Origin: a virus
DNA: 64,000 nucleotides
IMG/VR virus record: IMGVR_UViG_3300035659_000003
Span: 45,911-109,910 of that record
Reading direction: 5' to 3' (one strand)
Positions 1-64,000 of this stretch are shown here, one piece after another. The position numbers were made by a program, and so were the translations under genes. Within the stretch, counting starts at the first letter, position 1. Each line of letters opens with the position of its first letter. The notes beneath the pieces are model-generated. The model had not been told where the DNA came from and did not search any database. It saw only the letters and a program-made list of their open reading frames with translations.

Positions 1-740
1 GAGCCCCAGGCCACGTCAGTCGCCTTGTAGAGAACCAGCGAGCCGCCCGCGCGGGCGAGAACGAAGGTATAGGCACCCACCTGAATCATCGACGCCTTGT
101 CGCTACCGCTTGCGGGTAGGACGTTCGGCGTCTCAACCGCGTTCTGCAGCGTCCATGGGGCCTGCGCGGTGAACTGTGCCCAGTCCCGTGTCGTGGCGGT
201 CTTGCGAAGAGCGAGAACCTGTAGCTTGCCGTCTGCCGCGCCGGACAAGACCGCGTTTCGGTAGCCCGCAGCCAGCGCACCAAAGGAGAGCGCGATCTCG
301 TTGCTCACTCGCCAGACAGGACTGGCGGTGTAGGTGAGGGTGCGATACCAGACGTCGTCACCCAGGGTCGGGTCGCCCCACCTACTGTAGACGACATGGA
401 TGTCATTGGTAACGGGATCAGCAACAGCAGAGGCGTAAACGTCCGTGCGAGAGCTGATTAGCGCAGGGGCTGTCCACGTAGCGCCGTAGTCAACGGTGAC
501 AGAATACATCAGCCCCGCCGCGCCCTCTTGGTAGATCACCATCATGGCGAAGGGCGTGGCAATACAGATGGGCGAGTAGGGATGCGCGGTCGCCTTTTGG
601 CTTGCCGAGGTGTCAACGCAGGTAACAAGCGCGTCGCCCCAGATCGCGGGGATATCAAGACCGGAACCGGCGTCCGCCGCCCCAAGTTCCGAGGTCTCCC
701 AGGCGTCTAGGAAGTATCTATCTAGGTATGAGGTGTCCAT
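1..740 (-). CDS. Tail/virion protein with BNR/Asp-box (sialidase-like propeller) repeat, runs off the left edge
   Basis: Manual translation from ATG at 740: MDTSYLDRYFLDAWETSELG...LMYSVTVDYGATWTAPALIS...DIHVVYSRWG..., open to position 1. SVTVDYGATW resembles an Asp-box. Absent from the ORF track because it is truncated. Confidence 0.6.
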   Translation of the reverse strand, partial: MDTSYLDRYFLDAWETSELGAADAGSGLDIPAIWGDALVTCVDTSASQKATAHPYSPICIATPFAMMVIYQEGAAGLMYSVTVDYGATWTAPALISSRTDVYASAVADPVTNDIHVVYSRWGDPTLGDDVWYRTLTYTASPVWRVSNEIALSFGALAAGYRNAVLSGAADGKLQVLALRKTATTRDWAQFTAQAPWTLQNAVETPNVLPASGSDKASMIQVGAYTFVLARAGGSLVLYKATDVAWG

Positions 741-882
741 CGTGAGCCTGCTCTAGCCTTTTCGCTTTCTCTACAGCTATGCGCCAGAGCAGCTTCACAG
801 ATGCACCATCCGTCTTGTGCGACAGCCTTTTGCGCCGCTGCTCTTCGCGACGCTCTCCTTTAGTCTCATCCCTATTCAACAT
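718..882 (-). CDS. Small basic hypothetical protein (54 aa)
   Basis: Manual translation MLNRDETKGERREEQRRKRLSHKTDGASVKLLWRIAVEKAKRLEQAHDGHLIPR*. It fills the gap and overlaps both neighbours. Confidence 0.45.
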   Translation of the reverse strand: MLNRDETKGERREEQRRKRLSHKTDGASVKLLWRIAVEKAKRLEQAHDGHLIPR

Positions 883-1903
883 AGGGGGCCACCTTCAGGC
901 TGCCGAGAACGGCCTCCAGAACTGGCACCGCACCCTTCAGACGGGTCTCGTAGTCGCGGATGCGCTGTAGCCGCTTGTCGGCCTTGACGCTAAGGGTTTT
1001 CAGTTGTGCGGCGGTTGCGTCCTGCAGTCGCTGAAGCTGGGCGATCTGATCGCTAGCTCCGCGCAGCCTGCCGTAAGCCGCGAGCAGTTCCTCGTTCATT
1101 TTCGCCAGCTTCTGCTCGCAGGTCTCGACCAGCACGCCGGTGTCGGCTTGCGCGATAATATCCCAGTTAGCCTGTGCAGTAACCCCACGCCGCCACAAGG
1201 ATGTGCCGCCCCAGCCCATAGGGTCTTGCGAGCCCGCCAACTGCACCGCGCGCTCTAGTCCCTTGCGGAACCGCGCAGGGTCGTCGTCGTTACCAGGCAA
1301 GGCGAACACGACGGTCTTACCGTAATACTGCAGCCGCTCCCAGGTATGCTCGACCTCCCAGACGGGATCGGTGCCGAACGTGTCCCAGTAGTCCTGGGGC
1401 ACCAGGCAGTTGACGTAGGGGAGCCACTCGTCGATGTGTATCTCCGCCATGTGATCAACGGTGTAGCCTCCGTAGGTTCCGTAACGAGGATCGAAGGAGA
1501 GGCTGATCCAGGCGTCAGGACAGGCCGCACGGATCGCCTGCATGTACGGGTGCAGGTTAGACCACGGCCCCGTCCAGAAATACTGGTAGGGCTCAACGTC
1601 CAGGATGAGCCGGTTGCCGCCCGCGCGGATCACCTCGATAGCGATTGCAGCCTCGGCAGCAGGGTCTAGCCCCTTCGGAACGCACCACGGAGAGAACAGG
1701 ATGCCCTGATTCCCGTAGACGGTTTTCAGGTGCGCGACCGAGGCGGCGTTTTTCGGCGCGGCGGGGTGGTTAGAAAACGCGGACATATAGGACACCCCAT
1801 CGTGTGTCTTGACCCAGACCTCTCCGATAGGAAGTTTGGCGTCGTCCCCCTCTACCCCAGGGTAGTCACTCTCGAGCTGCCACACCCACGCGCGTGTCTT
1901 CAT
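872..1903 (-). CDS. Glycoside-hydrolase-like (TIM-barrel) protein with C-terminal coiled coil; possible endolysin
   Basis: 343 aa with VWVKTHDG, LILDVEPY and VPQDYW motifs resembling GH25/GH18-like barrels, and a heptad-rich C-terminus. Lies in the tail/lysis region. Confidence 0.45.
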   Translation of the reverse strand: MKTRAWVWQLESDYPGVEGDDAKLPIGEVWVKTHDGVSYMSAFSNHPAAPKNAASVAHLKTVYGNQGILFSPWCVPKGLDPAAEAAIAIEVIRAGGNRLILDVEPYQYFWTGPWSNLHPYMQAIRAACPDAWISLSFDPRYGTYGGYTVDHMAEIHIDEWLPYVNCLVPQDYWDTFGTDPVWEVEHTWERLQYYGKTVVFALPGNDDDPARFRKGLERAVQLAGSQDPMGWGGTSLWRRGVTAQANWDIIAQADTGVLVETCEQKLAKMNEELLAAYGRLRGASDQIAQLQRLQDATAAQLKTLSVKADKRLQRIRDYETRLKGAVPVLEAVLGSLKVAPYVE

Positions 1904-1910
1904 GTGCTGC

Positions 1911-2129
1911 CTAGCCCTTCGGCCCCTCCATCTCGCGGATGCGGTTCTGCAGCGTGAGAATGATCAGTTGCTGCCGACGGTTTTCCTTCGCCTGCTGCAT
2001 GATCAGGATCGCCTGGTTGCCCAGGAACATCTGAATCTCCTCCAGGGTCAGGCCTGGCAGGGCTGGCCCCTCCTGCGGAACGGGTGCCTCTGGCACCGGA
2101 ATCTCTTGTGGCTTCTTCTTGCTGCTCAT
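1911..2129 (-). CDS. Small coiled-coil protein downstream of the tail fibre (possible fibre chaperone)
   Basis: 72 aa ORF with RBS AAGGAGG and a helical Q/E-rich sequence. Confidence 0.5.
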   Translation of the reverse strand: MSSKKKPQEIPVPEAPVPQEGPALPGLTLEEIQMFLGNQAILIMQQAKENRRQQLIILTLQNRIREMEGPKG

Positions 2130-2162
2130 AGCTAGTGCCTCCTTACTACGATTATACCCTAT

Positions 2163-4220
2163 TTAGCGTGTCAGGCCACGGATATACAAGTCCATTACAT
2201 CCACGGTGAGAGTCGTGCCAGTACCGGCGGCGGCTCGAACATAGCATGTCGGCGTCACTGGTTGGGTTGGCATAGCTACGTTATGCGTCACCTCGCCTGC
2301 TGCATCGAGAGTAAGGCCGACGCTCCCTGCAGTGATACGACGAATCCTGATCTTATGCCACGCGGTGTCTATCGGCACGCCAGTGTTGGTTCGGGTACTA
2401 TCCACGCCGCCCGCGCGCGTGGTTAGATAGAAGTTCGCGTCGGCGGCACGTTTCTCGATAAAGTGACCGTCGGTTGGGGGCTCGCCCGCAGGGTCGCGAC
2501 AGAGCCCTAGCCGAACACACGCATCTGCCGTGTTCCACGGCGCAAACACGAAGGTGATGTCGAAGTAATCCGTAATTGCCAGAGGGTGGTTGCTAGAGTT
2601 ATACAGGGCGATCGCCCCATAGTTTCCAGTCCCCGCCGCGATGCTCATATAGAACTGCCCAGGGTGATTAGCGCCGCCGCTGAGGTTGTTAACAGTGGCA
2701 CCAACCTGTATCAATGACCAGTTAAGCTCTCCGATGCCGATGGCGGAGGTGCCGCCCATAAACTCATCAAACAAATGAGAGTCAGCGATGCTGGGGCCAG
2801 CAGTGTTGCCCGCACCCAGGGCCACCCACGCCCCATTGACGCGCGCGTGTACGCCAGGAACGTCCGAGTCGTAGAGGATCATCCCGTTAACTGCGGTCAG
2901 CGCGCCGCGCTGGGCGGTAGTCATGCGGTTCAGTAGAAGCGCACCCGTGGTGGACTGCAGCTCCAGCGTCGCGCTCGTCGCGGGATCGGCGTCCGCGCCG
3001 ATTAGCGCGCGCCCGATCAGCCTAGAAATCAGCGCCACGTGCAGTGCGTCATCGGTTTTGAGGACGTTTGCCGCCGAGCGGTAGAGAGTCGTATCCAGCG
3101 CTGCCGCGCCCCCCGCGCCGAAGCTAACGCTCAAGTGCGAGATCTGAACCTTGGGGTTCGCCTCCCCAAGCACATGACCTGCGATCACTGTGGTACCAGC
3201 CGCCAGCGAATGGGTGATGGGGGCCTGTATCGCGATGTTGTTGCTGGCGTTCAGGCCCAGAAGAAGAACGTCAGCGGCACCAGCGAAGTTGCGTGCGTAG
3301 ATGTACTGCGCGTTAGGGATACGAATAAGTCCTACCGTGGCCGGAGTCGTGCCGAGCTGAAGGTCGTCGGGGGTCGCCAGGACATTTGCGGCGGCCCGAT
3401 ACAGCCTGACGTCTACTGCGCTTGCGCCGCCTGCGCCGAACTGGATCTGCCCATGCTCGATGGTCGTCTTGGGATTAGCCTCAGCAGCGACATAGGCAGA
3501 AAAGGCAACAGTACCACCGATCGCCCCCAGCATCCGGTGGGCGATGGGGGCCTCCATGTGGATTTCGTTGGAGACGTTCAGGCCGAGAAGGATGACGTTA
3601 AAGACGTTAGCCTGCTCGCGGGCCTGGATGTACTGAACGTTAGGAAGGCGAATCTTGCCCGCCGTCGCGGGGGTCGTGCCTAGCTGAAAGTCGTCCGGCG
3701 TAGTCAGTAGGTTTGCGCCACCACGCCCGATCTCTGTGTCGGCGGCAACCGCGCCCGTACCCCAGGCAATCTTCTCCTCCGTCCAGTAGGAGCGATCCTC
3801 TGCGTCGGCCCCGATCCGGCGTGCGATATGGACTCCGGCAGCCAGCGTCCACGTCCACTTGGCAGAGATGGTTTCGGCCTCGTCGATGAACGCGCCCGTG
3901 ACCTCGACGTAGTTGACCGCCACCTGCAGCTCGCTGAATAGTTGAGAGGTGGTATGAAGCTGAACAACCGAGCCGTTCACATGCACCGCGATAACCGTGC
4001 CCTCGTCGGCGCGTGTGGCTGTGAGCACATCACCTACACGGTTTGTGACGTGTAGGATTTCATCGTTGATGGTGATGTGGAAAGGAAAGACTGCCGGAAA
4101 GAACGCGCCCTCGCCAGCGTTAAGGGTGACGATGACGGGATCGTCGACGTTGTTTATCCCGCCAAGGAGCGTGCCGGTAGAGCGGTTCTTAGTCTTATGG
4201 AAGATCGTTGCTGCGGGCAT
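2163..4220 (-). CDS. Tail fibre / receptor-binding protein with ~108-aa internal repeats
   Basis: 685 aa, Gly/Ala-rich and beta-rich. N-terminal INDEILHVT...TRADEGT baseplate-type motif, repeated DxxLYRxAANVLxTxDD units, LxxMTTAQRxAL...GMILYDSD fibre motif, and a lectin-like C-terminus. Confidence 0.75.
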   Translation of the reverse strand: MPAATIFHKTKNRSTGTLLGGINNVDDPVIVTLNAGEGAFFPAVFPFHITINDEILHVTNRVGDVLTATRADEGTVIAVHVNGSVVQLHTTSQLFSELQVAVNYVEVTGAFIDEAETISAKWTWTLAAGVHIARRIGADAEDRSYWTEEKIAWGTGAVAADTEIGRGGANLLTTPDDFQLGTTPATAGKIRLPNVQYIQAREQANVFNVILLGLNVSNEIHMEAPIAHRMLGAIGGTVAFSAYVAAEANPKTTIEHGQIQFGAGGASAVDVRLYRAAANVLATPDDLQLGTTPATVGLIRIPNAQYIYARNFAGAADVLLLGLNASNNIAIQAPITHSLAAGTTVIAGHVLGEANPKVQISHLSVSFGAGGAAALDTTLYRSAANVLKTDDALHVALISRLIGRALIGADADPATSATLELQSTTGALLLNRMTTAQRGALTAVNGMILYDSDVPGVHARVNGAWVALGAGNTAGPSIADSHLFDEFMGGTSAIGIGELNWSLIQVGATVNNLSGGANHPGQFYMSIAAGTGNYGAIALYNSSNHPLAITDYFDITFVFAPWNTADACVRLGLCRDPAGEPPTDGHFIEKRAADANFYLTTRAGGVDSTRTNTGVPIDTAWHKIRIRRITAGSVGLTLDAAGEVTHNVAMPTQPVTPTCYVRAAAGTGTTLTVDVMDLYIRGLTR

Positions 4221-4306
4221 CCTACCACACTCCTCGTGCTAGGGTAATAGGGATGATAGGGGCGGGTCAGAGCAACCCTGTAGCGAAGTCCGCCCCTGCA
4301 CGCCTC

Positions 4307-4828
4307 TTACGAAATTGTGATGCTGAGGGTCAGCGTCCAGCTCGCGCCCGCCGCCTTGGTGCCCAGACCACCGGCGGGAACCAGGTGGTTCAACATGGCC
4401 GAGGCCGGAGGAGCATTCCCGTTGAAGCACCCGATCTCGTTCCACACGTAGTTCGCGTCTCCTGCGCCGAAGGTGCTGCGGAAGGTGATAACCGTAGTAA
4501 CCACCTGTGGATAAGCGACGTCCTGTATGATGTAGGTCTTGCTGGGGCCGTTGATGTCGGTGTCGCCAGGTGCCGCAGCGCCCGCGCCGTTGCCGACGGC
4601 CAGGTAGGTGTTCCCGTTGGCGAACGCCGTGCCTACAGCGCCCATAAGCAAGTCCAGCAACACGTTGATGCCAACGTTGCACAGCAGGTTGCCGTCCTTC
4701 TCGATGACTTCATAAGGCTTAACCGTGGAGAGGAACTTCTCCAGGTCGCCGTCGAAATCCGCCTTGTCGCCCCAGCGCTTCTCAAGCCGCCAGTGTGCGC
4801 GCCAGTTGCCCTTGTCCGTTTGCTCCAT
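4307..4828 (-). CDS. Phage tail/virion structural protein
   Basis: Start MEQTDKGNW after GGAGTGAGG. Contains GNLLCNVG...YLAVGNG...ANYVWNEIGCFN...MLNH motifs typical of tail-fibre-associated structural proteins. Confidence 0.65.
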   Translation of the reverse strand: MEQTDKGNWRAHWRLEKRWGDKADFDGDLEKFLSTVKPYEVIEKDGNLLCNVGINVLLDLLMGAVGTAFANGNTYLAVGNGAGAAAPGDTDINGPSKTYIIQDVAYPQVVTTVITFRSTFGAGDANYVWNEIGCFNGNAPPASAMLNHLVPAGGLGTKAAGASWTLTLSITIS

Positions 4829-4872
4829 TGTAGACCTCACTCCTGCTCGTTCTCGGCCCCTAGCGTGCTCAC

Positions 4873-5157
4873 CTAAGCTGGCCACGGGAGACCGGCTTCC
4901 GCCGCTTCCTTCTTCAGCGCGCGGATGCGAGTCGTTATCTCGATTGCCCGCTGGCGCTGTGCCGCCACCTCCGGCGGAACGTTCCTGAATGCTGGGTCGC
5001 TTGGATTGCTCAGATAAGCGCACTCTGAGCTGCAGTAGACCTTGCCTAGCACCGTGATGGGATGATCCACCTGACGCTCGCACAAGTCGTTATCGCAGAC
5101 GTGCACCCCGTCGCACCCTGGCCGACCACATTCCTTGCAGTGTACCCGCTCAACCAT
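4873..5157 (-). CDS. Cys-rich (Zn-finger) hypothetical protein
   Basis: MVERVHCKECGRPGCDGVHVCDNDLC...YCSSEC, with RBS GGAGGGGAG. Confidence 0.55.
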   Translation of the reverse strand: MVERVHCKECGRPGCDGVHVCDNDLCERQVDHPITVLGKVYCSSECAYLSNPSDPAFRNVPPEVAAQRQRAIEITTRIRALKKEAAEAGLPWPA

Positions 5158-5245
5158 GTCTTGCTCCCCTCCTGTGAGGATGTCTCTTCTCGCTACCCTT
5201 GTGCAGCTATCATACGACAACACCGGCGGTAGACGAAGGGCTCAC

Positions 5246-5282
5246 AAAACGCCCGCGACCCGCCGAAGCGGGCCGCAAAGCG
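5246..5282 (-). terminator. Rho-independent terminator ending the early/middle block
   Basis: Minus strand GCGGCCCGC-UUCG-GCGGGUCGC hairpin with a cUUCGg tetraloop, followed by GGGCGUUUUG, in an intergenic gap. Confidence 0.65.
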
Positions 5283-5310
5283 GAAAGGTGAGATGCAGAA
5301 ACTGTCTAGG

Positions 5311-6024
5311 TTAAGGGGTGTCGGACGCCTCGTCTAGTACTTGCTCCGCCCAAGCACACCAGGTAACGGCCTCCCCCAGGATATCCGAATCCATAAGAGC
5401 CGTCTCCCCCTGAGCCGCGAGATATGCCCTCTCGTAGCATTGCAGAAAGGCTTCTAACTCCCCCGCTGCGGCGTCGTCGCGGGCAACACTGCCCCTCGCG
5501 TCGAGAAACTGCCTCACCCCACGGAGAACCGTGGTAAAGGGCGAGGATTCATATTCTGAGGTGGCCGCGCGCAGGTCATCAGCAGCCCCACGCGGGAGAA
5601 GGAGATGATCAACGCGCCGCTCGTCCTCGGCCAGCGCCTTGAACGCGTTATCAAGGTCTGCCTCGGTTAGGGCAGGGTCTCTCCCCTTCGCACCTGGGGG
5701 AAGGGCGAGCACGTCGCGCCGAGTCAGCTCGTCCAAGTGGAAGTGCAGCTCGTCGTACAGGGGATTGCCTTCCTGCATAGTGATGCGCACTAGCGCGCCG
5801 TCCTTGTGCACAAACAGAACCGTACCGAAGTCCCCGAAGAACTGAGAAGACTTATTGCTGATCGTAACAGAGTCACCGATCTGGAGCGCCCGCTCCTCGC
5901 TCGTCCGGCGGTTGTGAAGGAGCGCGTCCAGGTCTGCGTGGTGCCAGCGCAACTCGTGCGCGGGGATCACGCAGTCCCTTGGATCGTCGTGCCAGGTCTT
6001 GGCGTCTAGCGGGTTGAATATCAT
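5311..6024 (-). CDS. Hypothetical protein with KOW/SH3-like segment
   Basis: 237 aa containing LQIGDSVTI...FFGDFGTVLFV. Confidence 0.55.
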   Translation of the reverse strand: MIFNPLDAKTWHDDPRDCVIPAHELRWHHADLDALLHNRRTSEERALQIGDSVTISNKSSQFFGDFGTVLFVHKDGALVRITMQEGNPLYDELHFHLDELTRRDVLALPPGAKGRDPALTEADLDNAFKALAEDERRVDHLLLPRGAADDLRAATSEYESSPFTTVLRGVRQFLDARGSVARDDAAAGELEAFLQCYERAYLAAQGETALMDSDILGEAVTWCAWAEQVLDEASDTP

Positions 6025-6027
6025 CCC

Positions 6028-6366
6028 CTAGTACTCCGGCGCAGGCTCCGTCGGCGGCAGCCTGTCCATGCACGCAAGGATGGCCGCGCTGAGTTCGTCG
6101 GGGAAGTAGTCGGGGTCGTTAAGCATGTCTTCCTCCAGCGCCAGGAACTCGCCGATGCTGACGTTCGCCTCTAGCTCCCGCAGGGTGCAATGGCAGTAGG
6201 GCAGGAAGTCAGGATCAAACGACGTCGCCTCCGAGCAGCCCACAATGAAGAGGTCTTTGACTGCCTGCGGATAGCGACCGACTTCACCGCCCCCGCCGCC
6301 GCCGGAACAGGCTGCAAACAGGGCCATCGTCAGGGCGATTACGCCCAGAATAAGAACGTGCTTCAT
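6028..6366 (-). CDS. Putative lipoprotein
   Basis: Signal peptide with lipobox LFAA-C, RBS AAGGAGG, and paired Cys residues. Confidence 0.65.
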   Translation of the reverse strand: MKHVLILGVIALTMALFAACSGGGGGGEVGRYPQAVKDLFIVGCSEATSFDPDFLPYCHCTLRELEANVSIGEFLALEEDMLNDPDYFPDELSAAILACMDRLPPTEPAPEY

Positions 6367-6535
6367 GAGGTGCCTCCTTCAATAAACAAGGGGAGGGCCG
6401 CGTCCGACGGTGTAGGCTCGGCTACCGGCGCGCGGAACCCGACATCGGCGGGCGCGGACTGCTCCCCGCCTAATCTTACGCCTGATTGCCGTATCACTCT
6501 AGACCCCGCCCTCTTCCAGCTCTTCACCACTCTGA

Positions 6536-7723
6536 TCACCCACCTTTCACTGATATAGACGGTGCCAGTAGCCCTGTGTTACACCTTTTCGGTGGGTTTT
6601 TCACTTTTTCTTGCAGGCCTAGCCGTGCCCGCTGACTGCCGGTCAGTTGCCGGAGCTGCTTAGGCCGGAACGGATACCAGACACCCCCTTCAACAGGAAA
6701 CCCCCACGCCTGCAGGACGCGCACGGAGCGGGGGTCAAACGACACGAGCAGCCACCGCCCCTCCAGAACGGCCTCCACCTTGACTAGGTGATCGTTGATC
6801 AGCAGGCAGTCGGGGTCGGAGAGGTAGTAGTGGTCGCCAACCCGAATCGTCGCGATCTGGGCCATTAGCGTATCTCCAGCCACACGGCCAGGGCGATCAC
6901 GAGCATCGTCCCCACGCCCCATAGCTCCAGGATGATCAGCCAGGCCGGTAGGTCAAACCACATCCTAGAACCGCTCCTGCAGGGTCTGGCGTGATATGTA
7001 GGGCAGGCTGCCCAGCGCCGCCGACACGCGTGCGTAGAGCTGCGGCGCGTCGCGCTCCCCGAAGGGCGCGCCGAAGTCTGCGATGACCGACTCCGTGCAC
7101 ACAGAGCAGGCGTACAGATCACCGCTCCGAATCAGCTCGCCCTCGCGAACGAAAACGCCGATCTCCTGGCACCGCATCGGACTACCACATAGTGGACACA
7201 CAAGCAGCATCTCGGCTCCCCTTTCTGTATAGCGCCCATTCGTCCTCGACCTTGAACGCCTGGTATGCGTTGACGTTCGGAATCTGGCCTCGGATAAGCG
7301 CCTTCAACGTCTCGTCAGTAATCGCCGCACGGATTTCCTTGAGGCACGTGCGGCACGTCGCCCTATCAATATCGCCAGTGACGTTGGCGGGATTACGGAG
7401 CGTCTGCTCGCACAGGGTGTGGAACCGCACCAACATCTCCCCGTGCCCCTGGCGCGTGAAGGCTTGTCCTAGATGGATAACGCTCAAACTACCTCCGCCT
7501 CGAAGCCGGACTCGTGGAGCATCGTCGCCAGCTTGTGCGCGTTCTCGACGGCGCATCCGGCGGAGACCCCCGTGACCGTCGACTCATCGCGCGCGGTATT
7601 GACCGAGACGCCGCCTTCAGGGAAGACGCGCTTGAAGTCGCGCGTCAGCTCGTCGTTGTTAGGCAGCTTCTCGTGGATCACGTAGGCGTGATACTTGCCG
7701 AACATGAACCGAACCGTAGGCAT
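6536..7723 (-). other. Run of short coupled hypothetical CDSs (6536-6865, 6865-6963 TM peptide, 6965-7210 Zn ribbon, 7182-7487, 7484-7723)
   Basis: Abutting or overlapping minus-strand ORFs with stop/start coupling. Confidence 0.55.
6543..6583 (-). promoter_or_regulatory. ECF-type promoter, class I
   Basis: TGTAAC-N16-CGTCTATAT-CAGTGAAAGG; one of 8 copies. Confidence 0.75.
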
Positions 7724-8035
7724 CTAAACTACCCCCAACCGCGCCAGGTTGTATCCCGCGCGGACGCCGCGCCCATGCTTGCAGAGGGTGCTGCCGAACA
7801 TGTGCCGGAACTCGTAATCGCCGCAAATGCACGTGAGCGTGGGCCGTTCGGGTTCCAGGTAGATGCGGTAGTGGCGGCCCTCCGGCGAGGTCAGGCCGAT
7901 GTAGCCCCGCGCTGACCGGCGGTGGAAGCGGTAGAATACCAACACATCCAGCGCTTTCGGATCGAGGTTTCTCAGCCATCCCCCGCGCCGATGGATGTTG
8001 CGCCGCTGCAACCTGGGCCAGGTAAGGGCTGTCAC
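7724..8035 (-). CDS. SWIM zinc-finger protein
   Basis: CICGD...LCKH matches the CxC-n-CxH SWIM motif. Confidence 0.6.
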   Translation of the reverse strand: MTALTWPRLQRRNIHRRGGWLRNLDPKALDVLVFYRFHRRSARGYIGLTSPEGRHYRIYLEPERPTLTCICGDYEFRHMFGSTLCKHGRGVRAGYNLARLGVV

Positions 8036-8037
8036 CG

Positions 8038-8328
8038 CTAGACCTCCCGCGTGTAATGCAAGGCCTCGAGCCGCTCGCCGAGGCGCTTGACGTAGTCATC
8101 CACACCCGTGTAACCAGCGTGGCCCCTGGCGTAGACCTTCCAGCCGTAGTCGTGGGAGCCTGTGTCACTGCGGAACCACACCGCGTAGCGCCGCAGAACG
8201 ACCCCATTGCTCCGCACGGCGTACTCCCTGACGCGCGCGCTAACGAGATCGTCGTCCGGAGTGTCCCACTCCTTGCGCCAGCGGGCCAGGATCGTCGTTC
8301 CCTTAGTTGTCAACTTCGCCATAATCAT
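8038..8328 (-). CDS. Hypothetical early protein
   Basis: First gene after a class I promoter, with RBS GGAGG. Confidence 0.6.
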   Translation of the reverse strand: MIMAKLTTKGTTILARWRKEWDTPDDDLVSARVREYAVRSNGVVLRRYAVWFRSDTGSHDYGWKVYARGHAGYTGVDDYVKRLGERLEALHYTREV

Positions 8329-8330
8329 CC

Positions 8331-8371
8331 ACCTCCACTGATATAGACGGTGGTGGGCGAAGATCGTTACG
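8331..8371 (-). promoter_or_regulatory. ECF-type promoter, class I
   Basis: CGTAAC-N16-CGTCTATAT-CAGTGGAGG. Confidence 0.75.
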
Positions 8372-8384
8372 CCTTTTTGCGCGA

Positions 8385-8864
8385 TTATCCGGCTTCTTCT
8401 ACATCCAGCCCCGCGAACTCTAGAACGGCGTGCACAGCCTCCTCGCGACTGTGCACACGGCAGCTCGCGGCCTCGCGGACGAAGGCGTGCTCGTGGGGGT
8501 TCCCCTCCTTCTCCATGATGAGGACGACGAACTTGTGCAGGTGCGACGCCCAGGCCAGCTCGAACATCGAGCCGATGCTTGCCTTTGTTGCGCCCAGGAA
8601 GTCCGCGATGATCACGTCAACGGTAGACACATCGTGGTGGTCTCGCGCGAAGATGGCCGAGTCCGTTGACATAGCTGCGCGGTAGTGGCCGGACGGCAGC
8701 GGCTTGTTGCGGTATTGATGGGACAGGCTACGCTTCCCCCGCATAGGCGAGCGAACCTCGACTCCGCGCTTCTCCAGTGGCATGGCGATCTCCTCGCGGT
8801 GGGTGATCGCCTCGTCATATGTAAGGCCGGTTATGGGGCCACACAGATAACAAGATACGTGCAT
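8385..8864 (-). CDS. Nucleoside 2-deoxyribosyltransferase / deoxynucleotide N-hydrolase family protein
   Basis: YLCGPI...RDHHDVSTVDVIIADF...SIGSMFELAWA, the NDT/DNPH1 G-x-x-x-E signature. Confidence 0.75.
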   Translation of the reverse strand: MHVSCYLCGPITGLTYDEAITHREEIAMPLEKRGVEVRSPMRGKRSLSHQYRNKPLPSGHYRAAMSTDSAIFARDHHDVSTVDVIIADFLGATKASIGSMFELAWASHLHKFVVLIMEKEGNPHEHAFVREAASCRVHSREEAVHAVLEFAGLDVEEAG

Positions 8865-8875
8865 GGTTCCTCCTT

Positions 8876-9328
8876 CTAGAATACGTCCCCGTGAAGTTCG
8901 TAATGGCAGTTCTTACACAAGAGGACACACTTCTCAACCTCGCGGCAGAACAGATCGGTGTTGCTGCGCCACAGCCCTGCTGAAATTCGCCGCTCTTTAA
9001 CCGCGCCGTCCTCATGGTGAAAGTCTAGTGAGCCGCCATACGTATTATACCCGCATTGCTGACAGCCGAGACCTTCTTTATAGGCAGAAAACGCGTCTCG
9101 CCGCCGACCCCGAAATTTCCTAGCCCGCGTCAGGTAGGCTGCTCTGCGGCAGGGTTCGCTACAGTAACACGCCCCAGGAGATGGGAACGGAATCGGGCCT
9201 CCGCACTCGCGACAGGGGCGGCGACGCTTCATTCTATAGCAACGCTGCAGCGCGGCCCATCGTTCAGGATTGCGCGCGGCCCACGCGCGAGATCTAACCG
9301 TTTTAGGATTCTGGCTCAGGATAGACAT
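8876..9328 (-). CDS. HNH homing endonuclease-like protein
   Basis: CQQCGY...LDFHH...EVEKCVLLCKNCHYELH, with an N-terminal Zn finger. Confidence 0.75.
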   Translation of the reverse strand: MSILSQNPKTVRSRAWAARNPERWAALQRCYRMKRRRPCRECGGPIPFPSPGACYCSEPCRRAAYLTRARKFRGRRRDAFSAYKEGLGCQQCGYNTYGGSLDFHHEDGAVKERRISAGLWRSNTDLFCREVEKCVLLCKNCHYELHGDVF

Positions 9329-9626
9329 CGCCGTTCTCAGAACATTTGCGCCGCTCGTAAGGCACCACCACACGGCGATACAGCTCCTGATCGACATTTT
9401 TCAACACACCGGTCAGCAGGGCAATCTTCCAGTATCTAGGCGTGCCCATGAGGTTCAGGACTAGCGTGGTGATGGCATAATTGAGCAGGCCCGCCTCCAC
9501 GGTCATCCTATCCGCCTCTAGCTGTGCGGCAGGGGCCATCATGGTGCGCTCGTTGCGGATGGCATCTGCCAACTGACGCACCCAGGTGTCAATGAACTCG
9601 CGGTTCTTCTTCGGCACGTAGGGCAT
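9303..9626 (-). CDS. Conserved phage protein (DUF6899-like)
   Basis: MPYV...GLLNYAIT...ELYRRVVVPYE..K...NGDVY pattern. Confidence 0.6.
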   Translation of the reverse strand: MPYVPKKNREFIDTWVRQLADAIRNERTMMAPAAQLEADRMTVEAGLLNYAITTLVLNLMGTPRYWKIALLTGVLKNVDQELYRRVVVPYERRKCSENGDVYPEPES

Positions 9627-10128
9627 CTACATACCTCCTACAGGATGGCCGCAGACACGGCACACCACGACTTCTTCGAAATACTGCTCGGTCGTAGGTC
9701 GACGCTCGATGATGTGCTCACCGTGTTGCACGCGCAGCAGCGAGGCATTCACCCGCACACGCTCGCGGTCAACGGGGACGATTCGGAAGCTGCCGTCGCA
9801 ATGCTGCTCCAGACGCACCCGCTTGTCCATCAGCGGCTCCAGGTAGCGCTTAAGGAATACCTCCGTGCCGCAGCACGAGCGGATCAGAACCGCGTCCCCC
9901 CGCCACTCCAATGTTCCCTCAGTCATACAGCCCTCCCTACTACCGGAACCACTGGCACATCCGCCGCCAGTGCCCACTGAACGGCCACTGTCGGCCCCTC
10001 ACAGCGTGGGCAGTACCTGATTACCTGCTCTGGGCGAAACCGCCCGTGAGGGAAGTCCTCCGGTCTGGACGGGCGGTAGCCGTAGGGCCAGTCGCACGTG
10101 CCACACCGTGCCCCAATCAGGATCGCGT

Positions 10129-10623
10129 TCATGCCTTTTTCACCAGGTGGATGTGGGGATGGTTCGGGAAGCAGCTCCGGTCGGTGCTGAGCACCAAGTC
10201 GGGATAGCGCTTGATCCCGCGCCGAACCAGCTCAAGGATATAGCCTCCGTCACGGGGCCACACGCCGTGTCGTGCGTTGGTGTTCTCCTTCACCGCGATC
10301 ACGATATCGCCGCAGTAGGGGCAGTCCGCCACCCAGATATCCACATCCTCGTACCACCACTGATAGCCCTTGTGCGGGCGCTCACAGAGGAAGCACGACC
10401 CCTTGGCCGGTTTCGGTAGGGGTGGGGGCGGGCACACGGGCTCCGACTGCGTCGTCGCCAGGAGCGTGCCGTCTTCCCACACCTTGAAAAAGGCGTAGCG
10501 GCCATCCAGCACCTCGAGGCACAACTGGTGCCCTTTCGGGATGATCTCGACGGGCACCGACGAAGCTGCGTGAACCTTCAGATCACGCCCTGTGTCGTTG
10601 AAGAATACGGCGTGTGCTGTCAT
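10129..10623 (-). CDS. Protein with C-terminal HIT-like domain
   Basis: CFLC...CPYC...HPHIHL (HxHxH). Confidence 0.45.
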   Translation of the reverse strand: MTAHAVFFNDTGRDLKVHAASSVPVEIIPKGHQLCLEVLDGRYAFFKVWEDGTLLATTQSEPVCPPPPLPKPAKGSCFLCERPHKGYQWWYEDVDIWVADCPYCGDIVIAVKENTNARHGVWPRDGGYILELVRRGIKRYPDLVLSTDRSCFPNHPHIHLVKKA

Positions 10624-11289
10624 GACTCCTCCTTCTCCCGCGCCAACAGGATGCTGTTCCAGCTAAACTCTACCACGTCTGCATAGGGCAGGTCGTCCAG
10701 CAACCGATCTGCGATTGCCGTGCCCTCGTACTCGGCGAACTGAAATCGGATACCCTCGATCGTAGCAAACAGCCGCGTGCAGGTCGCAACGATGTAGCGC
10801 CAGCCCTTGTCGTTCTCGGCGTTGTGGATGGCCCAGCATGGCACCAGCTCCGCGTCAATGCGCTCAACTGGAAGGCCCGTCAGTGTGCGGGCCGCCACAC
10901 AGGTCAGCGCCAGAGCCATCTCAAGTTCCGTCCACATGTAGCTCATCCTTATGATACCAGGCCTGGGCTCCGCGTGCGGCATTGATCGAGACCAAGAACC
11001 ACCCGCGCCCGAATATCCCGTCAATGTCTTTCTGCCCACTCATAATGACGGTGCCGCCGCTCCCAGCGAAACACTGGAACCGCTGGCCTGGCGGCTTGAT
11101 GATGGTAACGCGGGTTCCGCGTCTCACTTAGTTCTCTCCAGGCACTGTGTGATCCGGCGCGCCAGGAGCTTCGCGTCCCCGCGCGAGATCGTAAAGGCGA
11201 AGCCAGGCTTATCCTCTTCGGGGTAGATCTCCAGCTTCAGCTCCTGGGGGCTCGCCGTCGAGACGTAGCCGTTCGGGTATTTGCCTGGT

Positions 11290-11922
11290 TTACGCCAGCC
11301 CCACATCAGCCCTGGGATGTGCTTGGCCATTTGCTTCCTCCAGTATGTCTAACAGCGCCCCAACGCCAGGTATCCGCACGATCTTCGGGTGTTCGAGATG
11401 CCGGTTGTAGGGGTAGTCAAGAGTGAAGACCGTGATTCCCGCCTCTGCCAGGGCCTGCACAGCTCTCGGGTGGTCGTCCACCATAACAGTGATGCCTAGC
11501 TCCTCGCATTTGGCGGGCTTGTCGCTCGGCTTCTCGACGGTGAATACGGTAGGCTGTACCAGCAGGTGCCACTGCAGCCAGCGCGCCGTTTGCTCCGCCG
11601 CTGGCCTGCCCGTCACGCGCCCGCGCGCCGTAATCCAGGTCACCTCCCAGGTGTCCATCAAGCAGCGCAGCCGCCACCACTCGTCATCGGTTAGCAGACT
11701 AGGCACCCTCTCCCACGAGTTCGGAACCTTGTCGAACTCCCGCCACGCCGCGTTGATGGCCTTCTTGTCCACACCATAGAGCACGGCCAGGTCAGACACC
11801 GTGGCGTCGCCCCCTCGGATCGGCGTGACGGGGTTGCCTGCCGCATCCCGCAGGAACCGCGCCCAGTAGGTCATGAAGTCCGCGACAACTCCGTCCACAT
11901 CCCAGCCTATGCGATAACTCAC
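11290..11922 (-). CDS. 5'(3')-deoxyribonucleotidase, HAD superfamily
   Basis: GTG start. IGWDVDGVV (motif I), ITAR (II), K (III), VMVDDHP (IV), and PYNR. Confidence 0.85.
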   Translation of the reverse strand: MSYRIGWDVDGVVADFMTYWARFLRDAAGNPVTPIRGGDATVSDLAVLYGVDKKAINAAWREFDKVPNSWERVPSLLTDDEWWRLRCLMDTWEVTWITARGRVTGRPAAEQTARWLQWHLLVQPTVFTVEKPSDKPAKCEELGITVMVDDHPRAVQALAEAGITVFTLDYPYNRHLEHPKIVRIPGVGALLDILEEANGQAHPRADVGLA

Positions 11923-12365
11923 TGTTGGCTCCGTCTCCCGCGTAGCGCCTGATAGATAATTGCGCGAGTGATTGCCACGAACGGGCCATGCCACCACCCA
12001 CCACGATGCGCAGGTCGCCCACCCTGTCCCAGAATAGGAAATGCTACAAATAGCTCTGCGTCTGAACGCCTGCGTCCCCGAAAGTAAGGCAGCAACATAC
12101 GGATGATCCACTGCGCCCTGCGTCCAGTAACAACCCAGTCTCCACAGAGCGCCCAGTTCTGCCGCTTTCGAAGTCGGATATCGCCCGCCCCCGTCCCGTC
12201 CTGACACGCCTGCAAAAGCTGCGTATCAGTGTTAGTCACGCGCAGTCTAAGAGCGAAGCCAGTCGGACATCGGTAGCACTGAAGGTGACCCTCGCCCTCC
12301 ACGATGCCCGCAAGCCAGCCTAGAAACGAGTCTGAGGAATCCAAAACCCTAGTCCTCTTACGCAA
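11919..12365 (-). mobile_element. Free-standing LAGLIDADG homing endonuclease
   Basis: WLAGIVEGEGHL...VTNTD...LLPYFRG; overlaps both neighbours. Confidence 0.8.
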
Positions 12366-12547
12366 ACAGAATCACGCCTGCTATAGCCAACGCAGGAAGC
12401 CCTACCATGACTAGGCACGCCGCCCAGAACGGCCAGCGAGGATAGCTGCAGACCACCAGCACGCATTCGCCGTCCAGCACACTACGCTCGCCGCAACGTG
12501 GGCAGATCTCAAGCCCCAGGCCGCCAGTGCCGGAACCGCCGCCCATG

Positions 12548-13156
12548 CTAGTCCTCCACCGCGTCGACCATACCCCACTCCAGAGCCTCTTCGGGGAAGA
12601 GGTAGACGGGGGTGTTGGCCTCTAGAATCGTGAGCCAGAACTCCTCGGTCTTGTAGGGTGTCCCCGCCGCCGCCGTGCTGCGCTCCGCATGGAACTTGGC
12701 TGTCTCCCTGTGCAACCGCGTCAGAAGCTTCTGCTCCGCGTTGAGGTCGCGCAGGTCGCCCACCGTCCAAGACGTGATGCCGTGCACCATCAAGAAAGCG
12801 CTCTTGCCCATCTTGCGGACGTTGCACGTCTGGAGAACCTCGAACGCAGCGCTCATGCCGTGCCCGTAGACCTCGCCGGTGACGATGCAGCCCTTCCGCT
12901 GCGCCGCGCGGATCGCGTCCACGATAGCAAACTCGGACTCCACACTGCCGCCGTTCGAGGAGATGCGGACGGTGATCGGGTCAGGCTTCTCGCTGAGAAG
13001 GCTGATCTCCCGAACGATCCTGGCCGCCATCTCCGACCCCACGCGCTCGTCCAAGTAGACCTCGCGGCGCTTGAGGGCGGCAAACCGAAGCGAATCCTCG
13101 TAGCCGCGTGGCTCCTTCGTCTCGTCCACGTAGGTAGGCTCGTCCTGAGTCCTCAT
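12548..13156 (-). CDS. clpP: ClpP-like serine protease
   Basis: PITVRISSNGGSV, GMSAA (catalytic Ser), LMVHG (His), and YLFPEEALEWGMVD. Confidence 0.8.
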   Translation of the reverse strand: MRTQDEPTYVDETKEPRGYEDSLRFAALKRREVYLDERVGSEMAARIVREISLLSEKPDPITVRISSNGGSVESEFAIVDAIRAAQRKGCIVTGEVYGHGMSAAFEVLQTCNVRKMGKSAFLMVHGITSWTVGDLRDLNAEQKLLTRLHRETAKFHAERSTAAAGTPYKTEEFWLTILEANTPVYLFPEEALEWGMVDAVED

Positions 13157-13348
13157 ACTAGCCCTTCCTCTCCTTCTGATCGCTATCGATCGTCCAGTTC
13201 GCGATGACATCCTCGGCGCAGCCTCCGCAGTAGCAGCCGTCGTCTATCCAGTGCACGCACCCTGAGCAGACCGCCAACCCGCAGGTCTCGCACTCGTGCT
13301 CCGGAAACTCCGCGCTGCAAAACCAGCAGGGGAACTCGCCCACGTCCA

Positions 13349-13744
13349 TCACTCCGCCTCTGACTCCTGCGGCGCGAACGCTCCGGCGCGAATGGCCTCG
13401 ACCGCCTCGATGTCGCGACCGTCAAGTGCCCTGTCGTCAAGCTCAGGATGCGTCCGCTCATACTCCATCAGCGTCAACGCACACCAAGCGACCGACGCCA
13501 ACACATGCTGGCCGTCCTTCGGGTCGAGTGAGACCCCCTTGCGGAACGTCTCCAGGTGCCGCATCATTGCGCCGATGACACGGCTCCAGGCCATGCCCTT
13601 GCGCCAGTTGTGATCGGTGTATTTGCGGGCACCCATCGTGTAGACGAACGCCACCGCCCCTAGTGGCAACGGGGGGATCAGATCATAGCGGAGTTTCTCC
13701 GCGTCGTTCTTCCAGGCCGGTAGTTTGGCCTTCGGGCCGCTCAT
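13349..13744 (-). CDS. dATP/dGTP diphosphohydrolase domain protein (DUF5664-like)
   Basis: KNDAEKLRYDLIP...GARKYTDHNWRKGM...AMMRHL...DGQHVLA..AW. Confidence 0.8.
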   Translation of the reverse strand: MSGPKAKLPAWKNDAEKLRYDLIPPLPLGAVAFVYTMGARKYTDHNWRKGMAWSRVIGAMMRHLETFRKGVSLDPKDGQHVLASVAWCALTLMEYERTHPELDDRALDGRDIEAVEAIRAGAFAPQESEAE

Positions 13745-15038
13745 CACCAAGTCCTGTCCAGCTCCACCGGATAGGGATCGCTCGGCTCGTCGTCTAGAAA
13801 CGAATCCTCCGGTGGCTCGCCCGTAGGAAACCCTCCACTCAGGACATAATCTGGGGAAGCGTAAGGGTCGTCGCGGGCCGCGTCGTCGAGGTCGAGTACA
13901 GGCCGATAGGCCCTGAACGGGGCCTTGTTGATGATCCTGACCGTAGTGGGGCTCCCTTGCCGCACTAGGTACTCTAGCGCCTTGCGGATTCCCCGCATCT
14001 CCTCCAGCATCTGCCGTTGCTGCTCGATACACATAGACTAAGCCTCCTCTATCTCTCGTGCCCAAGGTGGCACCTCGGTCAGTGGTTCCAGTTCCGGCAC
14101 GAGGCCGCTGAATTGCTGCAAGACAAGGAACACCTGCAGCAGCACCGGCTGTGCATTGTCATAGGACGTGCGCCCCAGGCTGGAGACAATCATCCAGGCG
14201 TCGTCGAACGTCAAGGCCAGCTCCTGCTTATCGGCGCTAGGGGCAGCCGCCGCACCGTATCCGGCGATCGCCGCTGTGGTGGTGACGCCCTTTGGAAAGG
14301 TCAGGGCCAGGATGATATCTTGCACCTTGCGGAGTAGATAGTGCACCTCCGACTCGTCCTTCCCCAGCACGTGAGGGCCGCTAATGCCGCGCAAGAGTTC
14401 ATGGATGGCCCAGCCGTCAGTCAGGCTCACCCATATCGTCTTCGTATCGGACATTGGGCACCTCCTCCGATAAGGAATCTACCGCTAGCACAATCGTCTC
14501 CTCGAACTCAGGGTGCTCAGCGCGGAGAAACTCCGTAACCGCGCCGCACTTCTTGCAGACGCCATGCTCGTAGAAATAATGACTCCCCATCACCCATGTG
14601 GGCCGATCCATAATGTAGTGATGGACGCAGTTCGAGTCCCCGCCACGGACGTTGACTCGCTGTGAGGCGTGCTTACCCACGCGTCCACCCCGTCGCCGCC
14701 GCCAGACGCTCCTGAGCAGTCGCGTCCGGCAGGGTATTGATCTCGGGATCGGTGCGAGATAGGCCCAGGATGCGGTCGGTGCTCTTCTCCTCGGGGTCGC
14801 CCCGCTGCTCGGCGTGTTCTCGCATCTCCTGCGCCAACGTGTAGGCGGGCCGGATATGGTCGGAGAATGTGTAAACGTCCAGTGCTCCGAACCGGCCTAG
14901 TGGCACACGCACCGTTACGATTTCCCACGCGTGCTCCCCGAAGGCGTAGCGCTCGACGGCGACAACGACGCCGATCGCCCGCAGCGCTCTCCGCTCAGCC
15001 GTGTGAAGGATTTCTGCTAGCTCACCGAGCCTCGTCAT
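13744..15038 (-). other. Four hypothetical CDSs (13744-14034, 14038-14454, 14417-14680, 14673-15038)
   Basis: Coupled minus-strand ORFs with no recognised family. Confidence 0.55.
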
Positions 15039-15056
15039 TGGTATTCTCCAGTGCTA

Positions 15057-15515
15057 CTAGGCCGCATTTGCCCGTCGCCTCCCATGAACTTCCTCGTTGT
15101 GCTGCGCCAGAGTGTCGTTCAATCTGTCAAAAGGCACAGTTGAGGTAGTACCGTCGCACCAATGAATCGGGACGGGCGGGTGAAACTGCATCCGCCACGC
15201 AATGGCCTCGTCGCTCTTGGCGTTGGCGTCAAGGCGCGTGGCCTTGGTACCTGCAGGGACGAGTTTGAGCGGCGTCGGCGTGTCGACGACCCTCGCCGCG
15301 ACTGCTGCCCGCTGCCCCCCCTCGGCCAGGCTCCAGAAGCGCCAGCCGTTGCAGGCGACTCCGCCCGTGATTGCGCTCCCCGCCGCCGACAAGCTCCCGA
15401 ACTCCCGCCCGTCCTCCAGGCGGCAGCGCCCCCCATCGAGGACGGTGGCCCCGTAAGCGTCGCCCTTATAACGAGCCACCAATGGTGTGCCCGCTGCCAA
15501 GCTATGCCGAGCCAT
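15057..15515 (-). CDS. RAMA/DUF2924-like DNA-binding domain protein
   Basis: YKG...DGREFGSLSAAGSAITGGVACNGWRFW. Confidence 0.7.
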   Translation of the reverse strand: MARHSLAAGTPLVARYKGDAYGATVLDGGRCRLEDGREFGSLSAAGSAITGGVACNGWRFWSLAEGGQRAAVAARVVDTPTPLKLVPAGTKATRLDANAKSDEAIAWRMQFHPPVPIHWCDGTTSTVPFDRLNDTLAQHNEEVHGRRRANAA

Positions 15516-15533
15516 ACGCGACCTCCCTTTCTG

Positions 15534-15567
15534 CTTACTATGACGATCCGGCGGGGTCTTCGGTCAC
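15534..15567 (-). promoter_or_regulatory. ECF-type promoter, class II
   Basis: GTGACCGA-N12-ATCGTCATAGTAAG followed by RBS GGGAGG; one of 4 copies. Confidence 0.65.
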
Positions 15568-15708
15568 ACCCCGCACCCGCTCAATAGGAAACCGGATGAT
15601 CTTATGGGCCTCCTTCTTGGCCCGCTGATAGTCAGCCATGAAGCGGTTCGCCACGCCCATGAATTTCAAGAAGCGGCGCAGCTCAAGGTCAATCGGCTCC
15701 TTGTCCAT
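15538..15708 (-). CDS. Small hypothetical protein (56 aa) ending VTEDPAGSS
   Basis: Manual translation MDKEPIDLELRRFLKFMGVANRFMADYQRAKKEAHKIIRFPIERVRGVTEDPAGSS*. Confidence 0.55.
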   Translation of the reverse strand: MDKEPIDLELRRFLKFMGVANRFMADYQRAKKEAHKIIRFPIERVRGVTEDPAGSS

Positions 15709-15720
15709 CGTCAGGCCCTC

Positions 15721-15954
15721 CTAGCTAAGCAGGGCCTCGACTAGCCCCTGCCGAAACGCCGCAATGATATCTGTGTTGCTCAGGCCCGCCGCGCGGAGTG
15801 CCTTGATCTTAGTCGCCGTCGCCATCTGGGTAGGCGTCCACAGACACGTAGCCTTCGAAGTCAGACTGAGAACCTCGGCGATGCGGGGCGCGGTGACGCT
15901 CAGCTCCTGCTGAAACTTCCGCACTGCTTCGTCGATCTCGTCTTGCGTAAGCAT
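15721..15954 (-). CDS. Hypothetical early protein
   Basis: First gene after the class I promoter at 15967-16007. Confidence 0.6.
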   Translation of the reverse strand: MLTQDEIDEAVRKFQQELSVTAPRIAEVLSLTSKATCLWTPTQMATATKIKALRAAGLSNTDIIAAFRQGLVEALLS

Positions 15955-15966
15955 CCCCGATCACCA

Positions 15967-16007
15967 CCTTTCACTGATAGAGACGGTCGGCTGGGGGGAG
16001 TGTTACG
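15967..16007 (-). promoter_or_regulatory. ECF-type promoter, class I
   Basis: CGTAAC-N16-CGTCTCTAT-CAGTGAAAGG, immediately after the stop of the MuF polyprotein. Confidence 0.75.
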
Positions 16008-16009
16008 GG

Positions 16010-19000
16010 TTATTCTGGGGATTTTTTAGGGTTCTTCCGACGAACAGGCCGGAATGTGGGCCGTGCCTTCCGATAGATCAGGAAGCAGCGGCAGTTAGAC
16101 CGGCAGATCGTGCTGCCGTCTCGGGGTAGGCGGGGCATCCGGTTGGCGGGCCAGGGGCTCTGCGTGGCCATCTCCAGGCACGTAGCACAGTGCTCAGCGC
16201 CAAGGGTCAGCTTCCAGTGGGCCTTCATCTGCGGCAGGTTCTCCGAGACGGTCTGATGATACAGTCCGGCGGAGCCGTCCGCGTAGAGCTTGGCGCGCCA
16301 GATGGCCTGCTTCTCGGTCTTGACCTTGCCCGCCGCCAGATCGTCGCGGAAGCCGTCGAGGTAGTGGTGCTGATGTCTCAACTCGGCCATGAGATTATCC
16401 CGTGCCCGCTGCCGTGCGTCCGGCGTTTCCTTGAGCCGCAGCGTCGAGGCGTAGGCCGACTTGCCATAGAGGTCATCAACCGCCGCGCGCATCTGTGCGT
16501 GCCAGGTATCCACGTCGCCTTCGCCGCGCCACAGGGCACACGTTGCGGTCTCCATTGCCTTCTTCGTGCGCCCGATCTCCATGTTGACGCGCTCAAGCGG
16601 GGAGGGCCACCGGCGCTTGCCTCGCTTGTCCAGCTTAAAGTACACGCGGGAGGGCAGATCGGAGTCCACGGCGGTGCGGGCCTTGTTGATGCCCATCGCT
16701 GCTAGGCGCATCAGCATCTCTGCATGCGCGATTTCCGCCAGGGTAATAGGCGCATTCCGGCTGTCCTGCACGTCCTGAGAACCAGCAACACCCTGGTTCG
16801 TGGTGACGATCCCCGTCGTGACTTCCGGTGCGTTGCCGGTGTGGGCACGAGAATCCATCGGCTCGGTTGGCGCGCCCTTCTCAACCTCCCCACCTACGAA
16901 TATCTGGATGTGCCGCCCGTCCGAGGTGGTCACGAACTTGCGGGGGGCGATCCCCAGCTCCTCACCGAAGTCCTTGTTCAGGGTATCCGCCTCGTCCTCG
17001 ACGGGGTTCCACTCAAGCAGCTCCGCGATAGCGTCGTAAAGCCCCGAGAAGCGCCGCTTAAACTTAGTAGGGCTTATCGTCATGTATGCCACGCACTCGG
17101 CGAACATCTCCGCCGAACTGTCGCGCCCGTAGTGACTCGGGAGACCGCGTGCCGTCTCCTGCGCCGCGTGGAAGGCATCGAGCCAGGTGTCAGAATTAGA
17201 GAAGCGACGCTCCGTGCCATCGTCCATGACATGAGCATACTCGTGGGCGATCACCGCCCGCATGGTGTCATAGGGGCCAGAGGGAAGCTCTCCCCCCATC
17301 GCGCTCCCCCACGACTGGGCGTCGAGGGTCAGGACACTGACCTCCGCCTCATCATATCCGACGTAGGTCATGCCCGCCGCCTTGCCCACGTCGTCTGGAG
17401 ACAGCTCGCCCGCTTCTGCCAGATCTTCCATAGCACGTCTCATATCGTCGCGGGAGTAGGTGTGCCAGACCGCATTAGGTACGCCGTGCGGTGCGGGCAT
17501 CAGCACCAGCACCTCAGCGACGATGGGCTGATCCTGAACGTAGACATCAGCGAAGTCATGCTGCTCGGCGATCTTGAGCGCGGTGAATAGCTCGTGGATT
17601 TTCTTCGGTATTGCCTCCCCGCCATGCCGGTTGATGTCGCGGATATGGCGAATCAGGGCGCTCCGTCGGACGTGGGCACCTCCGTGCTTGCCATGCTTCT
17701 TCTGATCATGCTTGCCTGGAAGGTGCTTCTCGACCCCACTCGCAGGCTGCAACGCGAACACATCATGCGTCTGCTTTGTCCAGTCGGCATTATGCATGTC
17801 CTCGTCCAGCCACACGGCCTCTTGTGCGGCGAGTTCGATATTGTGATGCCGCATATCCTGCTCGAAGCGCTCCTCCCACGCCGGTAGTTCCTGCCCTCCA
17901 GCACGCCGAGCAACGACATCAATTTCCCCGCCGATGACTAGCATCTCATACTCTTCGGCGCAGCCAGGCCCTGTGCGGAACGTCGAAAAGATCTTATCAC
18001 GAGGCACGCGGGCGGCAACCAGCATCTGCTCTTCCTCATGGTGTATAGCAAAGCGCGTTGCAACCGAGTACTCGCTGGCGAAGGACGACAGGGGGTTGAG
18101 CTTAGCACGGGTGCGCGTCGGCTCATCCGCTGGTAGTGCAGATACCCAGTCCGGAATTTTCGCTGCCTCGTCCCATCCCATACCCCGCACCAGCACGACC
18201 TCATCCATCTCCAGCTCTTTGAGAAGGGCCTGCGTGTCCTCATATACAGAGTCCACCCATGCCCGCAGAACCGGCCCGTGCTTGGAGACGATACGGTCAA
18301 TCTCGTCGGAACCATGTTCGACGTAGGCGACCGTAGTGTCCTCCACGCCGAACGCCTCTGATGCAACCCGCTGCAGTGCAACGCTCGGTGCCCGATGATC
18401 AGAACTAGATATGGCCCACGTCTTGGTCAAGTAGTAAGCGACCTTTTCCGACGAGGACAGCTCTACCCCCTTCGCCGGATCGTAGACATCGCGAAAGTGA
18501 GGAGCGAGAGTTCGTGCCGCTGCCCAGAAGGGAGCAGCCTTAGCCATCTTGTCTTCGGCGTCTGCCCACCCTTCGGCGAGAGCCATCGTCAATGTCTGCC
18601 GAACACCCGTCAGCTCATCCCGATTGCCTCCCCGAAACCGATAGTTATCCCCTTCCCGAGAAATCCTTACAGGCGAGCCGACTTTCTCATAGTAGTCATT
18701 CAAGAAGCGAGCCGCTTCATAGGAGAGCTTGTCAAGATTCTCCGACTCCTGCTCAGGCGTTACGCCGAGCTTCCGCTCCATCCCCTTCGCCGTCCGCTCC
18801 ATGATTTCCTGCTTCAGATCAGCGCGGGCGTCATCGTCCCTAACATCGATGCTATTGCCCGCCGTCAGGATACCTACCTGCTCTTCCAGCTTCGCACTGA
18901 AGCTCCTATCCTTTGCCCGCTGGCTGAGCACGCCGTCCACCGAGAATAATGCGTCCCTGATACGCACAGCAGCATTGAAGTTCTCGTAGCCACCCTCCTT

Positions 19001-20974
19001 CTTCGCCCTGCGTATCATCGCTGCAAGCGCCGTGTGAAGGCGATCACGAATGGTCTCGAGCAAGCCGTCGCCGAGGTTGGAAAATTCTGGAATGTCGCCA
19101 CGAGTGACTCTCTCCAGAATCTCCCGATAAAGGTCACGTGCTTCCGAGGGGTCGAGCCAGTCCACCGCCCCCACGCGCCCCGCTGCTGCGTGGCCACGCG
19201 CACGCCCGTGCTTCTTCTGATCATGCTTGCCTGGAAGGTGCTTCTCGATCTTCTTGCTCTCCGGAATGGAGCCGGAGCCAGTCGCGCGCCCAACGTGCGG
19301 GGTCTCCGCGCCGCCCTCGGAACCCTCGTAGCCAGTCTCCTGCCCTTCTTCGGAGGTGCCCTCTTCCGGCGTGATAGGCTTGATTGCCTCGCTAGGGGTT
19401 ACGTCCCCCTCAGCCAGCCGAATAACGTCCCCGCCACGGCTCATCACAACGACCTCGTGCTGGCCCATGCCCTCCAACTCAGGCAGGGCATCCGAGAGCA
19501 GGAACACCTGATCGACGGGCAGCTTCCTGGAGACGACCGATCCGTCGCCGTATCCCTCCGCTCCTGCCCAGTCCTCGGCCACCTTCATACTCAGCGTCCA
19601 CGATTCCAGCGGACGAGGGCGATACTCCTTGCCCGCCACCAAGTCCTCGTGCATCTTCCCCGAAACACCCCTGTGCAGCTTCACTGACTTCAGCCCTGTC
19701 TGTTGCAGTGCCTTCGAGGAGGCAAGGCGTAGAGCCTTCAACACCACGGGGTTCAGTGCATGGTCGACCTTGGGGTTCGCGCCCGCGATGCCGTCGATGT
19801 AGCTATCGGCGTCGTCCGACGGAGCGTCAGGCTTTCGGGATGCCAGGTGCTCCTTGGCGGCCCTGCGCCCCAGCAAGCGGTCAACCAGGAGCGTCCCGCC
19901 ATCCTTGTCCCATTCCCAGAACCACACGAGGGCAGCAGCCTCGGCCTGCTCCTGTGAGACGCCCCAGTCCTTCAGAACACGATTGAACGTCCCTCGGATG
20001 CCGTGCACCCCCCAGTCTTTCTCCCGCCCTGCTTCAGGGTCGGCCTCATAGTAATGCCCGCCACGTGGCCCCTCTTCGACGTGCTCTCCGCCTGGCGGCT
20101 CCTCGCCCTCGCCAATGTAGATGCGCCCTTTCCTGGCTTGCGCCACGTAAGAAGGGATGCCTACGCGTACGCCGACGTTCTTGGGGTGGATGTCCTGATC
20201 CAGATCGTCTAGCTCACTCCACTCCTCGCCGTGCGCTTTCTGAATCGGCCCTTCGCTGGTCTCAACGGCCTCAATCGCCAGGATCGCGTCAGTATTGTAA
20301 ACGTAATAACTGCCGAGGCTCGCCCCGTCAAATCCAGCAGCGACAGTATTGCGCGTATAGGACTGTGCATCCCGCACTCCCGCCAAATCAAAGGCACTAT
20401 CATACTGAGTCAGGAATCGCCCTCTGACCTTGGCCTGCAAGATCACCATGTCTGGCCGCATCTTCCCCGTCATGGGTGCGGTGAACCACATGCGAGCCTT
20501 TCTCGCTGACGGCGCGAACGAGATGGCGTAGTCGTTCCGGTACCGAGGGCGGATATGCTGCAGGTGGAACCCCTCCCTCAATATCGCTTCGGCGCTCGCC
20601 CGCGTCGTCCCGTGATAGAGCGTCTTCGTCTCTAGTGGCACGGGCGCGCCCCGTCGTTCAGGCACGGGCCGCTTTGGGCTAGGCTTGTCAGGCCGTGTCC
20701 ACTTGCGCGCTAGGCCTTCAGACGCCGATTCTGTGGCCCTGTGGGGCGAATCCTGGCCAGTCTGTGGCGAAGGGCGACCCTTCCCGCCTACGTCGTAATA
20801 GCGCCCGCCACGAGGCCCCTCCTCGATATTGACGCCCTTCGGGGGTTGCTCGCCAGGCTGCAGGTAAACGCGACCCTTCGCTACCTCGCGAATGACCTCC
20901 AGATTGGGATCGGGAGCGACTACGAAATCTGTGTTCCCCTGTCGGATTCTTACTCCTTCGCGCCGTCTAGCCAT
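16010..20974 (-). CDS. Polyvalent head protein: 3 ADP-ribosyltransferase-like domains, zincin peptidase, C-terminal MuF-like domain
   Basis: LYHGT..ILREGF (His-type ART); LHRG..ESWT..QHEVVV and LVRG..SSFA..EEYEMLV (R-S-E ARTs); HEYAH..SHYG...EMFAE (lethal-factor-like zincin); W..EHCATC...P...CRSNCRC (MuF/SPP1 gp7-like). Confidence 0.8.
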   Translation of the reverse strand: MARRREGVRIRQGNTDFVVAPDPNLEVIREVAKGRVYLQPGEQPPKGVNIEEGPRGGRYYDVGGKGRPSPQTGQDSPHRATESASEGLARKWTRPDKPSPKRPVPERRGAPVPLETKTLYHGTTRASAEAILREGFHLQHIRPRYRNDYAISFAPSARKARMWFTAPMTGKMRPDMVILQAKVRGRFLTQYDSAFDLAGVRDAQSYTRNTVAAGFDGASLGSYYVYNTDAILAIEAVETSEGPIQKAHGEEWSELDDLDQDIHPKNVGVRVGIPSYVAQARKGRIYIGEGEEPPGGEHVEEGPRGGHYYEADPEAGREKDWGVHGIRGTFNRVLKDWGVSQEQAEAAALVWFWEWDKDGGTLLVDRLLGRRAAKEHLASRKPDAPSDDADSYIDGIAGANPKVDHALNPVVLKALRLASSKALQQTGLKSVKLHRGVSGKMHEDLVAGKEYRPRPLESWTLSMKVAEDWAGAEGYGDGSVVSRKLPVDQVFLLSDALPELEGMGQHEVVVMSRGGDVIRLAEGDVTPSEAIKPITPEEGTSEEGQETGYEGSEGGAETPHVGRATGSGSIPESKKIEKHLPGKHDQKKHGRARGHAAAGRVGAVDWLDPSEARDLYREILERVTRGDIPEFSNLGDGLLETIRDRLHTALAAMIRRAKKEGGYENFNAAVRIRDALFSVDGVLSQRAKDRSFSAKLEEQVGILTAGNSIDVRDDDARADLKQEIMERTAKGMERKLGVTPEQESENLDKLSYEAARFLNDYYEKVGSPVRISREGDNYRFRGGNRDELTGVRQTLTMALAEGWADAEDKMAKAAPFWAAARTLAPHFRDVYDPAKGVELSSSEKVAYYLTKTWAISSSDHRAPSVALQRVASEAFGVEDTTVAYVEHGSDEIDRIVSKHGPVLRAWVDSVYEDTQALLKELEMDEVVLVRGMGWDEAAKIPDWVSALPADEPTRTRAKLNPLSSFASEYSVATRFAIHHEEEQMLVAARVPRDKIFSTFRTGPGCAEEYEMLVIGGEIDVVARRAGGQELPAWEERFEQDMRHHNIELAAQEAVWLDEDMHNADWTKQTHDVFALQPASGVEKHLPGKHDQKKHGKHGGAHVRRSALIRHIRDINRHGGEAIPKKIHELFTALKIAEQHDFADVYVQDQPIVAEVLVLMPAPHGVPNAVWHTYSRDDMRRAMEDLAEAGELSPDDVGKAAGMTYVGYDEAEVSVLTLDAQSWGSAMGGELPSGPYDTMRAVIAHEYAHVMDDGTERRFSNSDTWLDAFHAAQETARGLPSHYGRDSSAEMFAECVAYMTISPTKFKRRFSGLYDAIAELLEWNPVEDEADTLNKDFGEELGIAPRKFVTTSDGRHIQIFVGGEVEKGAPTEPMDSRAHTGNAPEVTTGIVTTNQGVAGSQDVQDSRNAPITLAEIAHAEMLMRLAAMGINKARTAVDSDLPSRVYFKLDKRGKRRWPSPLERVNMEIGRTKKAMETATCALWRGEGDVDTWHAQMRAAVDDLYGKSAYASTLRLKETPDARQRARDNLMAELRHQHHYLDGFRDDLAAGKVKTEKQAIWRAKLYADGSAGLYHQTVSENLPQMKAHWKLTLGAEHCATCLEMATQSPWPANRMPRLPRDGSTICRSNCRCFLIYRKARPTFRPVRRKNPKKSPE
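17690..19248 (-). repeat. Dispersed coding repeat tag C: KHLPGKHDQKKHG (40-bp identical DNA core)
   Basis: Copies at 17690-17728 and 19205-19243. tgcttcttctgatcatgcttgcctggaaggtgcttctcga is identical in both. Confidence 0.95.
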
Positions 20975-23900
20975 TAGTTGCGCTTCCTGGCGCGTCCCCT
21001 GCCAGTCGAGTCTCGAATCGTGAATATCCGATCAGCCCGCGCCGCCGCAGTAGACCTAGTAGCTGTTGATCTAGGCAGTTGCTCCAACCGCTGATCCTTC
21101 AGGAAGAACAAGGCACCGGCTGAAATCCTGGCCTGCCCCGCATCGTCTAGCTTCTGCCATTTCCTGGTAACTGCGCCCACCTTCCCAGGTGAGTCCGCTG
21201 CGCTGTAGTCGCGCCATACGGCAGGCATGTCGGGGTTGCGGTCTACTGTGAAGCGGTCATGCGCCGGAACGTCCCCGCCGCCCCGCGTCGGGTCGTGAGA
21301 GTGCGCGGGATTCTCTTCGGTGTCGTGCTTGGCCAGCAACCTGACCTCGCCGCGTGGGGCCTCTTCGAGTCTGCTCTTGTAGTCTGACAATGCCTCTAGC
21401 CACGCATCCAGCAAGGATTCTGCCGTCCAGTGGGGATCGGGAACCCTCTCGCCCTGCTCCTCCCCCGCGATGCGCAGGCGCACCTGGGGAATGGGTAGAC
21501 CGGACTGATGAAGCGCCACCAGGAACAGCCCGAACTCCTTGGCGCTGGTGCCGAACCAGCTAGGCGCGTCCTCTAGCATCTTGTCGTACGCCTCGTTCGG
21601 CTGGGCTCCGCGCTTGACGTAGCGCTCGTAGATGGCAACCTGCTGCTGCACCTCATCCGTCTCCCACGGCGCGGTCTTGTCAGTGGCCTTTTTCAGCCCG
21701 AATCGCCATACCTTATTCACTTCTGCCAGATACTCCATGACAGCGTATGCCACCCGCATCGCGGGATCATGATCGTCATATATCCCGAACATGATGGGAA
21801 GGAACATCTCGGCCTGGTGACCAAACGATATCATCGTATCGATAGCGATTGCCTGCGAGCGGCGATCCGCGTAGCGATATCGCCTCAAGTCCTGGCGCAC
21901 AATCTCGTCGAACTCTTCGGCCCAAAAATCGGCCTTGCTTTCGGCGGCAGGGTCGTCTGTCCCCACCGCCCATTCTCGCAAGCGGCGAGGAGCAGCTTCG
22001 GCAACGCGCTCTGCGACGCCGAACAACCGATCAACATCGACGTCGCTCGCCTGTCCTCTAGCCAAACGAGCATATTGCTCCAGAAAATCGGACATCGCTT
22101 CGAGTTGCTTGGGGTATTTCGTATTCCTGACCGCGTCCGCCAACTCTGGCACAGCGTCCACTAGCCTGTGCTGCGTCGGATCGTGCGAGTGCCCTGGGTT
22201 CTCCTCAGTCTCGTGCTTGCTGACCTTGCCGCCCTTGACGGGGTGCACCCAGATGATGTCGTCCTTGTTGTCCTTCTCCCACTTCGTGAAGCAAGCGTCA
22301 CAGAACCACGCGATAGCCATGCCCTCGGCCCACTTCACTTCCTTCGTCGGCGGCTTATCGCAGTCCATGCACTTATCGCGCCTGGGGCGCGCCTTACTGG
22401 TCACGCCGATATCCTGCGTAACGGCACCGGACGTAGGCGTCGAATCTCCGATCCCGCCCGCCTTAACCTGCAGCGAGTCGGCCTGTTGAACGTCCTCCAG
22501 CATCTGGATGGCCTGCTCCTCGCCAATGGCCTCCGCCACAGCCTCTACCTTTTCCTTAAGCTCCTCGGCGGAATCCGTGTCCCCGTCCGGCAGGGTCGGC
22601 CAGCGGTCATCCGCCAGCAGGCGCAGGTCTGCGTCTCCGAGTTCTCCTAGCCCCTCCATAATACGCGCGACCAGCTTGACCCGCTCCGGCACCTCGCCCT
22701 TGGCCAGCAGCGCCGCGTCGTCCGCCGGAACCTTACGGGTTGCCAGGCCCAGGGACTCGACCTTCTTGCGGAAGGCGTCTAGCGCGTCGGTGATGGCGTC
22801 CGAGAGGTCAATCCGCTCCTTGCGCGTTAGGTGCCCCAGCGCCCGCAGGCGATCCATTGCGTCCGTGTAGGACTGATGTATCTTGCTCTCCGCGATGTCA
22901 ATCAGCGTCGTCTCGGCCTTGTCGACCTTCCCGCCACAGGTTAGGCAAGACGTCCGGCGGGCGTCGGCGGACTTGGAGAGCACCACCAGTTTCGCATCTT
23001 GGTTTACGCCCAATTCGCAAATGGTTATTTCGTAAAATACTATGCGTGAGATCAGCCAGAAGCACTTCCCGTCCTGGCACGTGTAGTGACGGCTCTCCAG
23101 CGGGGCATCGCCGGAGATGGAGAACGAGGCCAGCTTGCCATCCTCGATGTCCTTGATTACCTGGTCGACGATCGGCGGGCGGTTCGGGTCGGTGCGTATC
23201 TTGATCACGCAGAACAGCCCGATGTCGTCCACCGTGGTCTTGAAGACCTGCCCAGTCTTGGGGTGCGTCCACTGTGGCAGCACCTCGCCCACCTGGACGT
23301 TGCTGTGGAGCAGCATCGCGTTCCGGTATTTCGGCTCGGCCAGGAAGCGCACCAGGTCTTCCCGCATCGCCTCCTTGGTGATCAGGTGGTGCTCCTTGTC
23401 GATCACCTGTGGCGAAGCGTACCCGCCGACGACGTACTCCTTCTCCTCGTCGTCCTCGGCCTTGTAGAGCGTGTGCACCGCGCCATAGGCCATCCGCGTG
23501 CCCTGTGGGACGGCCTTGGTCAGCACCTCGGGGGTGTAAGGTTCACCGTCCGGCGAAAGGGCCGCTTGTAGTGAACACGTGCCGCCCTTGCAGGCCGCGT
23601 TGTATTCCTGGTACTCCGTCCCCTCGCCCGTCTCCGGTGCTACGATTGAGGTGTCCTGCGCCGATGCGGAGTGAGTGTCACCCTGCTTAGCGGTATAATC
23701 TGTGTGCAGTTTGTCGCCGCTGTGTGGACTTTCTGCACGCGTAATGTACCGCGCAGCCTCGAAGCCCTTCTGAAACGCCTCGCCGTGCCATCTCTGCTCG
23801 TGCTTCTCGATCTTGTCGGACGGGTCGGTGATTAGGACGCCGATTACCTTCACGACATGCCCGTAGGCACGCATGTGGGCGGGCGCGGTGGAGCCAGGGC

Positions 23901-26777
23901 GCGTCCTTGCGAACTTCTCCACCTTGAATCCGGCGGGCTCGAGGGCGGCCTTGACCTTATCAGCCCGTCCAGTCTCCAACTCAAACCCCTGCGCATGAGC
24001 TACCAGGCGACCGCCAACCTTGGCGGATCGGAGCAGGTTCTCTATCTCGCTCTTACGCGTCCAGACGTTCAGGTAGGCGGGCTTACCGCCGCCCTCCTGC
24101 GTCGGGTCGTGAGAGTGCTCTGGGTTCTCCTCGGTGTCGTGCTTCTCAACCTTCCGGCGGCACCGCGCGCAACCAGGAGCGATCGGCCCTACATCCGCGC
24201 CAGTCATAGCGTCGGCAGGTGGGCCAGCGAAGTCCTTTCTCAAGCCCTCCGCGTGCTGCACTTCCCGCCTGAGAATCTCAAGGAATGCAGCCGCCCCGTC
24301 GCCTCCATAGACGGTCTCACTGATCCGCCGCCCCTTGTGGTCGGAGATGAACCAGGACAGCCCGCGTGCCGTCTTGCGCGCCAGCAGCGGATAGGCTGTG
24401 CCGTTGATGGTCACCACTTCTTGAACGTGCGGAAGGATACGACGCAGTTGAGCCATATCTTCAGGAGACCAGTCCGACATCCCGAGACCCTTCTTGTTGC
24501 GGATCGCCCATGCCCAGCCCTCTGGCCGCTTGGCAACGTGAACCTCCTCCCGCCCCTCCTCTTTCAGGCGCTCCCGCCAGCGCTTGACGCGGTCGCGGGC
24601 CGCCTGCTTGCGTGCCTCCCGCCCCTTTGGGGTGGGCTCCGTCTTATCCACATCCAGCAAGCCCTTATGCTGCAGTTGACGCTGCGCCATAGTCAGAGCA
24701 TCAGCGAGCAGGTTATGCCGCGCCTTGTGCTTTTCAGTCGTGGAGCTGGCCTGCCACATATCGCTCCAGTTAATGAACGCCTGATTGGTATGAGCCACCT
24801 CTTCGATTAGATCGTCTGGGATATCGGGGAAGGCTTGGCGGAGATATGCCGCGATGACCTCGACCCTGATGGCCCCATCGCGCTGATCAGGATTGAGAGT
24901 CTCTTTCCACTCCTTGATCTTCGCGTGAAGGGTATCTCGAGTATGCATCCCCCCCACAACGGTAAGTGCGGCCCATTCGATGTTTTCCACCTCGTCGAAG
25001 TATGTCCCGACGACAGCCCGCGCCTTCGCGTCCAATGCGCTCCACCCAAACACATCCGTGAAGAGGCGCTCCGCCAGATCGGGCTGCAGCCATTCGGTGA
25101 GTGCTTCCTCGATCAGGGCGTTCGTGCCCCCGTATCCCCACCGGCCAATCGGGTTGACCGCATGACAAGTCTCATGTGCAATGGCCGGAACCACGAACGT
25201 AGCACTCCAGTCTGTCGCGCCGCCCAGCACCGCCTCTAGGTGCCTGACTGCGCTGGGGCCGAGGATGAGCTTCCCGCTGTCATAGGCCGCATAGGGGAGC
25301 GCTGTCGTAATCAGCTTGCCGCCGACCTTCGTACCTTCTACGCCCCACAGAACGGCCCAGCGACCCTCGTCGTACCCCTCCACGCTGTGAACGTTGCAGC
25401 TCCAGCCGATGGCCTTAGCAGTCCTCAAGCACGACTTAACAGCTTCCGTTGCCTTCTCGCTGAGGTTCTCGACGTGGACGAGGTCTCCGCGTGCTTCAGC
25501 ACGACGATGCTCCTCGCCACGTTCTCGCCAGACACGGTCGAGGTCTTCGGTTAGATAGTAACGCCCCCCGCGAGGGCCATCCTTGACATCAATGCCCTCT
25601 GGAGGCTCCTCGCCAGGCTTGAGGTAGACACGAGCTTTCTCGATCTTCTCGTCCGTCGCGCGCGCCTTGTGCCCAAGCATCTTGATATAGGCACGGGCCT
25701 CTTGCAGCGCGATCTCGCTCTTGATATAGGCGGCGAGTTTCAGAGCCTTAGTGAAGAGCTTCTTGGCGTCCGCTGCGCTGGCCAGCACCGCCACCTCGCG
25801 GATTCGCTCGACGATCAGCGCATCACGCAACAGGGAATCTGCCTTCTGGACGCGCGCCGTCCCCGCCTTGCCGCGCCCCTCGATCACAGGCAGCGCCTCC
25901 TCGTGGCTGAACCAGGATTCAGGTAGATCGGCTTCGCGCTCGGAAGGCTTACTGAAGCGGGGCTTAGGTAGCTCCGCGCCTGGAGCAATAACGTTTGAGC
26001 GGTCGTGCTGCTTCTCCAATGGGGCTCCGAGGAACAGCTCCACCTCGTTGTGGTAGTCCTCTATATAGCGGTCGAGCCGCTCCTTGAACTCCTGCAGAAC
26101 TCTGTGCGGTATGTGCATTAGAAGCTCACCGTTCCTACATATGAGTGCTGGGCCAGTTCGCTCTTCCACCCAACACGCTCGTGAAAACCGTCGATCACGT
26201 AAACGTCGGCCTGACGCGTGTCCGTGTTCAATATAATCCCGTAGGTTTTAGCCTTCAAGCGGATACCACGTTCTCGGCCTATTGCCATGAGCACCTGTTG
26301 CTTGCGCTCAATCGTGGCCTTCCCCTTCACACGGTTCCAGGCCGCCTTCTCCTCCGGTGCTGCGGCCTTCAACCACGCAGCCTCTGTAGGGCCTGGCTGC
26401 CCAATCGTCGCGCGCCAGTGCTGCGCCGATTCGCCGTTGGATACCAGCCCCGCCTTTACCTCCACAACGTGATGATCTGCCATAACGTCTACGGGGAAGT
26501 TCTGTGCTTCCTCTACGCTCAAGCGCCGTGCGTCGCCAAAGCCCTGATCGAGCAAAAGCTGAAGTGCGATCTTCTCGCCAATCTCGCCGGTCTCAAGCTT
26601 GCTGGGCTTATGTGCCAGTGCGACGGGCTTGCCGCCGAAGACTCGCTCCTGTGGTTCTGGTTCGCCCGCGCTCGGGTCATGTACGCTCTCGTAGTAAAGT
26701 CCGCCGCGCGGCCCCTCTTGAACGTGAACACCCTGTGGCGGCTTCTCGCCTGGTTTGAGGTAAACCTTGAATTGCTT
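20048..26777 (-). repeat. Dispersed coding repeat tag A: KxRVYLxPGExPPxGxxVxEGPRGGxYY
   Basis: Copies at 20048-20131, 20795-20878, 25555-25638 and 26691-26777, in 3 genes. Confidence 0.95.
20974..26118 (-). CDS. Polyprotein with embedded HK97/XkdF-type prohead protease, zincin peptidase and Zn-finger cargoes
   Basis: Start at the TAATG overlap (26118). Protease ~22972-23460: VVGGYAS..IDKE..LLHSNVQVGEV..IEDGKLASFSISG..EITIC..GVNQDA. HETCH..EEALTE zincin; CMDC...WFCDAC. Confidence 0.8.
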   Translation of the reverse strand: MHIPHRVLQEFKERLDRYIEDYHNEVELFLGAPLEKQHDRSNVIAPGAELPKPRFSKPSEREADLPESWFSHEEALPVIEGRGKAGTARVQKADSLLRDALIVERIREVAVLASAADAKKLFTKALKLAAYIKSEIALQEARAYIKMLGHKARATDEKIEKARVYLKPGEEPPEGIDVKDGPRGGRYYLTEDLDRVWRERGEEHRRAEARGDLVHVENLSEKATEAVKSCLRTAKAIGWSCNVHSVEGYDEGRWAVLWGVEGTKVGGKLITTALPYAAYDSGKLILGPSAVRHLEAVLGGATDWSATFVVPAIAHETCHAVNPIGRWGYGGTNALIEEALTEWLQPDLAERLFTDVFGWSALDAKARAVVGTYFDEVENIEWAALTVVGGMHTRDTLHAKIKEWKETLNPDQRDGAIRVEVIAAYLRQAFPDIPDDLIEEVAHTNQAFINWSDMWQASSTTEKHKARHNLLADALTMAQRQLQHKGLLDVDKTEPTPKGREARKQAARDRVKRWRERLKEEGREEVHVAKRPEGWAWAIRNKKGLGMSDWSPEDMAQLRRILPHVQEVVTINGTAYPLLARKTARGLSWFISDHKGRRISETVYGGDGAAAFLEILRREVQHAEGLRKDFAGPPADAMTGADVGPIAPGCARCRRKVEKHDTEENPEHSHDPTQEGGGKPAYLNVWTRKSEIENLLRSAKVGGRLVAHAQGFELETGRADKVKAALEPAGFKVEKFARTRPGSTAPAHMRAYGHVVKVIGVLITDPSDKIEKHEQRWHGEAFQKGFEAARYITRAESPHSGDKLHTDYTAKQGDTHSASAQDTSIVAPETGEGTEYQEYNAACKGGTCSLQAALSPDGEPYTPEVLTKAVPQGTRMAYGAVHTLYKAEDDEEKEYVVGGYASPQVIDKEHHLITKEAMREDLVRFLAEPKYRNAMLLHSNVQVGEVLPQWTHPKTGQVFKTTVDDIGLFCVIKIRTDPNRPPIVDQVIKDIEDGKLASFSISGDAPLESRHYTCQDGKCFWLISRIVFYEITICELGVNQDAKLVVLSKSADARRTSCLTCGGKVDKAETTLIDIAESKIHQSYTDAMDRLRALGHLTRKERIDLSDAITDALDAFRKKVESLGLATRKVPADDAALLAKGEVPERVKLVARIMEGLGELGDADLRLLADDRWPTLPDGDTDSAEELKEKVEAVAEAIGEEQAIQMLEDVQQADSLQVKAGGIGDSTPTSGAVTQDIGVTSKARPRRDKCMDCDKPPTKEVKWAEGMAIAWFCDACFTKWEKDNKDDIIWVHPVKGGKVSKHETEENPGHSHDPTQHRLVDAVPELADAVRNTKYPKQLEAMSDFLEQYARLARGQASDVDVDRLFGVAERVAEAAPRRLREWAVGTDDPAAESKADFWAEEFDEIVRQDLRRYRYADRRSQAIAIDTMISFGHQAEMFLPIMFGIYDDHDPAMRVAYAVMEYLAEVNKVWRFGLKKATDKTAPWETDEVQQQVAIYERYVKRGAQPNEAYDKMLEDAPSWFGTSAKEFGLFLVALHQSGLPIPQVRLRIAGEEQGERVPDPHWTAESLLDAWLEALSDYKSRLEEAPRGEVRLLAKHDTEENPAHSHDPTRGGGDVPAHDRFTVDRNPDMPAVWRDYSAADSPGKVGAVTRKWQKLDDAGQARISAGALFFLKDQRLEQLPRSTATRSTAAARADRIFTIRDSTGRGRARKRN

Positions 26778-27299
26778 GGCTACCGTTCCGCTGCCCCGTC
26801 GAACAATGATGCCCCATCGCGCGTCCTCCGTAACGTTGAAGCCCGCATCACGCAGGGCCTGCGTTGCCCGCGACAAAAGCCGCGCGTAGCGCTCGCCGTC
26901 GTAAACGGTCTGATGGAGCTGAAGCTTGTATTCGCCCTCCGCCCACTTCGTTACATACAGACCATCGCGCCGAGTTGCCTTACCAGGTTTCTGCCTAACT
27001 CGATACTTCTCCTGTGGATCGCGCTCGTATTTTGTTGACACAGGCAGCCCTGCCGCCTCCAACGCACTGTGCAGATTTCCACCTGTAGGCTTCGGCGCGG
27101 CCCTAGTGGGGTGGGGGGCCTGCGTCGGGTCGTGGGAGTGTTCGGGGTTCTCCTCGGTGTCGTGCTTCTTGACGCGACGCTTCCCCAAAGGACGATCTAC
27201 GCCGCGCAGGGCGTAGGTGCTGCGGTCGGAATCTGTGCCGTAGTGCGCGAGCTTCTCCGCGCGCTTGGCAATCTCGCTTAGCGACAGTCGGCGGGCCAT
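26118..27299 (-). CDS. Tagged two-cargo protein with C-terminal PD-(D/E)XK nuclease
   Basis: Tag B plus an unknown domain, then tag A plus GEIGEKIA...FPVDV...VVEVKAG (restriction-endonuclease fold). Confidence 0.7.
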   Translation of the reverse strand: MARRLSLSEIAKRAEKLAHYGTDSDRSTYALRGVDRPLGKRRVKKHDTEENPEHSHDPTQAPHPTRAAPKPTGGNLHSALEAAGLPVSTKYERDPQEKYRVRQKPGKATRRDGLYVTKWAEGEYKLQLHQTVYDGERYARLLSRATQALRDAGFNVTEDARWGIIVRRGSGTVAKQFKVYLKPGEKPPQGVHVQEGPRGGLYYESVHDPSAGEPEPQERVFGGKPVALAHKPSKLETGEIGEKIALQLLLDQGFGDARRLSVEEAQNFPVDVMADHHVVEVKAGLVSNGESAQHWRATIGQPGPTEAAWLKAAAPEEKAAWNRVKGKATIERKQQVLMAIGRERGIRLKAKTYGIILNTDTRQADVYVIDGFHERVGWKSELAQHSYVGTVSF

Positions 27300-27310
27300 G
27301 AGTCGGCCCC

Positions 27311-28009
27311 CTAGCAGCAGTGCTTACGTTCGAGACGCTTCTCGATGTGCTCTAGGTCTACGATGACGCCGCGCTTAAGTTGCTTCTCTAGTTTCTGAGC
27401 CACAGCGCGCAACCTTGTGCCGACCTCGTTAATGACGATCCGCTTTTCCTCGTAGGCCACAACGGGCTCCGCGTCGGGCCGTGCCGCTGCCTTCCGGATC
27501 GGGGCGAGGTCGATATCCTCACTCCCGCATCCAGGACAGGAACGTCGGCCTGCCGGAATCTTGCGCCCGCACTCCTGGCACCAGAACTGCTTGTCGATCT
27601 TTGCTTTGTCCATCTTGTTCTCCCGTGCGAGATGATTGTGGGCCGCCCGCAACCAGTCCAGCCCGCCTCGCCTGTCTTCCCTCATAAAGTTCGTCGCCGC
27701 TGCGTGCAGAAGTTGGCGGACTTCCTCCGACACCTTGCCACGCAAGTCATCCCGCCGCTGCAGAATCACGCCTGCCATTCGCTTCGGGCCTATAAGAGCC
27801 ATGTGATCTTCTATCTCAGGCAGGGACAGCCCCTTCATGGGGTTCCGCGCCGCACGCGGCTTCGAGAAGGACTCAGAGGGTGACCGCAGCCCGTGCACGG
27901 CCTCGCCCGCGTGGGTGTGGTGCTTCCGCGCCTCCTCGTGGCAGTAGTCGTGACCGCCGTGACGGTGGTGACCAGGGGGACAAGGCTTATCGACGAGGCG
28001 ATCAGGCAT
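27311..28009 (-). CDS. Small head-region polyprotein with His/Cys motif and Zn ribbon
   Basis: Start MPDRLVDK (overlaps the upstream stop). Contains CPPGHHRHGGHDYCH and CQECG...CPGCG, and several hydrophobic-x-K|A/Q sites. Confidence 0.65.
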   Translation of the reverse strand: MPDRLVDKPCPPGHHRHGGHDYCHEEARKHHTHAGEAVHGLRSPSESFSKPRAARNPMKGLSLPEIEDHMALIGPKRMAGVILQRRDDLRGKVSEEVRQLLHAAATNFMREDRRGGLDWLRAAHNHLARENKMDKAKIDKQFWCQECGRKIPAGRRSCPGCGSEDIDLAPIRKAAARPDAEPVVAYEEKRIVINEVGTRLRAVAQKLEKQLKRGVIVDLEHIEKRLERKHCC

Positions 28010-30743
28010 TCGCTCTCCCGCCACCTGGACGGTTCTGCCGCTCAGTACCCATTCCAGGTGTGCGCCACGCACGCTGTGCCTGTGCCCTGCGCCCAAGCTC
28101 GGCGTTGACAGCCTTCAGACGATCGATATACTCCTGATGTACGTCGGGGGCCAGTTGCCTGGCCCGATCGCCCTTCAGGTAGTTGACCAGCGCGTCGTAG
28201 TGACGCGAGAGCTTCTTATCGTCCATGCGCTGCACGTCTGCGTGGGCCTGATCGCCCGCCTCGGGCTTCGGCTTCACCTTGCTTGCCGCACGCCGCAGGA
28301 TGTCGACGACCACCTTGGTCTGCATTCTCTCCTGCGGAGAGTCATCCTTGCCCGCCATGATACGATCCTTGGCGTGCTGCTCTATCCGAGCGGCTGCTCC
28401 GGCAAGGCGCTTGTAGGCGTCCGCCGGATCGCGGGTATCCTTGAGCCCCTCCTTGAAGTGGGCCAGAACCCGCTCCAACCCGCCAACGCCCAGAGCGCGG
28501 GCCTGCACAACAGCCTCGTCTAGAACGCCGTGGGCGTCCTCCAAGGCACCGGCAGGCTTCATCATTGTCTCCCCTCGGTGCGCGCGCTTCATGGGGTGGC
28601 AGTAGTCATAGGGCTCGTGCTTGTGCCATCCGGCGGGGCAACCGCCGACGGCCTTCTTGATCTCATCAATCGCCTTGTGCGCCTGCTGATAGGTTTCGTG
28701 AGCGCGCGTCCCGTAGGGAGGAACCTCATGGGTGCGGCTGACTGCAGGAGGCACGTCGGGCCTCGGCTTACCTACGTGACGGTGACTCGCAGACGGGGGT
28801 TTTGGCTTCAGTGGCTCTAGGGACAGGCGCTTATCGATCTTCTCAACCTCTTCCGCGATCTTCTGGTAGAGGTGCTTCGGCCCCCACTCCTGGGGATACT
28901 CGTCAGGGTGCTGCTTATCCAAGTGCCGCCGCCTCTTCTCGCGCGCGTCGCGCCGCCGCTCAATGTCGCCGTGAATCTTGTCACGCTGGCTCTGCAGCCG
29001 CTGTGCCGTCCGCGCGCGATCGTGCGTCTCTGCCCTGCGTGCTGCGTAAGACTGTGCGCTGCCATACGGGGAATGAGAATGCTCTGGGTTCAAGTCACTC
29101 ACATGCTTTTCCACACGGCTCAGGATTGTCTCGCAGTCGTCGTGAAGTGCGCCAGTCTCGTGCTTTTTCAAGGGATATGACGACCTCGGCCCAGACACAG
29201 ACTGAGGGCCTGGCCCCAATATCGGGCGCTTCACGCCTTCCGCCTTCTCCTCGTGACTGTGGACGAACGTTCCGCCCTTGTGGTCATGTGCTACTCCGTG
29301 GTGGCGGTGCTCGCGGGCTGTCCGACCGAACTTGGTGATGGGCTCGTACTCGGCCCGCCCGCCGCGCTCAGGCTTCGGATCGAAGATGGCCGTGTGGAGC
29401 CTGCGATTGGCTTCTGCCTCCGACTCGGATTTGCGCGGGTCGTGAGAGTGACTAGGATTCTCCTCGGTCTCGTGCTTTGCCAGCCGCTGCCCGTGCGCCG
29501 TCCCGCGCTGCTGTCGTGGCTTGGTCTGGCCGTGGGGCTTGCGCGAAGGCTTGACGCCCTTGATCTTCGTGCTCCGCCGCGACTTCTTCTTATCCAAGTC
29601 GTGGTGCTCCTGTGCGTGCTCGGAGAGAATCTCCGCAACGGACTGAAGCGTCCTACCGATCATAGTAACGTCCGCGAGTTCGGGGGTAGCCTCATCTGTG
29701 CCGCCACCGTTCTTTTTCACCCGCTTCGGCACGAACTTAGCAGGGCCGACATCGGGGGAGTCAGGAGCAACTGTTCTCCCGAACGCCCTATCCTTGCGCC
29801 GCGTCTCCCTGGCTGCGTCCGCTGGTGTCCAAGGATGTGATCTAATATTGGCGGCTCGCCAGGCCCCAGGGTCTGGGTGCGTCGGTCTAGCCTTCTTAAC
29901 GGGCTGCGGCTTGGCCTGCGGCCCACGAGGGTGCCAGCCCCAGGCAGGCGCATCAGGGCCTAGCTCGTGCTTCTCGAGTGCCCTCAGCGTCCTTGTATCG
30001 TGCCACTCTGCCACACGCGCGACATAAGGACGGTTCTTCTTGTAGTAATCGAGAATCTGCTTCCGCGCGTCCTTCTCGTTCTTGGCCTTCACATTCTTAG
30101 TCGACGTCTGCTGCTCTGGCCCCTTGACGGTATACTCCACGTAGCCAAAGTGCACGCGGTAGGTTTTGAGGTCGTCCTTCTTCTTCCCCTCCGCGCCGCC
30201 GCCCTCCTTTGTCGGGTCGTGAGAGTGCTCGGGATTCTCTTCAGTCTCGTGCTTCTTCATCGGCTTGTTACGCGGATTGAACCGTGAACCTGCCCACCCG
30301 CTCGGAGGCTTGCTCGTGTCACCAGGAGCCCTCCCTGCGTAGCGCTCTTCTGCAGAGGGCTTCTTAGGCAGCTCCCCACGCTTAGGATCAGCAGGGCTCG
30401 GAACAAAATGCTGCTTACCGACCCGCCCAGGCCCCCTAGCGAGCCCTGGGTGTGGCGCGGCCAACTGACGACGCGGTTGCGCGGGGGCAACACCAGAAAA
30501 ACCCTTGCCTTGATAGACCTTGGCCGGAATACCCTGCGGCTGTGGGTTCTGCACCGGCCCCTTCGGGACGGTCGGCTTCTTACCGAAGAGCTTGTTGATT
30601 TCAGTTATCCCCGCCCGAACCGCATCCAGAGCCTTATCCTCCACTTTATGTTTGATCGAGCCACAGTAGGCATCGGGATCGTCCTTGTCGCGGTTGCGCG
30701 ATACGCAGTCATCGAAGTTGGTGTAACCGGCAAACGGCATCAC
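28002..30743 (-). CDS. Basic, His/Pro-rich head-region polyprotein with repeated tags
   Basis: 913 aa. N-terminal PFAGYTNFDDCV..DPDAYCGSI motif, 2 tag B copies plus 1 variant, 1 CPxGxHxH motif, and many hydrophobic-x-K|H/A sites. Confidence 0.7.
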   Translation of the reverse strand: MMPFAGYTNFDDCVSRNRDKDDPDAYCGSIKHKVEDKALDAVRAGITEINKLFGKKPTVPKGPVQNPQPQGIPAKVYQGKGFSGVAPAQPRRQLAAPHPGLARGPGRVGKQHFVPSPADPKRGELPKKPSAEERYAGRAPGDTSKPPSGWAGSRFNPRNKPMKKHETEENPEHSHDPTKEGGGAEGKKKDDLKTYRVHFGYVEYTVKGPEQQTSTKNVKAKNEKDARKQILDYYKKNRPYVARVAEWHDTRTLRALEKHELGPDAPAWGWHPRGPQAKPQPVKKARPTHPDPGAWRAANIRSHPWTPADAARETRRKDRAFGRTVAPDSPDVGPAKFVPKRVKKNGGGTDEATPELADVTMIGRTLQSVAEILSEHAQEHHDLDKKKSRRSTKIKGVKPSRKPHGQTKPRQQRGTAHGQRLAKHETEENPSHSHDPRKSESEAEANRRLHTAIFDPKPERGGRAEYEPITKFGRTAREHRHHGVAHDHKGGTFVHSHEEKAEGVKRPILGPGPQSVSGPRSSYPLKKHETGALHDDCETILSRVEKHVSDLNPEHSHSPYGSAQSYAARRAETHDRARTAQRLQSQRDKIHGDIERRRDAREKRRRHLDKQHPDEYPQEWGPKHLYQKIAEEVEKIDKRLSLEPLKPKPPSASHRHVGKPRPDVPPAVSRTHEVPPYGTRAHETYQQAHKAIDEIKKAVGGCPAGWHKHEPYDYCHPMKRAHRGETMMKPAGALEDAHGVLDEAVVQARALGVGGLERVLAHFKEGLKDTRDPADAYKRLAGAAARIEQHAKDRIMAGKDDSPQERMQTKVVVDILRRAASKVKPKPEAGDQAHADVQRMDDKKLSRHYDALVNYLKGDRARQLAPDVHQEYIDRLKAVNAELGRRAQAQRAWRTPGMGTERQNRPGGGRANA

Positions 30744-30749
30744 TAGCTC

Positions 30750-33290
30750 CTACGGCAGGGCGTGAATCCGTGATGCCCCGCGCCGCCTACCCTCAGCCAT
30801 TGCCTGCCGCTTGGCGTCGGCGTACGAGCCGTGGATGAAGTGAGGCTTAGGGTCGTCGTCATACTGGAATGCCCATCCGCCCGTGCCTCTCGGCTTCTTC
30901 CCGTGGCTCCACTCAAAGCGCTCGGTTGCGACGTGCCTCGGCCCAGCCCCCTTGCCTGCGCGCGGGTCGTGCTCGCTGTGCGGGCTGTTCGGCGTGTCGT
31001 GCTTCTTTACTGGTGCGGTGGGGTCTGTCGGCACGCGCCGAGTCGGGGTGACGCCCCAGTCGCTACCAGATGTCCATACCTTACCGGATGGGCTCGACGC
31101 AGGGGCGGCCCCTGGCTTACGCTTCTCCAGCGCATCTGTTGCCGCGCGTAGCTCAGCCTGAGCCTTAGCGACTTCAGAATTCATCTTTTCGGCTTTTCTC
31201 TCCACGGGCACCTCTCGCGGGTATCCCGCTGCAGGCCGCTTGCCCGTCCACGCCGGACTAGAAGAGGTGTGCTCAATCTGCCCCATACTTCCCATTTGCG
31301 GGTGATAGGCACGAGCATGACTGTGCGTGTCGCCTGTCTCTTGATGCGTGTGCTCGCGTCCCTGGACGCCGTGCGGGTCAGCCAGCGGAGTCTTGCGAGC
31401 CTTGGAGAACGCGGGGCTCATCTGATCGCGCTTATGCATTGACCCACCAGGAAGCGTGTCCTGGGGCGGGGGCTTTGTAACCCCTGCCTTGGGGTCTCTG
31501 AAGTGCCGCTGCAGATCACGCTGTGCGGACGACATCCCACCCACCAGCTTCTTCGGCTTAGGCGCAGGGCCATAAGGTGCCCCGCCGTGCGGGTGAGGGC
31601 CATGCTCCTGTGGAGCGTCGTGCTTGTCTACCTCGGCCTTCTTCGCATTAGCCATTCCACCACGAGCGTGACTGGCCGAGTGGCCGAACTTGCGCTCGTG
31701 CTCACTGTATCCAGAACCATAAGGCCCAGGCGTCCGGCTTTCCGGCGCGCGGGGCTGCGGCGGAGAAATCTTCACCTTCCCGTGCGCGCCGTAATCGTGC
31801 TCGTGGGTCTCCCCACCAGGCCCCATGTGACCGTGCAACCTTCCCTGTCCGCCGCGAGGCCCTCCGTGGGGGGTCTCCTTCTCCAGCGCGGACGTTGCCG
31901 CACGCAGGGTTGCCTGTGCCTTGGCAAACGTAGGGCTCATCTTCGTGACTAGTGGCTGGACTTCGGTATGTGGCGTAAACTTCCGAGATGCGGGATGCTT
32001 TTGCGTCACAGGGTGACCCTCGGACGCCCCCTCGTGGCGATGCTGCCCAGGAGGACTGCCGTGCGTTGTGCGAAGCTTGCTGGGATCATAGGTGTCCTTC
32101 TGCACCTTCGCCTTCTTCGTCGGCGTAGCGGATGGGCGGGTTATTTTATAAGGATGATAATCCGGAGCCGGTACTTCGCTAGTGCCGCGCTGCCTGCGAA
32201 ACGGGCTGCGCGTCGAAGGGGCGTACCCGCCCTGGTGCCTCACCGACATCGTTCCCTGCTCACCTTGGGCCTTCATCGCTGGTTCCGATCGCGTGGGTGT
32301 CGGGGATGGATGGCTCCCAGGGCGCGGCCCAGGGACAGGAGCGACTGTAGACTGGGGCTGTGGAGTTGCGGGCTCGGCCTTCTTCGCAGGAGAGAAGCGT
32401 CCAGGGTAGTCCTGGGGATTCTTCTTGGGGCGAGGCGGGTCTGGCTTGGCACGCGGCCCCGCGCGATTACCGCCACCGCGTCCCGTCAGCCATCGCAAAC
32501 GCTCTGGGGACGAGCGAGGTGCGGGAGCATCCTCGGCCTTGTCCATAAGGTAGCTTGAGGTGCTCTTCTGCCCCGTGCTGGTGGGCTTACGCGGACGGCC
32601 AACCGGCTTGAAGCCGGAGGTCAGCGGCTGCGGATGTGTGTGGCGCTCGCCCTCGGGTGCTCGACTTCTCGATCCGAAGTGCGGGTGCGTCTGTGGACGC
32701 GAGTAGCGCTTCTTGTCCCCATAATGCTTCTCAAGCTCCTCGTCCTCGGCCTTGTTCATGCCCCCTCGGATCGAATGTGGGGCTCTCGTCGCGTAAGAGT
32801 CAGCACTAGTTCCCTTCTTCGACTTAGGCGGCCAGTGCGGAATACCAACTTCCTTGTCCTGGGCCTTCCACATGGCCTCGCGCCGTTTCGGTTCGCGCCG
32901 GACGGTCTTGCCCTTATCCAGGTCGCCTACGGCCCGAACGGACTTCCGCAGCGCAGATAGCGCCTTAGCCAACTCCACCGTATCCGGCAGCTCCTCACCG
33001 TCCTCGGCCTTGCCCACAACTTCCTTCAGGAACAGCTCCAGGGCCTGGTTGAGCTTCGCACCCTTGGCGAGCCCAGGCATCTGAAAGATACCAGCACCCG
33101 TCACGGCGTAGTAGGAACCGCCCTCGCGCCCCCACAACTCGGCATAGTTCGCCCCGTTGTCGGCGGACACGTAATGAACAATTCCGCCCTCGGCACCCTT
33201 GGACAGGTTCGGCCAGCGCGATGCGGTGCTGAGTGTGATGCCCATAGGCTGCACAGCCTTCGCGAGCCGACTCAAAAATGTCTGGATCAT
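30750..33290 (-). CDS. Basic low-complexity head-region polyprotein
   Basis: 846 aa with more than 20 x-x-K|A/H/G/S sites spaced 5-80 aa apart, a duplicated AKAQAxLRAATxALEK, and a C-terminal tag B variant plus HGKKPRGTGGWAF small-protein cargo. Confidence 0.7.
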   Translation of the reverse strand: MIQTFLSRLAKAVQPMGITLSTASRWPNLSKGAEGGIVHYVSADNGANYAELWGREGGSYYAVTGAGIFQMPGLAKGAKLNQALELFLKEVVGKAEDGEELPDTVELAKALSALRKSVRAVGDLDKGKTVRREPKRREAMWKAQDKEVGIPHWPPKSKKGTSADSYATRAPHSIRGGMNKAEDEELEKHYGDKKRYSRPQTHPHFGSRSRAPEGERHTHPQPLTSGFKPVGRPRKPTSTGQKSTSSYLMDKAEDAPAPRSSPERLRWLTGRGGGNRAGPRAKPDPPRPKKNPQDYPGRFSPAKKAEPATPQPQSTVAPVPGPRPGSHPSPTPTRSEPAMKAQGEQGTMSVRHQGGYAPSTRSPFRRQRGTSEVPAPDYHPYKITRPSATPTKKAKVQKDTYDPSKLRTTHGSPPGQHRHEGASEGHPVTQKHPASRKFTPHTEVQPLVTKMSPTFAKAQATLRAATSALEKETPHGGPRGGQGRLHGHMGPGGETHEHDYGAHGKVKISPPQPRAPESRTPGPYGSGYSEHERKFGHSASHARGGMANAKKAEVDKHDAPQEHGPHPHGGAPYGPAPKPKKLVGGMSSAQRDLQRHFRDPKAGVTKPPPQDTLPGGSMHKRDQMSPAFSKARKTPLADPHGVQGREHTHQETGDTHSHARAYHPQMGSMGQIEHTSSSPAWTGKRPAAGYPREVPVERKAEKMNSEVAKAQAELRAATDALEKRKPGAAPASSPSGKVWTSGSDWGVTPTRRVPTDPTAPVKKHDTPNSPHSEHDPRAGKGAGPRHVATERFEWSHGKKPRGTGGWAFQYDDDPKPHFIHGSYADAKRQAMAEGRRRGASRIHALP

Positions 33291-33362
33291 AGATAGGTTC
33301 CCCCCTAATACGCGTGTCTTACTCTCCCTTATTTTAGCAGAAGGGGCGGACTTGCGCCACCC

Positions 33363-34061
33363 CTACGGGTGATCCAGCCTGTAACGATACCACCCAGGAT
33401 CAGCATAAGGGTAGCGATACTTGAGCAGTTCCTTGTTTGCAGCGGTAGGCCGATCAACTTCGTAGCTCTGGTTCATGATCCCGCCCTCGAGATCGCCCAG
33501 ACCCAGACAGTGCCCGACCTCGTGATTGACCAGGCTGCGCCGCTGATACAGAGACATCGCATCCCAGTAGACTGCCACGTTCGGGTTCGTGGTCGCCCTG
33601 GTGTTGATGGTTACGGTGCACACCCCCGCCGTCCACATACGCTCCTTGTCCCAGTGGTACGCGCTCCAGTTAGCCTGCGCCGCCCTGTCAGCACCGAGAT
33701 AGCCCTGCACAATCCATATAGAGACAAGCCAGTACGGAGAGCAGGCGTTCTCGAACTCGATACCAATCTCGGCGAGAGGTTCACGCCAGCCCCCCTGATC
33801 GTCTAGGGCAACGTTTCCACCAGGAGCGGCGTAGCCCGCGCACCACCTGATAGGGCTTTTCTCGATCAGCGCGCGCAGTGGCACCGAAGGACACAGGCCA
33901 GGTGGTGGCGCGCACTTACCATCCCACCCTGTCTCCACAGGGACAATGGCCGGATTCGGCAGCGCAGGGAGAGCTGGCCCGCCGTCAGAGATCGTGATCA
34001 AAGCAAAAGCGGCGATGCTTATCGTCGCTATGGCGATAGCTAAAAGTGCCTTAGTGCGCAT
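33363..34061 (-). CDS. Secreted or membrane-anchored matrixin-like (metzincin) metalloprotease
   Basis: N-terminal hydrophobic segment, HEVGHCLGLGD, and Met-turn IMN. Confidence 0.75.
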   Translation of the reverse strand: MRTKALLAIAIATISIAAFALITISDGGPALPALPNPAIVPVETGWDGKCAPPPGLCPSVPLRALIEKSPIRWCAGYAAPGGNVALDDQGGWREPLAEIGIEFENACSPYWLVSIWIVQGYLGADRAAQANWSAYHWDKERMWTAGVCTVTINTRATTNPNVAVYWDAMSLYQRRSLVNHEVGHCLGLGDLEGGIMNQSYEVDRPTAANKELLKYRYPYADPGWYRYRLDHP

Positions 34062-34616
34062 CTACTGCAGCCTTATCTGCGACCCGAGTCGTCGCTTCAA
34101 ACCAGGAGCCAGCGTCCGTATTACCTCGCGTCGTGCGGGCCGAACATACGGCGTCGCCTTCTGGCGTGGCACGTTGCGCGCATGCGCATGTCGGGAGTGC
34201 GGCTTTACGAAGGTCTTGTTGTCACCGATATCCAGCGGGTTCTTACTGATCCGAAAGTAGCCACGCCGAAGAATGGTGTTTCTGAAGTGCCCGCGCGTCC
34301 AGTTTTGCTTCCACTCCTTGCGGCGGTGCTTAACCGTCCGCAAGTGGCCCTTGACCCTGTGGTAGCGGACGTTCTCGACGTGCGCCCGCATACCGTATTC
34401 CTTGCGCGCGGCGTAAGGAGCTGTGTAAACCAGCGTGAACCCGTTAGGCAACAGCGTCAGCACGCCGCTACGCCGCAGGTGGCCAGTCTTGTAGGGGGCA
34501 AGCTGGGCCGAGCGGTAGTGAATTTGCTTGCCTAATTCATGAAGCAGCGCGACTAGATGCCCCGACATCGCTGCCTGGAGCTTTACACCAATCGGCGCAA
34601 GGGAGCGCCTAGTCAT
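34062..34616 (-). CDS. HK97 gp10-like head-tail/neck protein
   Basis: AQLAPYKTGHLRRSG...YTAPYAARKEYG...PYVRPA. Confidence 0.65.
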   Translation of the reverse strand: MTRRSLAPIGVKLQAAMSGHLVALLHELGKQIHYRSAQLAPYKTGHLRRSGVLTLLPNGFTLVYTAPYAARKEYGMRAHVENVRYHRVKGHLRTVKHRRKEWKQNWTRGHFRNTILRRGYFRISKNPLDIGDNKTFVKPHSRHAHARNVPRQKATPYVRPARREVIRTLAPGLKRRLGSQIRLQ

Positions 34617-35004
34617 CCTCCATATCCTTCGCCCAGCTAGGCAGACGATCATCGGCTGGTTCGAGTAGGAGAAAGCGATTCACCCCCGCCATGGCCGCTA
34701 TGAACTCCGGCGACGCCCGCTTAGCGCGCCGCAGGACAAGCGTATTTCGCCGATCCTTGTCCGCCTTCATAATCAGTGCCGGAGGCTCGTGCGTAAACGG
34801 CGCGTCTGTGCTGCCTCGGCGGTTACTCTCGCAGGGATTGCCGGTGTTGCAGCTCGCCCGCCAACGTCGCAGGTATCCCCAGTAAGCCAACAGCTCCTCG
34901 TGCGTGAACTTAGTCGTTGGTGCCGACGCGTCCTGCAGGACGGACTCTGCCTCGTGAATGATCCTGCTGCCGCCCTCTTCCGGAGCGTCTAGAACGTCAG
35001 CCAT
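34609..35004 (-). CDS. Hypothetical protein
   Basis: 131 aa, coupled to both neighbours. Confidence 0.55.
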   Translation of the reverse strand: MADVLDAPEEGGSRIIHEAESVLQDASAPTTKFTHEELLAYWGYLRRWRASCNTGNPCESNRRGSTDAPFTHEPPALIMKADKDRRNTLVLRRAKRASPEFIAAMAGVNRFLLLEPADDRLPSWAKDMEDD

Positions 35005-35392
35005 TGCCGTTGCTCCTCTGATGGTGCTGAAACGCGCGGAACCACCAATGTATTACTACTGCAGACGCCAGCAGCGCAGGCCAGATATGCCAGCCAAGCG
35101 CCGTCCAGGTGTGCGGGTGGAGCGCATGAGAAAACAGCCCATGCCAGCCCCACATCTCGCCGTGCTCAAGGACGTGGTCGTAGAGAGCGATTCCCATTCC
35201 TCCGAAACCAACGATGCCTCCGAAGACCGCGATGACCAGCTCCAGCCAGGGCCGCCACTTGGAGCAAGGGAGCCACAGCAACGCAGCCACTGCAACAATA
35301 ATACATCCCGCAAAAGTCGGAGTCATCGCCCGCTTGCTCCACTTCTCTCTGTCCACGTAGTAGACTCCTTGCCCCCTTTGCTGCGCTACCAT
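34997..35392 (-). CDS. Membrane protein with 3 predicted TM segments
   Basis: Three hydrophobic stretches. Confidence 0.55.
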   Translation of the reverse strand: MVAQQRGQGVYYVDREKWSKRAMTPTFAGCIIVAVAALLWLPCSKWRPWLELVIAVFGGIVGFGGMGIALYDHVLEHGEMWGWHGLFSHALHPHTWTALGWHIWPALLASAVVIHWWFRAFQHHQRSNGNG

Positions 35393-35393
35393 C

Positions 35394-35867
35394 TTACGGC
35401 TCCGGCGCTGCCGGTGGAAGGTCTCCCGCCTCTGGCAGGCCGATCGTCACAACCACACACGGCGGGCCGTCGGTGTAGACCTTGCGGATCATCCAGAAGG
35501 CAATCCGACCATCGTCCTTCCAGCCTATCTTGTTGCCTGCGTCCCCTACTGCGCGGGCTAGCTTATCTCCGTCCGGCGCATGCCCATACCAGTCGTCATG
35601 TGGCCTGCTTTTCGGGCGGGTGAAATAGAACACCGCATCAACAGCCACAGGGCGGTCTAGCGGGAACGTCAGCCGGTCTAGCTCGCGTGCCATCACCTGC
35701 CCGACAAGGCGCACCCAGTCCTCGGTAGAATCAGGTGCCTTAGAGACAGGGAGGGGCTTGCGCCCCTCTCTTTGTGCCTTTTTCCATGCCGCGTCGGTTA
35801 TGAAGACGGCCCTGGAGCCCTTGGGCCTCGGCTGCCCATAGACAACGACGCGCGCTAGGACTTCCAT
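35394..35867 (-). CDS. rusA: RusA-family Holliday junction resolvase
   Basis: GQPRPKGS...PDGDKLARAVGDA...WKDDGRI...KVY. Confidence 0.8.
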   Translation of the reverse strand: MEVLARVVVYGQPRPKGSRAVFITDAAWKKAQREGRKPLPVSKAPDSTEDWVRLVGQVMARELDRLTFPLDRPVAVDAVFYFTRPKSRPHDDWYGHAPDGDKLARAVGDAGNKIGWKDDGRIAFWMIRKVYTDGPPCVVVTIGLPEAGDLPPAAPEP

Positions 35868-37400
35868 TTACTCGGTCGGATCGGGTGCTGGGTCGGGCCA
35901 CTCCCATGTCCCCGCTGCGCCCTCGACGTCGTGCAGGTAGCGCGCGTGCGTCTTAGGGTCGGCGTCGCTGAGGTTCACGGGGTAGGTAAAGGTCTTGCCC
36001 CAGCGGGGGTGGACGCCGAAGAACAGCCACATCGGGGCTGCTCCGGTTGCCAGCTTGGTGATGCTGTATTCGTCCGGCCCCTTGCTGCTGCCCGTCATGA
36101 CGATCGCGCCGTTTGGGGTCTGCATGTCGGCGGTCGTGTGGAAGTTGCCAACGCAGAAGTATTCGAAGTCCAGGTTGATCCGACGCAGCAAGTCGGACAG
36201 GTTCACGCGGGCACGGTTGATGCCGTAGTAGGGTATCTGGTTCCACATGGAGATCGTGTCCCCGTGCAGGAACAGGAATCGGTGGCCCTTGATCTCGACG
36301 ATCCTGAAAAAGGACTCCGGCACCTCGACGCGGACGTTCGGGATGTCGCGCACCATCACGCTGACCATGTGATAGACGATGGTGTCGAAGTTGTCGGCCT
36401 TCTCCTTGTGGACAGGCTTCGGCCACATGCGTGGGTGGTTCCCAGGCAGGCCGATGAACTCGACCTCGTCGAAGAACCTGGACAAGTCACGCAACCCGCA
36501 AGCCAGTAACCGTGCGGCACCGACGACGTGCTGCGTTGTGTATAGCTCATTCGTGCGTGCCAGCTCGTCGTGAATCGTTCCAGAGATGTTGTCGCCGACA
36601 TCGACCAGCCACAGCTTGTCGAAGTGCACACCCTTGTGGTGCCGAATCGCCAAGTTGATCACGGAGTCGATGTAGTCCTGAAACCGTGCCTGGGCCATTG
36701 CCACGTCGTAGCGTCCCAGACCGTGGGTTGCCGCCTCGCTGATGACTTCCCCAAGGTGGAGGCAGGAGATGAATGCCACAGCGTCCTGCGGATGGTGGTC
36801 GGGGTCGATCGGGGGAATCTCCAGAGACTTGGGCGCGGGCGGTATCGCATGAATCTCCGCCTCGAACATATCGTAGATGCGCTTAAAGTAGGTCTGATCG
36901 TCCAGTGCGACGTCGTAGCGATGTTTCAGCTCGGTGTAGCGCTGCCTCGCGTCTCGAACCTGGCGATCGCGCGTGACCGCCTCCTCGGTGGTCAATTCGG
37001 GCTCTGGCGCGGGGGGAGCTGCCTTGGGCGAAACGATGGGCGGAGCCTCCGGCGCGGGCGGGTCGTCCATGGGCTCTAGAATCACAGGCGGGGCCTCTGG
37101 CTCCAGATCGAAGTCGCCTGCCTGTTGCCCCATCAGACTAAGCTGTCCCGCTGGCGGCCTGTAGGTTTCGGCCTCTGAGTGAGAAATCCGCCCGTTGTTG
37201 TAGAGGATCAGATGGATCGCGTTGATCGTCGGGCGGGTGTCCGTCGGCAGAACGGGGATCAACTCCTCTTGGATTCGCTGGCAGTTAGCCCATCCATGCT
37301 CAGTTACGAGCTGGAGAGCGCGGCGGATGATCCACGCTTTCGTTCGCTGGTAGTCTTCGTAGGAGAGCCCTTCCGAGAGCGTCTTGAAGCGTTGTGGCAT
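35868..37400 (-). CDS. Calcineurin-like metallophosphoesterase with N-terminal extension
   Basis: SCLHLGE, GDNISG, GNH, LHGD and GNFH motifs. Confidence 0.75.
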   Translation of the reverse strand: MPQRFKTLSEGLSYEDYQRTKAWIIRRALQLVTEHGWANCQRIQEELIPVLPTDTRPTINAIHLILYNNGRISHSEAETYRPPAGQLSLMGQQAGDFDLEPEAPPVILEPMDDPPAPEAPPIVSPKAAPPAPEPELTTEEAVTRDRQVRDARQRYTELKHRYDVALDDQTYFKRIYDMFEAEIHAIPPAPKSLEIPPIDPDHHPQDAVAFISCLHLGEVISEAATHGLGRYDVAMAQARFQDYIDSVINLAIRHHKGVHFDKLWLVDVGDNISGTIHDELARTNELYTTQHVVGAARLLACGLRDLSRFFDEVEFIGLPGNHPRMWPKPVHKEKADNFDTIVYHMVSVMVRDIPNVRVEVPESFFRIVEIKGHRFLFLHGDTISMWNQIPYYGINRARVNLSDLLRRINLDFEYFCVGNFHTTADMQTPNGAIVMTGSSKGPDEYSITKLATGAAPMWLFFGVHPRWGKTFTYPVNLSDADPKTHARYLHDVEGAAGTWEWPDPAPDPTE

Positions 37401-37618
37401 GGTGCCGTATCCTCCTTCTTTAGCGCCTTCCGCAACCTCAACTCCATAACGGCCAGGCGCTCTAGCATCATTGCCCCCTGCGCGGGGGTCAGATGTTGCA
37501 GGTCAACATAATCATAAGGCATTTTTCCGGACATTTTAGCGATTGTGCGCTGCAATCCGGAAATCTCTAGGGCCTCCTGCGCCCCAATGAACTCGTAGTC
37601 GTCGTAGTTGTTAAGCAT
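37304..37618 (-). CDS. Hypothetical protein
   Basis: 104 aa; fills the gap between the HEG and the phosphoesterase. Confidence 0.45.
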   Translation of the reverse strand: MLNNYDDYEFIGAQEALEISGLQRTIAKMSGKMPYDYVDLQHLTPAQGAMMLERLAVMELRLRKALKKEDTAPCHNASRRSRKGSPTKTTSERKRGSSAALSSS

Positions 37619-38042
37619 CGCGACGGCCCCTGCGCGTGTGAGCTTTCAGCGCTTGTCGAAGAGCCTCTCGGCGCGCTTCCTCATCAGGGGGAATCCGCCG
37701 ACCGCCCTTCAACACAGGCATCTCGTCATAAAACCGCAGGATGATATCAGCCTGCTCCCCCTTCACGATCAGTAACGGGCGAATCCGCCGAAGAATCGTA
37801 TGGAGTTTGTGCGAGCCGATGGCCCAGCGCCACTGATCACGACCATTGACGTTATACCGCACAGCGTCGAAGAACGTCATTGTGCCACCAAAGGTCGCCG
37901 CCAGCCAGTCGATCAGTCTTTTGTCTACTTGCTGAAGCTCCAGCCTTGGGCAGTGCGGCGAGCTATTCCGTCCCATAATTTTCAGATAGCCCTCGCCGTC
38001 GATAAATGCGGCCAGCCGCGCCCAGTCGATCTCGCTAGGCAC
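37611..38042 (-). mobile_element. Free-standing LAGLIDADG homing endonuclease
   Basis: WARLAAFIDGEGYL...TFGG...IRPLLIVKGEQA. Confidence 0.8.
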
Positions 38043-38760
38043 GTGTCACCGTCGCAAGATGGCGGGCGATTTCTTTACGAAGCCCTGCGAGCTTGGCCTC
38101 CCAAAGCTCTACTAGCGCAGCGGCCTCCTCGCCGTGCAGCCCCACCCGATCCGCAAGTTCTCGCACTTCGCGCCCGCGCCCCTGCGCCGCGCGCGCAACC
38201 TCAGCCATCTGGAGCAGCATCCTGGGCCATAGATCAGGGTCTCTGTATATCCCAGCAAACTTAGCGGGGCGCAGGCAGCGGAGCATCGGAATCGCGGGCA
38301 TCTTACCCGTAAAGCCGTTATCGATTGCCCTGATATGCCCGTCAGCCACGACAAACCAGTTTCCTTCGTGACGATCCGTGTTGCCTGCGAGGAAGTCCAG
38401 GATGACCATGTTCGCCATGTCGTGCAAGAAGGCATCCCCGCCGTGCGCCCAGCCGTGGATGCCGTCAACATTGGCAGCCTGAACACCGTTCTCCACACGC
38501 CGCATCATAGAACCGACGCCTTTGCCGAGATCGACTAGCCGCACTTCAGGCACAATCCCGCCAAACATCATCTGAGCAAGCTCATACGCAAACAGCTCAT
38601 CCCGCTCTTCACGCACGCCTACCTTGTGGAACCAGACCGATCCATCCAGCATATGCACCAAGAAGGTATTTTCACTGTGGATGCCGCCGCGAATTCCGGC
38701 CTCATCAAGGGGAGCAATGCTCTTTACGTCCCGTGTGGTGTAGCGAACAGGTCTGCTCAT
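38035..38760 (-). CDS. PI3/PI4-kinase / HipA-like kinase
   Basis: WFHK, ELFAYEL, GSMM, LDFLAGNTDRHEGNW and AIDNG. Confidence 0.75.
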   Translation of the reverse strand: MSRPVRYTTRDVKSIAPLDEAGIRGGIHSENTFLVHMLDGSVWFHKVGVREERDELFAYELAQMMFGGIVPEVRLVDLGKGVGSMMRRVENGVQAANVDGIHGWAHGGDAFLHDMANMVILDFLAGNTDRHEGNWFVVADGHIRAIDNGFTGKMPAIPMLRCLRPAKFAGIYRDPDLWPRMLLQMAEVARAAQGRGREVRELADRVGLHGEEAAALVELWEAKLAGLRKEIARHLATVTRA

Positions 38761-38814
38761 TAGCAGTTATCCCATACTAGGCGGCCTGCGTAAAGGACAC
38801 CAAGACGCACGAGC

Positions 38815-39516
38815 TTAGACATGCTTTGTCAACCCACAAGACCCACGGCCCCATCGATCACGGCGCAACCAATAACCGAAGCCACCGATCAAAGGTAGAA
38901 TCCCTATTGATGATGCGATTCCGTCTGCTGAACCCGGAATTGAAACCTGCCTGACTCCTGTCGCACCAGCGGCGGCTCGCAACTCATCAGAAGCGACTGC
39001 TTGAATCGCGCCCGATCCGGCGGCCACCACGTCCTCGCGCTCAGTCATCCCTACTGGGGGATGCACTGTCCACCCGCCGTCAGTTCTAACAGCGTGCCAC
39101 GTCACAAGGTATTGACCCGCCACTGTCATAGTAAGAGAGGGCGCGTTGTGAAGCGCAAGACCGTCGATCTGATTTGATCCAAACAGGTTAATGGGGTTCG
39201 CCGGATCGATGCCCCTGTAGCATAGAATGGCACCAACCTTCTTAATATTTCCGGAACCAGTCCATGTAAAAGATGCACCCTCCGTTCCGTCCGCGATTCT
39301 GAAATGACACCAGGTGGCAGCTGAGACAGTCGCCCCGCCAATAACCTCAAACTTCTCTGTCCAACCCGCAGGGATACTCAAATCCTGAGTATTCGTGGCT
39401 CCCGAGATGAAGGCGACCAGCAGATCGCCCACAGCAACGCCTGCGGGTTTGTTAATGACAATGTTTGGAACAGAAGCAGAGATGCCAGAAGTGGAGTCGA
39501 TAAACGAAAGGGTCAT
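38815..39516 (-). CDS. Beta-rich virion/adhesion protein
   Basis: KPAGVAVGDLLVAF...PAGWT...YRGID..P motif seen in phage tail and surface proteins. Confidence 0.55.
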   Translation of the reverse strand: MTLSFIDSTSGISASVPNIVINKPAGVAVGDLLVAFISGATNTQDLSIPAGWTEKFEVIGGATVSAATWCHFRIADGTEGASFTWTGSGNIKKVGAILCYRGIDPANPINLFGSNQIDGLALHNAPSLTMTVAGQYLVTWHAVRTDGGWTVHPPVGMTEREDVVAAGSGAIQAVASDELRAAAGATGVRQVSIPGSADGIASSIGILPLIGGFGYWLRRDRWGRGSCGLTKHV

Positions 39517-39518
39517 GT

Positions 39519-39848
39519 CTACGTAAGCTCCAGCCCGCTTATTGTAACGGTCAAACCGACGGCGTCCGCCTTGACCGAGATGAAGTCGCCCACGGTGTCT
39601 AGCGTCTGCGGCCCCTGCCAGGTACACGTCGAGTACGCTGCGACGGTCATCATATACATCAAGGCGTTATCAGTGCCTGCGGCCCCGCCGCTTGGCACAA
39701 GGTGAACATAAACGAGCTTAGCCGCAGCCGTTGTGTTGCAGATATCTATCGTCTGAACAACGGTAACCGTGGCTGCGGGCACGGTGTAGATCGTAACATA
39801 GACAGCCGTGATCGCTGCCTGAGCCAGTTGCTTTGGTGCTAGAGCCAT
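39519..39848 (-). CDS. Small virion structural (head decoration/fibre-associated) protein
   Basis: IYTVP...IDICNT...HLVPSGG; paralogous to 40722-41060. Confidence 0.6.
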   Translation of the reverse strand: MALAPKQLAQAAITAVYVTIYTVPAATVTVVQTIDICNTTAAAKLVYVHLVPSGGAAGTDNALMYMMTVAAYSTCTWQGPQTLDTVGDFISVKADAVGLTVTISGLELT

Positions 39849-39849
39849 C

Positions 39850-40701
39850 CTACATCACTCCTGCGGCCATCCAAGCGAGTAGCGCTGCGTCGGGATCGCC
39901 GCCCGCACCACCGCCGCCTGTCCCTGGCGGGCCAGGCATCCCCATCTCACCGTCTTCGCCGTCCCATCCTGGTGGCCCCACCAAGCCTACTCCATCAACC
40001 CCGATCACGCCGTCCGCGCCCGCAGGCCCTGGAATCGGCGGGCCAGGCTCACCCTCTTCGCCGTCCCATCCTGGTGGCCCCATTGAGCCAGGTGCTCCGT
40101 CCGCGCCAGCGGCTCCCGCTGCACCGGCGGCTCCGGCAGGCCCTGGAATTGGGGGGCCAGGCTCGCCCTCATCGCCGTCCCATCCTGGTGGCCCCATTGA
40201 GCCAGGTGCTCCGTCCGCGCCAGCGGCTCCCGCTGCACCGGCGGCTCCGGCAGGCCCTGGAATTGGGGGGCCAGGCTCGCCCTCATCGCCCTCCACACCT
40301 GGCGGCCCCATCTGGCCAGGTGGCCCTGGGGCTCCCCCACCCGCCAATGTGTCCTCGTAGAACGCACAGCGGTTATCGGTGACGCTGATGACCTCGCTAA
40401 TACCAGTCACGACCGTCGCCATCGGGATGGAGTTGAAGGGAAAGCCCGCCAAGCCTGTCGCCACTGCGCCAGTAAAGTCGACGTAGATGTAGTTAGTATT
40501 GCTAACGGCAAGTCCGATGACACCGGCGGGGATATTGTAAACATTCTGATCGATGCGCGCCCGTCCCCCCGCGTAGTTGGCGAACAGGCCGTCTCCCGCC
40601 GTGACAAGGAGAGCCTGCGCCATCTGATCAAGCTCCAGCAACGGGACGTTATTCGCCCGCGCCAGGGCCTGGAGCACGTCAAAGGGGAGAACGTAATACA
40701 T
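39850..40701 (-). CDS. Collagen-like fibre protein
   Basis: Long G-X-Y tract. Confidence 0.85.
   Translation of the reverse strand: MYYVLPFDVLQALARANNVPLLELDQMAQALLVTAGDGLFANYAGGRARIDQNVYNIPAGVIGLAVSNTNYIYVDFTGAVATGLAGFPFNSIPMATVVTGISEVISVTDNRCAFYEDTLAGGGAPGPPGQMGPPGVEGDEGEPGPPIPGPAGAAGAAGAAGADGAPGSMGPPGWDGDEGEPGPPIPGPAGAAGAAGAAGADGAPGSMGPPGWDGEEGEPGPPIPGPAGADGVIGVDGVGLVGPPGWDGEDGEMGMPGPPGTGGGGAGGDPDAALLAWMAAGVM
40058..40289. repeat. Tandem repeat, 114-bp (38-aa) period, in the collagen gene
   Basis: MGPPGWDGDEGEPGPPIPGPAGAAGAAGAAGADGAPGS occurs as about 2 near-identical DNA copies, plus a partial third. Confidence 0.9.
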
Positions 40702-40721
40702 GCGCGCCTGAAGGCTAACGG

Positions 40722-41060
40722 CTAGACTACGATAGACTCGCCCATGATGGTGATTGTCAGCGAAGCCGCCGCGCTAGCTCCACCGACCAGGAAGGTGGTG
40801 CTTATGAGCTTCAGCATCCCATACCAGTCAAACTCGCTGTAGGCTGCGATGCTCTTGTTATACCACAGCTCCGTGCCCGCCGCGTTTGTGCCTGTCGCTC
40901 CGAGGTACATCCTAAAGGTAACGGGTGCGGCTGTCTTGTTAACGATGTGGAGCTGCCTGACCACGTCGTAGACCAGCGCCGACGCGGGAACGTAGATGTC
41001 GGTCGTGTATACGTCCGACAAGGCCGCTGGCCCGTACAGCTTCTTGATTACTCCTGCCAT
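40722..41060 (-). CDS. Small virion structural protein (paralog of 39519-39848)
   Basis: IYVP...LHIVNKT..VTFRMYL...LTITIMG. Confidence 0.6.
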   Translation of the reverse strand: MAGVIKKLYGPAALSDVYTTDIYVPASALVYDVVRQLHIVNKTAAPVTFRMYLGATGTNAAGTELWYNKSIAAYSEFDWYGMLKLISTTFLVGGASAAASLTITIMGESIVV

Positions 41061-41081
41061 GTCACTCTCCTCCGCGAGATA

Positions 41082-42872
41082 CTAGAACAGCCCGCCGCCC
41101 TGTCCGCCGCCGCCCTGTCCGCCGCCCATCCCAGGCATGCCGCCGCCCATCTTCTCCTGCTGCTTCTGCTGCTCCGCCATCGAGAGCACCTTGCCGCTGT
41201 ACGTAAACTTCTCCGTGTCGGGATCGTACTCGACGCCGAAGCCCATCATGGCCATCGTCTGGGCGAACATGCCCTTCTGCTGCAGGAGGTTCAGGCGCAT
41301 GAGTTCGCTCTGCTCTTCCGGTATTGCTAGCTGCAGCTTCCAGTCGGTGATGCCGAAGGCATCCATGAGCGAGGGAAAGACCTCGGTGTGGTAGCTGCGC
41401 TGTGCGCCCTCGACCACGCGGCTCATGACGACGAGCTGCTGGCTTTCGCTGTTGAGCCCCCCCACGCCCGCCACGCTGCTCATCCAGATCTGGCTGACGC
41501 CATAGAGTCCGGCAACCCGCTCGCGAATCTCGTCGCGGACAGGCAGGTAGTTCAGCTCGTCCAGGCTGTAGGCGAAACGGACGAACTCGGTCTTGCCCTG
41601 GCCGGTCTTGCTGTTGACCGCGATCCAGGGGATGTAGTGCGGGTCTTGCTGCATCTTGGCGGCCATCTCCGCCTTGCGGCTCTCCAGGCCCTGCACGTCG
41701 TCCGTCACCGTGGCAATGATACCCTGCGGCACGCGCCGCTCGTAGAAGTAGTCGTAGAGGTAGCGATCCATCCCGATAAGCGTCAGCGCCTTTTCGTAGA
41801 CACTGAGGATCGGCGGGTAGCCATATAGCTCGGTGGGCGTGTACCGGCTCCAGTGAGTCACCTCGTCGGATGTCAGGTAGAGCACCTTGCTCTGCGCGCT
41901 GCCATATCCGCCCTGCAGGTACTGCTCGTTGTACTTGTACCATACGGGGAACGTCTGCAGCCCGCACTCGGGGCACTTCCCCTTCCACTCGTACTCCCAG
42001 CCCTCGCCCGCCGGAACCTCCAACAGGTTGTCGCGGTGGAGCAGGCAAATGTGGTGCCGCTGGCCAGGGATGCCTCGCTGGTCGAGGTCAAACTCCACCA
42101 GCACGGGGTCTAGACGAAAGATCTGGCGTGGCTCGCTGCGAAGCTTGTAGGAGCCGTCCTCCTGGGGGATGCCGTAATAGTCCTTGCTGATGAGGATGAA
42201 GGCGTCGTCAACAACGTTCAGGTCGTCCTCGCACTCCCTCAGCACAACTTCCAGGCTCTGCCCGAAGTGGTTACAGCGCCGAAGGAACTTGTCAAACCGA
42301 TCCCGCTGAGTCTCGTCAGGAGCATCCAGCTCGGGATGCTGGAGATGCTTCTTACCCTCCTCGTCTACCTTGACGACCGCCTCCCCGTCGTCGTCGCGGA
42401 GCGGCTCGGAGCATTTGTAGTCTATCTTCTTGGCCTCTGCCTCTGAGAATTCGCGCCTGCAAACAGGACACTTCCACTCAAAGGCGGGCTCCCATTCCAG
42501 CCCGCGCCGGAAGATCTCGTTTCGAAGGTGCGTGACCGCCGTGCGCACGTCCGCGTTGTTGTTGGCAATCACATAGAGATCAAGCAAGTAGCGCCGGTCA
42601 GCGATGTACTGGCGCTTGCCCTTAAAACCATAATCATTAATTCCTATAAGTCCCGTAGACGATTCTTGTACACTCGCAGCTTTGAGCATAAGCTGTGCTA
42701 CAAAGCGCTCCGACGCCGTCCCCCCGCCGCTAGTGTTCATCGAATTCGCGATCGTGGCGAACGTGTCGTGAGCCGGATGCCCCGCAGGGAACGGGTTTGC
42801 TCCGGCCTGCGCCGTCAGAACAAGAGGCTCCGCCTTGCGGATAATCTCACTCAGATTGCCTCTGATGCCCAT
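41082..42872 (-). CDS. Portal protein with two Cys-rich insertions
   Basis: 596 aa. LRNEIFRRG, EDDLNVVDDA, LYGYPPI, P.GII, and RERVAGLYGVS..M portal motifs. Confidence 0.85.
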   Translation of the reverse strand: MGIRGNLSEIIRKAEPLVLTAQAGANPFPAGHPAHDTFATIANSMNTSGGGTASERFVAQLMLKAASVQESSTGLIGINDYGFKGKRQYIADRRYLLDLYVIANNNADVRTAVTHLRNEIFRRGLEWEPAFEWKCPVCRREFSEAEAKKIDYKCSEPLRDDDGEAVVKVDEEGKKHLQHPELDAPDETQRDRFDKFLRRCNHFGQSLEVVLRECEDDLNVVDDAFILISKDYYGIPQEDGSYKLRSEPRQIFRLDPVLVEFDLDQRGIPGQRHHICLLHRDNLLEVPAGEGWEYEWKGKCPECGLQTFPVWYKYNEQYLQGGYGSAQSKVLYLTSDEVTHWSRYTPTELYGYPPILSVYEKALTLIGMDRYLYDYFYERRVPQGIIATVTDDVQGLESRKAEMAAKMQQDPHYIPWIAVNSKTGQGKTEFVRFAYSLDELNYLPVRDEIRERVAGLYGVSQIWMSSVAGVGGLNSESQQLVVMSRVVEGAQRSYHTEVFPSLMDAFGITDWKLQLAIPEEQSELMRLNLLQQKGMFAQTMAMMGFGVEYDPDTEKFTYSGKVLSMAEQQKQQEKMGGGMPGMGGGQGGGGQGGGLF

Positions 42873-43266
42873 GTCGCTTCCTCAACTCTTGATAGCCCGC
42901 CGCCTGCGCGATCTTAGCGAAAGGAGGCAGGTGCCGTCCGCGCGTGCCTATAGGGAATATGGCGAAGATCTCCGCCTCGTGCTGTTTCTCGCCCCGCAGG
43001 TAGGGCAGCAACTGGCAGGCGACGTCCTGCGCTGGTTTGCCACAAATTTTCCACACCCACGCATCCCGCCAATGGGCCTTACCGTTATACCTCTTGAGCG
43101 AAGTGACGCTCCCGCCGAACGGCAGAAACGCGTCGACTAGCGTGCGGTCGGTGTTGCCTATCTGCATACTGAGCGAGAACTGCCGCCTCGTAGAGTTGAT
43201 TCCACAGTAGAAGCACCCCTCGCCCTCAAATAGGCCCGCCAACCACGCCAAGTCAGTCGCAGTCAC
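42847..43266 (-). mobile_element. Free-standing LAGLIDADG homing endonuclease
   Basis: GTG start. DLAWLAGLFEGEGCF...NTD...LLPYLRGEK. Confidence 0.8.
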
Positions 43267-43583
43267 TAATCCTCCAGGCGCGCCCTGATGAACGTCTCGT
43301 CTATGAGCAAACACGGGGCCTCTTTGCCCTCCGAGTCCACGAACGTCCAGCGCCCGCCCATCCACTCCTCGAACAGCACCGTGTCACCCACGTAGATCTC
43401 CTCGTCGACGCGCTCCCCTACCGCCAGAACCTTGCCGATGGTGGTGTTCTTAGGCTGAAGCAGAAGAATCCCCTCCGGTGCAGGCCGATCCCACACCTCC
43501 GCGAGAACTACCCAGTGCCCCCGCAGGGTCATCTCCTCAAAGCTAACGCCCGAAGACGTGTATCCGCTGAGCTTGCTACTCAT
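43266..43583 (-). CDS. groES: GroES/Cpn10-like co-chaperonin
   Basis: GILL...GKVLAVG...VGDTVLF...G...LLIDETFI. Confidence 0.8.
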   Translation of the reverse strand: MSSKLSGYTSSGVSFEEMTLRGHWVVLAEVWDRPAPEGILLLQPKNTTIGKVLAVGERVDEEIYVGDTVLFEEWMGGRWTFVDSEGKEAPCLLIDETFIRARLED

Positions 43584-44337
43584 CCGATTGCCTCCTTCTG
43601 AGTGCATCCTGCCACTGACGCGCCACCTCGTCCAGGTCTTCTCCCGTTTCCGGTTTCGGCTGTGGCTGCTGTGCCTCGCGCAGCGTGGTGCGGTAATCCA
43701 AAAAGGCCTGAGCCTCCCGCTCAGCCCGTTGTGGCGAGTAGCCAAAAGTCCGAAGCCGGTCGATCAGTGCATCCTTATCCAGGTCAAACCAGGAGGAGTC
43801 AAGGCTCATGCGTGCGCCGCGACGTCCGCGCCCCTCCGTGATCAGCGCAGGACGCCCAGGAGTCTGGAGAAGACCGCCCTTTGCCATTTACTCCTCCGGC
43901 GGTGTCGGAGCCCGTTCCGGCAGCAAGCCGCGAGCCAGCAGCTCCAGTCGAACGTTAACACGCACAGGATTATCCGGTGGCTCCATGTCTGACGTAAGGC
44001 GCTCGCCGTTCAGTTCGAGATGCCCCGTGCCTAGCTTGGCGCTGATCTCAAACGGCAAGGTCTCCAGCGTCTCGTCTAGCGTGACTGGCAACTCGTAGCG
44101 GTTGCCCGCAGCGGTGACCCATTCTAGCAGTATCTCCATCTAGCGATCCGCCTCTCGGCGCAGGCCCTCTACGGCATCATCGAGCTGCCTCAGTCCACGC
44201 TCGCGCTCCTCCTCGGACTTGCCCTGCCGCTCCATCCAGCGGTTAAACTGCCCACGACGGGAGTCCAACCGCTCGGCCCGCTCTCGCGCCTCGTGCCGCC
44301 GCTCAGCATCCTCTGGTCTCGATCTTGGCATAGTCAC
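43576..44337 (-). other. Three short hypothetical CDSs (43576-43809/43887, 43888-44139, 44140-44337)
   Basis: Coupled ORFs downstream of a sigma70-like promoter. Confidence 0.5.
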
Positions 44338-44355
44338 AGTCTCCTACTACAGGGA

Positions 44356-44384
44356 ATTATACTGTAAGCGGGGCCGTTTGCGAA
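44356..44384 (-). promoter_or_regulatory. Sigma70-like promoter heading the GroES/portal operon
   Basis: TTCGCA-N17-TATAAT. Confidence 0.5.
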
Positions 44385-44395
44385 CCCGTAGGATA

Positions 44396-44472
44396 TGGTG
44401 AGGACGAGAGGCCTCGAACCTCTAACCGCCAGATTAAGAATCTGGTGCTCTGCCCACTTGAGCTACGTCCCC
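44396..44472 (-). tRNA. tRNA-Lys(CTT)
   Basis: GGGGACG acceptor, CCAGA-TT-CTT-AA-TCTGG anticodon arm, GTTCGAG T-loop, encoded CCA. Confidence 0.92.
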
Positions 44473-44475
44473 ATA

Positions 44476-44551
44476 TGGAGCTAGCGAAAGGAATCGAACC
44501 CTCAACCTTGCCGTTACGACGGGCCTGCTCTACCTGTTGAGCTACGCCAGC
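44476..44551 (-). tRNA. tRNA-Thr(CGT), imperfect anticodon stem
   Basis: GCTGGCG/CGCTAGC acceptor, GGCCC-GT-CGT-AA-CGGCA, GTTCGATT, CCA. Confidence 0.8.
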
Positions 44552-44554
44552 AAA

Positions 44555-44628
44555 TGGCTCCTCGGGAGTGACTCGAACACCCGTCTTTGCGTCCAGGGCG
44601 CAACGGCCTACCTCTAGCCGACCGAGGA
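44555..44628 (-). tRNA. tRNA-Gln(CTG), C at position 33
   Basis: TCCTCGG/CCGAGGA, G73, TTGCG-CC-CTG-GA-CGCAA, GTTCGAGT, CCA. Confidence 0.8.
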
Positions 44629-44629
44629 A

Positions 44630-44707
44630 TGGTGCGGTAGAAAGGATTCGAACCTCCAGCCACCTGTTCTACAGACAGGCCCAACTCACCGCCGTTGGAG
44701 CTACCGC
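44630..44707 (-). tRNA. tRNA-Tyr(GTA) with short variable loop
   Basis: GCGGTAG/CTACCGC, A73, CCTGT-CT-GTA-GA-ACAGG, GTTCGAAT, CCA. Confidence 0.8.
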
Positions 44708-44716
44708 ACAAACACA

Positions 44717-44745
44717 ACTTTAGTCACTCGTCCCCTGCTTGTCAA
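44717..44745 (-). promoter_or_regulatory. Sigma70-like promoter of the tRNA cluster
   Basis: TTGACA-N17-TAAAGT, about 10 nt upstream of tRNA-Tyr. Confidence 0.7.
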
Positions 44746-45043
44746 GTGCACGGGGCGAGGATTTCCCCGTCCATCGGATTTGACGCCGCCCCTTGCCCGC
44801 CGTAGGGCCGCTCGTGACGACGTGTTCGATATGGCCCCAGGAGATATGCTTCCATATCCGCTCGTGCACAAAGTACAGCGTGACGCTCAGGGGCATATAG
44901 GCCAGCGTCATCATAAACGACGTTGAGACGTCGCCCGTGAACGCAAGCCCAATGACCATAATCATCACCAGGCCGCGAAGCTCCCACGTCAGGCCCTTAG
45001 TAAGGCTCCGCAGGCGGCTACTCTCGAGGATTACCTTCGTCAT
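44720..45043 (-). CDS. DUF2061-like membrane protein
   Basis: RSLTKGLTW...LYFVHERIWKHISWG. Confidence 0.7.
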   Translation of the reverse strand: MTKVILESSRLRSLTKGLTWELRGLVMIMVIGLAFTGDVSTSFMMTLAYMPLSVTLYFVHERIWKHISWGHIEHVVTSGPTAGKGRRQIRWTGKSSPRALDKQGTSD

Positions 45044-45986
45044 TGCGGCTGTCCCCTAGCGGAATTATGGTGCCGCTAAAGTCTAGGTCTTTCGCGAGCA
45101 TTGCGCCCTGATCCGCAGCGCCTGCTGCCAGCACTGCGGCAGGATTGCGCCAGACGACTTCGGTGCGCGGAGCATTCGCCTTCCCCGCGCCCTTGCCCTG
45201 GAGATTGCTCACCCGCGTGCGCCCCGCCACCATGCAGGAGGTCTCGAACTCGGTGCGCGTCCACGCCCCAGGAGATTCCTCCAGAGTCCGGTACAGGTCG
45301 TTGTCGTATCCGCTCAGCATCACCATGCCTGGGAAGTTGTTGAGTGCGACAAGCAGGTCTTCGTGATCCTCCCGCGTCAACTCGTGCTCGTACCCGCCCG
45401 CCTTGCGCGTCTCCGGAAGGTACGGTGGGTCGCAGTAGATCAGGGTTGTCGGCAGATTGTAGATCTCAAGGCAGCGCCGCCAGTCCACGTTCTCGATCTG
45501 GACGTGCTGGAGACGGCGATGGACGGCTGGCAGCAGCCCCTGTGCGCTGACCCAGTTACCTGCGATCGAAGCCCCTGCGCCGCTGACGCTAAAGCCCCAA
45601 CTATTCCCGTAGAAGTTCCCGCCGAACGACTGCCGTGCCAGGATGAACCACTTCCGCGCACGCTCCACAGGGTCTTCCTCGGCCATCCACGCCCGCGCCT
45701 CGATGTGCTCCTGGCGGCTGTAGGGCGTCAGACTTACAACATCGCGGAACCGTGCAAAGGTCTCAGGATCGCGCAGCACCCTGAAGAAGTTCACTAGCCC
45801 CTGGTCGAGGTCATTGTAGACCTCCAGGGATGAGGGCTTCTTGGCAAAGAGCAGCGACGCGCCGCCGCCGAAGACCTCCACATACTCCAGATGCTTCAGC
45901 GGCATGAGTTTGAGCAGATTCGCTACCATCATACCCTTACCCCCTAGCCAAGTGATGGGTGAACGGGAAGACGAGCGCCACGGCAT
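45018..45986 (-). CDS. DNA adenine methyltransferase (Dam/D12 class)
   Basis: WLGGKG, YVEVFGGGAS, EVYND, YCDPPY and MLSGY. Confidence 0.9.
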   Translation of the reverse strand: MPWRSSSRSPITWLGGKGMMVANLLKLMPLKHLEYVEVFGGGASLLFAKKPSSLEVYNDLDQGLVNFFRVLRDPETFARFRDVVSLTPYSRQEHIEARAWMAEEDPVERARKWFILARQSFGGNFYGNSWGFSVSGAGASIAGNWVSAQGLLPAVHRRLQHVQIENVDWRRCLEIYNLPTTLIYCDPPYLPETRKAGGYEHELTREDHEDLLVALNNFPGMVMLSGYDNDLYRTLEESPGAWTRTEFETSCMVAGRTRVSNLQGKGAGKANAPRTEVVWRNPAAVLAAGAADQGAMLAKDLDFSGTIIPLGDSRNDEGNPRE

Positions 45987-46170
45987 AGGTCAATTATACT
46001 CCCTGGCCAGTTGGTTTTCCGCCGGTTTCGGAAAGGACTTATGAGGAGCCCCGATGCCCCCCAACGAACTGGATCGCGAACAGGATCAGCAGGCCCAGCG
46101 CCCAGTCCGGCCCGAGTGCGCCCGCCACCATCAAGGAGGCAATCACAAGTCCGGCGATCACCGTCACGGC

Positions 46171-46890
46171 CTATGCCTTCCTCGGCTTGCGGGTGGGCGG
46201 TGGCGGAGTGTCGAGCATATTCGGCGGCTCAGGGCTGTCAGGCTCGTCCCACTTGGGAATACTAGTGGTGTAGCCCTGTTCGGGCAGGTTCATGTCCGGC
46301 TCAGGGTCGGTGTCAGGCACGTCCACCGGCGCGTCCGGCGTCGTTTCCGGCTCCCAGCGCTCGGTGTAGCTGCCGTCGGGCTGGATGTAGAAGCTGCTGC
46401 CGTCCTCGAAGAAGTAGAGTGCGTAGCGGCCAGGGACGCTCCCCCCCTCGGCTGCGTGCCCATGTTGCCGCTCCAGCAGGGCGAGGGTGTTGATCTCCGG
46501 CGTGTTCGGGGGTGGCACCGGCGGTGCGTTCGGGTCAAACTCGCCGCCCACAGACGGTCGCAGGTCAGGCAGCTCGACGTGAGCGCTGTCCTCGCTGTCC
46601 GGCACCACGACTTCCGGTTCCGGCTTGCCGTAGAGCCGCGCAAGGGCGTCGTCCAGCATGTCGCTGGTCAGCTCTTCCCCGAGTGTGCCTGGTACGAGGT
46701 CGGAACCAGAGTCAGCGAACTTGTCCTTCTCTGACTCCGCCAGCCCGTTGGCGATCTTGACCAGGATAGGCCCGTGGTATTCCGGCGTCTCACATGCTGC
46801 CTTCAGGTCAACGGCCTCCGACAACTCCAGGTCGATGGAGACCGAATCTACGTATCGCGTTATCCTCATATGTCCTCCTTCACTCTTCAA
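46171..46890 (-). CDS. Acidic Pro-rich hypothetical protein
   Basis: Long ORF directly after tRNA-Met; likely start at MRITRY. Confidence 0.6.
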   Translation of the reverse strand: MKSEGGHMRITRYVDSVSIDLELSEAVDLKAACETPEYHGPILVKIANGLAESEKDKFADSGSDLVPGTLGEELTSDMLDDALARLYGKPEPEVVVPDSEDSAHVELPDLRPSVGGEFDPNAPPVPPPNTPEINTLALLERQHGHAAEGGSVPGRYALYFFEDGSSFYIQPDGSYTERWEPETTPDAPVDVPDTDPEPDMNLPEQGYTTSIPKWDEPDSPEPPNMLDTPPPPTRKPRKA

Positions 46891-46891
46891 A

Positions 46892-46968
46892 TGGAAGCGG
46901 GGGGCGGACTCGAACCGCCGATCTCTTGCTTATGAGGCAAGCGAGATGGGCCGCTTCTCTACCCCGCA
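46892..46968 (-). tRNA. tRNA with CAT anticodon (Met; initiator-like acceptor)
   Basis: TGCGGGG/CCCCGCT (1:72 mismatch), CTTGC-CT-CAT-AA-GCAAG, GTTCGAGT, CCA. Confidence 0.88.
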
Positions 46969-46973
46969 CTAGT

Positions 46974-47080
46974 GGCCTGGTATGGGGTATCCTCGCTCGA
47001 CGCTTTCCACACTGCTGCGTCCGGTGCAGGCGTTTTGCACCCTAGCCGTGAAAAACCGCAGCACGGGCTCATACCAGACC
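46974..47080 (-). ncRNA. Candidate structured ncRNA 5 nt upstream of tRNA-Met
   Basis: Terminal stem GGUCUGGUAUG/CAUACCAGGCC enclosing UGCUGCG/CGCAGCA and GGUGCA/UGCACC stems. Confidence 0.45.
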
Positions 47081-47284
47081 CGTGTTATCGTTGTCCTCGA
47101 CGCGCCCGTGTCGAATGATGTGAGGCTTGGTGTCTACGATCAGCCTAGTCTTAGCGTGGGGCTGGTAGGAAAGGTCAAGATTCACGACCTCCTGCTCCCC
47201 GCGCTCGATGGCGTCCGCATAGTGCCGAAGAACCTCTACGGCTCTCCGTCGAAGACTCTCGTAGTCTTCCACAAAAACCGACAT
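47069..47284 (-). CDS. Hypothetical protein
   Basis: 71 aa with RBS AAGGAG. Confidence 0.5.
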   Translation of the reverse strand: MSVFVEDYESLRRRAVEVLRHYADAIERGEQEVVNLDLSYQPHAKTRLIVDTKPHIIRHGRVEDNDNTGLV

Positions 47285-47689
47285 TGGCGCTCCTTTTGCT
47301 AGGCGGCGGGTTATCTCTGCCTAGCCTTATGAGGTGCTGGAGATTTCGCCCGCTCCACAGGTTCCCGACTAGGGAAGAATCCTGCTCAGCGGCCTCGGAC
47401 ACCTCACCGCCGCCCGTATATTATGCCTCCGGCCCCCACACTCTACCGTTGGCGGGCGGCCCTCCTGCTCGTTGCGCGCGCCAGGGCCGCGTCCCACTCC
47501 CAGATGTCAGCCTGAGCTACCAAACATCCCCCTGGGTATTCGCCAGGGTTAAGCCGTCTGACTCACGGCCTACCTAGTATACCACGCTAGGGCTCAAGTA
47601 TTCAGGCGTACTTGCAGGCAAACAGGAAGAAGATGCCAAAGTGGAATTTCCAGATTTCGATCTGGAACCCTATCCTAATGCCGCCCTCG

Positions 47690-48616
47690 TCATCCCTCAT
47701 GCGTAAAGCCCTCCTCCGCTAGCAACAGCTTATACCACTCAGGGAATCCGGCGGTCGCGATGCGGGTTATCCGCTGCCAAGCCCACCGGAACAGCGCGTC
47801 CTTGATGGCGTCCTCCTCTTCCTTCAGGACGTCCTCCTTGATCTCCTTCAGCAGCGGGCCGATGTCCTGGGGGGCATGCGTCCGCTCCCCGCGCTCCTCC
47901 ATGTGCTGGATCGCCTTGCGCCAGCGTGCCTCGGCGTGAAGGCCTATGCCTATTTGCTCGATGATGTCTTTCGACTGAGGGTTCGCCGCGCCCCAGGACT
48001 CGCGATGGACTTCCTTATAGGCTTCGCTGACGTACTTCCCCATAATGGTCTTCTTGTCCCGCCCGTACAGGCCGTAGGCCTTGATGACCACGCCCTCTAT
48101 CTTGGGGCCACCGAGGAAGGACTCACACGCCAACAGATTATTCAGCGCTTCCATTGAGTCGAATGGCTGGCCCAGCAGTCGTGGTGGCCAGGTGCCGATA
48201 TACATCAGAGGCACGCACTCCAGACCGATCCTCGCGCACTCCGCGCGCTTCTCGTCCGGCGTCAGGTAGTCCTCAACCCCTCGGTCGATGTCAAAGATCA
48301 CCACGTTCTTCTCAGGCACGCGATCGTAGAAGAGGGCGTTGTGCTTGCGCTTGTTGAGTACCTCGCCTCGGTACACCCAGCCTGGGTGCAAAGGCAGCTC
48401 GCGGACGTTCTCCACCGCCGCCTCGAACATCTTGTCGGGCGCGTCGGTCTGATCTTTGCCCTTGCTGCGGCAGACGAACTCGCCGCCTACCGTCTGCATG
48501 AAGGAGAACTGACTCCCATCGACCTTCTCCTCCACCACCACGGGGCCGGAGAACAGGTCTCCTAGCTCCCTGTGGCCGAGGGCATAAATCGAGCTGTAGG
48601 ACGGAATTGCACCCAT
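47690..48616 (-). CDS. RNA ligase (Rnl2-like nucleotidyltransferase)
   Basis: EEKVDGSQF (motif I KxDG), YRGE, IFDI, IEGVVIK and GKYV. Confidence 0.8.
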   Translation of the reverse strand: MGAIPSYSSIYALGHRELGDLFSGPVVVEEKVDGSQFSFMQTVGGEFVCRSKGKDQTDAPDKMFEAAVENVRELPLHPGWVYRGEVLNKRKHNALFYDRVPEKNVVIFDIDRGVEDYLTPDEKRAECARIGLECVPLMYIGTWPPRLLGQPFDSMEALNNLLACESFLGGPKIEGVVIKAYGLYGRDKKTIMGKYVSEAYKEVHRESWGAANPQSKDIIEQIGIGLHAEARWRKAIQHMEERGERTHAPQDIGPLLKEIKEDVLKEEEDAIKDALFRWAWQRITRIATAGFPEWYKLLLAEEGFTHEG

Positions 48617-49208
48617 GCTGGTGGTCTCCTTACTTCGGGCTCTCGATGTTATCGTCTAGCTGCATAGCGTACGCCACCATCCCGCCGTCGCCGAGGAAGG
48701 ACACGATCTTGCCTAGCTTCCTCAACCCCACGTAGCAAAGGTGGCACAAGAATATCTTCCGTCCGCACTGCCAATGCCGATAGGCCGCCAGGCGCTTGCA
48801 GAAGAGACAGGGCTGCAAAAGCTCCCCTATCTCAACTGCGCTGTCGATATCAACGGTGTGGAAGATCATTCCTGTCCTTCCGTCGCGGGGGGAACAGGGT
48901 CTTGAACCAGGCGACGACGAGGAGGGCCAGCATCGCGCCGGAGAACAGTGCCAGTGCTGTCCATGCCACGTCGTCAAGATAGTCAAACAGAGGCATCTCG
49001 TATCAGCTCCTCTAACCGCGCCACCATCTGTGGGCGGTCTATCTTCGGAACCTCGTCAATCAGCCGTGCGAGTCCTTCCTTGAGCGTGATAAGCTGCTTG
49101 CCAACCTCGCCGATGATTTCCTGCAGCGCCGCGATGTCGTCGGGGCCGCAGTCGCAGTCTAGCGGGGCGTTCTGTATCCGCTCCTCGGCACCTTCCGGCA
49201 CCGCGTAG

Positions 49209-49610
49209 CTACGAAGCCGGTCGATCAGCGACAGGCTCACGTCCGCGCTCCCGAATGTGGATCACAGGAATACCCGCCTTCTGTGCGCGCTGCACCATAT
49301 CGCCCGTGCCAGGCGTGTACTCGGCGGTCGGGGTGAAGGCGATCACCAGGTCAGGGTCACCTTCGTCTAGCATCTGTTGATTGCGGATGATGCCCGCCCT
49401 CTTGCCATGCTGCGCCCAGTTTGCAGGGAAGGACACCACATCGTAACCTAGCGCGCGTCCGGCCTTGTCCGCCAGCATATCGGCCCCGCGCGCCGCGCCG
49501 TGGATGATGACAATCTCCTGCAAAGGATAGAAAGTACGCACAGCCTCCATGACGCTGTAGAGAAGCTCGTAGTTGGTGAACTCTCGGCTGCCGCAGACTA
49601 GGATTCTCAT
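49209..49610 (-). CDS. SLOG/YspA-like (DUF2493) protein
   Basis: ILVCGSR, IIHGAARGAD, AGIIRNQQM and GTGDM. Confidence 0.85.
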   Translation of the reverse strand: MRILVCGSREFTNYELLYSVMEAVRTFYPLQEIVIIHGAARGADMLADKAGRALGYDVVSFPANWAQHGKRAGIIRNQQMLDEGDPDLVIAFTPTAEYTPGTGDMVQRAQKAGIPVIHIRERGREPVADRPAS

Positions 49611-51472
49611 TCAGATTGCTCCTTCTCCGGCGCGGGCCGCGCGCAATCCTCAATACAGCGCTGGCAACGCCAGTCCCCAGGGTCGTCGTAGCATTCGCCG
49701 AGGTGGTCGTCGCAACAAGCCGTCCAGCAGCGGTCGCAGAAGCCGATTGCCTCATTGTCGCAGAACTCGCAGCGCCCGCAGGGGCCTAGTTTCGGCATAG
49801 CCTACTCAGTATAACCGCTGCCAGGGATAGAATTGCCAAAAGTGCGAGCACAATTGGCCAGATCGCGGCCAGAAACGCCAACACAAGCCAGTCAAGGGGC
49901 TGGATGGTCGGGGGCTCCTCGCCGGTATTCTGGGCCAGGATCAGCCGCGCTAGCCCGCCGATTACGCCTACTCCGATAAGAAAATAGCCCGCAACAGCGG
50001 CCCCAAACAGCAAGGTAGGTAAAACCATCCGCTATCTCCTCTGCAGCGCCTGTGTTGGCCGCCGTGTGGCCGCACGTCTTACTTTTTGCGGTAGTCTGCA
50101 GGCTCGACTGCCGCTTCCGGCCCGTCGACCTGCTCGATCCGTAGCCGAACGTAGACCGTTGAGCCGTCCTCGGGCAGATCATCGATGCTTAGGCCAGGTT
50201 CCCCGACGAAAAGCACCCCGCCCATCAGGGGGCGGATGAACAGCGGGCCTGTATAATCGAGGATCGTTTTAGGCTTCGCCATCGTGCGCCTTGTTTCCGT
50301 CGTGTCCGCACCAGCAGCATATCCCGCTACTGACCGTGAACACGTAGTTCTCACGCCCACATTCAGGGCAGCGGACGAGGTAGAACCTGCCGTCCGTCCC
50401 CGTGAAGTTGGCGCGAGTGGCGTGCTCCCGCACCTCCAGTGCCCTAATCGCCTTCGCATCCAGCCTAGCCATCGCGGGGCTCCTGCCTCACTGTGCCCCC
50501 CTGCCTGTCGTAAGGCCCCCAGAACTCAGGGTAGTCCCTGCAGAGGATGTCCAGGAGGGCCTCAATCGTGTCATTCAGAACGATCAGTTGATGCTGGTTA
50601 GCTTTGCCCGTATGCCGCGCCGCCTCCCGTGCTGAGCGCAGGTTACCCACCGCCAGGTTCAGATAGAAAGCGGGGTGTCCTGGCTTGCCGTTTAGAATGT
50701 CCATTATACCGCTTCCTCCTTCTGCTCCTCTTTCGGGCGGGGCCGCCGGTAGCGCTTGTTGTCCGCCCAGGCGCGGGGCCGCCCACAGTTCAGGCAGTTC
50801 GCCGAGCGGGTGGTGATGTGGTGTCCACAGTTGCTGCAGACCCAGCTAATCCGGTTTGCTCCTGGGCGTCGTCCTCCTCGCTTACTCATGATTCCGGCCT
50901 CACGCAAATGACCAGGATGCTGATCAGGACAATGAATATCCCGACCAGGATGAGGCCTGCCGGAAAGTTGAGCAATGCCACGCCGCCGACGATGCAGGCC
51001 AGCCCCGCCAGTAGCCCGAGGCTGCCTATCACCTCGTCCTCTCTCTTGCTCATCGATAGGTGCCCCCGTGCTCCTCGGCCAGGATCGGCCAGAGTTCTTC
51101 CAGGGCCTTCAGGTAGTAGGCCACCCTGTAGTCGTTCGATACGTGTGGCCCGATGGCCCGCAACAGCGCGTAGACATTCCGGACGCGGGTTGTCTCCCAG
51201 GCGATCTTGCTCAGGTAGTCCTTGCTTCTGCTGCCTGGCGCGCGGCCTCGGCGGGCGGCGCTGAGCGCGTATCTCAAAACCAGCCCGACAGTATCCCACG
51301 CGTCGGGCCTGCATTGCAGGTGGGGCTCCCGTGCGCCGTTCCGGTGCTCCTCCAGGTAGTAGGTCAGCCCGTCCGTATCGAACGCCCGCGCCAGCAAGCG
51401 CAAGCCGTCCTCGTCGGGCACCTGGAGGTTCAGCGGCGCGAGTCTCGTGGCTTCGGTGGTCATATTACATTT

Positions 51473-51517
51473 CCCCCTTTCAGTGATATAGACGCCGGAG
51501 GGGGGCCTTCTGTTACA
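51473..51517 (-). promoter_or_regulatory. ECF-type promoter, class I
   Basis: TGTAAC-N17-CGTCTATAT-CACTGAAAGGGGG. Confidence 0.75.
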
Positions 51518-52169
51518 CCTAGTCGGCGTCTTCTTCGTACCAAGCAGGCGTCCCCGTCTGGATGCGCGCCCAGTCATGCATCGCCTTCTCCTCGGTGTCG
51601 TAGGCTCCGTATTCTACGAAGCCCTGGCTGTCCTCGGAGAGGATCGCGTAGGACGCGCAAGCCAGGCCAGTATCAAGTATCAAGCCGTACCAGCCGCCCT
51701 CGTCCACGCTGCCGAACTCGTCGTCGCAGCCGTCCAGGGACAGCTCGTAGAGCGCCTCCCCGACAGGGCCGCAAGCCTCGAACTTGCCAGGGTGCCGTGT
51801 GTCGTCGTCGATTACGCAGGTCATGCGGGTTGCCTCATCTCCCGAACGTCCTGCCGGACAAGCGGGGCCGCCTCACGGTGCACGAAGCTCGGGCAGTTGC
51901 AGAGGTGCCCTGCCTTCTTGCACGGCGCGCCGCAGTAGCCAGTAGGCTTCTCGTGCTCGTGGTTGCAGCGCTTACAGATGGTGTCGTTCATGACTTCTCC
52001 TTCTACAGGCTTACGCCTGGGATGAATAAGCGCAGGTTATCGGTAGGGATTACGGGTATCGCCGTAATTACCCTGATGCGCGCGCCACAGAGAGGTGCGT
52101 TAGGCCAACGCCCTAGCTGCCTCACAAGGTTGCGTGCCTCAGCAACGGTCAAGACGACTACGGGCGCGG

Positions 52170-52421
52170 TCATGGCTGCAGGTTCTCCTCTCCCGCCGAT
52201 AGCGGCTGGCCACATGCGGCAATGAGTGCCGCCCCTGCTGACTCCGTGCTCGACCACTCGGGAACGGGGGCCATGGTGTAGTTGCTCTCCACGTAGGCGT
52301 TCACGCAAGTCAGCCAATCGAGGCTAGCGTATGGGTTGATCTGCGTCTCGCCGTACCCGCTGCAGGCGGTCAGCAGCCCCGTGACTGCCAGGGCCGATAT
52401 TATCACCAGGCGCTTCATCAA
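52170..52421 (-). CDS. Putative lipoprotein
   Basis: Signal peptide plus LLTA-C lipobox. Confidence 0.6.
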   Translation of the reverse strand: MMKRLVIISALAVTGLLTACSGYGETQINPYASLDWLTCVNAYVESNYTMAPVPEWSSTESAGAALIAACGQPLSAGEENLQP

Positions 52422-52988
52422 TACCGCCCCGCCAGATTCTCGCGGCAGATGTCGGGGTCTTTGTGCCAGTCCCCGTCACCCAGGGCCGCCTCGTTGACCG
52501 CCTCCATAATGCCCTCCGCCGCCGCGTAAACCAGGCTCAAGGCGTTCAGCCGCGTGGCCAGCCCCGAGATGAGCCGCAGCAGGGACGTGACTGGGTTCGC
52601 CTTGCGTGACCAGGCTCGGCACACCGCGTATCCGGTCGTTGCCCAGGTGTCGCCCTTGAACGCAGCCCAGACTATGCCGTTCGGCTGGGCCTGAATGATC
52701 TCGATGCATGCTGTTCGCGTCATGCCAGCACCTCCGCGTTGTAGACGAACCTCGCGCCGCCGTCGTAGGAGCGCGCCACTATGTGAACCTCGCTCCAGGC
52801 GTCCACGAACATGCGGAACGCTCCGGCGCTTGAGCCCAGGAACAGGGTGCGAGCCCGCTCGGTGGGGGCGAAGGAGATGTCCCCGACGGACGGGATGGTG
52901 ATCTCCGTCAGCGTCCCGCGCTGGCAAATCGTGACCCCAGGGTAGGCGTCCGCTACGATCGAGGTCTCGGCTAGGTATCGGTTGGTCT

Positions 52989-53567
52989 TCATGTTGCATC
53001 ACCCCTTTCATTAGATATAGACGGCGGAGGGGGTGACTTCGTTACACTCTTTGCCAACATAATCGTCACATCTTTCGGTGCGACTTTGATCTTTGCGGCC
53101 CGCGCCGACTTGCACAGCGCGGTGCGATCAAGCTTCACATAGCGCGCCAGCAGCTCGATGTAGAGCCGAACGAACTCGGGGCCGTGTCCTGGGATGACAA
53201 TCTGCCGACCCTTTGCCAGTTGCCGCTTCCTCGCGACGCCGCGCGCCAGTAAGGAGTGGGCCGTCTCGTGGTAGACAACTACCGGATTCCGCGCCCACCT
53301 CGGCAGGCTGATGGTGTAGAGGCCGCCGCGTGCGATCCGTGACCCGCGCCCGTCCTTGATGTAGGGATAGGTGGCGTCATAACCAAATGCCTTGAACGCG
53401 CGGCGGATCAGCACCGTGCACTCAGAGAGAGGCATTGGGCGCTCCAGCGCAGAAGAGAGCCACCAAGGGGTCGCCTTCTCCCAGCGGTACACCTTCGCCC
53501 GCTGGGAATCGCGCCCGCTCCTGGTAGCTAGGGTATTGTCGACGTAGTCCTGTAGGTCGGTGCCCAT
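52989..53567 (-). CDS. SprT-like zinc metallopeptidase
   Basis: VVYHETAH...GHGPEF. Confidence 0.65.
   Translation of the reverse strand: MGTDLQDYVDNTLATRSGRDSQRAKVYRWEKATPWWLSSALERPMPLSECTVLIRRAFKAFGYDATYPYIKDGRGSRIARGGLYTISLPRWARNPVVVYHETAHSLLARGVARKRQLAKGRQIVIPGHGPEFVRLYIELLARYVKLDRTALCKSARAAKIKVAPKDVTIMLAKSVTKSPPPPSISNERGDAT
53002..53046 (-). promoter_or_regulatory. ECF-type promoter, class I
   Basis: TGTAAC-N17-CGTCTATAT-CTAATGAAAGGGG. Confidence 0.75.
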
Positions 53568-54495
53568 CCTAGTAGCTCTCCACCACGTTGCCGCATTTCG
53601 GGCATTCCCACTCCGTCAGCCGGACGCCCCTGCGCCCGTCCGCGTCGGCCCCGTAGTGGGGGTCGCAGCCGACGTAGCGCCAGTCGGAGCAGCCACAGTC
53701 GCAGGGGTCGGGGCGGTCGGCGAGGTATTCCTCGTAGGCCGCGTCCCGCTTGCCGTCCTCGTGCATCTCCTCGTAGGTCGACATCCTAGATCACCCCCGC
53801 AATCGCCAAGGCCAAAAGCAGTAGATAGACCAGGGAGAAGGCCCCACCGATTGCCCACGGAATCCAACTCGTTCTGGAGTCGATGTCCACTAGTAGCCTA
53901 CCTTCAGGATGGGCGGATCGTCGGCGCAGGCAGGATACTGGGCGGCTTCGAGCAGGGCCTCCAGGCCATCCCCGATGGTCTCAAGGAACTTCGTGCCTGG
54001 CCGCCCGCAGCGGTCTTCCGCCTCGTCGTGGGCGATCCTGGCCAGCACGATCAGTACGTCCTCCCAGCAGTTGGTATCGATCAGGTCGCCCAGTCGGGTG
54101 GCGAGGGTCTGGCCCATGTCGTCGGGGTCTGTAACGATGATCGGGTTGGTGTCGTTCATCCTTAGTAGCCCCTCCGACATATCTTGTCAAACAGGGCGTC
54201 GGCCAGGTTCTCGCTGGTGCAGTTGATGATCTCCTGAACCAGCTCGGCCTTGCGCGTTGCCCGTTCCGCGTCTTTCCGATCCCAGCTCTCTTTCCATTGC
54301 CGATGCCGCTCCGCGATCTTTTCCGCCTTGCGCACGGGGTCGTGCATCAGGCAGTAGTAAGACCCGTCGCCAGAGGATGCGGGCCGGAACACCTTCGCGT
54401 TGTGTGAGCAGGCGTGATTGTAGTAAACGCCGTCGTAGATCTGCTCGGAGCACTTGATGGGCTTGCCGTTGGCGTCGAGTAGTGCCTTAGCCATT

Positions 54496-55053
54496 CTAGT
54501 TGTCCTCGCCCTCGTCGTCCGCGTCCTCGTTGCCCCAGCCCTCGTCCTCGTCCTCCTGGAACCGGACTTCGATGGCTATGGGGTAGCCCATGACGTCGCG
54601 CTGAACGTAGACGGGGTAGCTGCCGTCGCCGTAGCCGGTGCTGCTGACCGCGCCCTCGCCGTGCCCGAAGAAGTCCTTGTCTTCCCATTCCCCGTTGGGG
54701 CCGGTCTTGTAGTGGGCCAGAACCGCGTCGTAGTTGAGGGGGAAGCCGGACAAGCAGCCGATGAACATCTGGCCGCTGTCTACCCCGTTGCCCTCGTTGA
54801 CGCGCTCCCAGTCCGAGCCTGCCGCGCGAGCCGCGAAGGTGTTGTAGCCGTCCTTGGTCGCCCGCAGGATGCTGACGCGACCCTCGCCCATCTCGATCTC
54901 GGCCACCCAGGTGCCCCCGCAGCCGGTAAAGACCAGGCCCAGGTCGTGCTTGATCAGCTCATCAAGACTGTCGTTCTCGTCTATGTAGCAAGGGTCGGCA
55001 ACGACGATCCGATCCTTAACCTCGAACGCTACTTTGCCGGTGGTTTCCTTCAT
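54496..55053 (-). CDS. DUF4241-like protein
   Basis: VVADPCY, GVDSGQ and STGYGDGSYPVY. Confidence 0.7.
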   Translation of the reverse strand: MKETTGKVAFEVKDRIVVADPCYIDENDSLDELIKHDLGLVFTGCGGTWVAEIEMGEGRVSILRATKDGYNTFAARAAGSDWERVNEGNGVDSGQMFIGCLSGFPLNYDAVLAHYKTGPNGEWEDKDFFGHGEGAVSSTGYGDGSYPVYVQRDVMGYPIAIEVRFQEDEDEGWGNEDADDEGEDN

Positions 55054-55335
55054 GCTGATGCCTCCTTTGCCGCCGTTCCAGCGGCCAGCTCCTTGCAGAT
55101 GGGGCAATTCTCGTCGGGGGTGCCATAACGTGGGTCTTCGTGACCTCGGTCGTTGTGCTCGTTCTCCCAGCCCGCGCGGTCGAAGCAGGTGGTGCAAAGG
55201 CCGCATTGATTATTCGCGTACTCGCGCCACGTCAGTTTGCCGCATTCTACGCAGGCTGCGGTGCCTCTGTTCTGACCCTTGTTGAAGCCCCTTCTTGTCA
55301 TGTTCCCCGCCTCCCTTTCTGAATCCCTATCTCAA

Positions 55336-55376
55336 CCTTCTACTGATAGAGACGGTCGGAAGGGGGGTGTGTTACA
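55336..55376 (-). promoter_or_regulatory. ECF-type promoter, class I
   Basis: TGTAAC-N16-CGTCTCTAT-CAGTAGAAGG. Confidence 0.75.
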
Positions 55377-55622
55377 ACTTGTGTGCGGCAAGTTGAAGTT
55401 TTTATCGGGCAACTGCCCCAATTTCGCCTCGCGCCCACTCGCCGTGCGTGCTCAGGAGCTTTAGCTTCCGTAGCGCGCGGCGGCAAGCCGAGCAGATAAG
55501 GAGATACTGGCGCGCGTCCAGCGGCCTCGGCGGGTGTAGGCACACGTCCTTCGTGGGAGTGGCGCAGAACCGACAGGGCTCCTTGTAGCCGTCGGTGAAG
55601 TGCCAGCCGTTCCAGACGGGGA

Positions 55623-56069
55623 TCATACCTGCCCCCCTAGTTCTCCCCACATGGATTCCAGATCCACGCCCTGATACTCTGCCTCCACCCAGTCCTCCCG
55701 ATAGCCCCAATCGTCGAAGCTCACCCCGTACCGCAGGAACAAGGGCAGCGCCGTCCGATAGAACAGCGGGCCGTGCCCCTCGTCTATCGGGCATAGCCAG
55801 TGGGCCATCTCGTGGAGAATTGTGTGCAGAGTGAAGTCGTGCGAGTTCAGCCACACCATCCCGTTCGGGAACACGACGTCCTCCCCTGGCGATGCCGCCA
55901 TCCCGTTCAGCCCGTCCGTGTCCTCTGATTCGCCCGCCCACAAGACCAGTGGTCTGATGGAGTGGCCCGCATCCCGCGCGAGCCAGTCGATAGCCGACGT
56001 CACCCACGCGGGCGGGTCGGAGTAGGCGCAGTCTGGGCCGTTGGGCCACGTCGTGGGATCGAAACTCAT
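55623..56069 (-). CDS. SprT-like zinc metallopeptidase
   Basis: TILHEMAH...GHGPLF. Confidence 0.65.
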   Translation of the reverse strand: MSFDPTTWPNGPDCAYSDPPAWVTSAIDWLARDAGHSIRPLVLWAGESEDTDGLNGMAASPGEDVVFPNGMVWLNSHDFTLHTILHEMAHWLCPIDEGHGPLFYRTALPLFLRYGVSFDDWGYREDWVEAEYQGVDLESMWGELGGQV

Positions 56070-56076
56070 ATTTTCC

Positions 56077-56118
56077 ACCTCCACTGATATAGACGGCGAA
56101 GGGGGGTGATCTGTTACA
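56077..56118 (-). promoter_or_regulatory. ECF-type promoter, class I
   Basis: TGTAAC-N17-CGTCTATAT-CAGTGGAGG. Confidence 0.75.
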
Positions 56119-56270
56119 AACCCCCCTCCGCCAGGGCCATCCTACCGCGAGGCCTCCAGCCCCATTTTGAGGAGTTCCCAGCGCAACGGGACTTCGTCTA
56201 GCCAACGCTCGAACTCCGCCCGCGTCATCGGCTTTTGTGCCATCCGATATCACCACCTTTCACTGAACCC

Positions 56271-56299
56271 ACCATAAGCCTTGGTGGGGGGAAAGTCAA
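56271..56299 (-). promoter_or_regulatory. Sigma70-like promoter
   Basis: TTGACT-N17-TATGGT, upstream of CAGTGAAAGGTGG and the small ORF MAQKPMTRAEFERWL. Confidence 0.6.
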
Positions 56300-56598
56300 G
56301 TGATTTTCGGGGGAGTTTACGGCCCAACGAGCCCCTATATAGACCGAACGTGTGGCCACACGAGGGCTCACACGGGGGGTGTATCCGCGAAGTGGCAGTA
56401 CCATACCAGGGGCATATTCAGCGCACATTAGAATCCTAAAAGCTGCTTTGCTCGTATACAAACGGGGATCATAGCAACCAGGTGGCCAGCCGGTAAAGCC
56501 CCACCGCGCCCGCGAATACAGGGATACCGATGACCGCCGCCGCGAATAGCATGAAGACCGTGAACTCCAGCCAGTCCTCGTTGACCCCGAATGGCCGG

Positions 56599-56892
56599 TC
56601 AGTCTTCACCAGGCACCTCCCCCGCCAGATCATCCGCGAATGCGGCCAAAACGTCACCGTGACAAGGAAGGGGGGCGCACCAGCAACCGAGGCGCTTGCC
56701 CCGCATTGCCTTCAGCTCGGCGACCGCGCCAGGTTGCCAGAGCAGGGACGACCACAGCCAATCTTCGTATTTTGCTATGACCTCTTCACGTGTTCCGTCC
56801 TGCCCGATCTGGTAGGGGTTTCCCCACTTACTCGGGCGACCAATGTAGACGTCGTAAGGCTCGCGCTTGCAGTGGACGACGGTGGTTTTCAT
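56599..56892 (-). CDS. DUF4326 domain protein
   Basis: YDVYIGRPSKWGNPY...GKRLGCWCAPLPCHGDVL. Confidence 0.85.
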   Translation of the reverse strand: MKTTVVHCKREPYDVYIGRPSKWGNPYQIGQDGTREEVIAKYEDWLWSSLLWQPGAVAELKAMRGKRLGCWCAPLPCHGDVLAAFADDLAGEVPGED

Positions 56893-57483
56893 GCTGGCAC
56901 GTCCACGCTTGGGTATGCCTCGTGGCCCTCTATAGTGATCTGGTAGTAGGTACAGTGCCGCATGAAGTTGGCGCTGTGCTCGCCGCCCAGTTGGGGCTGA
57001 TAGGCAGCAAAGCCCATCCGAACCAGAGAATCCAGGGTGTTCCGGCTTTCCTTCAGGTCAGCAGGGGTTGCCGCCGTTTTGAGATGGTACAGCTTCCCCA
57101 GCGCCCGACCCTGGGCCTTAGAAAGGAGGATTATGAAGAGGTTAGCTAGTGTCACTACTTCCTCCCGCGACGGCCTGCGCGCACGATGCTGGCATACTCC
57201 TTTGCCAGCTCAACCGCGCCGTGCTTCTGCCCCCAGCCGCCCCCATCAGGCCAGGATACCCAGAATATGTGGCCGATCAGCTCTTCGGGGCTGATTGCTC
57301 CGGCCTCCTTCAACAGGGTTATGGTCTCCCTGGCGTCGTCGAGCGTTGCCCCCGTCCCCGTAGCCTGGGTGCCCAGTTGCAACAGGTCAAGGTGCAGCCC
57401 GAAAGCAGGCTCGTCCGTAGAGTAGAGCCCTATGCGCGCCGCGCGGCAAATCCACAAGTCCTTAACCATGCGGGCGCTCCTCT

Positions 57484-58674
57484 CTATCTTCCGGCCATCG
57501 ATCCGTCGCCGGTGTTAGGGAACGCCACCGGAAAGTAGGGCGGCGTGGTCGTGGGCGTGATCGTTGCACTCGGCACCTGGGTGGTAGTAGGCGAGTTTGT
57601 GGGTGTGGGGCTTTGCTCCGGCGTCCCCGTAGTCGTGGGTGTTGGCGTATTCGTGGGTGTGGCCGTGGGCGTGCTTGTCCAAGGCGGGATCAGAGTGGCC
57701 GTGGGGGTGGGTGTGCCAGTAGGAATAGGTGTGGGTGTGTAGCATGTTCCTGTCTCCTCGCAGCTTGGCGTTGGCGTGGGGGTGGGGGTAGGAGTCGGAG
57801 TTAGCGTTGGAGTGGCCGTAGGCGTCGCCGTAGGGCTTGTGGTGGGGGTTATCGTTGGGGTCGGCGACGGAGTCTCTGTAGGCTCCGGCGTAGGCGATGG
57901 CGTCGCCGTTGGGGTAGGCGTAGGGCACGTGCCCTCAACCAGGCCGAGTTGATTGGCAAAATACTCCGTCATCGTCACGTTCTCGCCGTCATAGCAAACC
58001 GTGATCTCGCCGCAGTCGTCGGTGTCCTCCGGCGCAAAGTACTCGATATAGGTGCTGGTCACGCCGTCGTGACAAACCTCGATCTCGTCGCAGTCCTCTG
58101 TGTCCTGCCGCCCGTCGTCATCGCGGACACGGGTGGGATACACGCCGTTGTAACAGATGTCATAGAACTCGTGGCACTGGTCATCGCTGGGTGGAATCCC
58201 GCCGTTCTCACAGGTCGGCGGCAGGGGCGTCGGCGTGGGGGTTGGCGTCGGGCTAGGCGTTGGCGTTACAGTAACAGGACATTCCACACAAACAGGAGGA
58301 TTCCCCCAACAACCGCAAGGGGGTGGCGTCGGGGTAGGGGGAACCGTGCAGCCGTTATCCCAGATCGCTTGGCCCGCCGCGTCCCAGTTCTTACCCGCAA
58401 AGCTGAATGTCACGCCACCCACATCGGTGTAGGAATATGGCGGAATGATATCAGCGTCGTGCTCGCTCTCGTGACCGCTATGCTGATACCCTACCGATGC
58501 AACGTCGACGGTAATCTGGTTATAGCCATTCGCGGCGGTATCCGGCGGAGTGGCGTGGCAGATTGTGACTTTGTGCTCGGGGTTCGGCCTCGTGGCCAAT
58601 GCGCCGCCCGTTAGGGCCATCCCTGCCACCATCAGTAAGGCCAGGGCGAACGCTCCTAGCAGAAACTTCTTCAT
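57484..58674 (-). CDS. Secreted Pro/Thr-rich protein ending in an LPXTG-like FPNTG
   Basis: Signal peptide, KVTICHAT..HxxD.IIPP domain, Cys-paired repeats (I.VC.DG), and long (PT)n linkers. Confidence 0.75.
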
Positions 58675-58801
58675 GCTGTCTCCTCCTTTCATTCTGCGCG
58701 CCGGTCATCCAGCCAGCGTATCCTCGGAGGCGGCTTGCGCCATAGCTTCTTCACGCGGTCAATGACCTTGCGTAGAATCCCTGGTGCCTTCGGTGACTTC
58801 T

Positions 58802-59902
58802 TCATTCCGTGTCCCCGCTGAGGTCGAGCACCCAATACCACGTGGACGCGTTGTCGTTCTCCCCACGACTACCGCGCGCACAACCTACGCCGAGTGCATC
58901 GAAGTCGCCGTTAAGCATATTAAGCTTCTCCTGTCCCCCATACTGGCCAGACCATCCCTGGAAAACGTAATCGGGTCGAGGCGCTGAGGGATCACTTGTT
59001 CCCATACCCTCACGATTCTCTGCGCACCGCATCGTTGGGTAATCCCCGCAACCATACCCAAAGTCAGCCAACCGCTGTGCAAGGCTTCGCCCCAAGGAAT
59101 CCTCCCCGTTTCGACTCTGGTTATACCGTCCGGCCTCGTCTTCGCTCATCCACTGAGCGGATTGCATCAAGACCGGCGATATACTCAGCGGCGCAACTCC
59201 GTTCCTAACCCTGTAATCGTTAACGAGAATGATAAGCTCATCAGCCCAAGGGCTGTCAACGCAGGATGTAGCCGTGGGAGGTGGTGTTGGCGTTGGTTCT
59301 GGCGTCGCTGTTTGCGTCGGCAAAGGTGTGGCTGTGCTTGTGGGCGTCGCCTCGGGTGTTGGCACAGGCAGCGACTCACAAGCTAGACCATCATTATCGT
59401 TTCCGTCCAGCCCGAATGGATCACTTAGGTCAGCGTTGAAGCACGCTTGCGCCGCAGCCTGGGTGGTAAAATCAGAGCAGTTGCAATCGGTGAGCGCACA
59501 TGCGCCGCATACCGCCACAGGGGGTGTTGGTGTCACCGTGGCTGTGGGCGGCGTCGTGCTAGGCGTAGCCGTCGGCGTAACTACGGGCTCCACAACCGCG
59601 CCAAGAGCCAGCAGGCCCCGCATGTCGGTCAGCGGCTGCAGATTGCTCACCTCTGGTTTGCCCGTGAACCAGCGTGACCATGCCCCCGTTTGTGGGTCTA
59701 AGGAGTAGGCCGCATCTACCGCGCCTGTTCCGCAGGTAGCTAGGGCCGCGTCCGCCGGTGTAGTTGGCCCGCTCCATGTGGAGATTGACCACTTGCCCTG
59801 CTGCGGGCAGTTATGGAGTTGGCCCGAAGACGTTGCGCCAACCGTCATCACGCCCAGCAAAGCCGCAGCCCCTAGTGCCAGGGCTATGAGTAGCTTCTTC
59901 AT
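58802..59902 (-). CDS. Secreted protein with Excalibur-like Ca-binding and CAP/SCP domains
   Basis: Signal peptide, CNCSDF...[14 protein letters not shown], and VNDYR...PL...SAQ..S...AEN...GVG...YWVLD. Confidence 0.8.
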
Positions 59903-60073
59903 TCGTTCCTGCGCCTTTCGTTCGTCGCGCTGTCAAACCGCGCGGCTAGCGTCCGCCGAAAACTCAGAAGAGCCTGCTCCATCGGGGTAGGCTCGTCCAT
60001 CGCCTCGGCAAAGGTCTCCATGAGTTCTCGCGCGGGTGCTATGATCCGTCGTCTGAGTAGTAGCATAAACTTC

Positions 60074-60116
60074 ACCTCCTGAATATGTAGACGCATCAGG
60101 AGGGTCTTGTGTTACG
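60074..60116 (-). promoter_or_regulatory. ECF-type promoter, class I
   Basis: CGTAAC-N17-CGTCTACAT-ATTCAGGAGG. Confidence 0.7.
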
Positions 60117-61121
60117 CCCCTAGCCTCTCTACCAGGGTGCTCCGAAAAAGGTGGTCTTCTTGGGCGTGGGCTCCTGCGCCGGTGCCGCCGGTTGCTGTGT
60201 TATGCCCTCGGCCAAGGCCGCCATCTCCTCTTCAGTGGTGACGCCCTCCCGCAGCAGAACCTGGCGGGTGAAGCTGTTGGCGGCCTGTGCCAGATACTCT
60301 GCTGCGATCTGTAGCGCCCTGACTTCCTTCGGCTCGCCGAACTTGACAGCTAGGCCGACCGCGCGCAGCTCCAGGCGCATAGCGGCGAAGTTGGCGTCGA
60401 GCGCCATCGCGTGCAGGGTCTCGTTTGAGGCCTTGTTGAAGTCCATGTCTACGTCACCGCCGCAACAAGGCCGAGCGCGCGGCCCAGGCTGACGTAGTAG
60501 CGCCGCGCTTCTGACAAGAACCCCGTTGCTCTCCCCTTCAGCTCGCCGCGCTTGAAGTCGTCCGTCTCGCCTCCGACCAGGCTTGCATTGACGACCGCCT
60601 CGGCCAGGATGAGCTGGATGCCGATGGAGGCCATCATGATTTGCTCTTCCTTAGTGATGGCCATCTCTACATCCTCCAGGTGATCGTCGGGGGCGGGGGC
60701 GCGGGGCTTGGGGTCGGTGTGACCGTCACCGTCCATGACCAGCTAATGGGGCCGCCCTCACGCCGTGTAAGCTCCCCGCTGGTCTGAACGGCCACAACGA
60801 GGTAGGTGCCAGGTTTCTGGATGAGAAGCTCGATCACCTGCCGCGTCGCCCGCTCCATATGCGATGGGTAAGACTCCTCGGGGTAGGGGCGGAAGTCAGA
60901 CCAGAGCGAATCGACGAACCGCTTGTGCGGTGCGCCCTTGTGAAGATCGATCTCGTGGATGATGATCGCGTATTTATCGTTCCTGCTGATTGTCATGCCG
61001 CCTCCTTCATTTTTTTAGGCCGACTCCCCCGCCCTCCGGCTTCGGCCTAACCAGCCCTTCTCACTTGCAGGCAATCTGGCCGGTTCCCTTCTCATGCCGT
61101 AGGGGTCATTAACCCCTTGCA

Positions 61122-61155
61122 CTTACTATGACGATGCGACAGAGGCTTCGGTGAC
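61122..61155 (-). promoter_or_regulatory. ECF-type promoter, class II
   Basis: GTCACCGA-N12-ATCGTCATAGTAAG. Confidence 0.65.
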
Positions 61156-61389
61156 CGGCTTCACAAGCCCGTCGGCGACCGCGCAGACAGGCACGTTCCA
61201 GTCTTCGGCTCGCTCGATCAGGCATTCCTTGCAGAATTCGCCGTACAGCGCGTCGTCGTTAGGGTCTAGAAACCAGACGCCTAGCACAGTCTCGTCGCCG
61301 TCACCGCATGCCTGGCACCCGACGTCGCGCAGATCGAACAGGTCTACTACGAACAATTCCGACTGGACAAACATTATCGTCCTCCTTCG

Positions 61390-61423
61390 CTGATTATGAC
61401 GATTCGGCGGGGGGGTCGGTAAC
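61390..61423 (-). promoter_or_regulatory. ECF-type promoter, class II
   Basis: GTTACCGA-N12-ATCGTCATAATCAG, then RBS AAGGAGG. Confidence 0.65.
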
Positions 61424-62222
61424 GTCCTCGTAGGCACTATCCAGGAGCTGGAAGAGCGGCGGTGTTCCCAGGATGCGCGCCGCTGCGTTCTTGATAGCGT
61501 CCTCGCTAAATGGGGCTAGCGCCGGATCAGATGTGGTGCGTGAGCCGACAGGCCGCTCCCAAACGCACGAGGGAAGGATTATCCGTAGCCACTTGTTGAT
61601 GACGAGCTGGTCGCCCTCGGGCAGCTCCTCGTAGGCCCCCCGCAGGCGGTTCAGCTCTTGGCATCCGCAAACGCCGAGGTTCCAGTCCAGCAGACCGCAC
61701 TCTTTTGCGGCCAGTAACCACGCACGAGCGGCGGGGCCAGTGTGAAACCACCATAGCCATCGGCGCGCTATGCGTGCCTTGATTCTGCCCAGGAATCCTA
61801 GCGGGGGCGGGGCCGGAAGCTCTACCCAGCCAGGCGTCACTCCGGCGAGGTGCCTGATGACGTCAACGTCCCGCGCCATCGCCGCGCGGCGCTCCTCGCA
61901 CTTTTCGCAGGGGCAGCGGTTCAGGGGATCGATGTTGCTATTGATGCTTACTGGCATTATTCCTTTGCTCCGCGTTGTAGCTCCTGCACAAGCTCTGCGA
62001 TGCGCCGGTCAGCAGCGCCTAGCGCCCGTTGGTGCGTGAGCAGCTCTGCCGTCAGGTGCTCGATAAAGGACTCCGCCTTCTCGAAGAATCGGTAGGCGCA
62101 CAGGAAGCAGGCCCCACAGTTGCAGGTTCGCCCCTGCTCTACCGCCGCCAGCAGCCAGCCGCTCGTGTTCTGGAATAGGGCCAGTGCCCGCTTAGCGGTC
62201 ATCGGAGTGCCAGTCTCGTGCG

Positions 62223-62699
62223 TCATTGGGGCTTCTCCTTGTAGACGACTACGAAGCGGTCGTCCAGCCACTTCTCCAGGATGGGCTTGACCCGCTCCCA
62301 CTCCAGCCCGCCGTTACCGCAGCCAGGACGGGGCAGGACAACGCACTTGACGGAGGGGTGCAGGTGCTCCGCCCAGACCTGCAGGTTCAGGGCCGAATGG
62401 TAGATCAGCTCCGGATCGGCCTTCTCCCACCAGTTTTGCTTGACGGGGAACGCGATTAGCGTCATGGGCCTGTCGCCCAGCACTATCGGGAACGCGTGGA
62501 GCTTGTTGCCGAACTTCCTAATCGACGCGCCGAGCAACCGAGGGAGATCGGCCCATCGCTGTTTTGCTTCGAGCGCGACGCCTCGCCCCATAACCGCCTC
62601 GCCGTTCTTCTTTACGAATCCGTTGGTGGTTATCGCCACGGCGTCGGCTTGCAGTGCTGTTGCGGCGTCCCATAGGTCTCCCTGAAGCTCTCTCATCAC
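62223..62699 (-). CDS. Macrodomain (ADP-ribose binding/hydrolase) protein
   Basis: GDLW...ITTNG...AVMGRGVA...FPVK..W...LPRPGCGNGGLEW. Confidence 0.85.
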   Translation of the reverse strand: MMRELQGDLWDAATALQADAVAITTNGFVKKNGEAVMGRGVALEAKQRWADLPRLLGASIRKFGNKLHAFPIVLGDRPMTLIAFPVKQNWWEKADPELIYHSALNLQVWAEHLHPSVKCVVLPRPGCGNGGLEWERVKPILEKWLDDRFVVVYKEKPQ

Positions 62700-63959
62700 T
62701 CGCTCGCGGGCGGGGGCTCGTCCTCTCTGTTAATTCTCAGAGCGGCATCGCACGCAACGTCGGCGAACATCTCCGCCAGCTCCGCTTTCTCCTGAAGGGC
62801 CGTGCGCTCCGCCTCGCCTAGCGCGATGCGCTGTGATTGCATCTCGCAGAAGATCGCCTGCAGCATGAAGTAGATTGCCTTATCCATCAGTGACCTCCGC
62901 AGCGCACATCCGACTAAAAAACGCCGTCTCTGCCTTGCTCCTGTGCCGCAACCGCCAGCAAAGGTGCTTGCTCCGCAGTATACGGTTCCGTATCCGCCGG
63001 ATGCGGATGTTCAGGGTCGCCTTGTTTGATCTCAATGCTTCCCTCCCGCTTACTATGACGATCCTGACGGGGCCTCGGTCACCAGCCGGTCTATCAGGAC
63101 AGGCGTCTGCACCAACAGGCCCAGGCACTTCGCGCACATCGGGATCGGATTATCGAGCGTGAATTCCTGTGCGTAGACGAGCGCCTCCTGGCTGCACATA
63201 GCAAAGTCGAACCCGTCGTTGTACGGCTCGATGAAGAGTGCCTCGCACGCAGTAGGCTCGCAGGGTGTGAGGTAGATCGTGCGGGCGATCACTGCCTCTC
63301 CTCGTTGATGACCACGATGACGGTCACGCCCATGAGATCAGCGTCGGTGCCCGCAATTCCTAGCCGCGCCGCCGTCTCCTTGGCATTGTCCTCGTTGAAC
63401 ATGAGGTCACGCCCTAGCGTCTCGAGATCGTACTCGTCAAAGCCCACGAAGTTTGTCCCCGTGACATCATCAGCGCTGCCGTAGCGCGCCAGGTCGCCAC
63501 GAAAGATGTAGCCCTCGATAGTAGCCTCGATCATGCCTAGTTCTCCTTGTCCAGGTCTATCACCCGTGTCGTCCAGATGCTGAGCACGGCCAGCAGGCCG
63601 GAGGGCTCAGGTATCGCCTCTCGGTCGTCGATGGGCACGCGGAATTGAAGCCCCTCCCCGTCGTCTGAGACGGTTATCCCATCCAGACTGTCCGGCGGCC
63701 AGGCAACGGAGTAGTAAGAGCGCTCGGGGCCGTCCAAGACGCATACCACGAAGCGGTCTATCGACAAGTGGTCTGCTACCCGAACGTCAAAGCCCGCCGC
63801 CCCGTCCGCGTTCCGCATCAGGTCATACTTGGGGGTGGTCTTGTAGAGGACGACCTCGCCCCCGAAATCTATTGCCTTGCCGACAACCCGCGTTTTGTTA
63901 CCGTACAGGCTCGTGGTGTAGACTAAGGGTAGCATGATTCCGCGCTTGTCCCAGCTCAT
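62696..63959 (-). other. Hypothetical CDSs (62696-62887, 62880-~63034, 63053-63292, 63289-63534, 63537-63959)
   Basis: Coupled minus-strand ORFs. Confidence 0.55.
63049..63082 (-). promoter_or_regulatory. ECF-type promoter, class II
   Basis: GTGACCGA-N12-ATCGTCATAGTAAG, then RBS GGGAGG. Confidence 0.65.
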
Positions 63960-64000
63960 CCTTACATCTCCTCGATGTCGGTGAGGCCCAGGCCTGCTAG

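Follow-up and report, generated by a model that had tools for sequence, protein, structure and literature searches.

A phage gene array with repeated peptide tags behind hydrophobic-x-Lys sites: candidate capsid-cargo polyproteins

Closest described systems

Passages of the study by Iyer, Burroughs, Anand, de Souza and Aravind (2017, PMC5512222) describe polyvalent proteins as very large proteins of many domains whose genes lie among the late or virion genes; they combine ADP-ribosyltransferases (ARTs), zincin peptidases, nucleases and MuF-type domains and are thought to be delivered with the DNA. Parts of that source also propose that they are cut into functional units, with a zincin MPTase as the processing enzyme; its passages on cleavage, linkers and peptide motifs mention no repeated inter-domain tag, and the terms "peptide motif" and "linker" do not occur there. 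The array that we have analysed lies in a 64,000-nucleotide stretch of viral DNA (the window; positions 45,911 to 109,910 of IMG/VR record IMGVR_UViG_3300035659_000003) and likewise consists of giant chains of effector-type domains among virion genes. Several unrelated effector-type domains per polypeptide were found in genes 4-6, most Pfam matches being weak, and the Neck1-like neighbour, the portal and the embedded protease place the array among late or virion genes. The array departs from polyvalent proteins in that six coupled genes share the cargo, every module is headed by one of four tags behind a Lys, and the chain itself includes a serine prohead protease.

The T4 internal proteins IPI-III and Alt carry a capsid targeting sequence, which the prohead protease gp21 cleaves off (reviewed in PMC9026906 and PMC9958956). 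As in the window, a short peptide accompanies prohead cargo, the protease has the assemblin fold and the site is of the hydrophobic-x-P1 type; the T4 cargo includes an injected ART. In T4, however, the signal heads single proteins as an N-terminal leader and is lost by cutting after Glu. In the window, four types of conserved peptide lie behind the presumed cut, which would leave them attached to the cargo, and the sites, with Lys at P1, recur inside the chains. Leaders ending in hydrophobic-x-Lys (phi-x-K) precede the N-terminal tags of the array and may be comparable to the T4 leader.

In phiKZ and SPN3US, ejection or inner-body proteins are processed by the prohead protease (PMC5694885, PMC7411985, PMC10052503). 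One protease there processes many head-internal proteins at a simple consensus site; their fragments remain in the head and pass into the host. The sites are x-x-E without an adjoining conserved tag, and, unlike in the window, the proteins are not concatenated toxin-like cassettes. The MuF polymorphic toxins of temperate phages have a head-associated anchor fused to a variable toxin, with no linker motif or cleavage described (Jamet et al. 2017, PMC5576092). As in the array, their cargo is exchanged between relatives; however, each of these proteins has a single toxin, usually accompanied by an immunity gene, whereas a chain of the window holds many cargos, immunity genes are not obvious and the last domain is not matched by the Pfam MuF model. 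In bacterial polymorphic toxins, pre-toxin motifs (VENN in CdiA, DPxGL in Rhs) mark the border where variable toxin modules swap, and DPxGL is also an autocleavage site. They differ from the window tags in secretion context, in having one border per protein and in their unrelated sequences. Literature searches for the tag strings found no paper naming these tags, and searches on MuF processing found nothing relevant; judging from their sequences, the tags look like an undescribed "load and cut" label for capsid-carried proteins.

Layout of the array and its tags

The genome (109,910 bp) is that of a complete-looking phage with terminal repeats. A Neck1/minor-capsid-like gene lies just upstream of the array, the portal gene is at 41082-42872, and non-structural genes separate the array from the portal and capsid genes. 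The array comprises six coupled minus-strand genes, 6-11 bp apart or overlapping by 1-8 nt, and these coordinates bear out the run of consecutive, closely spaced or overlapping genes reported in the preliminary description. All array coordinates below refer to the minus strand of the window, and ↓ marks the position after the Lys.

Gene 1 (30750..33290, 846 aa) has ordinary-looking N-terminal (~130 aa) and C-terminal (~60 aa) parts. Its middle is a His/Pro/Lys-rich low-complexity region with 20 [VILMFA]-x-K-[AHGSQ] sites and one variant of tag B (VKK↓HDTPNSPHSEHDP, 30963..31010), the same form of which (HDTPRSPHCKHDP) heads the nuclease module in the database proteins P0008-P0010 and in the related loci L001 and L002. 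Gene 2 (28002..30743, 913 aa) is largely low-complexity with a helical C-terminal part. It carries two B tags (MKK↓HETEENPEHSHDP, 30213..30260, and LAK↓HETEENPSHSHDP, 29436..29483), one B variant (VEK↓HVSDLNPEHSHSP, 29067..29114, whose L002 counterpart is K↓HQTEVNPAHSHGP) and one tag D, a Cys/His knuckle (CPAGWHKHEPYDYCH, 28596..28640, after IKK↓AVGG) that is kept in L001 and L002. Gene 3 (27311..28009, 232 aa from the ATG at 28009) consists of an 8-aa leader ending in VDK, tag D (CPPGHHRHGGHDYCH, 27938..27982), a helical part and a zinc ribbon with Zn_Ribbon_1 and HypA matches below cut-off. In gene 4 (26118..27299, 393 aa), a 45-aa conserved leader is followed by tag B (VKK↓HDTEENPEHSHDP, 27126..27173), a small alpha/beta cargo, tag A (K↓QFKVYLKPGEKPPQGVHVQEGPRGGLYY, 26691..26777) and a nuclease-like module.

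The two largest genes are built in the same manner. Gene 5 (20974..26118, 1714 aa from the ATG at 26118) runs from tag A (K↓ARVYLKPGEEPPEGIDVKDGPRGGRYY, 25555..25638) through an HExxH module, a cargo, tag B (VEK↓HDTEENPEHSHDP, 24103..24150) and another cargo to the protease, and continues with a helical scaffold-like part, a zinc ribbon, tag B (VSK↓HETEENPGHSHDP, 22177..22224), a cargo, a further tag B (LAK↓HDTEENPAHSHDP, 21289..21336) and a tail. Gene 6 (16010..20974, 1654 aa) starts with a leader, tag A (K↓GRVYLQPGEQPPKGVNIEEGPRGGRYY, 20795..20878), a cargo, a second tag A (K↓GRIYIGEGEEPPGGEHVEEGPRGGHYY, 20048..20131), an ART-like cargo and tag C (IEK↓HLPGKHDQKKHG, 19205..19249); helical and DRAT-like cargo, a second tag C (VEK↓HLPGKHDQKKHG, 17690..17734), an HExxH zincin-like cargo and a Cys-rich MuF-like end follow.

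A six-frame regular-expression search of the window and the whole genome returned six copies and two variants of tag B, four of tag A and two each of tags C and D, confirming the vocabulary and copy numbers first proposed; all 16 tags were confined to the six genes, with none elsewhere in the 109,910 bp. The hydrophobic-x-Lys site claimed ahead of every tag was found, as [VILMA]-x-K, at 16 of 16, the first position being Ala in one A tag (ARK). Tags B and C follow the Lys directly, tag A after 1-2 residues and tag D after 1-4. The wider motif [VILMF]-x-K-[AHGSQ] occurred 57 times in the array against 24.6 +/- 4.5 in within-protein shuffles, none of 500 shuffles reaching 57, and its density was 9.8 per 1000 aa compared with 3.3 in the other 140 predicted proteins. 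Hence, the site is enriched in the array, its lack of enrichment being an outcome that had been named in advance as speaking against the proposal. Phi-x-K-H was observed 16 times where 3.2 were expected.

The six tag B copies differed by 52 synonymous and 21 non-synonymous codon changes, whereas their 14-codon flanks showed 13 versus 192 upstream and 15 versus 175 downstream. As the tag copies differ mostly at synonymous sites, the peptide itself is under purifying selection. Copies of tags A and B vary at many synonymous sites with the amino acids kept; the two tag C copies of the window hardly differ in DNA. Tags B, C and D resemble metal sites in their many His, Cys and Asp residues. Tag C matches H-x4-HDQ-x2-H (HLPGxHDQxxH type) exactly, tag B lacks HDQ, and the protein P0040 (KHPGSHDQSVHDP) bridges the two.

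We have examined the position of the tags in two AlphaFold models of low mean confidence (51.6 and 59.8). The expectation that tags lie at domain boundaries and not within folded domains held for the four modelled B tags, all predicted in linkers of pLDDT<50 between confident domains: that of gene 4 inside the stretch aa 13-74, and those of gene 5 at 24103..24150 within a low-pLDDT stretch (q96-162 of the model) and at 22177..22224 within q764-802 (pLDDT<50). Tag A of gene 4 is predicted as a small beta-hairpin and not as a loose linker.

Embedded protease and cargo modules

A prohead protease had been proposed within the array, and gene 5 indeed contains a domain (aa 880-1075, 22945..23532) with a candidate catalytic pair, His955 (LLHSN) and Ser1017 (SFSISG). 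The domain matched phrog_23555 (head maturation protease, E 1.1e-10) and had 782 homologs. It scored 20.3 bits (E 6.5e-4) against PF04586, for which the cut-off is 21, and the whole-genome Pfam scan gave no match. Both residues were at least 90% conserved in an 82-sequence alignment, and the model had a pLDDT of 88-98 across the domain. The best Foldseek match was T4 gp21 (5jbl; prob 1.0, target TM-score 0.61), followed by the EBV, HCMV and KSHV proteases, with E values of 2.5e-3 or weaker. Sequence comparison and modelling together make an assemblin/T4 gp21 fold with a conserved His/Ser pair well supported. The sites of assemblin-fold proteases have the form hydrophobic-x-P1, namely (L/I)-x-E for T4 gp21 and V/L-x-A for herpesviruses; HK97 gp5 is cut after Lys103. 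The LYK↓AEDD sequence, previously regarded as a site flanking the protease, turned out to be a beta strand inside the fold, conserved even in stand-alone proteases of the family. Since this HTLYK site is part of the fold, not every phi-x-K would be a cut site.

Of the ART, zincin and nuclease cargo announced in the preliminary description, the modules are present, whereas their family identities are weakly supported by sequence. The DRAT-like ART module of gene 6 (17915..18262) matched PF07357 with E 3.1e-6 and 27 bits on the whole protein, and its homologs occur in tag-C loci. Two HExxH motifs mark zincin-like modules, HETCH in gene 5 (25162..25176), with no Pfam family above cut-off, and HEYAH in gene 6 (17231..17245), with weak M90 and lethal-factor-like matches; all zincin matches in the array were under the Pfam cut-offs. 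Besides its HExxH module, protease and zinc ribbon, gene 5 holds one high-confidence domain without assignment. The nuclease-like cargo of gene 4 (26121..26657, D..EVK motif, pLDDT 70-85) belongs to a well-populated homolog family and is mobile: in other phages it lies behind different tags, fused to portal, MuF, DUF2213, InPase or zincin domains. The Foldseek resemblance of the gene 4 model to PD-(D/E)xK nucleases was non-significant (best E 0.08).

The Cys-rich domain that ends gene 6 (CATC...NCRC, 16067..16588) matched phrog_24776 (E 2.8e-15), a family of unknown function. Its assignment to the MuF family was not upheld: a genome search with PF04233 (Phage_Mu_F) gave nothing at E<=10, the Pfam scans did not report the family either, and BLASTP against a PF04233 protein was not significant. 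A CxxC...NCRC motif and an ESM Atlas lead (4 of the 30 nearest clusters) remain, so that this end may be called MuF-like at the motif level only.

Cassette exchange, spread of the tags and competing explanations

The relatives L001-L003 were obtained by a metagenome scan; the gene 4 query found no related loci in IMG/VR. In the close relatives L001 and L002, cassettes have been gained, lost, moved or split exactly at Lys sites; the tag moves together with the cargo behind it. L001 lacks a gene 5 block of zinc ribbon, VSK↓tag B and cargo (21688..22392) whose edges are VTSK↓A and GLKK↓A, both junctions lying in low-pLDDT (<50) stretches, and carries one additional cassette, tag B with about 85 aa of cargo, at the LAK↓tag B of gene 5 (21289..21336). 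In L002, gene 5 is split exactly after the VEK↓ of the tag B at 24103..24150, the B-plus-cargo cassette of gene 4 sits at the end of gene 5, and tag A with a different cargo replaces the tag C and cargo of the window (19205..19249). Among gene 4 orthologs, the order leader, B, cargo, A, nuclease of the window becomes leader, A, nuclease in P0007 and leader, B', nuclease in P0008-10. Whole cassettes are thus exchanged at Lys sites in L001, L002 and the database orthologs, as the preliminary description would predict. The array is indeed a chain of cassettes made of phi-x-K, tag, flexible linker and cargo. What is exchanged as a unit can be read from the natural swaps in L001 and L002, with no experiment needed; recombination between repeated tags may account for part of the indels.

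The system is not restricted to this genome, tags A and C being widespread. Tag A was found in 39 IMG/VR loci, and tag C occurred 141 times in 104 IMG/VR loci and in at least 120 bacterial contigs of many phyla; tag B is specific to the clade of the window. Prophages in Streptomyces, Nocardia, Alcanivorax, Novosphingobium and Alicycliphilus genomes are candidate carriers of tag C or A. MuF, portal, S78 protease, ART and zeta toxin are among the domains of tag-C proteins. In 128 unique contexts, tag C was preceded by K (82), R (15), Y (13), A (6), E (5) or F (4); this residue was uniform within almost every phage (KKKKKKK, YYY, RRR, AA, EE). Such uniformity within phages and variation between them is the pattern expected for a fit to a phage-specific S1 pocket. 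The canonical S78 protease (PF04586) was present in 8 of 8 R-type records versus 7 of 42 others; the link between protease and P1 is clear for the R class only, which may be a single clade. In most K-type phages, neither an S78 nor a gene-5-type protease was detected in the loci searched. The gene 5 protease as query matched only the two relatives behind L058 and L063, and an HMM built from the domain matched, within the loci, L058 and weakly L062 only. PF09979 and PF03420 gave no matches, and as their controls gave none either, these scans carry no information.

The most likely reading, which we place just on the probable side, is that the six genes encode polyvalent capsid-associated polyproteins cut at hydrophobic-x-Lys sites; packaging, cleavage after Lys, the identity of the cutting protease and the role of the tag after cleavage are what we infer here. 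Each polyprotein is a chain of cassettes running from the hydrophobic-x-Lys site through tag A, B, C or D and a usually Gly/Pro-rich linker to a cargo domain. The putative cargo set comprises ART-, zincin- and nuclease-like modules, zinc ribbons and small domains without assigned function, and the probable head-assembly parts are the serine protease and helical scaffold-like segment of gene 5 and the Cys-rich MuF-like end of gene 6. The polyproteins would co-assemble into the prohead, where the embedded protease would cut after Lys (P3 hydrophobic, P1 Lys, as in assemblin-fold sites); this would free the cargo modules, with the tag forming the new N-terminus of each, for ejection alongside the DNA as early effectors. 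A long conserved part on the P' side, unusual for a mere protease site, counts against this reading, as does the position of the array apart from the portal and capsid genes. The conserved part would be compatible with tags that are docking or structural motifs, such as metal-binding His clusters or a hairpin binding scaffold, portal, capsid interior or DNA, which address polyvalent proteins to the capsid while the chains stay uncut, as beads on a string. The metal-site-like composition of tags B, C and D, the folded hairpin predicted for tag A, the conservation after but not before the Lys, and the full-length transfer of some plasmid polyvalent proteins, mentioned in a part of PMC5512222, all fit docking. 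We nevertheless regard it as unlikely: the genes of relatives are split or fused exactly at Lys, a leader ending in phi-x-K precedes even N-terminal tags, a protease is embedded in the same chain, and the pattern of residues before tag C fits a protease pocket better.

Cutting could also be the work of another enzyme. The two HExxH modules of genes 5 and 6, a 232-aa metallopeptidase-like protein upstream (Matrixin-like match at 33363-34061) and the MPTase autoprocessing hypothesis set out in part of PMC5512222 would suit zincin-like cutting, with the serine protease serving capsid maturation only. This is improbable, as all zincin matches are below the Pfam cut-offs, 87 tag-C proteins, in which MuF, portal and S78 recur, seldom contain zincin families (Peptidase_M90 in 1), and the phi-x-P1 shape of the sites is that of assemblin-fold proteases. 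A stand-alone ClpP-like protease (12548-13210) matches PF00574 (E 1.7e-15) and several PHROG head-maturation-protease families; the absence of PF00574 from all 50 tag-C phage records (0/50) and the position of the gene beside nucleotide-metabolism genes make it a hardly plausible agent. That the tags are mainly recombination joints, micro-homologies for cassette shuffling whose peptides are merely tolerated linkers, is decidedly improbable. Tags or Lys sites do lie at the edges of all observed indels and swaps, and the near identity of the two tag C copies in DNA also suits this idea, but DNA homology over 39 nt in which 25% of codons differ is ill suited to recombination, the A and B copies keep their amino acids across many synonymous differences, and the tag C peptide is conserved in >100 unrelated phages and many bacterial phyla.

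The reading as capsid-cargo polyproteins cut at hydrophobic-x-Lys sites may extend to a modular "address-and-cut" code common to many tailed phages, a tentative proposal that we consider possible and lean against. Here, the site before the tag would be matched to the head protease of each phage (P1 = K, R, Y, A, E or F), the tag families would include the HLPGxHDQxxH type, the GPRGGxYY hairpin and clade-specific forms such as HETEENPxHSHDP, and the retained tag would set the fate of the cargo, namely capsid position, metal or DNA binding, or ejection order. If so, the sequence by itself could reveal virion-delivered effectors, and the addition of a cassette could bring foreign proteins into capsids; the tags suggest a practical route for loading chosen proteins. 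The first minutes of infection are governed by phage proteins that enter with the DNA, which include anti-defence enzymes, host-takeover ARTs and nucleases and are difficult to recognise from sequence. If the tags mark such cargo, injected effectors of thousands of uncultured phages and prophages could be found through a simple sequence feature, and the loading and disassembly of polyvalent proteins would become testable.

Two other processes were considered for tag B and rejected: 2A-like ribosome skipping at EENP, which lacks G-P and would involve a mechanism restricted to eukaryotic ribosomes, and acid-labile or autocatalytic Asp-Pro cleavage at HDP, as D-P is absent from tags A and C. Z-genome (aminoadenine) chemistry, prompted by a dATP/dGTP diphosphohydrolase-like gene, was discarded, with no PurZ-type match. 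Gene 2 shares 97% identity with its L001 counterpart, and the last 58 aa of gene 1 are identical in L002. The candidate major capsid protein, the portal and gene 1 each start with an 11-13-aa leader ending in phi-x-K↓A, and the scaffold-like protein has 4 phi-x-K↓A sites in 253 aa. Catalytic sites of essential enzymes are typical intein insertion sites, and relatives carry an intein at the catalytic His of the protease.

Tags and lysine sites of the array

The six coupled minus-strand genes at 16010-33290 make up one array with a vocabulary of four tags, each a conserved peptide on the downstream side of a presumed cut. These head-associated polyproteins are built from tagged cassettes, an architecture that is real and has good support. 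The gene coordinates, lengths and spacing of the preliminary description were confirmed, given likely ATG starts for genes 3 and 5, and a regex search returned the same tag counts: six copies and two variants of B (KH[D/E]TEENPxHSHDP), four of A (KxRVYL...GPRGGxYY), two of C (HLPGxHDQxxH) and two of D (CPxGxHxH..DYCH). Six-frame translation of the whole genome revealed these motifs nowhere else. A [VILMA]-x-K site preceded 16/16 tags, with Ala (ARK) in one A tag. The expected enrichment of Lys sites over the other proteins of this genome was also present, [VILMF]-x-K-[AHGSQ] occurring 57 times in the array versus 24.6 +/- 4.5 in shuffles, at three times the density seen in the other 140 predicted proteins.

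The six B tags differ by 52 synonymous and 21 non-synonymous codon changes, and their 14-codon flanks are unrelated (13 synonymous versus 192 non-synonymous upstream). As differences within the tags are mostly synonymous, the tag peptides are therefore under purifying selection; judged by sequence, recent duplication of DNA does not account for the copies. Gene 1 (30750-33290) and most of gene 2 (28600-30743) are low-complexity and rich in His, Pro, Lys and Gly. Gene 1 has 20 phi-x-K-[AHGSQ] sites (phi, hydrophobic), one per ~40 aa, many reading K|AE or K|AQ, the bar marking the presumed cut. Cleavage at these sites, if it takes place, would release numerous small basic peptides, reminiscent of T4 internal peptides.

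The embedded protease and its putative substrates

The gene 5 protease domain matches phrog_23555 and scores 20.3 bits with PF04586 (cut-off 21). It has 782 homologs at E<=1e-3, many within proteins of 1000-2000 aa; His955 and Ser1017 are near-invariant in an 82-sequence alignment. The best Foldseek matches of the protease model were T4 gp21 and herpesvirus assemblins, and by its predicted secondary structure the helical segment that follows may be akin to the scaffold parts that many prohead proteases carry as fusions. In two syntenic relatives recovered by metagenome scan (L001 and L002), an intein of ~283 aa that contains an HNH endonuclease (C...HN|S) sits exactly after the protease catalytic His (LLH|SN), at approximately L001:6900-7750 and L002:10340-11190. 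The matching window site is ~23305, the His955 codon of gene 5, where the window copy is intein-free. PF14890 matches the database protein P0177.

Tags had been expected at domain boundaries. In the gene 5 model (aa 540-1731, 82-sequence alignment, mean pLDDT 59.8), low-confidence linkers hold each of the three B tags as well as the sites VTSK|A, GLKK|A, LSK|S and VDK|A, with the protease at pLDDT 88-98 and a further domain at 95-98. The model of gene 4 has a mean pLDDT of 51.6; in it, tag B likewise lies in an unstructured stretch (below 50), the nuclease-like domain reaches 70-85, and tag A is a predicted small hairpin (54-62) rather than a loose linker. The expectation held for the modelled B tags. 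LYK|AEDD, proposed as a protease-flanking cut site, did not stand: HTLYK, just ahead of AEDD, forms one of the strands in the protease fold, and throughout the family, stand-alone members included, a matching phi-phi-x-K-[SA] is kept ~9 residues ahead of GYAS. It should be left out of the linker sites.

The embedded protease would cut after Lys at the tag sites; going by sequence comparison and structural models, this is the most economical mechanism, and we lean mildly towards it. A leader of 11-13 aa ending in phi-x-K|A is common to the candidate major capsid protein (MGSSYRNSQLNK|A; L108:14090-15508, minus strand, L108 being another part of the same genome), the portal (MGIRGNLSEIIRK|A; window 41082-42872, minus; phrog_18178, E 4e-48) and gene 1 (MIQTFLSRLAK|A; window 33258-33290, minus), and occurs in one other protein among 146 predicted. 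The acidic scaffold-like protein (L108:15530-16288, minus), 253 aa long, contains four phi-x-K-[AHGSQ] sites. Such shared leaders and scaffold sites are what would be expected of a single protease specificity serving every head-internal substrate.

Cassette exchange and spread of the tags

Orthologs of gene 4 have three forms, set apart by entire cassettes at RRVKK|: leader, B, cargo, A and nuclease in the window; leader, A and nuclease in P0007 (85% identical); and leader, B variant and nuclease in P0008-P0010. Compared with the window, L001 is without the gene 5 block of zinc ribbon, tag B and cargo (edges VTSK|A and GLKK|A), has one additional cassette (tag B plus ~85 aa), and in gene 6 lacks the first cargo together with the second A tag. 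In L002, gene 5 is split directly after ...RRKVEK|, where a gene for a 991-aa beta-helix protein is inserted, and the tag B cassette of gene 4 is found at the gene 5 end. After a common upstream cargo ending in ...EK|, L002 continues with tag A and a different cargo, the window with tag C and its cargo. From these differences, the exchange unit is therefore a tag with its downstream cargo, with Lys as left edge, which bore out the proposed cassette layout with swaps at Lys/tag boundaries. The beta-helix gene within the relatives' arrays is large and tail-fibre-like; it lies between genes 5 and 6 in L001 (9698-11338, 547 aa), inside the split gene 5 in L002 (6844-9816), and is missing in the window.

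The gene 4 nuclease-like module is a mobile cargo, found in other phages after portal, MuF, DUF2213, InPase or zincin domains and preceded each time by GGPGSGNxGHxGRPGExGGS, NPxHDxxGRF or HPGxRGGKxYY. The first two of these motifs and K|GPPGPPPRPGLEW.E.THRW, a dialect with three copies in one 2071-aa protein, also stand just ahead of cargo modules in other phages (P0014, P0021, P0023, P0024, P0011, P0013, P0015, P0070 and P0119) and look like further tag families.

Tag B is restricted to the small clade of this phage, with P0040 (KHPGSHDQSVHDP) bridging B and C. Tag A, with the extended consensus K-x-[RK]-[VI]-Y-[LIV]...P-x-G-x5-GPRGG-x-YY, was found in 39 IMG/VR loci. Tag C occurs 141 times in 104 IMG/VR loci (maximum seven per locus) and in at least 120 bacterial contigs of many phyla, versus an estimated ~17 expected by chance; after the tag come G and a linker rich in Gly and Arg. 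Two distant relatives of ~100 kb, IMGVR_UViG_3300049911_000129 (L058) and IMGVR_UViG_3300032053_000017 (L063), whose protease is 63% identical, carry tags A and C but no B. Among 87 tag-C proteins, Pfam matches comprised Phage_Mu_F (11), ADPrib_exo_Tox (10), DUF3626 (8), portal families (6), Zeta_toxin (5), ART-PolyVal (3) and Peptidase_S78 (2), with one or two each of HNH, GNAT, PNKP, kinase-like, topoisomerase IB, NUDIX and Tpt1.

The residue before tag C, uniform inside almost every phage, was K in 82, R in 15, Y in 13, A in 6, E in 5, F in 4, N in 1 and P in 1 of 128 unique contexts. The E class (L-x-E|H) matches T4 gp21 sites in shape, and the A class (L-V-A|H) matches herpes assemblin sites. 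A canonical S78 protease accompanied P1 (the residue before the cut) R in 8/8 records, A in 2/4, K in 5/24 and Y/F/E in 0/14, most records being fragments. These counts support a probable link between P1 residue and head protease, with the reservation that a single lineage may underlie the R phages; other protease searches brought no further evidence for this link.

Closest to the array are polyvalent and MuF effector proteins, together with capsid targeting and processing in T4. A search of the literature library found no paper with the tag C strings, and term searches of the polyvalent-protein (Iyer et al. 2017, PMC5512222) and MuF-toxin (Jamet et al. 2017, PMC5576092) papers turned up no such motif.

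Genome setting

The source record (109,910 bp) has direct terminal repeats, the window being its final 64 kb, and every predicted gene is encoded on the minus strand. By sequence, no cultured phage is close; the sole tblastn match of gene 6 was an 11-12% piece in Bacillus phages. Next to the array are genes for a 232-aa metallopeptidase-like protein (33363-34061, minus) and a Neck1/minor-capsid-like protein (34062-34652, minus), and the capsid and scaffold candidates lie ~20 kb downstream. The head module is not contiguous, because non-structural genes (RusA, an exonuclease and a kinase-like protein) sit between portal and array.

A second protease gene, ClpP-like (12548-13210, minus), adjoins genes for a dATP/dGTP diphosphohydrolase-like protein (PF18909, E 8e-28) and an NT5C-like nucleotidase, the group also covering 13349-14065 and 11290-12207. 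A PurZ-type adenylosuccinate synthetase was not found in the genome, and a 2-aminoadenine genome is therefore unlikely. PF00454, matched by a stand-alone PI3/PI4-kinase-like protein (38035-38760, E 4.6e-8), also appears twice among the cargo of IMG/VR tag-C proteins. At 39850-40701 lies the gene for a tail-fibre-like protein with collagen repeats (G-x-y), in which a repeat of 30 aa occurs in three near-identical copies.
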